From Ruditapes philippinarum (taxonomy: Eukaryota), in assembly GCF_026571515.1 (NCBI RefSeq), contig NW_026854037.1:1-64000 (forward strand): DNA of 64,000 bases, read 5' to 3'. The position numbers and the translations under genes were made by a program. The notes under the pieces are model-generated. The model saw only the letters and a list, made by a program, of their open reading frames with translations, had not been told where the DNA came from and ran no database searches. Shown in pieces: positions 1 through 64,000 of this stretch (within the stretch, counting starts at the first letter, position 1; the number at the start of each line of letters is the position of its first letter).

Positions 1-483
1 AACACAATTAGTTATGTTTGAACTTACAAATGTAAGCACATGATGAGCTTTCTTGTCCTTGAGTTTAAAATAAAAAGTCTCTTCATTAACTATGATTAAG
101 TAATGCTTATGGCATGGTCTTGAATTCCTATGAAGTAGTTATATAAGTCATGGCCGATTAAGGTCAAACTGAGTGGTTCTTTGTGTTCATAATGCAGTAG
201 TATTATCTATTAATTCACTTCTTATTATATTAGTAACAGAATTGCCTATGATTTCAACTGATTATGAGTGTCACAACTTATGGGTTTGGGGCCCTGGGCC
301 AAGAACTAGTTATCAGCCCCACTGAACATGAGTAGTGCAAAAACGGAAACAATGACGTCACATTTTACGTCATCAAATCAGCAAGCTGTAGATTGAAGCT
401 TGCACCTGTTCCTTTGTTTTTAATTCACACGCATTGGGAATTTCTATGAAAATTTCCTTCCAACAGTACTTTCAGTGCTTTGA

Positions 484-2346
484 TTTAAGTAATTTCTGAA
501 CATGTTTTTCAGAACTGTCTCATACTGGGAGTGGTCATAAATGGTTGAAATAGCCTAAATACTTGAATAAATATCAATTTTGATCTATCTGACAGTTTTT
601 TTAACTTTGATAAGCAGATTTTGAAGGGACGGTCAAAAATAAACATAAAACAGCTGATTTTTGCTCAAACGCGAAACACATCGCAATCAATTTTCCTTTC
701 GCAATGTCATAAATTGGCATTATGTAAATAAGTTTCACTTTTAAATCCTTGAAATGTCATTTTGCTATGTATCTGGAAGCAGATTTCTTTCAAAGAATGA
801 CATTTTTTCATTGTCTTTAGCTCGAAATTCTAGCATGGCAGCTTTTTTGCGGAATAACTGAACATTGAAAATCTTGATACAACACATGCTCTAGAGCAGA
901 AATTGGAGCAGGAGAGAAGTTGGCACATCTTAAAATGGATTGAAAATATGCCTGAATATATGCTTAGCATGAAAGAATGTTAGTAGAATTGTAAATGCAT
1001 CATAATCATGTGTTTTTGTGGACTTTGAAATACTTCTTGTTTTGTCATTAAAAAATGGGTAATTTTAAGGTAAATTCTCAGTATTCATGACCTTTTTTTA
1101 TTGGCAATATTTGCTGAAGCATGTAGTGCCCTTATATAATTCAGTGGTAAATTTCATTCAAATTGATCAAATTATAGAAATGAAGGTCAAAATTGTGGTT
1201 TTAAAAATGTTTTGTTGTGCTTTAAGAGCAAAATTTGATTTTTTGTAAGTACTTTTTAATATCATAATTACATGTTTATATTGACCCAAAGCTGTGGCAA
1301 TGGTGAAATATGAGCTTTTAAAGTGCATATTTTGCCTCATGTCTATATTAGAGAGCAAAATCAAGGGGAGGTAATTCTTCATTGACAGTTAAAAATCATG
1401 CATTTAAGTGTTTGGAGAGCTATTCATCTTCACATTTAAGCTCACCCGAGTCATTTTCTCTAACATAGTGGTTCCAGGAGCATTCAAATGATAGAAAAAA
1501 AGCAATTTTCGTATAAAATTTTGGACTATCGCATCGATTCCAACCATTTTAGTTCAAATGAAGGCCTCGGATCGGGCATTTTTTGCGAGCCAGTCCATTT
1601 TTTAAGTAATTTCTGAACATGTTTTTCAGAACTGTCTCATACTGGGAGTGGTCATAAATGGTTGAAATAGCCTAAATACTTGAATAAATATCAATTTTTG
1701 ATCTATCTGACAGTTTTTTTAACTTTGATAAGCAGATTTTGAAGGGACGGTCAAAAATAAACATAAAACAGCTGATTTTTGCTCAAACGCGAAACACATC
1801 GCCAATCAATTTTCCTTTCGCAATGCCATAAATTGGCATTATGTAAATAAGTTTCACTTTTAAATCCTTGAAATGTCATTTTGCTATGTATCTGGAAGCA
1901 GATTTCTTTCAAAGAATGACATTTTTTTTCATTGTCTGTAGCTCGAAATTCTAACATGGCAGCTTTTTTGCGGAATAACTGAACATTGAAAATCTTGATA
2001 CAACACATGCTCTAGAGCAGAAATTGGAGCAGGAGAGAAGTTGGCACATCTTAAAATGGATTGAAAATATGCCTGAATATATGCTTAGCATGAAAGAATG
2101 TTAGTAGAATTGTAAATGCATCATAATCATGTGTTTTGTGGACTTTGAAATACTTCTTGTTTTGTCATTAAAAAATGGGTAATTTTAAGGTAAATTCTCA
2201 GTATTCATGACCTTTTTTTATTGGCAATATTTGCTGAAGCATGTAGTGCCCTTATATAATTCAGTGGTAAATTTCATTCAAATTGATCAAATTATAGAAA
2301 TGAAGGTCAAAATTGTGGTTTTAAAAATGTTTTGTTGTGCTTTAAG
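484..2346 (+). repeat. Near-identical ~745 bp direct repeat (484-1226 and 1601-2346)
   Basis: Both copies run TTTAAGTAATTTCTGAACATG...GTTTTGTTGTGCTTTAAG. They differ by a few substitutions and homopolymer-length indels. Confidence 0.95.
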
Positions 2347-3709
2347 GAGGCAGTACACAGTTTCGGCTGTTTAGTTTCGAATTGGCCAGGGTGGAATTTA
2401 CAAATAAGAGACAGTTTTGAAATTGAAGTGGATATTTGAGGTTCTAAATGTTTATAGTTACTACATTTCAAGTTTCAATGACTAGTATTGTGTTTCAGTT
2501 ATTTAGTAAAATTGAATTTAGTGGCGTTAACCCTTGCTTTTTTGAGAGAGCACCTGTCGGATGCGAACATGTGGTTTTTGGAGCTAGGCGGTGAATCAGC
2601 TCTTCAATTTAAAGGGTATGCAGAAGACTTAAAATAGTGAAAAAAGTAGGTGCATGACTCCCCGTTTGTATGTTATTTTCAGATTGTGCATTGTTTAAGA
2701 AGGAAGAATCACTATAGCTTGTGATTTAATCTTTTGACGTTAATATATTGTTGTATTTTGCGAATAGGGGTAATCCGCTCTTTTTGTCGTTGATTTTCGC
2801 GACCAAAACAATGAAAAACACAGGGCTATGTGCCAGAAAACTAGAAGGTGGACATGTATTTTTAATTGTTTGCTGTGAGATACATATGTATATGTTAAAT
2901 ATGAAATGCATTTCATGTGATTACTTGTGTGTGAGGTTTTATTTGTGGCGCAGTCAGTTGTTTGCCGAGAAGCCTTGAAAACTGTGTATTGCCCCCATTG
3001 ATATTGTACCCGAAAAATGTTCACTGTTACTATTTATCGAATATGGAATAGTAAAACGCTAATTCAAAAATAATACATTGATTTATAACAATTTAAATGT
3101 TTAAAACGGAATGAAACATCCACGTAGCCTAAGTGAGTAAATGATATTTTCCGATTTTTCTACGTGATTTGTTCACTTCGATGTTAATTTTTCGTCATGT
3201 TCGTATTTTTGAAACGGAGCATGCGAGACTGCTCCTAATAAATTTTGCTATAAGGTCAGGGTACGCATTGTATTGGCTGAAAAAAAAGTGTAGGGGAAAC
3301 CGTATGAATCACTATATACATGAGGTGATTGGATGAGAATGAGGTATTTTTTAAGTGTAAAAAACTAAATTAAAAAGTAACACTTATACTGTTTTCTGAA
3401 CGAAATGAAATATTTCATGAGTCTCTATGATAATTTTGACTCGGATATTTGCATTAATAAAATTGTATGTCAGTCCTGTGATAATTAGAAAATTTCAATG
3501 AAATGGGGGGTAATCCTCTTTTGAAGTCATTTTGCAAAAAAATTGGTTGGCTACCACTATATACACAGGCATTTTTATGTGTCAAGCATTTCATTCTGCT
3601 AGAAAAATCACCTCTTTAGCATGAAAACTCAATTTTAAGGTAGGATTAGGGACCATTTCTTATAATGTAAGTCTATGGAAATAACAATGTGAGTGTCTGA
3701 CCATAAATG

Positions 3710-6042
3710 TGATTCATTCACTACAATCACTACATTCCTGGCATAAGTGACCATGACATTGTGACTGTGGACTCTGATATTGTTCCTAGACGCCAGAAAC
3801 CAGTCCAACGTCGTATTTACTTATGGAAAAAAGCTAATATACCGGCCATGAACGAAGATCTTCAACAACTTCTAAAAACATTTTATACAGGAACACAACT
3901 CGAGCACCCAATTAACACCTGTGGACCATCTTCAAGAAGAAGTGCTCAGACAACATCGATAGTTTGTGCCATCTAAATGACATTCACAAGATTCAATCAA
4001 CCCTGGTGTAACCGACTGATAAGGCGTCTAGCCAGAAAGAAGAAAAGAAGGCCTACAGGAAAGCCAGAAAATCAAAGAACCAACAGACTGGGACATTTAC
4101 AGGAGCATCCAGAAACAGAATCAAACAAAAAGTGCCGAGAACCAGGAACGAGTATGTTAGGAACATGGTCAGTGACCTGGTACCAATAACAAAAAGCTCT
4201 ACTCGTACGTCAAGAGCATGAAGAGTGACAGCTCAGGCGTTGCACCACTCAAAAAGATGCATCAGCCATTCCGACCCAGTGTGCCAAAGCAGAGATTCTC
4301 AATGCCCAATTCTCTCCGTCTTTACCGAAGAAGATGCTGAGAACCTTACAAAACTATGGGCCCTAACCTTCAAGAAACAGCCCCTCCACTGCAGATCCAT
4401 GAGAAGGGTGTCAAGAAGCTCCTGGAGAATCTCAACCCACACAGGCCACTGGACCGGACCAGATCTCATCCAGATTTCTGAGGGAACTGGCTTTCAGCCA
4501 TATCACCAATGCTGACACTTTCATATTCCAAGCTTCCGACAACAGACGATCAGAGCCAAGTACCAGATGACTGGAAGGGCGCACTGACTAGTCACACACT
4601 ATTCAAGAAGGGGAACAAGAGTAAGCCTTCAAACTATCGCCCAGTCTGCGCCTGACATCCATCTGTTGCAAAGATTATGGAGCACATTGTCCATAGCCAG
4701 TGATCAGTTTCCTCGATCAGAACAACATCCTCTCCGATATGCAACATGGCTTTCGGAAGAAAGAGATCATGCGAGACGCAACTGATCACCACAGTCCAGG
4801 ACCTTGCAACGGGCCGTGAACAACAAAAGCAGAGATCGACGCCATCTTACTAGACTTCTCCAAGGCGTTTTGACAAGGTCCCCCATCGAACGTCTCTCGG
4901 GCCAAGCTTCACCACTATGGGATCAGAGGCAAGACTCTGGGTTGGATCAACAGCTTCTCTCAACCGATCAACAACAGTAGTACTCGACGGGAAGACATCC
5001 TCTCCAGCACCAGTCAATTAGGAGTCCCGCAAGGCACAGTCCTAGGGCCTCTCTTGTTTCTAGTCTACATTAACACTTGCCTGGCACGGTCTCCCCACAG
5101 CACGCCTCTTCGCAGATGACTGCCTACTATATAGGACCATCAGCTCTGAGGAAGACAGCATTGCACTACAACAGGATCTTGCCGCCTACAAAACTGGGAG
5201 CAAGACTGGTTGATGATGTTTAATCCCGACAAGTGTGAGATGATTCGCATTACCAACAAGCGGAAAGTGATAACTTGGTCCTATGCCATCCATGGCCAAA
5301 CACTCAAGCAGACGAAGGAAAGCAAAGTATCTGAGTGGTCACACTTGACAATACGCTTTCCTGGAACAGCACATTGACGCTACTGCCATAAGAAGGCGAA
5401 CACCACCGCTGCCTTTCTACGCAGAAACTTATCACACTGTCCACAGAACATCAAGGCGACATGTTACAAAACACTGGTTAGACCTCAGCTCGAGTATGCT
5501 CGTCAGTATGGGACCCACACACCAAGGCCACATCAGTAAGCTCGAGAACTGCCAACGAAGAGCAGCCAGGTTCTGCACAGGTGATTATCGTCACACCAAG
5601 CAGCGTTTTACTGCAATGATGGAAAGCTCTAAGCTGGGACACTCTAGAAGCCCGCGTCAGCAAACCAAAGCAGTGATGATGTACAGAGTCATTAACAGGC
5701 CTGGTGGATATCCGAGCCCATCACATACTGATCCTGCTGGAGCACACACCCGAGGCCATGCCAACAAGTACCTTACAACCTTTACCAGTGTCAACTCATA
5801 CAAGTACTGCGTCGTTTTCCTTCTGGGATCCGACTTTGGAACAGCCTACCAGAAGTCGTGATGACAGCCCGTCCCTAAGAGGTCTTCAAGACGAGGATGG
5901 GTGCGCTGCACGAGTAACTCTGGAGCATGGTGTTTTTAACCTGTTTTTAGCTGCACTTGATGTTCCCTTCACTCATGTAAATAGTCACAATTGTGCGACG
6001 ATGCTCCAGAGGGGCCCAGCACATTACCCGGAAGAAGAAGAA
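3710..6042 (+). mobile_element. 5'-truncated, frameshifted LINE ORF2 (end of APE endonuclease plus reverse transcriptase; CR1/L2/RTE-X-like)
   Basis: Motifs read across frames: PGISDHDIV (~3737, APE C-terminus), NYRPV, QHGFRK..SCETQL, DFSKAF-DKV, GVPQGTVLGPLLFLVYIN (~5021-5074), LFADDC (~5107), FNPDKC, LVRPQLEYA..WDP. It ends in a (GAA)4 tail at 6031-6042. Confidence 0.93.
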
Positions 6043-7235
6043 TCAGATACGCAAAAAATGGATGCCGCCAGCAATCAGTCTGAACACCGTGGAGAGGTCT
6101 GATGACCTCTCCAATAAATCAACATAGAGATAACTAGATGTACCCCAAAAAACGACAATAAAAACTGGAAAAACAGATCCTTCGGTAGCAACGAAAACAA
6201 TAATATTATATATAAATAGACTTGGTTTGACTTGGTCTATTCATGGAAATTTTTATTGAAATGTATGTCATTTTAACCGTTATTCAACAATACACAACAC
6301 TGAGGGCCTCATATCACCCTAGTGACAGATCAGTCAACCCAAACATTTTACATCCGTTAATGTTTTGATGACTTCAGGTTATAAAATGCCTATTTAGGCT
6401 CTAAGTACTGTGAATTGACTATACTTTACTTAATCATAATGGTGAAACTTATATTATAATATTATCTAAAAACCAAAATTTCCTATAAAATGTTCTATTA
6501 AATGTTGGCAGTCAGCTTATAGTACGGGCAATTTTGTAGAATAATCCTCGCAGTTACATGTCGCTAAATAGTTTTATTAAGTTGAAATGTTCTAATTGTC
6601 ATTTATCAACCTAGTAAAGTTTCTTGCATCGTAATATTTAAACAGAACAAAATCTTGTATGACTATCAATAGAGTTGTGAAAAATGAAAAAGAGATGAAA
6701 AAGAGATGATAATTTTTTATGTCTGCGTTTGCGAGAATTTTTTTATTCCATGAAAGCGGCTATACATCGCATGTAAAGAATACATGTACTCTTACACAGG
6801 GACTCATATTATGATGAAGCCCAAGTATCACTACTGTAAAATACCCTAAACTCAAATTCATTATTAATTTACTTCCGTGCATTGATTCTTGCTAAAATTA
6901 AGTTAGCAGGCATTATGTCTAAATATATATTTTAACAATATTCAAACAGTAAAGTAATAGATCCACCAATGAAAAGGACAACTTGAAAGAACCTCAAAAA
7001 CCACAAACTCAACAGTTAGCTCCTAAACATCTGTTCAACATTATTTGCCGACCAACGAATTTACTCGAGTTTTTTTTAAAAAAAAAAGACCTTCTATAGT
7101 ATTTACAGACAAATTTTGTCACTTATTTGTTAAGTCTAACACATAATGATTAAGAGTTTTGAACGAAGTGTTCATGTGTAAACAGAATGTAAGAGCACCG
7201 TTTATTATGACGACGTGTCATTGGTAAATTTTGAA

Positions 7236-8495
7236 AACCACAGGTTTTTCCGAAGGAAAAAAACTGGTTTATTAGATTGAGGTATGATCGGCGGGCGGGC
7301 GGACGGGCGGGGCGGGCGGGCGGGCATGCGTAAAACCCAATTTCTTCTGTGCGCAACTCCTCCTACATTTCTCACGGATTTTAACCAAACTTTCACAGAA
7401 GCTTTGTCATCAAGTGCCCTGGCGCATATTGTCGGGGTTTTGCGATTAGATAATATTTGACCTAATTTGGCCCTTTGTTTTTTTTCCTTTATAAAATATA
7501 TAGTGAAACAATTTCTTCTGTGCGCAACTCCTCCTACATTCTCAACGGATTTTGACCAACTTTCACAGAAGCTTTGTCATCAAGTGGCCCTGTCACATAT
7601 TGCCAGGGTTTTGAGGCAATTGGTATATATTTGACCTAATTATGGCCCTTTGTTTTTTTTCCCTTATATAGAATATATAGTGAACAATTTCTTCTGTGCG
7701 CACTCCTCTCTACATTTCTTAACGGATTTTGACCAAAACTTTCTTAGAAGCTTTGTTTCAAAGTGCCTGGCAACATATTGTCGGGGTTTTGTGATTGGAT
7801 AATATTTGACCGAATTATGGCCCTTTGTATATTTTTTCCTTTATACAGTAATATATAGAGAACAATTTCTTCTGTGCTCAACTCCTCCTACATTCTCAAA
7901 CGGATTTTTTGACCAAACTTTCTTAGAAGCTTTGTTATCAAGTGCCTGCACATATTGTCGTCAGGGTTTTGTGATTGGATAATATTTGACCGAATTATGG
8001 CCCTTTTGTATATTTTTTCTCTTATACAGAATATATAGTGAACAATTTCTACAGTGCGTCAACTTCTACATTTTTTATGGATTTTGACCCAAACTTTCAC
8101 AAAACTTTGTCATCAAAAGTGCCCTGGGCGCTCACTAAATTCCCCATGTTTCTTCCAAGACATCATTCAAGTATTTTTTTAAAATTGTGAACATACTTTT
8201 CTTGATATCGCACAAAACACACACACCAATATTGTTGACAAAAGAAAATGACAAGAAGACGCAAAAATGCAAAAATTAAGCAAAAATAAAGTACTGTTTA
8301 CCCCTTTCTAAATATTTGGGGAAAAAAGGCGAATAGACAAACATAAAATTTCTCAATCATTTTTGTTTGAGGAATATTAAAAGAGCCATAATTCCTCCTA
8401 AAAGTTCAATTAAAAACAAATGCCCCTTCATGACAAAGCTTCTGTGAAATATTTTGCTGAAAACCTGGTTGCATCGCATTGCGATGTTCCTTGTT
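7236..8495 (+). mobile_element. Non-autonomous Helentron/HINE-like element with internal ~175-bp tandem repeats
   Basis: 5' stem-loop AACCACAGGTTTTT..AAAAAAACTGGTT, then a (GGGC)n microsatellite. Core repeats CAATTTCTTCTGTGCGCAACTCC start at ~7338, 7510, 7685, 7863 and 8043. The 3' end has subterminal IR AAAACCTGGTT (8460-8470), hairpin CATCGC-ATT-GCGATG and terminal CTTGTT. Confidence 0.75.
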
Positions 8496-9930
8496 GTTTC
8501 TTCAAACAATCTGGTTTTTAAGGCGGGGTCGTTTTGTCTATAATATCATATGCAGAATATCTAAACAAACACAAACATTTGGTAAAAAACAGTTGACATA
8601 CATTAATCACACTATATATTGCAAGTATTTGTTAAATAATGCACACAGGCACATGACGTTTCACTCCTCTTTTTAAAAATATTTAGGGGTTATATCAGTA
8701 TGCTTCACATGGAAATGTCCACAGAAAATTATACAGAGAAAGGCTTTCGTTGATATCACAAAACATAATTCATACTTTTTAGAAGATTGCAACGATGAAG
8801 AAATTAAGATGTACCCGATGTAAATATTGTGCATACTGCACACATCAACATGATATTCATAAAAATGTTAATTTACGAAACTGATTAGTAAAATGTGCTT
8901 CCTTAACTCTACCATTTGTATTGCAAGGCGTTCCAGGTAGGGTTAAATAAGGTTAAACACTAAGTAAGTTAGTTTTTATCAAGTGAAGATATAAAATTAA
9001 GAACCCGCGGTCGTTCCTCCCAGTTGCTTTCTTCGGGCTTATTAATCATTAAAAGTTCACCCATATATATAGAGGTTCTTCGAAAATCAATCAATTACCT
9101 CTTTTAATAGCGGGTCGGTTTGTTAATTATTCCATGGTGAAAGAATAAACAAACCCAAACATTTTGCTGAATTACAACTTACATAATTATATTAATCACA
9201 AATGGATGATGATTTTCATAAACATTTGTGAATTAATGCATGCCATGAAGTGTATAGTGTCAACCCTCTTTTCGCATTGTTTAGGGCCCTAGGAGTTATT
9301 TCAATATATTTCATATGGAAGTTTCCTCAAACCCTCAGCGACTAAATAATACAGAGAAGGGTTAAGGTTGATATCATAATATCCAATTTTTTCCCAAAAG
9401 TTTTTAAAAAAAATTTGGGGCACAAGTAAAATTAAATTTCCTCGGTCACAGATTTTCCCTTTTTATTAATCTTTATATTGATTAACGTAAAATTAAACAT
9501 TACTTAAAAAATGAAATGTGTTTCCCTACACTCCTTCCCCAATAATATTGTAAACAATTTTTCTATAGCCCGGGAGTGTAGAATTATGTATTAAAATTCA
9601 TTTATGTTTAAACCCAAATGGGAAAAAGTTTTAACATTTCCCAGTTCTCTGAAAACAGTATTCCCACCTAAGGGGAAAAATTTAAACCTTTTTTAAAGAG
9701 AAATATGCCTTTTAAAAACATGAATGCTTTTCGGGCCAAACACAGATTATGACATTTCCCAAAAAATTCTGATTTTTGGTTTTCCCTATTTTTATAGGTA
9801 AAAAATTTCCCTTTATTTTCAAAAAGAAAAAAGCATTTGCCACTTTAAGCATAGGTCCAAATTGTACTAACATCTTAAATTTACACAGGTAGTCAGGTAA
9901 ATATCATGCCAGAATCAAAATTCAAGCACC

Positions 9931-10137
9931 GCCTCCGTGGTCGAGGAGTTAGAGTCGATGACTTGTAATCCAGTTACCTCTCAGGCGTGGGTTCGATCCC
10001 CGGGAGATGCTTAGGTAGTTTAGCGCGAAGGAAGGTAGTCTAGTACTGGTGTCACTCTCCAGGAACGATGGTTAGAAAACCTCCCGCCTATATGACTGAA
10101 ATTCTGTTGGAAAAAGGCGTAAAATAAAACAAACAAA
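9931..10137 (+). mobile_element. Full-length tRNA-derived SINE inserted in the Gypsy protease
   Basis: A-box-like TGGTCGAGGAG, B box GGTTCGATCCC and an (AAAC)n tail. Exact 15-bp TSD CAAAATTCAAGCACC at 9916-9930 and 10138-10152. Confidence 0.92.
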
Positions 10138-12629
10138 CAAAATTCAAGCACCTTGGTATTAAGTACCCCTTACAACACTCAAGTGCAAAGCTTTAATCAT
10201 ATACTGGCAATCGCAATAAGGTCAAAGGTACAATCAGGTTACAAGTAACCTGTAAGTAAACAAGCCACTATGCCTTTTACATTTTATGTTGTAGAAACTA
10301 CATCCTCATCCCTGTTTTCCCTGTTGTTTACTCATTGGATAGTCAGGAAATATCTCCTGAGACTGGCTACAAGCCCTCTATACTCGATGAATTTAAACAT
10401 GTCTTTGATGGCATTGGTTTAATGTCAGGTGAAGTAAAATTACATTTGAGGCCCGACTCTATACCAGTCGTAAACCCACCTCTGTCCCATTTTAAGACAA
10501 ACTACGAGAGGAACTTGATTGGAAAAGCTCGAAATAATTGACAAGATCAAAAATCCAACTGAATGGGTTAACAATCAAGTGATTGTAGAGAAACCCAAAA
10601 CTAAGAAACTTAGGGTATGTCTAGACCCCAAGGCACTCAATGAAGCCCTGTATAGACCTTTCGAAGAAGTCACTTCGCAACTTGCAGGTGCAAAGTTCTT
10701 CTCAGTACTTGACGCCACAAGTGGTTATTGGAGTGTGAAATTGGATGAAACTTCATCATTAACACACCATTTGGTAGGTATCGTTTTAAGCGATTACATT
10801 TTGGACTTATATGTTCACATGACATATTTCAACAGAAACTTGATGAAGCCTTTGAAAGATTACCAGGCGTTACTGGAATCGTTGACGACATTTTGGTATA
10901 TGGGCAGACAAAGGACGAACATGACTCAAATTTGAAACAAGTTTTTAAACGTTCATAGACATGTGGTGATAAATTCAATCCTGACAAATGTGTAATTAGA
11001 GTTACACAAGTGGCCTATTTTGGGTTATATTCTATCTGAAATTGGTTTGAAGCCCGATCTTCAAAAGATCAGTGCTATTACTGAAATGCAACCGCACAAT
11101 GATAAGGCTGAGCTACAAACATACTTAGGAATGTGTACGTACATGTCTAAATTTTCATCCAAATTAGCTGTGGTCACAGCCCCTATGTGTGCATTACTTA
11201 AGAAAGATGTAGAATTTGAGTGGAAAGGCATTTCAGGAGGTCAAATCTATTCTGTCATATGCCCTTGTTCTTGAATACTTTGATCATACGAAGCCAATTA
11301 TTATACAACGTGATGCTTCGGAGGATGTGCTAGGAAGCGTTTTATTCCGGGACAAAAAGCCCGTAGCCTTTGCTTTAAAAACCCTGACAAAAGCTGAAAT
11401 AAACTATTTAGAAAGAAATGTTAAGTAGAGTTTTTTCATGCAAGCGTTTTCATCAGTAAATATAGGTAATTGTAAATAATTACTGTAGAATCTGATCACA
11501 AGCCTATCTCATCTATTTGGAAAAAAAATCATTATGCAATGCAAGTCCAAGGTTACAACGAATGTTGTTACAGTTGAAGAAATATGATTTGAGTATTGTC
11601 CATGTCCCAGGCAAAGATATCCCTGTAGGAGACCCCTTGTCTCGAAAATCTTTGTCAGTAACATATCCTGAATTATCAGCAGATCTTTGTCTACATATGA
11701 ACACAGTGCTATCAAGCATAGCTGTAAGCGACTAAAAATTAGAACAGGTCAAGCAAGCAATTAGCAATGATTCACAATGTCAGTTGCTAACAGATACAAT
11801 AAGTGGTTGGCCGGAATCTAGAGCAAATTGTCCCGTCAAAATCGTAGATTTCTCGAATCACAGAGATGAATTGTCCGTGGGAAAAGACCTAATTTTCAGA
11901 GGTCAAAAATTACTCATACCTCTTTCACTTATACAGGAAATGATAAAGGCTATTCATGTAGGCCATATAGGCGTTGATAAATGCTTACAACGAGCCCGTG
12001 ATATAATGTTTTGGCCGAAAATGAGTTCCGATATTACCGACTATGTACTGAAATGTGATATTTGTTTGAAAAACATAAATTCAAACACTAAAGAGCCTTT
12101 AAAAAGTCACCCTATACCCGACAGACCATGGCAGGTAGTGGGCACAGACGTGTTCACATGGGAAAATGATGACTATTTAGTCACGGTTGACTATTTCAGT
12201 AGTTACTTTGAAGTTGACCTACTGACTAGCAGCAAAAGTGTTTCTATAATTAGAAAACTCAAGGTTATCTTTTCAAGGCATGGCATACCTGAAAAGTTGA
12301 TATCAGACAATGTTCCTTATTATGTAAGTGAAACGTTTAAGTCATTTGAAGTGACTGGAATTTTAGTCATGTGACAAGCAGTCCACTTTACAGTCAAAGT
12401 AATGGACTTGTAGAGAAAACAGTCCAAACAATAAAACGGCTATTTAGAAAAGCCAAAGAGAGTAAGACAGACCCTTACATGAGTATTTTAGAATACAGAA
12501 CAACCCCAATGAAAATCTCCATCACAACTATTATGAGCAGACGACTACGGACAATTTTGCCTATTAACAGTGAGTAACTTATGCCACAGAAAATTGACAT
12601 AAAAGATGTATGTATGAAACTTCAACAAG

Positions 12630-12739
12630 TATATGTTTGTTTTGTTTGTTTGTTTCATTTTACGCCTTTTCCCAACAGTATTTTTTCAGTCATATAGGCG
12701 GGTAGTTTCCTAACCATCATTCCTGGAGAGTTACACCAG
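12630..12739 (-). mobile_element. 5'-truncated copy of the same SINE, reverse orientation
   Basis: Its reverse complement matches the 3' half of 9931-10137 (CTCTCCAGGAA.GATGGTTAG..CCCGCCTATATGACTGAAA..AAAAGGCGTAAAAT..AAACAAAC). 12-bp TSD AACTTCAACAAG at 12618-12629 and 12740-12751. Confidence 0.9.
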
Positions 12740-14820
12740 AACTTCAACAAGAACATAATGTACAAAATAAGTACTATGACAGACAGTCAAAACCTTTAAT
12801 TGACAACAGGTGATACAGTCAGAGTACATTTGACAAACAATGAAAAAAGGGACAGTAGTTGATAAACAGACTGACAAATCATATGTTGTAAGAAATAATG
12901 AACGGTGGTTATTTACGGCGCCGAAACAGAAATTCTTGCACCATAAAACGTAAAGATTCAGAAAATGACCCTGTTTACCCCTTGAAAATCTCCAGTGTTT
13001 AAATGATTCGGATAAACTGGTCAATTTTCCCACAAGTCGCCTCACAAAGTTCTGATAAAAGTTTACCAGTAGAAAAATCAGTTAATGTCTACACCACAAG
13101 GTCAGGCCAAACAAATACCTCAACAACCCTATGTGGCAAGTGTAAACTGTGATGAGATAAAGCAATTATTTATCAAAAATGTGTGAGAGTTCGGAAAAAC
13201 GAAAAGCATTCAAACAGTATAAAGTAAACTTGACCGATATTCTATTTTGAGAATGTATATATAATATGTATTTGATTTCATAATAAAAATGTAGACCCTT
13301 TATACGTTGTTAACATTTCATATTTAAATAACTGCGTGTCTTCTTAATAATTTCCTAATTTTATTGGTTATGATCTTTATAAGTAGAAATTGAAATAATT
13401 TTAGCGTTCATAATAATTCAATATTATTTTTGATATATTTCAAAAAAACAAGGAATGTAGAATTATGTAGCTTATAATTCACTTTATGTTTAACTATAGC
13501 AAGTCCCTATACTTCCGCATGATTCTCCTGTAACATGAATTCCCACCTAAATGTATGCAGCTCCAGCGCACTTGGAATTAGTAGATTAAACAGTCAAGAC
13601 ATGCTTTGTGTTAGTTGTTTATACAATGACCTGGATGTCATTAGAATATCATGGACTATTGTCTATACAAAGTACCAAATATTACATGGAGGCTTCCAGG
13701 TTGAGGGTAAAATGAGGTTAAAAACTAAGTTAAATGAAAATTTTAACAATTAAGGACCCACGGTCGCTCCTTACTGGGATTCTTCGGGATTCTTAATTGT
13801 TAAAATTTCATTCAATTAACACTAACATATAAGTTATGAATTTTATTCATCAAAACACACTTCATCAAAATGTTACATACATTTGACGATTTTTAAAAAA
13901 AATCTTGATCTTCTATTTGTGTTCAGTTTGCATTATTTTCAAATGATTAAATACAAATTTAGGAGTTACCTCGGTATTTAAATGAACAAAGAGACCATCA
14001 TAATTAGCCACTACATTCTGCGTAGTACTATATTTATTACTTAGTTATATGATATCTTATTACAACCCATGACTGTTCCTTATACAAATTTAAAATTAAC
14101 CGATCAATTGAATGGCATTGTATAGTAAGGTTTAACGCAAAACACGAAATATGTTTTTGTTAAACTATGAAAAGAAATACCATTTAGATTCGACTGTTTT
14201 GAATATGATATACACAATCCGGACTTGCACAGTCAAACGATTATCTTTATGGTATTGAAGTTTAAATGCTTAAATTACTTTAAAAAAAATCTGGTAATGT
14301 TCAAAGTGATTCATCGGAAGCATTAATCACAACAAAATTACGCGAAATTTGCAGATTCGGTTTGAAACCGCACTATTGATTAAAAATGCAAAGTCTTCAT
14401 GATAATTCTATAAATAATTTCGGAAATAACCCCCCAAAAATCTGTCTTTATTTAAAAGACTTCAGTGATTTAGTGATATTTTTTTTGACAGAAAGTATAC
14501 ATTTTGTTAGCCACCGTTTCTGAGAGTTACCAAATCAACTTAATATACATAAATGTATCATCATAATTTATCATAAATGGCAGAAAAATTTATGAAAACT
14601 TAACCACATTAAATCGGGGTACTTAGAGCGGTTTATTCACAGTGATACATTTAAATTGACAGGTAAATGAGATAACCCAACAGGAAATCAAAACACACAT
14701 ATTTTTAGTAACTAGCCGCCATTTAAACGTGACGATAATTTATAAAATGTGAATGTTTTGTAAATAACTTTAAAATTGGGAAATAAAAGAGACTTAAGTA
14801 GACAATAATGATTTGTGTAG

Positions 14821-14888
14821 GTTTTGTTTTACAATGGCTTCTTATTTAAAGATATTGAGGTTTTCATGGTGGTTTTACAGTTTTACAG
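14821..14888 (+). other. Possible non-coding 5' UTR exon of the HEPN-Roc gene (start position uncertain)
   Basis: Strong donor CAG|GTAAGA at 14888/9. A strong acceptor TTTTTTTTCAG at 15615 lies upstream of the ATG at 15699. Confidence 0.4.
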
Positions 14889-15698
14889 GTAAGATATGAT
14901 AAACTTTACGCATGAAATCACATGACATGATAGTGTTTTTATTCATATACTTTCAAAATATCTAATGTGTATATTCATAAAATTATTTCAATTTCCTGGT
15001 TAGGAATTCACTGTAAAAATTTAAAATCATCAAGTATAATTATGGTCATTTAATGTTATCGGGTTACTTGTTGTTGTTTTGTTTTGGCCATACTTTTCAT
15101 TTTTTCGTCCTTGAATATTTTACCAATTTTACTTTAATTTAACATGCTCCGATAAGTTAAATTTTTGACATGCTCCGATAAGTTAAATTTCGGTCGATTT
15201 AAAATATGAAAAGATAATTAAAAATAGATACAAGATCTGGAAAATGCAATGCAATCTGTTATTTCGTTCCAGTGTGTTCCTGTATTATTTGAAAATTAAA
15301 AAAAAATGTTGTATAGTGTTAAATACTCACATCGCAATCGTGAGTTCGTCAAACTCCTTTTTATTGGTCCAGAGCATAACTGATTATATATCTCACGATT
15401 AAATGGTCGATTTTGTGTTAGTCAAATCTTTTTTTCCGTTTGAAAATTCAAAGACTACTCGAGGTAGTCTCAAAGTCACTGTTGTTCGTATCCTTGAAAA
15501 GAAATGTTCGAGATTTGTTCTTAATGTCTAATAAATATTGTAAGCAACAATGACAAATATCTAATTTGACATATTTCAGCAATAAGATAATTTTTCGTAT
15601 TTAATTTTTTTTCAGAACTTTTGGTGATGGGGAATGTATATCAGACACTTATTTGTCTTACAATGCAATTTGATGATTTCTAATTCATCTTGTGTGAA

Positions 15699-16310
15699 AT
15701 GTCTGAAGAGAGAACGTATTACATTAGAACTAGTGTTATGTACACAGACCTGACAAGAGAGTTGTTATGTAAAGTGTTCAAATATTTGATAAAAAGTGAT
15801 GACATCACAGACTTTCTCTCATCTCCAGAGCAGCAAAATATATTAAGGGATCTATTTCAAAAAAATGTCATAAACAGGTATGACTATGATCTGGTTCATG
15901 GTCAAGGTTTAAATCTAGAGAGATTCGATATTTCACTTTTGCTAAGACTTATACTAAATTTGTGTAAAGATAATATATCAAAACCACAGCGCGGTTGGCA
16001 AAATAAACCACACCCGAAAGACGAAAGTCTTGGTGCTGATCTTCTTCGATTGATAGATGTCAGAAACAAGATAATAGGTCATCGAGCGGATGCTAAATTG
16101 TCGAAGGCAGAATTTGAAAAGACTTGGGCAAAAATCAGAGGTATTTTGTTGAGAGTGGTTGAACTTGTTGACTCGACGGCTAGTGAAAACTGTGAACGAA
16201 GAATAAATGAATACAGACGACTAAATGTAGATACAGAGAATGCTGCAGTTAAGAGGTTACTGGATGAGTTGCTTAAATACAAAAAAGAATTTGATTACCT
16301 TCAAGAAAAG
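15699..16310 (+). CDS. Coding exon 1: DZIP3/hRUL138-like HEPN domain
   Basis: MSEERTYY...FDISLLLRLILNLC..PQRGW..PHPKDESLGADLLRL..RNKIIGH..LSKAEFEKTW fits the DZIP3-type HEPN pattern, with Rx5H at 16062-16082. Donor AAG|GTCAAT, phase 0. Confidence 0.88.
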
Positions 16311-16775
16311 GTCAATGCTTTTAAATTACGTTTTATTTCAGCAGTTACATATGTCTATCTCAAATATTCCAGTATTAAACATATAAATTCATTACAGTCG
16401 AATTTATTTTAATCCAAAATTAGCACTTATCAATTTTTATATATTTTTATGTAAGTCTAACATTGGGAGATAAACTTGTAGTCATATTTTCATACCCGTT
16501 ACTATACTTCTGATAGGCCTGCTAGCAACTGTTACACAAGTTAAGCACAATATCTTCAATCCGATAATCGTAGTTATGTGCTTAAGTACCTTCTATTTCA
16601 GGTTGAAGAATTGAGTAGAACATCAAAGGGTTAGTAGTATTTATAATTGTATTGTTGTGTTCATCTTATTACTATTTTCTTGCTGTTGTATAAAATAATA
16701 TTGACATGTACCATTTCTGTATTCATGTACTTAAAACTTTAAAGGTCTTTCATTTTTTCAATATCACAGGCTAAT

Positions 16776-16867
<92 letters not shown>

Positions 16868-19800
16868 TGAAATGATTAAGATTGATTGACATGTTATTGT
16901 AGAGTTTCAGGTTTTTTTCCAAAAAAACCCCGAGAGATTTGTACGTTTCATAAAACTTTTGTTCAACGGAGGGCGTATCGTGTTATGTGGAATACTGGAG
17001 AAGAAGTTGGGTGACCAAGACCTATCAAAATTTCTTGAAAAAAAGAAGGGAACGCTGACAAGAAATATTGGAGAGAAATTTTCCAGTTACCTATACCCAC
17101 ACGAGTCTTGTTCAGATTATAAAAACTGGGATATTTTTCTTCTGGCATCAGTTTTGCTGCTCACGTTTGATGATGACCTAAGTCAAAAGGAGATCATGTG
17201 TATCGGGCTAATAAAAAGTGCAAGGGTAAATTATGCTTCACTTGCCTTGCAGTCTCTAGATGCAGATGCCTTTCTGATCAGTTGGACTGACCTTATCATT
17301 TGCCTAAAACATCTTTCATTCAACATTGCTGAAGACGACAGACAACAAGTTGAACATCTTATTGAACTTTATAAGAAAAAAGGCGAAGCAGGATGTGACG
17401 TTGAGGAGTATTTTAAACAGCTAAGAGAATCTGGTGTTGAAGTGAAAACTTTAAACGATGTCTACAACGGTACATTTATTTATTTCTAAGAACGCATGTA
17501 TTGCTAGGTAACTAAGTATTTAAAAATAACAGCGAACACATTTATCTGCAATGTTTCTTAAACATTTATTTTATTAATGTGTGATAAATTTACAACGTTT
17601 TGTGAAAGTATATAATTACAATCCTTCTTTTTCCATAGAAACAATAACGGAATTGAGCGATATGCTGAACCAGTTGAGCCAAAAAGCTATCAAGTTTCAA
17701 CAAGAATATGGTAAGTATATAATCGATTAAGTGAAATAAGACATTAGATAAAAATTTAACAATGTCTGCAATTTTTATACATAATACGATTCCAATAATA
17801 GTGTTTTACAACACACATGTACATACATGTATATCATCGCAGTTCAGTTTTTCTTCTGTTTCCTTTCAGTTTTAAAATTTAAACTGCTGACAACATGTGA
17901 AAATGAAGAAATTAAGAAAAGAGCGGAGGACATACTCGAGATCAACACGCAAATACAAAAATCAGACCAACCGTCAGGTTCTCAAAGGAAAGAAATAGAC
18001 AAAGTACTAGCTTTCATTGCCACACATCCTGATGTACAACTTGTTGAAGCCTCCATACAAAATTTAGATCAACCGTCGAGGATTTCAACGATGAAATATA
18101 AATGTAAGTACAAATATATAAAACCATATTACACACATCGATTTATAGTCTGTTAAAGGAACTCATCAGAGGCCCATGATGCTTAAACATAATATTTGAA
18201 AAGCTTACATAGACCAATTGGTGCACTTTAAACAGGAAGATATGCAAAAGATAAACAGAAAAGACTCAGGAATTAATTGAAAATCGTATTTTGTGCTATT
18301 CTTACCCCGATTTGAGTGAAAAGCGTTGGAAGTCTTTTTTCAGTTTTGGGTCATTTTTTCACAATCAGAATAATTATTCTGAAAAAACGGAGTGAGTGAA
18401 TGATTTGCAATTTTGCACATAAAACATTAATGTAGACCTACATCTAGCCTGTGATTCGGGCGTTGATAGTTTTTGCTTATTTATAACATTTTCTTTGCTT
18501 ATAAGTTATTCATAACAGATGCGCTATTCCGTATTCGTTCGTGGTTTTGACAGTGTCGATTTGCAAAACCGAAGTACATAAAAAATCGACAGACTGGAAC
18601 CCAGGCTACTATAAGCGCAAAGTGTGCAAGAAGCCACCGCAACCTAATCTAAGTGGCCTTAGGCGTGTTGCGTTCGTTTTAAGTTGTGCTGAAATTTTGT
18701 TTAAAATTGCGAATTAAATGTTATTTTCTCCTACATTTATTTGTAGAATACGATACAAACAAAGATTGCCAATTAGGAATTTGCTGAAGTGTTTTGTAAT
18801 GTTATTATTATTTAGCTTTGATTTATATTTAATTGCAAGACGATCACGTGCTTTTAAACGTCTTTTTAAATGGCTATAACTACATGTATTCGTAACTACA
18901 TGTATATGTAACACATATGTGTCACAAAAGCTTCGCTCAAGCTTCGCTTTTACTTTTTGTGAGAAAGCTATCCAGCTACTTTACGGCCGTGAAACATCGG
19001 AGGTTCTACTCAGGTGCCCATTCGTAACTTTAATAACGCATTGCAGAGTACTTGACGTCTTCCTCCATCAGTTAAACAGAAAAGTCGCAGTATGACCTTT
19101 ACTGTGTCGGTTTGACGTAGAACCCAATTAAAAAAATCAGACAAATGCTTCACTTTCTCGCTTTTCCTGCTAGTTAACATTGTGAGTAACATGCCATTAA
19201 TTTAGATTATATATTGTTCTCGAAAAGAATTTACTTTGATTCGTAAGTCAAATGTAGGTGATCTTTATACAGACTTTGTCGTAAGATTATTCCATTAGTG
19301 TTGTCTACAACCTTTAATCATTATAAAAGCTTTTCCAATTGTATTATCGATGGAAATCCTAGAATAAGATTTCATCCGCAATTGCAAGCTTTAAGTTTTT
19401 AACAGAACAAAAAACCTCTTTATCTGTAATTTCGAAACTTATTAATAAGTGGTTACTGTTTAAATATAGCTCACCTTAATGGTAAGTGTTATTCTAAGAC
19501 ACACTGAAGTGGTAACATTTATAATACAGCATATTTTTGTGGTTATTGTTTTCATACAACATACTTTAGTTGTCACTGTTTTCATACAACACACTTAAGT
19601 GGTTATCGTTTTCATACAGCATACTTCAGTGGTTACTATTTTCATACAGCCCTATTTAGTTGTTACTGTTTTCCTACAGCAAACTTTAGTGGTTACTGTT
19701 TTTATACAGGACACTTTAGAGGTTACTGTTTTCATGCTACACACTTCAGTGATAACTCTTTTCTTACAGCACACTTGAGTGGTTATTGTTTCCATACAGC

Positions 19801-22800
19801 ACACTTTATTGGCCAATGTTTTATACAACATACTTTTCTGGTTACTGTTTCAATACAACACACTTGAGTGGCTACTATTTTCATACAGCGTACCTTATGG
19901 TTACTGTTATATGAAAACAATAAGGACAAGTTGTTACTTTTTCATGCTTCACGCTTGAGTGATTACTCTTTTCGTACAGCACAATTGAGTGATTACTGTT
20001 TTCATACAACAGACTTTATTAGTTAAAGTTTTCATACAAAACACTTAAGTTGTTACTGTTTTCATACAACACACTTAAGTGGTTATTTTTTTCATATAGC
20101 ACATTTTTTCATACAGCACACTTTAATTGTTACTTTTTTTAATACAACACGTTTGAGTGGTTACTGTTTTCATACTGCACACTTGTGTGGTTACTGTTTC
20201 CACACAGCACACTTTAGTGGTTACTGTTTTTAATACAACACACTTCGCTGGTTGCTGTTTTCATACTGCACACTGTAGTGGTTATTGTCTTCATGCAGCA
20301 CACTTAAGTAGTTACTATTTTCATACATCACACTCGAGTGTTTACTGTTTTCATACAACACTTTAGTGGTTACTGTTTTCATACAACACACTTTAGTTGT
20401 AAACAGTACTGATTTCATACAGCGCACTTAAGTGGTTATTGTTTTCAAACAACACACTTGAGTGGTTATTGTTTTCATACAGCACATTTTAGTGGTTATT
20501 GATTTCGTACAGCACATTTCAGTGGTTACAGTTTTCTCACACCACGTTAATGGTTACTGTTTTCAAACTGCACACTGTAGTGGCTTTTGTCTTCATACAA
20601 CACACTTTAGTGGTTACTCATTGTCAGGAGAAATGACTGCCTTGATGTTATTAAATCTAAGGAAAGATTCAGTAATAAATATTGGAACCAATTTCCAAGA
20701 TATGGGGGCTGGCCAGCACCGCCTGACATAAAATTGAAATATTCTCAGTGGGAAAACTAGCATGTAATTGTTTAGTTAATACTATTTTTTAGGTATTTTT
20801 ATCTTTTCTATCTCAAATCAATATAAACATTTAAACAACAAACTCTGATCATTATTTACACCCAAAACAAACACACATCATTAATCAGCCACTTATACGA
20901 AATATCTTTTCACGTATACGTCTTTTATACAGTAACACAAATATGAATATTTTTACAACTGTAAGATACAGTATAAACCACAAACATTCATCCAACAATA
21001 TTAACTTCACACAATATAATCAGCATCAGAAAACAACTTAAACTAAAGCACCCAATATTTACATATATCCTCAAAACAAAGCCTCAACTAATATAATCTT
21101 GACCAGACAAACATTTAACCAATATCAACCAATTATATCTTCACAAACAGATATAACTCAACAACCAAAACAACTAATTACAACCAATAAACCCTGATCA
21201 CCACAATTATATTCAACCACTTCAACAAACCAACAAAACTCCCTTCAAAACAACAAAATTCTCTTCACAATAAAAAAATAACCGCTACACACTATCAGCG
21301 TGTCTCTCCACACCTATTCAAGTTATTTAGATAAGCTAAATAAATTGGCCTTTCAACATTTTTTCAGGCACAATTTTTACTGAAATGTCTCATTAAGATA
21401 GCCCAGAATTTATACCTTTGTCTTTGCAAGACTATCATGTTTCTGTAAAATATGTGAAAAAAAGCGGGAAAATGATGCATTTAGCTAAAACACAATGGAG
21501 TAAATGAAATGCGTTCATTCTTTTTTAAAATTGAAAAAATGTGACAAAAATTTATTTGATGCAAATTCTTTATTCGATGAAAGTTATTCACTAAATGAAC
21601 AAGATCATTTTTAAATCCATTTTGACTCTACTTGAAAAAGAGCTCTTTTTCATTTTTTTTACAATGTATTTATTTATTTTTTTTTTGCCCTTCTGTGTAT
21701 CAGCGTATTGATTTGTTCCTTTGACCAAGACATTGTAATCATTTACTGAAATTCAAAGGGCATGTACACTGAATCAACAACAAAAAGTCAGAAAATAATA
21801 AAAATAACAGCACTATCAAACCTTCGGGCACATGTTTTGTGTCAAACTGGTGTTATCAGTGTCTTGGCAGCCAAAAACTTGTAGAAAAATAGAACGTGTT
21901 CTAACTTTCTTGCAAGGAATTATCTTCTTGGATGTCACATAATTTCTTTTTAAAACTCATTCAAGTAGGGTGTCTACACTATTCAATACAAGAGAATATG
22001 ATACTTGCATTCAAGACTTGGATAGGTGTAGACGGGCCCTAACTGAAGTAAAATCTCTCTCAAAACGTGCATATTTGCTAGCTTAAACGATATGACCTTT
22101 ACACATGTATACATACAGCGAACCCTGATATTTACACTCTATTTAAAACAATGTATCACTGTAAAGAAATATTAACTCGTTGTTTCATCTACAGCAATAT
22201 TTATCACTGTAGGGAAATATTAACTCGTTGTAAGATACAGATCTACATATAAACTTCATGATTATTCTGACACCCATTTCATACAGTACACTTGCGGGGT
22301 TAAAGTTTTCATACAACACACTAAAGTGGTGACTGTTTTCATACAGCACACTTTAGTGATTATTATTTTCATACAGCATATTTTAGTGGTTATTGTTTTC
22401 ATACAGCACACTTCAGTGGTTACTGTTTTCTCACACCACGTTAATGGTTACTGTTTTCAAACAGCACACTAAAGCTGTGACTGTTTTACTACAGCACACT
22501 TTTTTGGATACTTTTTTTATACGACACATTTTTGTGGTTAATACTTTCTATACAACACACATTAGTGATTATTTTTTGCTACACACTTGAGTGATAACTC
22601 TGCAGCACATTTTTCATTCAGCACACTTTAGTGGTTACTGTTATCATACAACACACCACATTGGTTACTGTTTTGATACTGCACACTGTAGAGGTTATGT
22701 TCTCCATGCAGCACACTTACGTGGTTACTGTTTTCATACAGCATACTTCAGTGGTTATAGTTTTCATGCAGCAATCTTAAATATTCACTGTGGTCTTAAA

Positions 22801-24948
22801 ACACTTTTAAGTGGTTACTATTTTCATACATCATACTTTTATGGTTACCGTTTTCATACAACACACGTGAGTGGTTACTGTTTTTATACAACACTCTTTA
22901 GTGGTGACTGTTTTCCTGCAGCACACTTAAGTGGTTACTGTTTTCATAGGGGACACTTTAGTTGTCACTCTTTTCATACAACACACTTAAGTGGTTACTT
23001 TTTTCATACATTACACTTGAGGGGTTACTCTTTTAATACAGCACACTTTAGTGGTTACTGTTCTCATACAAGAAACTTGAGTGGAAAGTGTTTCCATACA
23101 GCATACTTTAGTAGTTACTGATTTCATACAACACACTTTAGTTGTAACTGTTTTCATACAACCCTCTTAATAGGTAAATGTTTTCAAACAACACACTAAA
23201 TAGGTTACATTTTTCATACAGTACACTTGAGTTGTAATTGTTTTCATACAATACACTTTAGTGGTAACTGTTTTCATACAACACATTTAAATGCTTATTA
23301 TTTCATACAACACACTTAAGAGTTAACTGTCTTCACACTGCACACTTTATTGGTTACTGTTTCCATACAGCATACTTAAGTGGTTACTGTTTTCATACAA
23401 AACACTTGAGTTGTTACTGTTTTCATACAACACACTTAAGTGGTTATTGTTTACATAAAGCACATTTTTTAAGTTAGTATTTTCTTACAGCACATTTTAG
23501 TTGTTCCTTTTTTAATACAGAACACTTTAGTGGTTATTGTTATCATACAACACACTTAAGTGTTTACTGTTTTCATCCAACACAATTAAATAGTACTTGT
23601 TTTCATACAACACACTTTCGTGGTTATTGTTTTCGTACAACACACTTAAGTGGTTACATTATTCATACAACAAACTTGAGTGGTAACTATTTTCATATAG
23701 AACACTTCAGTAGTTACTGTTTTCAGACAGCACACTTTAATGGCTACTGTTTTCTCACACTACAGTTTAGTAGTTATTGTTTTCATACAGCACACTTAAG
23801 TTGTTACAGTTGTTATACAGCACACTTGAGTGATTATGTTTTCATACAGCACACTAAATAATTATGTAACTGTATTCATACAGTATTCTTCAGGGTTTTT
23901 TCCATACTGTACACTTTAGTGGTAACTGTTTTCATACATCACACTTTAGAGTTAACTGTCATCATACTGCATACTTTAGTAGTTATTATTTTCATATAGC
24001 ACACTTTATTGGTTATTGTTTTCATACAACAGACATTAGTATACTTTGGACCGCATTTAAGGAGACACAGGCAAAATGTCTTACTTTTTAATTTTCATTC
24101 ATTTCTCCGTAAATGTCCTCAAAATGAATACATAAGACAGTCAAAAGGATCAAATTTTTCTCCATATAAAGAATAAAATGGTGATTTTCTAACTTGACCC
24201 GCGTGGATCAGGTGAGATCGATTAGAGTGAAGTCTGGAAACGTTAAAGAACATGTCAAATGAATGACATAGACTTGTTTCAATCATACAATATCCACACT
24301 ATCTGTTATTGTAACTAAAAGGGTTTGTTTAAGTCACATGACTTGTTTACAAACTATTTGGTGATTGTGTTTGCGTTTAAATTTCGTTCAACTAATATAG
24401 GTATATATTTACGATCCAAACTATATCGAATTTATACCAACATACATGCTGGGACTTAAAGGAATGTCATTTTAGCGTGGTTTGACTTAATAAGATCATT
24501 TTAATATTTTTGTCATTATTTGCCAGAATATCCCTTTATAATTAAGATTTGTTTGTGATTGAAGTATTTACACATTTTAATCAGAAAAATCTTTTTCACT
24601 GTAACTTTTTTATTTCTTAAGGTATTTACTTCAAAATTGAATTATTTGCTTCTGATCATCAACCACATCATATGTGACAAGGTTCACAAATAGGGCAACA
24701 GAATTGTTAGAACTTACCCCTCCCGCTTGAAATTAGAGCTGTCATGAAACAATTCTTTTATGACTTCTTTATTCTTAATTATCTACTTCAAACTTCGCAT
24801 AATTATATGTTTCGTATCATCACCCACAACATATATGTGGCAAGGTTCATAATTCAATCACCTATATTTCAGAATTATCTTCCTTTGTCTTAGAAATTTC
24901 AAGAAAAAAAGTTGTTTGCTTGTTATCATTTCTTTCTTTCTTTCTTTT

Positions 24949-25000
<52 letters not shown>

Positions 25001-28000
25001 TTTTGTCTTTCTCGGTTTAGAACTGTTCACGTTTTAGAGGAGAAGATGTGTAAGCGGCCGGATAGCTAAGTCGTAGAGCTGCAGTACGGTATTCCGATGG
25101 TCTCGGGTTCGAGTCCGGGTCAGGCTGCACATTTTCTTTGTTTGTGATTGAAGTTTTTACACTTTTTAATCAGTAAAATCTTTTTCACTGTAATTTATTT
25201 ATTTCTTAAAGTATTTACTTCCAAATTGAATTATATGTTTCTGATTATCAACCACATCATATGTGACAAGGTTCACAACTAGGGCATAAAAATTATCTGA
25301 ACTTACCCCTCCCGCTTGAAATTAGAGATGTCATAAAAAAAATTCGTAATAACTTCTTTATTTTTAATATATCTACTTTAAACTTCGCATATATGTTTCG
25401 TATCATCAACCACAACATATATGTGACAAGGTTAATAATTCAAATACCTATATTTACAGAATTATCTTCATATGTCTTAGAAATTTCAAGAAAAAAATGT
25501 TTGTTCGCTATAATTTCTTTCTTTCTTTCTTTTTTTCTTTCTTTCTTTCTTATTTTTCTTTCTCGGTTACTGTTCACTATTTAGCGGAGAAGATGTGTAA
25601 GCGGCCGGATAGCTCAGTCATAGAGCCGCGGTAGGGTATTCCGAGGGTCTCGGGTTCGAGTCCGGGTCAGGCTGCACATTTTTTTCACCCTGTGACATTT
25701 GGCGCCCAACGTGAGGCCGTGACTGAATACAGCTCAGAGTTTAATTCACATTGCTCTGTAACTCTGTGAAATTCGAGGACGAATTTTAATATAGCAGGGG
25801 AGTATGTCACGGTTCAGAACTGTTCACTATTTAGTGGAGAACATGTGTAAGCGGCCGGATAGCTCTGTCGGTAGAGCCACGGAACGGTATTCCGAGGGTC
25901 CCGGGTTCTACTTCAGGCTTCAAGTATTATCACTCAAATCGTGTGTGAGAAGATTCAATACGCTATGTTGACCATGTCCAAATCCCCCCCCCCCCGAACT
26001 TAGATTTTATTTCTAGAAGTTATTGTTTTTTTATTCAAACAATTTTTTAAAAGAATTAACTCTAAAATTTTAACTCACGCATCAATATAATATGACAAGG
26101 AATATAAATCTTGAGTCCATATTTTCAGAAGAATCACCCCTTAAACTTTGAATGAGTAGATTTATAAGTCTAGTGCCTGGGTTTCCATGATTATTTTTAT
26201 AATGAACTTTAATTTATAATAAATTTATTTGATAATATATATTAATATATAAGACAACTTTGTATGTGTATTGTGTGTTCTATAGATTATATAGTGAACT
26301 TATAAAGAAATTCTCCCAAAACACAGTTAGTTAAATATTATCCAAATTTTGTAGGATTGTTTCTTGGGTGGTTGGCTGAAGGGCTTCGAAAGCTTTCTAA
26401 AGAATTTGATTCATGCAGTAATCCTGTTACCATAGCAACCAAAATAAACAATTAGTAAGAATTAAAAAAATCTTCTTCTAAAGACCCACACATCCTTAAG
26501 CTTAGATTTTTGCCTAATGTATTTTCCATTGGACCTCTACCAAGATTGTTCGAATAAGGGCCCTGGGGTCAAAATTGGCTTTCAAAATCTACTTGTCTGA
26601 AGGAAGAAGGCTTAATGCTTTAATATTTGTTATATATTATCATTTATAGGTCGTCTACAAAGGTACAATGCATAGAGCTTTGATATATAATGTCATCTAT
26701 AGGTCCACTTCAAATTGTGTTCAAATTTACCCCTAGTGTCAAAATTGGCTTGCCCCGGAGGTAACAGGTTTTCCTTATACGTATATAATAAAAACTAAAA
26801 AACCTTTCTGAACTGACAAGGTTAGATGTAAGATAATTGGCATGAGATATAGTGTAGTGGTCCTATACCAAAACTAAAGCCCTGGGGTAAAAATATTCCC
26901 CGCCCGAGATGTCATTGATTTTTCATTTTGTGCATATGGTAAAAACATAATTATAGCCTTATTTGATTATTCATGTAAGAAAAACCTATACCCACGGGGC
27001 AAGGCCAATTATGACGCAAGGGGCAAAATTAAGAAACTTTAACGGGACCAAAGATGATAGTACATGTATATACCACATACTTTTTACTTTCTGACAAGAT
27101 GAATTTTAAAATTTTTTACTATTTGTACATAATGAAATCAATTACCCCCGTGGCGGAGCCAATTTTGAATGTTTAGATTTACAAAGGTGAGAGGTTTGAT
27201 ATCTAGTACGAAACATTGTTAAGTGGAGCTACACTAAGATTGTTCAAATTATAGCACTGGGGTCAAAATTGGCACGCCCCTGGGGTTATTGATTTTTAGT
27301 ATGTACATATAGTAAAACATTGTCTAAAGGTACAATGCATGGAGCTTTAATATATACTATCATCTATAGGTCCACTATAAAGTTTGCCCCTTATGTCAAA
27401 TTGACCCAACTCCGCGGTCATATGTTTTCCTTATATGTATATAGTAAAAACCTAATAAACCTCTTCTCTGAATTGACAAACGGTAGAGGTTAGAGACTTG
27501 GCATGAAACATTGTGTAGTAGAACTCTACCAAGATTGTTCAAATTATACCCCTAAGGCCTGAAATTGATTTCGTCCCGAGGGTCATTGATAACCATTATG
27601 TACATATAATAAATCATTAAAACATCTTCAGCTGGCCCGAAGAACGAAGCTTAACCCATTTTTTTGGTACACAATATCGTCCATAGGTCCTCTATAAATG
27701 TTTTTCAAATTATTTCATAGTGTCAAAATTGGCATTGCCCAGGGGGGGGGGGGTCATAGGTGTTCCTTATATGTATAAAATAAAAGCTTAAAAATCTTCT
27801 TTTCTGAATTGAAAAAGGCTAGAGGTAAGATATGTGACATGAAACATTGTGTAGTGCAATATACCAAGATTATAGCCCTGGGGTAAAGATTGGCCCACCC
27901 TGGATGGTCATTGATTTTCATTAAGTTAAGATTTTAGTGCCATTTTGAGCTATGTTTTACATTTAATTTTGGTATACTACGTTGTAATGAAACTTGTATG

Positions 28001-31000
28001 TAAAAGTAAGATAATGGTGCAAATAGAGCAAGATATTGTATTATCCATTTCATTGGGTTCGGTAATGATCCTAAATTTTGCTTGCCAGTTGGTGTCTTAA
28101 CAACTAATGAAAGGAATGTGTTAAGGTTTCAAACACATATTTGAGAGCAAATATGAGGTGTCTGTCTAAGGTTTATAGCTCTAAACCGTATTTTGACAGG
28201 ATTATAGCCTTTTAGGAACTTAGACATTTCTTGGCTAAAATTGTGCATGTAAATTTAAATCAATCTTTCAAACTTCTAAGATATTATCTTGAAACTTAAT
28301 ACATATCTTCGGGATCATAACTTGAGATCGCTATCATTAGTATCAATTATGTGAAATATAGCCATTTTGATTTGTTGGTTAAATTTTACACTTAACATCA
28401 ATCTTCAAAAGTATGTAAATGTATTGACATCAACATTTTATTTGTCTTTGGGATCAAAACTGAAAGTCACTTATGAAGGCTTATAATTTTGATACGGATT
28501 TTACTGAATTATGGCTCTTTATGGCTCTTTTGTCGATTTTTGCATATGACATTATTTTTCTAAACTAATAATGCTCTTTATTTTCTTTTCTTAATCCGTG
28601 TCTGCGGGATAATGATTCAATTTCACAGGTCACTTGCATGCAGTATTTTTTGTTGTTGATCTGTACGTTAGTTATTTCACGGCGTCTCAACGCCGTGATA
28701 TTGTGATGGGTAGTTTTCGGTAGCATGGGCATAAGTCATGTGACAAAATGCCTTTCGATTTCTACAGCCGACATTTTATTGATTTTTTACGCAATCATTG
28801 TACAGCCCATTTCCGTGAAAAGTTACATAGAAACAGTTTTTTTTTCAAAACCATATAGAATCTAATCAGTATTTTATCAACACATGAAATATCAGTGTTT
28901 TATATTAACACATTTTCGCACATCCTTATGACACACTTCAGAAATTCGCCAGTTAGCATTGTCACCGTACGGAACGTGTTACAGTATCGCGTTTTCCGGT
29001 TACAGTATAAAATTTTTAAGATGAGAAAAGAAGTAGGGTCGTAAAGTTGTTTTTGTGCTTTGCTTGTAAGGAACAGAATCCGGTATCTAGCCAAATATTT
29101 CTTCAGACCCTGCACCCCAGATTTATCGCTAAATTGTCTCATAAATGTGCAGATTTGACAGTTTAAAAATTTGAATCGGGAGACCTACGCATTTTTCTCC
29201 CATTCCGACATTATTTAAGCATGCCTAGATAAAGTACATTGTGTAAATCTACAAAACATTAGTCCTTTGTGTTTAGAAACGTTTATATAAAAGTAAATGA
29301 CCAGTTGAAGAAAAAAAAAACCAGTGTTACAGTATAGCGCGAGGTTAATTTTGAAGGGTTACAGCATAGACCTAGCGACTTTGATCCAATTTTGTTACAG
29401 TTTATACCCAGATTTCGGTTACAGTTTAGGATACTTGCCAAATTTCAAACAAAGTTCGTGCATCGCTTATTGTTATGAAATTACTCATACCTTTCTATTT
29501 AATACATTCTTGAAAGGTTGTATTACTTTTTTTCTTCAGCAGAAAAGTTATACTAGTAGTTTGCTATTGTTTTACTTTAAGTTTCAGATTGAGACTTTTT
29601 GATGAATAAGTAATGTCCTAAGTAAGGACTGTTTTCACGACAACAACAGTAACTTTTATCGAATTGTATCGAGAGATGAAAGATTATTGCTTGATTTCAT
29701 TACACATTATAATAATGCCTATTAGGCTACTAGTAATAAAATAGAGAAAAAAGAATCTTTAACAGAAGTCCAACACGGAAAACATGAAAATGTTGCAGGC
29801 TCAGTTTGATTAAACCTGTTCATAGACGATAGTGGTAACTGCAAGCTACTGTCCACGCCTCCTAGCATCGGCTTCGGCAGAATTCACATTAAAACATGAA
29901 CTGGTACACTTTAGATTTTTAACATCTGTGGATGTGTTCATATGGCGGTTATCATGGAACTTTCAATGTGACACGTTATTTCCATTCTATGACAAGCGGC
30001 ATATTATCCCCAGGTTAAAATTTGCGTGTGCCCTAAACGAGAATACAATGAGTGAAACTAAATAAAATGAAATTTTGACAGGGGATCGGAGGTTATGAAG
30101 CCTGCATACCATAGTTAAGCTGTCAAAAGACAGAATTAACAAGCAGGCAATGCCCTAAGAATGATTAAACAGTATTTAAGTGAGCAATATAACAATCTTA
30201 AATTTTATTTTAATTTGGAATTTCCATCTACCATAATGTATTTTGTAAATATTTAAAAGGGTTTGTTACTTTTTGGCTTTCTTGGATTTTAAGTTTCAAC
30301 GACACTGAGATCATGTGAAAACATTCCTACTTAAGTGTAAAGAAAAACCCCAGATACCTTTTGTGAAACATTTCAAACACGAGCGGGCACCTAACTAGAA
30401 CCACCGACCTTCCGTAAATTAGCTTGATAGATTCCTCACATACAAATAATCCAAAGTCATGATTTGATTTCAACTTCAGCAGTAAATGAAAGATAATTTG
30501 AAGTCGACGGCCTTATCCCGACTCTGCCACTTTTATGAACGCCCATCAGGTTCACTAGAGAAGATAATGTAATAGTCTGACCTTAATTTATACTCTTTCA
30601 ATATTATTTTCTTTTTCAGAAACATGAAAACTGCTATACAGGATGTCTGAAATAAAAAAAAACGACTTTTAATTCAATTATGACAAATAATCGTAACTTC
30701 AACAAAGACGCATTCGAAATGACCCAATGATCATGATTTGATTTGAATGCTTTTGGTTCGAGATGAGAAGGGTCTTTAAACATTGCCTTTTTTCAAAATC
30801 TATGTTTTGGGCTTTCGTATCCCCGATTGCAACCGAAACCATTTGGACAACTTAATTGGTAGACAGTCAGGTAAATTTCATCACATTTAATCAAGAAGTT
30901 ACTAAGCGGATGGGATTGCACACACGTATTAAGGCATGACAATAAGTATTTATATGTGTACGTCAGACGGACGAATATAGCCATCGGGCCAATAATCTCA

Positions 31001-34000
31001 CAGAGATTTAAAAGTCTATTTAACATTCATACATTTTACCTAGTATGTACAGAAAATATCGCAGTCTAAACTGTAACCGAAACCTGGGTATAAACTGTAA
31101 CACAATCGGATCAAAGTCGCTAGGTCTTTGCTGTAACCCTGCGAAAATCACCTCGCTCTGTACTGTAACATTGTTTATTTTTTCAAACGCATTTAACGAA
31201 CAAGAAAATAGGTTCAACTGGTCATTTACTTTTATAAACGTTTCTTAACATAAGGGACTAACGTCTTGCAGATTTACTTTTTCTAGGCATGCATACATAA
31301 TGTCGAAAATGAAGAAAAATGCGATGGTCTATCGATTCAAATTTTCAAACTTGTCATATCTGCATATTTATGAGACTATATAGCGATAAATCTGCGGTGC
31401 AGAGTCTGAAGAAATATATGACTAGATACCGGATTCTGTTCCTTACAAGCATTTAAGCACAAAAACATCTTTTAGGAACTAAACTACTTGTAGTATGGAC
31501 CGGGATAAAAATCACCTACCTGTCCTCCCAACAAATAAGCCTCAATCTTTAAAATTCTATACTACTGTAACACGTTCCCTACAGTGATTGTATACGCACC
31601 GGTCTCTCAAATATCGACAATGGACAGTTAAAGGATTATGTATGGTGGCTGATTTACGCCATGTCGTATTTTCGCTTCTTCGCCTCAAAATACGAAAATG
31701 CGAAAACAGGAAAGGACGAGAAAGTTGGACTTATGTGTTCTCATGTCGGAGTAAATCTTTTCACGTGTAAAATGTCTTTTGAACATTACATTTCTAAGTT
31801 TCTATATTTGCAATTAAAAGCTTTAATTGTCTTTTTTGAATAATTTCATTTTTCTTGCGCAATAACACATTTTTTTCTCTAAACTGACACTTGGTTTTCT
31901 ATATTCGTTTCACAATAAACATTCACCATACCAGGTTGTTCAATAACTTAAGTTGGTCCGTAAATCAAGCCTTTACCACAACATCAAACTTCATTCAGAA
32001 TTCATGTCTCATTATTGTGAGCAAAATTCTGAGTTTCCTTTAGATATGTTAGATATGAGCAAATGCGAGGGGGATATAGAATTAGTCTCCGTCCGTCTAT
32101 ATGTCCTTCCTGCCGTCAGTCCATCCACATTTTTGTCTGGATCATATCTGAAAAAGTATCAACTTGAAACTTCATAGGTGGAGATATCAACTTGAAACTT
32201 CATAGGTGGATAAATCAAATTTAGGAGAAATGCAGTGCACAAGAATGATAACTCTACCCTGCATAATTTTTCAGTTATTGCCCTTTGTGATTTTTCAAAC
32301 TTAATTTTTGTCCAGATCATAACTGAAAAAAGCCTTTGAGATATCAACATAAAACTTCATAGGTGGTTAGATCTCTATCTTAGTGATAACTCTACCTTTC
32401 CTAATTTTTGAGTTATTGCCTTTTATTACTTTTTTAATACTTAATTTTCACCTGAGTGGAGTATAAATAAAGTCAAAAAATTGAGATGTCAATATGAAAC
32501 TTCATAGGAGGATAGACTTTGTGAGGAGGACTGTTGTGCGAAAGAATGATAACTCTACCCTTTTTAATTTCTAAGTTACTGCCATTTGTTATTTTTCATA
32601 CTTTGTGTCCGGAGCATATCTGAAAAAGTGTAAGAGGTAACAACTTGAAACTTCATAGGCGGATAGATCTCATTGAGGAGGAGTGCGCAGCACATAATAA
32701 TAATAACAAACCGTGCATTATTTTTCAGTAATTGCCTTTTGTTATTTTTCATACTTAAATTTTGTCCAGAGTATAACTACAAAAGTCTTTGAGATATCAA
32801 CATGAACCTTCATAGGTAGATAGATCTTACTCAGGAAGTTGCAGTGCGCAAGAGTGATAACTCCACACTTCATAATTTTTGAGTTATTGCCCTTTGTTAA
32901 TTTTCATAATTATTTTTTCACCTGAGTGGAGCATAAGTCAAAAAGTCTTTGAGATGTCAACATGAAACTTTATAGGTGAATAGATCTGATTAAGAAAGGA
33001 TGATGTGCACAAGAATGAGAACTCTATCCGTTATAATTTTTGAGTTATTGCCTTTTGCTATGTTTTATACGTTTTGTCTGGAGCTTATCTAAAAAAGCGT
33101 TCGAGGTTACAACTTGAAACTTCAGATGGATAGATCTCATTTAGGTGAAAAGCAGCATATAAGAATGATAACCAATCGTGCCTTTTTTTCAGTTATTGTC
33201 CTATTTTATTTTTCATACTTAATTTTTGTCCAGGTCATAACTAATAAAGCCTTTGAGATATCAACATTAAACTTCTTGGATAAATCTCACTCAAGAGGTG
33301 TGCAGTAAAAAAGAATGATAAATAACTGCTTTACTACATATACATTGCTCTTGTAACAAGTTACATTATAATACTTAAAAACCTTCTCAACAAGTTAACA
33401 TGTCAATTCAGCGCAATGCTATTTGGAGATACCTTATCATTACACTTAACTGTTGTGTTTTTTGTTTTTTGTCGGAGTTGTTTTTTCTCTTTCATTTTAG
33501 TTTTCCGCCGTGACAATCACATTGCTGCATTTGCCAGCAATTTTTTACTTGTATCAATCATGTACCCGGGGTCAAAAATGTCCTTATCCTTTCACCTTAG
33601 GATTACTTAGTTTACATAGTCTTAATACAGTAATATTGTCATATAAATATATTCCTCCAAAAAATCAAAAGAAAGAGCACATGTTTTTGCCCTCTGTTTA
33701 ATTTCTCAACTGATATTAAATATATATTCACATTAAACTATCCTAATAAGAATGCATTTATTAAGGGAATGTAACCTTAAAAATCTATTTTCTCCCATAA
33801 TTAGCTCATTTAGCATGAAGTGCTTAAAAGTGCGCTTAAGTTTTCACCCTGCGTCTGTCTTGTTTTAAAAATGGCGTCAAACAGTTTCTTAAAACAAGAT
33901 CACCTAAACAACTTTGCCAAAATTGATAATACTAAATAGGAATGTTCCTGGTATGAAGCTCTTACATAATTGTTCAAAACATGCTACTCCAATCAGAACC

Positions 34001-37000
34001 CTGCTTGCCATGGGAACCATAAATGGCAACCAAAAGAATCAAAATAACTTTTTAAGCCTTTTCATACAAAAACCAAGGGTTAGAGTTTAGGTATTTAGCA
34101 TGAAACTTCACGCAGTAAGCGTGTACCACGTTTGATTAAATTATAGCTCCTTGGGTAAAAATTGTTCCCACCCAAGGGCGTTATCAGTTTCGCATGTTTG
34201 TAGTGATAAATATCTCCTCTGAACCACAATGTCTAGATCTAATATATTTGGCATAGAACATAAGCTTATGGACATCTTCTAAGTTTTTGCAAACCATATC
34301 CGTGGGGTTATAATTGCTCCCGGTAATGTCATTGAATTTAGTTAATATAAATATAGAAAATAATGAAAATACTTTTCTCTGAAATTAAGATATATGGCGT
34401 GAATGTTGGCTTATTACGTTTGAAATAATACCTCTGTGGTCTGACCGGAGAATATGGGACATGTACTAAGACATTTGACATAAAATTTGTTTAGTCATCT
34501 TCCACCAAGTTTGTTTAAATTACAGCGTTGGGATCTGATAGGTTACCCCCCGGGGTGGTTGTAATCATGGGTTTTTCGAACCAAGGGCCATGCTTCAGTT
34601 AAAATCTATAAAAGATTGAATGGCTTTGAAAAGTGATCTGCAAATTAAACTATGATCCCCACAGACATTATGCTACTTACTTTATCTCATTTCTCTACAG
34701 ATGAGCTGCCCGAAGAGATTCGGCAAATGGATGATAGATCTATACAAATCTTTACAAAAGCGTTACAGGAAGGAAAGGTCCCAGTTCGAAACATTCGAGT
34801 TATGGTAGTGGGTCATTATGAAGTTGGGAAATCAACACTTACAAAACGCCTTTTGGGCATGCCAGTTGATATAACAATAAGAAAGCCAACAGAAGGTATA
34901 GATGTACACACAGACAGATGTAGACGCTTGGAGGATGGAACATGGATGTTGCCCAAATCAGGTAAATTTTGAAAGGACAGATATTCATATGATATTTGAT
35001 CTTGATTAAAACTCTTTTGCAAAACATTTGCATTACCTATAATTTTACCACAGTTTTTACTAGGAAAAGTAATCTCCGATGGAAAAGTAGGTCTCAGGAG
35101 AAAGAAAAAACTCTTGAAAACATTCGTTGTCTAAATATCCTTGAACTTAGTTAGAGAGGTTATTAAGATAAATTATAGCTCAAGTTGGAACATGGGTTAC
35201 ATGGCGTCAAAACCTAGGTAACACAGCAACACTATGGAAACGCCTTGTTAATACACTTAAGGTAATTGTTTTGGTTCAAATATCACAGAAATTAGTCAGA
35301 AATCTTGTTTTGAGGATTTTAAGGTCAAGTCTGCATATGTGTTATCTGGGGTAAAAAATAAATCAAACAGCTCAAATTTGAAAGAAAAACAACTAATTAA
35401 CACTATAAAGACTACCATTTGGGTTTCAATATTCCGGAAATTTGTCGCAAAATGTGTATATGATTTCTAGCTCAAGATCGCTTCACTATTAGTCACCTTG
35501 GTAAACACTTGGTAACACAGCACAAATGTTGAAAAAGCTTAAACTGTTCAGGTTTAATTTTCAGCCAAATTGGGTCTGTAATTTGATGATTTCAAGGTAA
35601 GTTAGAATATTGGTCATCTAGGATCCTAAAATAGGTCACGCAGTCCAAATATTTAAAACAACGTTAACACTTTAAAGGCTAATGTTTGAATCTAAAATTC
35701 CTTTTAAATTTGTCAGAAATGTTGTTCAGATGATTACAAGCTAAAATTCGAATATTGGCCACAAAGCCTTGTTAACACTCTACAGGAACCATTTTAAGCC
35801 GAAATATCCTGTACATTTGTCTGAAAGATTGTTTACACGATTTCTGGGTATGGAACAACTAGGGTCAAAAACAAGGTCTCACAGCTGAAATGAGGAAGCA
35901 CCCTGTTAACACTCTAGAAGTAACATTTTAAAGAGAGACACAGGCAAAATTTTCATTTCTTAGTTTTGAATTTTTCATTCATTATTCTGTAAATGCCCTC
36001 AAAATGAATATATTAGACAGCCAAAAGAACAAAACTTTTCTTCATATAAAGAATGAAATGGTGGTTTCCTAACTTGACCCGCGTGGGTCAGGTTAGAGCG
36101 CTAGCTTTTCACAATAGTTGTCAAAGTGAACTCTGGAAATGTTAAAGAACATGTAAAATGAATGACTTAAGCTTGTTCTAATCATACAATGAATGTTATT
36201 GTAACTTTTAGGGTTTGTTCAAGTCGCCTGACTTGTTTTAAAACTATTTTGTGATTCTATTGGCGTCTAAATTGTGTGCAACATATATAAATATATTTAC
36301 GCTTAAAACCAAAAATATATAGAATTTAAACAGAAATCCATGCTGAAACTTCAAGAAAAGTTATTTTAGCGTGATTTGAGTACATAAGATCATTTAAATA
36401 TTTTTGTCATTATTTTGCCTAAATATCCCTTTGAGTATATCTTGGAAATTGGTCAAAAATTTTGTTTTTGTGAATTCTAGCTCAAGTTCGGATATGGTTT
36501 ATCTGGGGTCATAAACTACGTCACAGAGCCCAAATATAGAAATGCTGTTTTTATGATTTCTAGTGAAACTGAAAATATGGGTCACCGTAGGTGTTAAAGT
36601 AGGTCACTCAACGCCCAAGAATGGAAACTATTTGTTAGCACTCTCAAATAATTATTTTCACCTGTTTCGCCTTTTGCGTCTATAAGTCTTTGACTGACAA
36701 TGACTTTAAACAGATGACTGCTTTGTGGATTAAATATTTGCAAATATTTTTTTCTGAACTTGTTTTTAAATATAAAGGCAATATTTTGAATGACATAAGT
36801 AGAAATTTATCTTCACATTTATACGCCGAAATCACTTGTGTACACAGTCCAATCATTCTGGTGACAAACATGACTCTTTGCTGGGTTCATTACCTCACAA
36901 TAATTACACTTAAATCCCTCCTTTTTGGTATACACCTAGTGATAATATAGCCGAAATAAAAATTACCTACTTCTCTGACTGCTAATTGTTCGCCATGTTC

Positions 37001-52000: not shown

Positions 52001-54264
52001 TAGAAGTGCGGTGCATTATAAACGTAACTTTGCCTTCCCAACTTTTGGAGTTACTGTCCTTTGTTCATTTTAACACTATGAACTTTGTCTGGGACATAAC
52101 TATAAAAGGTATCAACTTAAAACTGTAGGTAAATCGATCTCATTAAGTAGAAGAGCACTGAATAAAAACGAACTGTAAGCCTCTCATCCTAAGTTTTGAA
52201 GTTATTGCCTTTTGTTATTTTTTACACTTTGAACTTTGTCCGGGACCTAACATGTGAACTATAAAGAATATCAACTTGTAACGTTGAAGGTAGATACATC
52301 TGAATGATAAAAGGTGCAGTGCCCTCCCTTTCCCTAATTTTTGAGTTCTTGCCCTTCGTTCGTTTATCACTTAGTCCAAATCCAAACTTTGATTTATCTT
52401 ATTGGTGCAATAATTTAAAAACATTTGACATTTAAGAAAAACTCTATAAACTACTGCATCATCCTTGTGTGAAAAAATATTAACTAACTAAATAACTATT
52501 CTGACAAGCACGTGTAGTGGGTATTCGGCACTTCGTTACAATTTCAGTTTTTATAGATGTTTATCTGATTTGAAACTACAATATCAAGAACTGTTTGACT
52601 TGCAACATTTAGATTCTGCTTGTGGACCTTAACTGATGTAAATTTTTAATCATGCCCACTGCGTCAGTATTTGGCTTGCGCTAGGGGACTCTTAATTTAT
52701 ATAGACAAACATTTAAATATTCCTGTGTGAACTCATATTGCTACTTGGGTCAATATTTGGCTCGCCGCCGGAGTCACTTAATTTAGAATTCTGATATAAA
52801 AAATAAACATGTAAGTGTGAAACAATTTCCAGAAGAATCAATTTGTAGATTTAAACAAAATACTTTTATCAGGACTCTCAAGTAAAAATTGTCTCTGTCC
52901 CTGGAGTTACTTGATTTTAGGTTTTTTCCGATGTCAAGGTGGCCTTTGCCACTTTTTGTGCTCCTAGACATATTCCGGCAAACAATCGTCGCTTCATCCA
53001 TTTTTCCGTAGATCTATTACCTATTTTATATTTTGAACATAAGTACCTTCGATACCAATTATTGTCCACTTTGTCATCGGCTGGATTAATGTCAGTGCCA
53101 TCGATGCATCAAAACAACAATATTGCAATTAAGTCACTACATTCGTCATTAAAATACATTGACAAACAGGCCGGTGCTGGTAGAGCCCATTTATTGTTAG
53201 TGGTATTCTTTTGAAAGATATATGTTGGGTCACTTTTAGTTTAATGCTAGAAAAGTGCAGATTATATCATAAAAAATCATCATTTATGTGCACTGTTTGT
53301 CATTGTAATCGTATTTTTTACCATTAACCTTATCTTTTTGTGTAGATGTTGATGGAGGAAGTACTACAGAATGAAGAAAAGGGTGCTGTAAATGTGTCTA
53401 TATGGGATTTTGCTGGACAGGATATGTTTTATTCAACCCATCAGGTTTTTCTTTGCAAACGCGCTGTCTATTTGCTTATAACCGATATATCTAAATATAT
53501 AAAAGAAAACGTAAAAGACCATTGGAGTGAAGAAGAAAGCACAGAGCGCCAGGTTTCAGGTTAGTTAATGTTTTTTAAACAAAGTTAACATCAAATTAAA
53601 AGTACGAATTAATTACAACTTTCTTTAGAAAAGAAACCAATGCATTAAGACAGGTTCAAGGGTCGAGACTTGCAAAAAACTTGATACTTGTAAAAGTAAC
53701 ACTTAGGTCAATATCTTTGCACAATTATAACCAGACAACTAAAGTTCAATCTTTTGTATGTGTTCAACAAATTCAAACAATCTTTTATTAAAATTATGCC
53801 TTTAATTTTTTATGATTAGTGGTGAGCATTTGTGATCATAAACTGTTTCTCGTCAGTCTTTCATTATTATTCGAAAATTATTAGTTTCATTTATTCTTTA
53901 TTTAACAGAAATGAGCCTTTGTTTAACTTCTGAAATATTATATAAACCAATAAAAGGTTAACAAGAGCTACAAATAGACACTACAAATGAAATATTTATC
54001 AATACTCTTCTTAGTTACTACATTGGCCATACTGAAATATTTGTCATGTAATTTAATGTTACTTGGTCTCTACTTAAGATTTATGATTTTCGCTCCTTGG
54101 ATATATTTTTTCCCGCCATTAATCGATCAGAGTATAGTAAACATACTTACATTTTAGAATACATTGACTTTTGGCTGAATTCAATCCACCATTATTGCGG
54201 TTACTCTGAGAAAAATGGACCTCCTGTTGTTTTGGTTTGTACCTTTGCAGACAAGTTACCAAAG
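15699..54264 (+). CDS. Spliced gene, 3'-partial: tandem DZIP3-like HEPN domains fused to a Roc (ROCO/LRRK-type) GTPase, at least 856 aa
   Basis: Exons 15699-16310, 16602-16629, 16903-17469, 17639-17710, 17870-18103, 34701-34961, 37857-37916, 40346-40411, 42384-42455, 43778-43837, 46961-47026, 48995-49066, 49779-49855, 53346-53559, 54158-54264. All introns are GT-AG, phases are compatible, and the 2568 nt stay open. The link across 18103-34701 is inferred from phase only. Confidence 0.72.
16602..16629 (+). CDS. Coding micro-exon 2 (VEELSRTSK)
   Basis: TTTCAG acceptor and G|GTTAGT donor. Its 28 nt bridge phase 0 to phase 1, as exon 3 requires. Confidence 0.75.
16784..16864. repeat. (CT)n microsatellite
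   Basis: Pure CT run of about 80 bp in an intron. Confidence 0.98.
16903..17469 (+). CDS. Coding exon 3: second, degenerate HEPN-like domain
   Basis: DLSKFL..YLYP..WDIFLLASVLL..IKSARVNYAS..LDADAF..SWTDL parallels exon 1. TAG acceptor and G|GTACAT donor, phase 1-1. Confidence 0.8.
17639..17710 (+). CDS. Coding exon 4 (ETITELSDMLNQLSQKAIKFQQEY)
   Basis: Pyrimidine tract plus TAG acceptor and G|GTAAGT donor; 72 nt, phase 1-1, open. Confidence 0.82.
17870..18103 (+). CDS. Coding exon 5 (helical linker VLKFKLLTTCENEE...HPDVQLVEAS...)
   Basis: Strong TTTCCTTTCAG acceptor, in frame with ORF 17827-18156. The T|GTAAGT donor gives phase 1. The 3' boundary is less certain. Confidence 0.7.
18960..19137 (+). 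mobile_element. SINE-like body fragment of a second family (related pieces at ~30340-30530 on - and ~46598-46715 on +)
   Basis: Shared motif GAGAAAGCTATCCAGCTA...TCGG(A/T)GGTTC...TTCCTCCA.CAGT and an A-rich end. No tRNA-like head seen. Confidence 0.55.
19445..24040. repeat. 30-bp minisatellite array in two blocks (19445-20620 and 22278-24040)
   Basis: Diverged tandem units close to GTGGTTACTGTTTTCATACAGCACACTTTA. Confidence 0.95.
20622..22272. mobile_element. 1.65 kb insertion splitting the minisatellite (TGT...ACA ends)
   Basis: Begins TGTCAGGAGAA and ends TTATTCTGACA, a short inverted terminus. Flanks CTCAT and CCCAT form a possible 5-bp TSD with one mismatch. Contains a C/A-rich low-complexity tract at ~20850-21290. 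Confidence 0.55.
24060..24535 (+). mobile_element. TTAA-associated MITE (Kolobok-like), copy 1
   Basis: Clearly homologous to 35932-36430. Imperfect TIR AGGAGACACAGGCAAAAT / ATTTGCCAGAATATCCCT, with TTAA at the left flank. Confidence 0.65.
24549..25684 (+). repeat. Tandem duplication with ~590 bp period, including (TTTC)n and a TRIM LTR
   Basis: TTGTTTGTGATTGAAGT.TTTACAC starts at 24549 and again at 25138. The copies stay colinear through GGTCAGGCTGCACATTTT. Confidence 0.9.
25561..25908 (+). mobile_element. TRIM (miniature LTR retrotransposon) with tRNA-like LTRs, Helenus-like
   Basis: LTR1 ends GTGACA at 25697. A tRNA-Lys-type PBS TGGCGCCCAACGTGAGG follows at 25700-25716, then a PPT AGCAGGGGAG at 25793-25802. 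LTR2 starts TGTCAC at 25805 and is 3'-truncated. The LTR holds an A box TAGCTCAGTC(G)G and a B box GGTTCGAGTCC. Confidence 0.85.
26330..27920 (+). repeat. Diverged tandem core repeats of a HINE-like family (relatives at ~33800-34560, ~38450-39230 and 57889-59100)
   Basis: Recurrent CTCTACCAAGATTGTTCAAATTAT..CCCTGGGGTCAAAATTGGC..GCCC motifs at roughly 150-180 bp spacing. Confidence 0.7.
28963..31586. mobile_element. Non-autonomous DNA transposon with ~470-520 bp TIRs, CAC...GTG ends and a 5-bp TSD
   Basis: 28963-29430 is a diverged reverse complement of 31065-31586. Ends are CACCGTACGGAACGTGTTACAGTA and TACTGTAACACGTTCCCTACAGTG. ATTGT flanks both sides (28958-28962 and 31587-31591). Confidence 0.85.
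32060..33430 (+). mobile_element. HINE-like element with ~150-bp tandem core repeats
   Basis: GGGGATATAG followed by a (GTCC)n-like microsatellite, then repeated GAGATATCAAC(T/A)TGAAACTTCATAGGTGGATAGATCT...GAGTTATTGCC units. Confidence 0.7.
34701..34961 (+). CDS. Coding exon 6: Roc GTPase N-terminal part (G1 and G2)
   Basis: LPEEIRQMD..FTKALQEGKVPVRNIRVMVVGHYEVGKSTL..PTEGIDV. P-loop GxxxxGKS at 34811-34834 and Roc switch-I TxGID. CTACAG acceptor and G|GTAAAT donor. Confidence 0.93.
35100..36620 (+). repeat. Diverged ~150-bp tandem repeat interrupted by a MITE
   Basis: Recurrent GGT(C/T)ATCTGGGGTCAAAAACTAGGTCAC..CTTGTTAACACT-like units. Confidence 0.6.
35932..36430 (+). mobile_element. TTAA-associated MITE (Kolobok-like), copy 2
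   Basis: TTAA|AGAGAGACACAGGCAAAAT...ATTTTGCCTAAATATCCCT|TTGA; homologous to 24060-24535. Confidence 0.65.
37857..37916 (+). CDS. Roc-insert micro-exon A1 (GKERFNVLGQLANILEENTT)
   Basis: TTTAG acceptor and ACAG|GTAAAT donor; 60 nt, phase 1-1, open. Confidence 0.72.
39245..40040 (+). mobile_element. HINE-like element with tandem cores (duplicated at ~45510-46440)
   Basis: GGGGATAG plus a (GTCC/GTCT)n microsatellite, then repeated TTTCGTGTCCGCTCCATAAC..CTTGGCACAAATGATCACCAT..GTCAAGGTCA units. Confidence 0.65.
40346..40411 (+). CDS. Roc-insert micro-exon B1 (DDNIAQMMQTEVTESIYTRNPT)
   Basis: CAG acceptor with a weak pyrimidine tract and ACAG|GTATGT donor; 66 nt, phase 1-1, open. Confidence 0.62.
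42384..42455 (+). CDS. Roc-insert micro-exon C1 (VDPSHVSVQQKKNEDTEINSSVRT)
   Basis: TACAG acceptor with a weak tract and ACAG|GTAAGA donor; 72 nt, phase 1-1, open. Confidence 0.62.
43778..43837 (+). CDS. Roc-insert micro-exon A2 (GKERFNVVGQLANILEENTT)
   Basis: Duplicate of A1 with intact splice sites. Confidence 0.68.
44513..44860. mobile_element. 348-bp TTAA-specific MITE (Kolobok-like), present only in duplication copy 2
   Basis: TTAA TSD at 44509-44512 and 44861-44864. TIR AGTGTCATTATGCTCAT / ATGGGCATAATGTCACT. Copy 1 has the empty site ATTATCCTTAAGAAGTCC at ~38581-38598. Confidence 0.92.
46961..47026 (+). CDS. Roc-insert micro-exon B2 (DDDVAQMMQTEVTESIYTRNPT)
   Basis: Duplicate of B1 with intact splice sites. 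Confidence 0.62.
48995..49066 (+). CDS. Roc-insert micro-exon C2 (DDPSHVSVQQKKVEDTKINSSVRT)
   Basis: Duplicate of C1 with intact splice sites. Confidence 0.62.
49779..49855 (+). CDS. Roc-insert exon D (EMTNQDFTKKEGETTKAKEKRNDKLK)
   Basis: TTTTTTAAG acceptor and AAG|GTTAAA donor. Its 77 nt convert phase 1 to phase 0, which the exon at 53346 requires. Confidence 0.68.
50050..51125. repeat. Highly diverged tandem repeat region
   Basis: Recurrent GACCTTGAC..GGTC and TTGCTATAATTGAC.GTAACTT motifs. Confidence 0.5.
51525..52550 (+). mobile_element. HINE-like element with a duplicated 5' end; related to 32060-33430
   Basis: TATACCCCC..GGGGTATACTGTAG hairpin present twice (~51530 and ~51610), a GGTC microsatellite and AACTTTGTAGGTAGATAGATCT..GAGTTATTGCCCTTTG cores. 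Confidence 0.65.
53346..53559 (+). CDS. Roc GTPase exon with G3
   Basis: VSIWDFAGQDMFYSTHQVFLCKRAVYLLITDIS is the Roc WDFAGQxxFYxTHxxFL signature. TGTAG acceptor and G|GTTAGT donor. Confidence 0.95.
54158..54264 (+). CDS. Roc GTPase exon with G4
   Basis: EYIDFWLNSIHHYC..PPVVLVCTFADKL matches the Roc pattern (F/Y)WL.SI...PVILVGTHxD. TTTTAG acceptor and AAG|GTATGT donor. Confidence 0.92.
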
Positions 54265-57016
54265 GTATGTTTTCATTACCTAATACAATTTCATATAGAA
54301 ACGTTTTCGCTAAAATTATTATATTTATATCGTCAGCAAAATGTCATTTAACTTTTTGTTTTGATAAAATCATTTTTTTTGTCGTTATAATGTTAGGAAA
54401 AACAAGGTTACACCAGTAACTAACATTTGAAAGTTAAAAATGATGAAAATGACTTCATTGACATAGAAAAAAACACCACGTAAGTGCAGCTTCAGAATGT
54501 GTTGGTGCAAAAACTACTATAAGCACAATGACATATTTTTTTTAACCAAAGTTAAATAGGTACATCAAAATTATTTGTTACAAAGAGTATTGAAACTGCA
54601 TCAATATATTTAGATATTGCATTATCAGATAGCAATATAATTTCTAAAATACACATCGTATATTTAAATCTACTTTGAGAAGCCTACACTTAAAGAATAT
54701 GTTTCATTGTCCCCTGGGCATATCGCACTTGAACCGTCCGGCCGTCTGTTTTTACGTCAATAATAACGGCAAGTTGCATTTTTTCCTAAGTTCTTCCTCA
54801 TAATTTACAAACATACTTATGATCTGGGCAACTTGTAAAACAACGGTTTATTTTTTTTCCATAGGAAAATATGGGTAGGTTTAACCTTAACCGGCAAAGT
54901 GGATATATCTTAAGTTTTATCTGTACGTATGGCTTCATAATTTTCATACATACTTATCAATACAAAGTACACATTTTTGCCAAGTTATATTACTGTGCTT
55001 TCCATATTTCCCAATTATTTCCCTTTAAATCAGATTGAAAATAGGACCCTGTAAGGTCACCCTTTTCAAGTAAGTTTGATTTATATGAAATTTCTCATAA
55101 CTACTTAATAGACGTGTTAAACAATGAAAAAATGCCCTCTTTAGGCCCAAAACACTGTTTTTTGTGTTAAAAGAAGTAATCACTTTTTTCGGTGCCGCCC
55201 CCATCAAAATGGTACATCGAGGGGTTGCCAGGAGGGGGATGTGTCCCCTTCTGTTTGGGGGTTTGAAGGGGGCGGCAGTTGCCCCTCATCGCCGGAAAAT
55301 TTTGGACTTTTGAGAGGCTTAAATTGACCCCAGATCGATTATTAGGTAATGTGTAATCAACGCTGAAAAGTATTTGACTCTATCTCAATCCATTGAGAAG
55401 TTGCAGCACTTTGAAATCAATTTTGATGGAAAAAAATCAAGGCAAAATAGTGATTTTTGGCAATTTTGAGATGTCCCATCGTTGCCATGGTAACAGGAAA
55501 TTTAAGCCTGAGCATGTTGTTACAAAGGCAATGGTCCAGTCAACATTTGTGCCAAGTTTGATTAGTATTGAAGAACTTGTAACGGGATACTTTTCAATGA
55601 AAACAGCCATTTTTCACAAAATGCTTATGAAGTAATGGGTTAATGGAATCTAGACTTTAAACTTAAGATAATTGTTCTTTGTCATCACTCACATTATGTA
55701 TGTTAATGTTCCTAAAGCTCTGGAAAGAGAATGATCCCTCTAGAGCATTAATCACAACAAAATTACATGAAAATTGCAGACTCGGTTTGGATGAGTTTGG
55801 ACATGAGGGATAATGAAAAAAGTAATACACCCCTCATGCCGCTAGCACCGGCTTGAACGTTATTCAGTTTTCATCATTGAAAAGTGTTTGAATCAATGAT
55901 CCCGAAAGACCTGACAAATATTACAACACTTAAATGAAGAACGGGGCAATAATTTACAGCTGCCCCACAAAACATGACACCTGATATTCATAAGTCAAGC
56001 ATCTTTATTTCAAGAGTTATCTCCTCTTTAGTTTTTGAAGTTATATTTAGGTAACAACTAGGGCTGTTTAGAATTAAAGCTCTTTCCTGATATCACTTTT
56101 AAATGGCATCCCCATCCCCTGCGCGCCTTTGCTTTATATAAATTTTGGTCAATAAATAAATTGTTTTTTCTCTGTTCCATAATTTCGTTTTATGTATCAT
56201 TCAAGTAATTATTCCGTCCGCGCTTTGCCTTGTGCCCTGTCTGGTTTTTGGTTGGGATCCTTTGGGCACCTTGCCGATGGTCCTGTGTTCCTGGTTGTGC
56301 TGGGGGTTTCGTTCATTGAACGCCGCCCTTCATTGTTGATCTTGTTTTTCATATTTTGGAACTTTATAACAAATCTACTTAAAATAGAGAAAAGTTGAAA
56401 CAAGCTATCATATACATCCTGAGCCAAGATATTTTGATTATCTGAGTTGAAAAAAGAAAAATTGCCTTACCAAGCAGGGAAAGTGAGCACATTACTAAAA
56501 TACAGCCAAACTAAGAACTAAAACGATTCTTGTTCATCCATGTCTTCCACAACGGCATAATTGATCTTGACCCTTCAGAATGTTGCTAGGGTTCTAGTTG
56601 GTAGGGGACTTTTGCATTCCTGGCAATACTATGATAATTAGTTGTTTTTTTCTTTGTCAATATTTTTCTGTTCTTGCGTGTCAACATATTGACAATAATA
56701 TAACAAAGAATGTTTCAGTACATTTACTTTTGATTGTATCTCTAACAATACAAGTAATGTGAAGTCATTCCATTATTAAGGGATCATAATGAATTATAAA
56801 ACAGAAAATAAAACTCTCTCAAAAGTACTTTCTTAGTGCATCATGTAAGGAAAATTGTAAATAGTAGACTAGTAAAATGAGTTACTGCAATTTGACAGTT
56901 GAAAGCCTTAGTAAACATCTAGATCGGTGCCTTCTGTGTACAATGCTGGAGTGACTTGATTGTGACAGGGGCTGCGTTCTGTGAACGTTGCCTTGTCTGA
57001 TAGATCTTTATTCTAA

Positions 57017-57547
57017 TTTTTGTGTCCCCACTATAGGTTGGGCATTGTAGTTGTGCACCTGGGTTTTTATGGATGTATTTAGTATTGTTAGAGTAATTGC
57101 ACTTGAATTAGTAAAAATTTCAAATTTTCAACTTGTGTCGCACGTAACTAAAAAGTATTTGACCGAGAGTCATGAAACCTTACAGTAACGTTGCTCAGCA
57201 TGTGAAGTTTGTGCATGCACCTGGGTATTTTCGTGTGAATTTTTTTAGTATTTTTAGAGTGATTGTCCTTGACTTAGTAAAAATTTACATTATTAAACTT
57301 GTGCTGCAAGTAACTCAAAAAGTTTTTGACATGTAGGTCTGAAAGTTTACAAGAATGTTGAAAAGCACCTTGGGGTTTTCTTGTGAATTTATTTAGTATT
57401 TGTAGTATTTGCCCTTTACTTTATAAAATATTTTAAGTTTTCAACTTGCGCTCATGTAGCAAAAAACAAATATTTGACCTAGAGACATAAGATTGACAAA
57501 TCGATGGAGTGTGGGGGCACCCGTGTCCTATGGACACATTTCTAGTT
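57017..57547 (+). mobile_element. Compact HINE/Helentron-like element
   Basis: 5' GTGTCCCCAC pairs with the 3' subterminal IR GTGGGGGCAC (57511-57520). About three ~160-bp cores, a hairpin GTGTCC-TAT-GGACAC and a CTAGTT end. Confidence 0.75.
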
Positions 57548-57886
57548 AGTGATACATTGAGTATGAAAAAAGTGCTTATATGGGTTCATCTTGTCCATAT
57601 CTTTTCTTTTTATAGACATAAGTTAGGCAAAGGCATGGACTCTGTTTCAATATTTTGGTCAAAACATTGTTGATGTGGTATACCTAAAAACTTTTGCTAT
57701 TACCAACATATCGCAAACATTAATTTTATATCAAGTGATTATATAAAACATGAGGATGACTCTCTTTAGCCCTGTATGTCATGCTTGGAAACACATTTTA
57801 ATGTACACAAAATCATATTTTTCAACATATGTACAAATGGCATGAAGATAAAAGCCACATTATATCATGAACAATACTCTGGGCAA

Positions 57887-59100
57887 TTTTTATGCCACCG
57901 CAGCATCTGCTATGCGGTGACATATAGCGATTCACCTGTGTGAGTGTGTGCATGTGCGTGTGTGTGTGTGTGTGTGCGTGTGTGTGTGTGCGTGTTTGTG
58001 TGCGTGTGTATGTGTGTGTTACATAGATTAAAAAGTAAACTTAAACAATCTTTTTTGAAAAAACACTGGTCAAATGTTTATCAAACTGGCAGGATTTATC
58101 CTTTGGTGAAGGGTTTAACAAAGTTGTTCAAAGGATTTCATTCCGTGCAGAAATCTGGTTGACATGGCAACAAAAGAAATAATAACAATAAATTTGAAAA
58201 ATCTTCTTGTAAAGACTCAAAGGCCTAGAGCATAGATATTTTGCATAAGGTATAGTCTGGTAGGCCTCTACAAAGATTGTTCAAATTATATCCCTGGGGT
58301 CATTGATATTTACTATGAACATTAAAAAAAATTAAACAACTGTCTGAAGGGACAAGGCTTAAAGCTTTGATATATGATATCATCTATAGGTCTTCTACCA
58401 GAGTTTAGCCCCGCCCTGAGGGTTCATTGGTTTTCCTTTTATTTATGATGTAAAAAACTTTTAAAAAATCATCTTCTCTGAACTGACAATGGCTAGATGT
58501 TAGATATTTTGCATACCAAATTGTGAAGTAGACTTCTACCAAGATTGTTCAAATATAGCCCTGGAGACAAAATTGCCCCGCCCCGGGGGTCATGGATCTT
58601 CACTATGTACATACAGTAAAAAATAAAAAATCTTCTTTTCTTAAGTACGAGGCTTAGAGCTTAGATATTTAGTATAAAATATAACCTATAGGCCCTCAAC
58701 CAAAGTTGTTCAAATTTTGCCCCTGGTGTCAAAATTGCCCTGTCCCGGGGTTTTCCTTACATGTTTATCGTTAAAACTTAAAAACATCTTCTCTGAATTG
58801 ACAATGGCTAGAGTTTATAAATTTTGTGTAGTGGACCTCTACCAAGATTGTTAGCGTCAAAATTGGTCCCGCCCTAGGGGTCATAGATTTTCATTATGTA
58901 CATATTGCATGTATTTATAGTAACAACAGAAACTTAAACAAATGTTTTCTGAAAAGAAGAACGCTACAGCTTAATTGCATATTTGACATATAACATTGTC
59001 TGGTGGACTTTTATCAAGATTGTTTGAATTAAACCCTTGAGTCAAAATTTTGTCCTGCCCAAGGAGACATTGACCTTCATTATTTTCCTTTGATGAAAAG
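57887..59100 (+). mobile_element. HINE-like element with (TG)n and tandem cores
   Basis: 5' stem-loop TATGCCACCGCA..TGCGGTGACATA, (TG)n at 57938-58018, then CTACCAAGATTGTTCAAAT..CCCTGGGGTCAAAATTG cores. Confidence 0.7.
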
Positions 59101-62100
59101 CCATGAAATTTGGACCATGTGCACAGTTTGGGATGTAAAATTGAACTTTAATAATCACATGAACTATGATTTGGCATGCGACCTACTTTCTTGTCCTTTG
59201 TTTCATGTTTAGGAGAGGTCACTAAAATGCTATGACATCCGAAAAAATGTGTACTCTTTATTGAATTACATCGCACTTTACTATAACAACATGAAAATGT
59301 ACGAGGAAAGAAATCATATTGTTTAAAACAAAAAAAACCCCCAATATTCTAAATAAATTATACGTTACTCTAAGGACAGTTAGTTTTTAAAAATGTGCTT
59401 TTGTAAAAGATTTCTACGGGTAAAACACCAAAAAATTGTTGCTGCCTGGTAAAAACATTAGTGCATGCTGAGGCCTTCACTGATTACTGACATCATCGTG
59501 AAAATTTTACTATTTAAACTCGCTGACAATGACATCGATAATAAAGGAGCATATTTATGTGAATAAGTATTGCACTATGATCATTTTCTGTCCAAACCAT
59601 ATAATTTTTGTATTTCACAAGATATATACATATAGTTCCAGTTCAATCCAGTGTTACAGTAAGTAAGTCACAAAAAATTGGAAGTTGGGGGATGTTTATA
59701 CAAAAATCGTTTATACCAGCAATCTTTTTCATTTTGATGAAGCTAGAAATAAGGGCATTGAAATGAAGTTTGGTAAATTTCTTTATAAAAATGTATAAAT
59801 TATGCCGTTCTGATCATAAAGGCCAAGCCCTGGATTGATAATTGTTACAAAGAGCTTATACGTTTTGATAAATGATTTTTTCCGCGGGGCAAGAGACATT
59901 CATAGATAATACAAATACATAATTTTACTGCAACAAGACGGAAATTCACAGAATAATAGAGTGTTGTCTTCAAGTTTGTGTAATATTTCGATATTTAATT
60001 CTTGATACAAGTTTAAAAGGATTTGTTTTATAAAAAGGGCTGTCGTCAACATAGAACTTTTCGAAAAACTATTATTACGGCGATTAACGCAGTTTTCATA
60101 TGTTTATATTTTGTTTTTCTTCACCACGTGATTAATTGGGCGGGGTGGTAAACCGTTTGGCGTCAGGTCAATTACCGACAAAAGGTCATTGGATATTCAA
60201 ATGTCTCAGGCCAATATTGCCGAACAATACCATGGTATATATGTTGTGTATATACAAGCGGCGCCGGACTGTAACATCATAAATTACAACGGAGCACTTG
60301 GTACAGTTCTTACATTACATAGAACTACGTCATGTATCATAATTGTACTAATTTTGATACAACTTTGGTTAAGGGCTTTATTGTGCCAGCCTCACAGACT
60401 TTATTCTTGGGAATGACTACCAACAAGCAATAATGTTATAGGTTGTCACATTTGCGATTATGCTTTCATTTATTAACAACATTTTCGTTTGTTTTTGTAC
60501 GTTGAATGAACAAAGTACCTTTCTTTTACATGTTCAAAAGGCATAATATGGAAAACATAAACATATCATTTAAGTCTAAAAATATTATCATGTTATTTTA
60601 CTTTTTAATAAAGTACCCACTGCATTAAATTTACGCAATATATGATTTATGACAGTGTCCCGTTATCAAAATATGATGCATGAGTTGCTTACTTGTCAAC
60701 ACAAATAGTAAGCATTCCAAAGAATTGTCACTTTTATGCATTTATATTAATACAAATGACATTTTACATTAGTTGTACAATCAGGTAATATACCGACACA
60801 CAGTGTCTGGACTTAAAATGTGCACATGACCCTACTATATGGTTTAGTTTTGATAAAGATAACTTAATGAATACAGCCAAACATTAAAATACTTTATAAT
60901 TAAAAATTATGAAAAACACCGACTTCATTTGTATTGTCCGACTTTTCTTAGATATACATGTACTTGTATTTATTCTGACTGACAACCGGCCTGAGGTGTC
61001 TAAAATTGAATGTTACTTTAAGTTTATTTTCGTCTCTTCATTGTAGTGAATATCTTATAGAGATATCAAAGTAACTAACGTCATGTGTACGAATTGAACA
61101 TCTTGAAAAAAAAACGTGAAAAACACTTATTTCATTTACCGCCCGCCTTTTACCTAGTAAGTCATGTATAATGTTCACTCTCACGGATAAAGTCACAGAT
61201 ATATCTATAAATATATTTATTAATCGTAAAATATACATGTTTCCATACAATTCTACCCATGTTTCATAAACAAATAGGGCTACACTTAATAATTAAACAT
61301 ATAAAACACCTAATTTGTTTGTTTTTGTCCGAATTTTCTTAAGCATACATGCACTTGTATCGTTTGTACCCGGAAAGTCACTTATATCCTAAAGTATACA
61401 TTCTTTCCTACAATAAAATGAATATTTCATAGAAATACTTTAATAAATAACGGTTTGCAAAATAATTGAATGACATAGACAAATACAGTTTTTATTCGCC
61501 TTGCGCATTTATATATATAATAAATCATGTATATGTAGAAACGAATACCTGCAAACGGATATATATATCTTTGAGTTGAATTTATTAATCTTGAGATATA
61601 CATATTTTTCTACAATATCAGCTACACTTTATCGTTATGTTCATCAGCAAGTCATCTCGGAATCGTCTGACATAAAGGTGTATAAAGCATTATATTGCAA
61701 TACAGTAGATCCAGTTGTATCGCTAAAAAGTTGTCGGCTAACTACCGACATCAAACGGATAGCATTGAGCTATAATTACTTTCTTTCATTTTAGGCATAA
61801 AGACATCGCTAAAAATATGTTTTGATTGATTACTAGTGCTCAGATTTAACTAAGTTTGACCGGCTGTTTTATTTCGTATTTTAAATTTTATTATTTTAAT
61901 GTCCTTTATGATTGTCATTACTGCCGTTCGTATTTGTTTAGCAAAATCTCGCAGTGGGCCTAAAGCAATATCACACGGAGGGTCCTAAGAACATTCACTT
62001 CCAAATTAAAATGTACATTCAGTATAAAAGTGACAAAAACATGTCACATACGAGTTGATACAATTTTCTTACCGTGAATAAATATTTTTACTGGTATATC

Positions 62101-62747
62101 CCCCCGTATATTACTGATATTGGTCCGTAATTGCATCATGTACGGCAATGAACATTCCTGTATTCCTGGGCAATAAATTCAAGCACATCAGTGTAATTTT
62201 ATTTCATTTTCTTTGCAGTGTTTGAGAAAAGTTATCGCTAAAATGCATTTTGTTATTGTTAGAAAATTTCTTTATTACTACTATTTTGCTGATGCAAAGA
62301 TGTTATGCAGGCGAACTCAACTATTTAAATCAATAGATACCATGTGAATAACCGTTGACCTTTTCAGTTTTGCCTCGCTCGTAATACACGGATACGAAAT
62401 TCGTGTATTTGCAGTTCATATAAGGGCTGATTAAAAATGATATAATTGACTTTTCAATAATGCGTTCTTTGATGAAACTGAGTCTACCATTTCATGATCA
62501 AACTTGCTTATTATTAACTAAGCGTTCTTCCATTATGCCCATAAAGAGGGATCATTTAAACAGACACCAAAAAAAAAATCAAAGTTTTATTAAACTTATG
62601 TGTGGAAATATGTCAAACATATCGTTGATAATGAATATATCCTGAAAGATTTGCCCGATGCATGCACAAATTCAGTACCAAGCCGCCACGTGATGGACCT
62701 GACAGAATTGGACAAAAATCAGCAAATACAAAGTGATTATAATTTAA

Positions 62748-63045
62748 TATTTCACCTGACCGGAACTCGAATCGAAATGTCGGAATACCCTTCCGCGGCT
62801 CTTACGTCATAGCTATCCGGTTGCTTACTCAATTTTTTTTCTTCTATATCATGCTATTTTGAAATTCGTCCTCGACTTTCTCGCGGTTAAAGAACAACGT
62901 GAAGAGCTATATACAGGTCACGACCCCCGTTGGGCGCAAAAAGAAGAAAGTACAGCCTTTTACTGCCATTTAGCAGCTCTACCGACTGAACTATTCAGCC
63001 GATTATAAATCTTCTCTCTTAAATAGTGAACAGTTTTAAACCATT
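62748..63045 (-). mobile_element. Second, degenerate copy of the tRNA-LTR TRIM
   Basis: Reverse complement reads AACTGTTCACTATTTA..GAGAAGAT..TAGTTCAGTCGGTAGAGC, then PBS GCGCCCAACGGGGG, internal CGAGGACGAATTT..ATAGCA and a second LTR part CCGGATAGCT..GGGTATTCCGA..TTCGAGTTCCGGTCAGG. This is colinear with 25561-25908. Confidence 0.78.
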
Positions 63046-64000
63046 TTATGTTGAATAGATAAATAAATTTAGAAATATCTATGTCTACTTATTTCTTTTA
63101 ACCCGGACATGGTTAATTTTAAACCTGTGGAAGTAAAACATAATGTAAGTTACAATAGATTGATAAACGGAGACGACATTCCTGAATTAAACCATGACGA
63201 AACTTAATTGTCTTAATACATTTGCGAGGTGGCCAATTCCCGCTTTATTCATTTATCAATTTTCTTCTTTTTAAATCGAAGTCACATACATATGCACGTA
63301 TTAAACAATTTATGAAATCAATATCCTATGAAATCTTATTCGTATATACGTTCCCTCTATCTCGTTTTCTATATCTCTACTAATAAAACTATTCTTCCTT
63401 TATTAATCTTTAATCATTGCTTTCTTTTTACTTAATATTTATCAGCCTTATCACAGCGCTATGCACTGTGCAACAAAGAATATAAAAACATGTATAGCAT
63501 TTAGGATTGTTGACAGTCAAAACACCAATTTCTCAATTTCTAGCATTCACCAGCCTTTAAATTGACTCGGGACTGCTTGCGCTCCCTGTCGTCTTCAATA
63601 TCTTGCAAACGTTTGAATATATTACTATCATTAAATAATTCACTGCTTACCTATTCAATATACGCTACTTTTGTACGTATAATTACATGACTCGAAAACC
63701 ATTGCCAAAATGAAGATTATCTTACCTTTTCTACTTTAAATAATACAACTGCAAAATTCTATTTATTCTAAATTGAAAAGTAAAAGGTGATCAAATCAAG
63801 AAATAGCGTTAAACTTATTTGATACCAACTTACAAATTCAAGTTTATAAGAATTCTCGCCAGAAAGATATTTCTTTGATTCCAAACAAATGGTGTGTACT
63901 TAATAAGGGATGTAACTTTTCCATTTTCGTTACAGTATTAAAGTTCAGTAGACGCTAATTCTTTGAATTGAAACGTTTTCATATCGTTTAAGACGGTTTT

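What the first reader, a model, noticed from the sequence alone, without database searches (positions are those of the whole stretch)
15699..54264. Candidate HEPN-nuclease / Roc-GTPase fusion: a possible nucleotide-gated RNase immune effector
Seen: five exons encode a DZIP3-like HEPN domain with an intact RNKIIGH (Rx5H) motif and a second HEPN-like repeat. They have no stop and end in phase 1. The Roc G1/G2 exon begins at a phase-1 acceptor, and G3 and G4 exons follow in frame. Known: HEPN Rx4-6H RNases (the RNase L and Ire1 KEN domains, Csm6, Cas13) need two HEPN halves to form an active site. ROCO proteins switch monomer/dimer state with guanine nucleotide, and their N-terminus is usually LRR, ankyrin or similar repeats. 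Inference: this protein may couple Roc-COR dimerisation to RNase activation, a logic similar to RNase L and prokaryotic anti-phage HEPN-NTPase fusions. I do not know of a characterised protein with this architecture, though automated mollusc annotations may contain it.
Basis: partly seen in the sequence, partly recalled or inferred. Interest (0 to 1): 0.88.

Follow-up and report, generated by a model that had tools for sequence, protein, structure and literature searches.

The report
Clam HEPN RNase–Roc-COR GTPase fusion gene
This is a real, expressed clam gene, already in RefSeq as an uncharacterised protein, that joins a predicted RNA-cutting (HEPN) module to a LRRK2-type Roc-COR GTPase switch; nobody has tested what this combination does.

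Summary
Fifteen exons at 15699-54264, all with AG/GT borders, translate exon by exon to residues 1-856 of the database protein P0165. P0165 is NCBI [quoted passage not shown], 1273 aa, with Pfam HEPN_DZIP3, Roc and COR-A. The COR exons lie on the same contig beyond the window, from about 69.8 kb.

The critical junction is shown in RNA. Spliced contigs from three runs of three studies join 16903-17469, 17639-17710 and 17870-18103. They then continue past 18103 with 30 letters identical to window 34701-34730.

The N-terminus is a tandem HEPN. D1 has an invariant RNxxxxH motif (R122, H128). Its model has pLDDT 95.7, and its best solved match is the Csm6 HEPN domain (Z 9.1). D2 has the HEPN fold but lacks the histidine. 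Roc keeps G1-G4 and carries a 66-aa three-micro-exon insert, doubled here by a roughly 6-kb tandem duplication.

HEPN_DZIP3 with Roc-COR recurs in scallops, an oyster and freshwater mussels. In the mussels the order is reversed. This gene's Roc-COR nests among clam Roc-COR-Death/CARD proteins, so the fusion is recurrent and, in this lineage, young.

GTP-gated RNase activity remains an inference. The papers I found do not describe this architecture. An earlier follow-up in this scan (s1-793104) judged another HEPN/ROCO locus in this genome more likely two neighbouring genes.

The parts
15699..16310 (+). Exon 1, with the start codon (residues 1-204). Encodes HEPN domain D1 with RNKIIGH at residues 122-128.
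   Evidence: Pfam HEPN_DZIP3 E 1.2e-21. The motif is conserved. AF2 model pLDDT 95.7, and its best PDB match is the Csm6 HEPN domain, Z 9.1. The exon equals P0165 residues 1-204.
16602..16629 (+). Exon 2, a 28-nt micro-exon (residues 205-213, plus 1 nt).
   Evidence: Its letters appear as the loose end before 16902 in contigs of X1, X2 and X15. Matches P0165.
16903..17469 (+). Exon 3 (residues 214-402). Encodes HEPN-like domain D2, in which the His of the motif is absent (ARVNYAS).
   Evidence: Covered by RNA contigs. jackhmmer from exon 3 recovers both D1 and D2 positions in the family. Motif alignment. In the homolog model, D2's best match is the Swt1 HEPN domain, Z 8.6.
17639..17710 (+). 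Exon 4 (72 nt), part of the linker.
   Evidence: GT..AG joints 17469|17639 and 17710|17870 are seen in contigs of three runs. Matches P0165.
17870..18103 (+). Exon 5 (234 nt), part of the linker. It ends in phase 1. Homology to other HEPN-module paralogs stops about 16 codons before its end.
18104..34700 (+). Intron 5 (16.6 kb). It holds an expressed interspersed repeat (18234-18653), 30-bp satellite arrays (19448-20618 and 22277-24040) and other repeats.
   Evidence: Removed in RNA: contigs ending at 18103 continue with the letters of 34701-34730. Repeats.
34701..34961 (+). Exon 6 (residues 505-591). Start of the Roc module (LPEEI...), with G1 GHYEVGKS (542-549) and G2/switch I (PTEGIDV).
   Evidence: Roc/P-loop Pfam hits. 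Homology in all ROCO relatives begins at LP.EI, just behind this acceptor.
37857..42455 (+). Cassette A: three micro-exons, 37857-37916 (60 nt), 40346-40411 (66 nt) and 42384-42455 (72 nt). Together they are 198 nt (66 aa), phase 1 to 1, and form an insert between switch I and G3.
   Evidence: Exact match to P0165 residues 592-657, with AG/GT borders. The 60-nt exon is 95.7% identical to the paralog, against about 85% for the flanks. Not checked with reads.
43778..49066 (+). Cassette B, the tandem-duplicated copy: 43778-43837, 46961-47026 and 48995-49066.
   Evidence: Exact match to P0165 residues 658-723. The roughly 6-kb duplication maps twice onto a single unit of paralog C7142. Not checked with reads.
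49779..49855 (+). Exon 13 (77 nt). A K/E-rich end of the insert that shifts the phase from 1 to 0.
   Evidence: Matches P0165 residues 724-749. 92% identical to the paralog.
53346..53559 (+). Exon 14. Roc G3 (DFAGQ, residues 770-774) and switch II.
   Evidence: Pfam Roc E 2e-11. Matches P0165.
54158..54264 (+). Exon 15. Roc G4 (TFAD, residues 849-852). The last coding exon inside the window; it ends in phase 0 at residue 856.
   Evidence: Aligns with homologs. Matches P0165.
54265..64000 (+). First part of intron 15. The remaining exons (residues 857-1273, COR-A and COR-B) lie beyond the window on the same contig.
   Evidence: No COR-like ORF in the window. Matches at C2524:69839-70303 and 74532-74756. 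COR exons of the paralog lie at C7142:187-200 kb.

Best explanation
This is one expressed gene of the Manila clam (RefSeq LOC132738745). It encodes a 1273-aa protein with the order HEPN D1 (intact RNxxxxH), HEPN D2 (no His), a linker of about 100 aa, Roc GTPase with a 2 x 66-aa insert, then COR-A/COR-B.

Shown: the architecture, the splicing across the 16.6-kb intron, and the conserved catalytic motifs.

Inferred: the protein is a ROCO-type nucleotide switch whose output is the N-terminal HEPN RNase.
- In its closest relatives the same Roc-COR core carries Death, CARD, TIR, caspase or kinase domains.
- HEPN therefore takes the place of a cell-death or immune signalling module.
- The nucleotide state of Roc-COR would change dimerisation or conformation.
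- That change would either bring two D1 domains together or release D1 from D2, completing a composite Rx5H site.
- The active site would cut RNA, host or viral, giving translational shut-off or cell death.

The gene arose by exon shuffling. A widespread five-exon tandem-HEPN module was placed upstream of the conserved phase-1 acceptor that opens the Roc module. This copy has no C-terminal Death domain.
For: One gene:
- Contigs of X1, X2 and X15 (three studies) skip GT..AG introns. They run from 18103 into ATGAGCTGCCCGAAGAGATTCGGCAAATGG, which is window 34701-34730.
- Read depth falls right after 18103.
- No retrocopy exists in the genome that could mimic this.
- All 15 exons translate to P0165 residues 1-856.

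Domains:
- P0165 Pfam: HEPN_DZIP3 1.9e-21, Roc 5.6e-16, COR-A 7.7e-10 (39.3 bits, above its cut-off).
- LRRK2 Roc-COR and archaeal/bacterial Roco proteins are the best solved sequence matches.
- G1 GHYEVGKS, G2 T, G3 DFAGQ and G4 TFAD are all present.

HEPN:
- R, N and H are conserved across more than 45 relatives.
- The D1 model (pLDDT 95.7) best matches the Csm6 HEPN domain: Z 9.1, rmsd 3.2, 117 residues. Swt1, Roquin, Cas13-like and sacsin HEPNs also rank high.

Effector slot:
- Roc-COR relatives carry Death, CARD, TIR, NACHT, kinase with caspase, or HEPN.
- P0165 aligns with the Mercenaria Roc-COR-Death protein up to 10 residues before its own end, and it lacks the Death domain.

Recurrent fusion:
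- HEPN sits N-terminal in Pecten, Mizuhopecten, Saccostrea and a 6.5-kb Logan contig taken as a transcript (P0019).
- HEPN sits C-terminal in the unionids.
- The Roc-COR tree needs at least 3 changes of the HEPN-N label.

Selection: pN/pS against the duplicated locus is 0.0-0.35 on the Roc exons and about 0.54 on the HEPN exons.
Against: - I know of no HEPN_DZIP3 domain shown to cut RNA. This rests on my own knowledge and on the papers read (PMC3710099, PMC9646362).
- D2 lacks the His, so a cis D1:D2 pair would have only half a canonical site.
- No sensor repeats are present, and the trigger is unknown.
- The RNA contigs cover exon 2 through the G1 exon plus 51 nt, not the whole mRNA.
- The run types are guesses ('RNA?'), although intron removal argues that they are RNA.
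- The one raw-read RNA run (X24, 4% sampled) put almost no reads on the exons.
- The HEPN exons evolve fairly freely (pN/pS about 0.54).
- Exon 5 of the sister locus is partly deleted.
Confidence: 0.5

Rival explanations
1. The gene and architecture are the same, but the HEPN module is not a nuclease. It would be a non-catalytic RNA- or nucleotide-binding sensor or adaptor. The Roc-COR switch would then signal by pairing, through COR, with Death- or CARD-bearing ROCO paralogs.
For: Several eukaryotic HEPN domains are described as binders rather than enzymes. Anantharaman et al. say this of sacsin in some lineages (PMC3710099), and the isolated sacsin HEPN domain is reported to bind RNA (PMC13669270, title only). 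D2 has lost the His. The protein has no other recognisable sensor. Many Death/CARD ROCO paralogs exist in the same genome and in relatives.
Against: In D1, the R, N and H of the catalytic motif are invariant or nearly so over a large, otherwise fast-evolving family (mean column identity 13-16%). That pattern is expected for a catalytic site.
Confidence: 0.25
2. This is a young chimeric gene without a selected function: an expressed by-product of rampant exon shuffling and duplication in bivalve immune-gene clusters, drifting towards decay.
For: The fusion appears lineage-specific. The nearest Roc-COR relatives carry Death or CARD, and the nearest HEPN relatives carry other C-termini. pN/pS is about 0.5 overall. 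Exon 5 is partly deleted in the sister locus. A tandem duplication sits inside the GTPase domain. Coverage is low in the raw-read run.
Against: All 15 exons are open with intact splice sites. Every catalytic motif is intact. The Roc exons are under purifying selection (pN/pS 0-0.35). The arrangement survived a segmental duplication. The same domain combination arose repeatedly in other bivalves.
Confidence: 0.17
3. These are two separate genes, a small HEPN gene and a Roc-COR gene, and the joined RNA is an occasional read-through chimera. An earlier follow-up in this scan (s1-793104) reached this conclusion for another HEPN/ROCO locus in this genome.
For: The exons are 16.6 kb apart. An in-frame ATG (MDDRS, 34727) exists inside the G1 exon, and some relatives start there. 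RefSeq models are computational.
Against: The 18103 donor is used in contigs of three runs, and depth collapses right behind it. Unspliced exon 5 would add only 17 codons before a stop, and no terminating contig was seen. The Roc module's conserved phase-1 acceptor receives an upstream coding exon in most relatives compared, though a few start at or near it. The HEPN paralogs' own continuation of exon 5 is missing here.
Confidence: 0.04

Closest known systems
Bivalve and cnidarian HEPN_DZIP3-NACHT (NLR-like) proteins (Anantharaman et al. 2013, PMC3710099; Takeuchi et al. 2022, PMC9646362)
   Same: An N-terminal DZIP3-type HEPN domain with Rx4-6H sits in front of a signalling NTPase. Both belong to large lineage-specific expansions in bivalves and have a presumed antiviral or anti-transposon RNase role.
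   Different: The NTPase here is a Roc-COR small-GTPase module, not a NACHT STAND ATPase. No LRR, WD40 or TPR sensor is present. [quoted passage not shown]
ROCO proteins (LRRK2, DAPK1, MFHAS1, C. tepidum and M. barkeri Roco)
   Same: A Roc GTPase is followed directly by COR. LRRK2 aligns over Roc G3 to COR-A. Nucleotide-dependent monomer/dimer cycling is known for the family (PMC5714945, PMC11052575; from their abstracts).
   Different: There are no LRR or ankyrin repeats and no kinase. The output domain is a tandem HEPN. There is a long insert (2 x 66 aa plus 26 aa) between switch I and G3.
Venerid Roc-COR-Death and Roc-COR-CARD proteins (Mercenaria LOC128553824, LOC128558994, LOC123526993; P0166-P0168)
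   Same: These are the closest relatives of the Roc-COR core: 45% identity over 767 columns, the same insert position, and the same module start LP.EI.
   Different: They carry a C-terminal Death domain or an internal CARD and only a short N-terminus. This gene lacks Death and carries a 504-aa tandem-HEPN N-terminus.
RNase L and Ire1 (kinase/pseudokinase plus KEN-type HEPN)
   Same: The logic is the same: a nucleotide- or ligand-driven dimerisation module controls a HEPN RNase with a composite site.
   Different: There is no kinase fold, no KEN-domain profile hit and no ankyrin/2-5A sensor. The resemblance is functional analogy only.
Prokaryotic NTPase-HEPN defence proteins (PrrC/RloC ABC-ATPase-HEPN, AAA+-HEPN of R-M systems; PMC3710099)
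   Same: An NTPase is fused to a HEPN RNase in a conflict setting.
   Different: The NTPase classes differ (ABC, AAA+). These are prokaryotic operon-based systems with no homology beyond the HEPN fold.

Membership tests
HEPN superfamily, DZIP3/hRUL138-like family (PF18738) | Profile match above Pfam's gathering score | tested here: met
   Exon 1 scores 77.4 bits against a cut-off of 27. P0165 scores 76.8 bits.
HEPN superfamily, DZIP3/hRUL138-like family (PF18738) | Rx4-6H motif, usually RN...H | tested here: met
   R122-N-K-I-I-G-H128 (Rx5H). R, N and H are invariant or nearly so in the alignments. D2 does not meet this feature because it has no His.
HEPN superfamily, DZIP3/hRUL138-like family (PF18738) | Helical-bundle HEPN fold | tested here: met
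   The window D1 model has pLDDT 95.7 and pTM 0.90. Its top solved match is the Csm6 HEPN domain (Z 9.1, rmsd 3.2, 117 aligned), and further HEPN entries rank among the top rows. Caveat: helical bundles give middling Z by chance, and Foldseek found nothing significant.
HEPN superfamily, DZIP3/hRUL138-like family (PF18738) | Metal-independent RNase activity | not testable with these tools
   Needs biochemistry.
ROCO proteins (Roc-COR) | Roc GTPase profile and G1-G4 motifs | tested here: met
   Roc scores 59.3 bits in P0165 and 44.6 bits for the G3 exon. GHYEVGKS at 542, T in PTEGIDV, DFAGQ at 770 and TFAD at 849.
ROCO proteins (Roc-COR) | COR domain directly C-terminal of Roc | tested here: met
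   COR-A scores 39.3 bits against a cut-off of 35.3 at P0165 residues 918-1044. It is encoded outside the window, at C2524:69.8-74.8 kb and beyond. The stretch after COR-A, taken as COR-B, was judged only by alignment with P0166 up to residue 1263.
ROCO proteins (Roc-COR) | GTP binding/hydrolysis and nucleotide-dependent dimerisation | not testable with these tools
   Needs biochemistry.
RNase L / Ire1 (KEN-domain HEPN RNases) | Kinase or pseudokinase domain fused to a KEN domain | tested here: not met
   P0165 has no kinase or KEN Pfam hit. The protein is not a member; the resemblance is analogy of logic only.
HEPN-NACHT NLR-like proteins | NACHT/STAND NTPase domain | tested here: not met
   No NACHT hit in P0165. 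Relatives such as P0055 do have one.

The most novel reading that the evidence does not exclude
Bivalves have repeatedly built a new kind of animal immune effector in which a LRRK2-type Roc-COR GTPase directly gates a HEPN ribonuclease. GTP-state-dependent dimerisation would complete the Rx5H site and trigger RNA cleavage and cell shut-down. This would be a eukaryotic counterpart of RNase L and of bacterial NTPase-HEPN abortive-infection proteins. The variable micro-exon insert in Roc would act as the regulatory or recognition loop.
Probability: 0.3. Interest if true: 0.75.

Novelty: new variant of a known kind. Interest (0 to 1): 0.55.

Why it matters
- If Roc-COR really gates a HEPN RNase, this would be, to my knowledge, the first ROCO protein with a nuclease output.
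- It would also be a simple natural system for asking how the Roc-COR switch, the core of LRRK2, controls a neighbouring effector domain.
- It would extend the NTPase-plus-HEPN defence logic known from bacteria and from RNase L to a third class of NTPase in animals.
- The locus shows how bivalve immune genes are built. A portable five-exon tandem-HEPN module is plugged into a conserved phase-1 acceptor of a ROCO core, and a frame-neutral micro-exon cassette is doubled by tandem duplication.
- As it stands, it is an annotated but uncharacterised gene, and the function is inferred.

Tried and rejected
- Complex prediction on two copies of D1 gave no verdict (score 0.20, mark 0.32). It is not evidence either way.
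- Foldseek against the PDB found nothing significant for either model. Only the VIA-align searches were informative.
- The AF2 model of homolog P0005 had pTM 0.46, so it does not settle whether D1 and D2 pack together.
- The search for homologous proteins with the G1-exon ORF returned only prokaryote-style ORF calls on genomic DNA, with no junction information.
- A COR search inside the window with a home-made Roc-COR HMM found nothing after 54264. COR lies beyond the window.
The COR exons of this locus are therefore known only as match coordinates.
- Rfam found no RNA family in the window.
- I considered that 34701 might be a cryptic acceptor inside an ancestral first exon. I rejected this because homology in all relatives starts at LP.EI, right behind it.
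- Micro-exons were first sought with a splice-site scan, which found only the 60-nt and 77-nt exons. The full set came from P0165.
- I did not build or send a joined spliced model to any search tool. Exons were searched by reference one at a time, and the database protein P0165 stood in for the full length.

Full report
**What is in the sequence.** The window is G000:C2524:1-64000 of a 1.4-Gb, AT-rich animal genome.
- ORFs at 15690-16412, 16959-17489 and 17827-18156 carry the proposed HEPN exons.
- ORFs at 34652-34972, 53346-53564 and 54097-54351 carry the proposed Roc exons.
- Pfam matches exon 1 to HEPN_DZIP3 (PF18738, E 1.2e-21) and the G3 exon to Roc (E 2e-11). The G1 exon gives P-loop GTPase hits, including Roc at E 6e-4.
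The donor at 18103 (AAAT|GTAAGT) ends in phase 1. The acceptor at 34701 (CTACAG|ATGAGC) opens in phase 1.

**Is it one gene?** Phase agreement alone would happen by chance one time in three, so I looked for RNA.
- Twenty public runs of the same organism, from 12 studies, hold part of 15699-18103.
- I laid four runs on 16890-19400. Contigs of X1, X2 and X15 come from three different studies.
  - They cover 16902-17468, 17638-17709 and 17869-18103 and skip both GT..AG introns.
  - Before 16902 they carry the letters of exon 2 and the end of exon 1.
  - Behind 18103 they continue with ATGAGCTGCCCGAAGAGATTCGGCAAATGG, which is exactly window 34701-34730.
- In X2 and X15 the same 1224-nt contig extends 312 nt past 18103. 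That is the whole 261-nt G1 exon plus 51 nt.
- Depth falls to almost nothing just behind 18103.
- The run types are only guessed to be RNA, but intron removal argues for RNA.
- The genome holds no retrocopy that could mimic the joint. Exon 5 and the G1 exon each have only this locus and one paralogous locus as close matches.
- The HEPN and Roc exons are therefore spliced together.

**The annotated protein.**
- A search seeded with the HEPN region of a Mercenaria homolog returned P0165. This is NCBI [quoted passage not shown], 1273 aa, with precomputed Pfam PF18738, PF08477 and PF16095.
- It is 100% identical to most window exons in tblastn.
- Checked exon by exon, 15 exons with AG/GT borders translate to P0165 residues 1-856 without a mismatch, split codons included.
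- I did not build or submit a joined spliced sequence. Exons were searched by reference, and P0165 served for the full length.
- The organism is thus the Manila clam.

**The rest of the gene.**
- No COR-like ORF follows 54264 inside the window.
- A collinear paralogous locus, C7142:141.8-181.2 kb, is 82-90% identical in nucleotides through exons and introns alike. It has COR exons 17.7 kb downstream of its G4 exon.
- The matching exons of this gene lie on the same contig beyond the window, at C2524:69839-70303 and 74532-74756.
- P0165 scores above Pfam's cut-off for COR-A (39.3 against 35.3 bits, residues 918-1044).
- Its best solved sequence relatives are an archaeal Roco, LRRK2 (aligned from G3 into COR-A) and the C. 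tepidum Roco.

**Anatomy of the protein.**

*HEPN D1.* D1 (exon 1) has RNKIIGH at residues 122-128.
- R, N and H are invariant or nearly invariant across 11 paralogs and dozens of homologs, in families whose mean column identity is only 13-16%.
- Its AF2 model is confident (pLDDT 95.7, pTM 0.90).
- Its best solved match is the HEPN domain of Csm6 (Z 9.1, rmsd 3.2, 117 residues).
- HEPN domains of Swt1, Roquin, other Csm6 proteins, a Cas nuclease, sacsin and HepS also appear among the top rows.
- Foldseek itself found nothing significant, and helical bundles give middling Z by chance, so this adds to the Pfam match rather than standing alone.

*HEPN D2.* D2 (exon 3) is a second HEPN_DZIP3-like domain.
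- Profiles iterated from exon 3 pick up both domain positions in about 30 relatives.
- In the model of the 468-aa homolog P0005, D2's best solved match is the Swt1 HEPN domain (Z 8.6).
- D2 keeps the Arg but has no His, both here and in most relatives.
- That model's pTM of 0.46 leaves the D1-D2 packing open.

*Linker.* Exons 4-5 give a linker of about 100 aa.

*Roc.* Roc has G1 GHYEVGKS (542), a switch-I Thr, G3 DFAGQ (770) and G4 TFAD (849).
- Between switch I and G3 lies an insert made of a three-micro-exon cassette (60 + 66 + 72 nt = 66 aa, phase 1 to 1) present twice, plus a 77-nt exon that restores phase 0.
- The doubling comes from a roughly 6-kb tandem duplication that the paralogous locus lacks.
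- An insert at this position is ancestral to the subfamily.
- These micro-exons rest on the RefSeq model and on conservation. I could not check them with reads.

**Where it came from.**
- The five-exon tandem-HEPN module is abundant. The genome has more than 50 exon-1 copies, the closest 86% identical.
- In the other close copies exon 5 runs on into different downstream sequence, and no Roc exon is nearby.
- In the related clam Mercenaria the same module is fused to STAT-linker or SH3-SH2 C-termini.
- The Roc-COR core is closest (45% identity over 767 columns) to Mercenaria Roc-COR-Death proteins. P0165 ends 10 residues after that alignment and has no Death domain.
- In all relatives, homology begins at the LP.EI motif, right behind the 34701 acceptor, whatever lies upstream: a few residues, NACHT, NHL or HEPN. 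This phase-1 acceptor therefore looks like a conserved docking point for N-terminal modules.
- In a quick maximum-likelihood tree of 23 Roc-COR modules, this gene nests with strong support among venerid Death/CARD ROCOs.
  - Scallop ROCOs and one ROCO from a Logan contig, taken as a transcript (HEPN N-terminal), fall elsewhere.
  - An oyster ROCO (HEPN N-terminal) falls elsewhere.
  - Unionid ROCOs (HEPN C-terminal, after COR) fall elsewhere.
  - The HEPN-N label needs at least three changes.
  - Long branches and the small sample make the count rough, but a single origin is unlikely.
- Against the duplicated locus, pN/pS is 0-0.35 for the Roc exons and about 0.54 for the HEPN exons.

**How it most likely works.**
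- Shown: one mRNA joins a tandem HEPN with an intact catalytic motif to a Roc-COR module with intact G motifs.
- Known from the families: HEPN RNases use a composite site formed by two HEPN domains (PMC3710099). Roco proteins cycle between monomer and dimer with nucleotide state (PMC5714945, PMC11052575; taken from their abstracts).
- Inferred: HEPN occupies the slot that Death, CARD, TIR, caspase or kinase domains hold in sister ROCOs, so it is the output of the switch.
  - Roc-COR state would either bring two D1 domains together or free D1 from the His-less D2, turning on RNA cleavage.
  - The trigger is unknown, because there are no sensor repeats.
  - The variable insert in Roc is a candidate regulatory loop.
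- I put about 0.5 on this reading as a whole. The architecture itself is near certain, and the gated-RNase step is perhaps 0.3-0.4.
- The rivals are a non-catalytic RNA-binding HEPN (0.25), a young chimera without a selected function (0.17) and two genes with read-through (0.04).

**What is known.**
- Anantharaman et al. [quoted passage not shown]
- Takeuchi et al. 2022 describe more than 50 HEPN-NACHT genes per haplotype in the pearl oyster and propose RNase action against viruses and transposons.
- Neither paper, nor the ROCO papers and mollusc immunome papers my searches returned, mentions HEPN with Roc-COR.
- The proteins do exist in RefSeq as "uncharacterized" entries, and one Mizuhopecten cluster member is named roco5.
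- The gene is therefore annotated, and the kind (an NTPase-coupled HEPN_DZIP3 immune-like protein) is known. The Roc-COR variant is undescribed and uncharacterised as far as I could find.
- An earlier follow-up in this scan (s1-793104) judged another HEPN/ROCO locus in this genome more likely two neighbouring genes. Here the splice evidence points the other way.

**Verdict.** I rate it a new variant of a known kind, with interest 0.55.

Noticed in passing
window 36987-49100: A roughly 6-kb tandem duplication (unit A about 36997-42902, unit B about 42979-49600) doubles a three-micro-exon, 198-nt frame-neutral cassette inside the Roc domain. The paralogous locus C7142:158.7-165 kb has a single unit. 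This is the subject of the separate note s1-794034.
   Followed up: partly
window 18234-18653: An interspersed repeat just behind exon 5. RNA-contig depth reaches about 650, with many variant letters and loose ends in all four runs, so it is probably an expressed transposable element family.
   Followed up: no
window 19448-20618 and 22277-24040: Arrays of a 30-bp satellite in intron 5. The same satellite forms an array of about 7 kb at the paralogous locus (C7142:146-153 kb).
   Followed up: no
window 10519-12374 (+): A decayed LTR-retroelement pol remnant. The ORF at 11784-12371 has Integrase_H2C2 (E 3.5e-15) and a weak rve match. The ORF pieces at 10519-11274 look RT-like by eye but have no Pfam hit. 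The coding region is broken into several frames.
   Followed up: partly
window 4001-6000: A GC-rich block (GC 0.49 against about 0.33 elsewhere). Its ORFs at 4225-6102 have no Pfam match.
   Followed up: partly
proteins P0002, P0020, P0160 (Mercenaria mercenaria): The same tandem-HEPN N-terminal module is fused to a STAT_linker domain or to SH3 plus SH2 domains. This is an unusual HEPN-SH2/STAT-like architecture that I did not pursue.
   Followed up: no
proteins P0170, P0171, P0177 (unionid mussels): These ROCO proteins carry the HEPN_DZIP3 domain at the C-terminus, after COR. Two of them also have NHL repeats at the N-terminus. This is the reverse order to the clam gene.
   Followed up: partly
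G000:C7142:141782-200130: A segmental duplicate of the whole locus (HEPN exons, Roc exons and COR exons, 82-90% nucleotide identity, introns included). Its exon 5 is partly deleted. Whether it still makes a fusion protein is unknown.
   Followed up: partly
window 16783-16864: A perfect (CT)41 microsatellite in intron 2.
   Followed up: no
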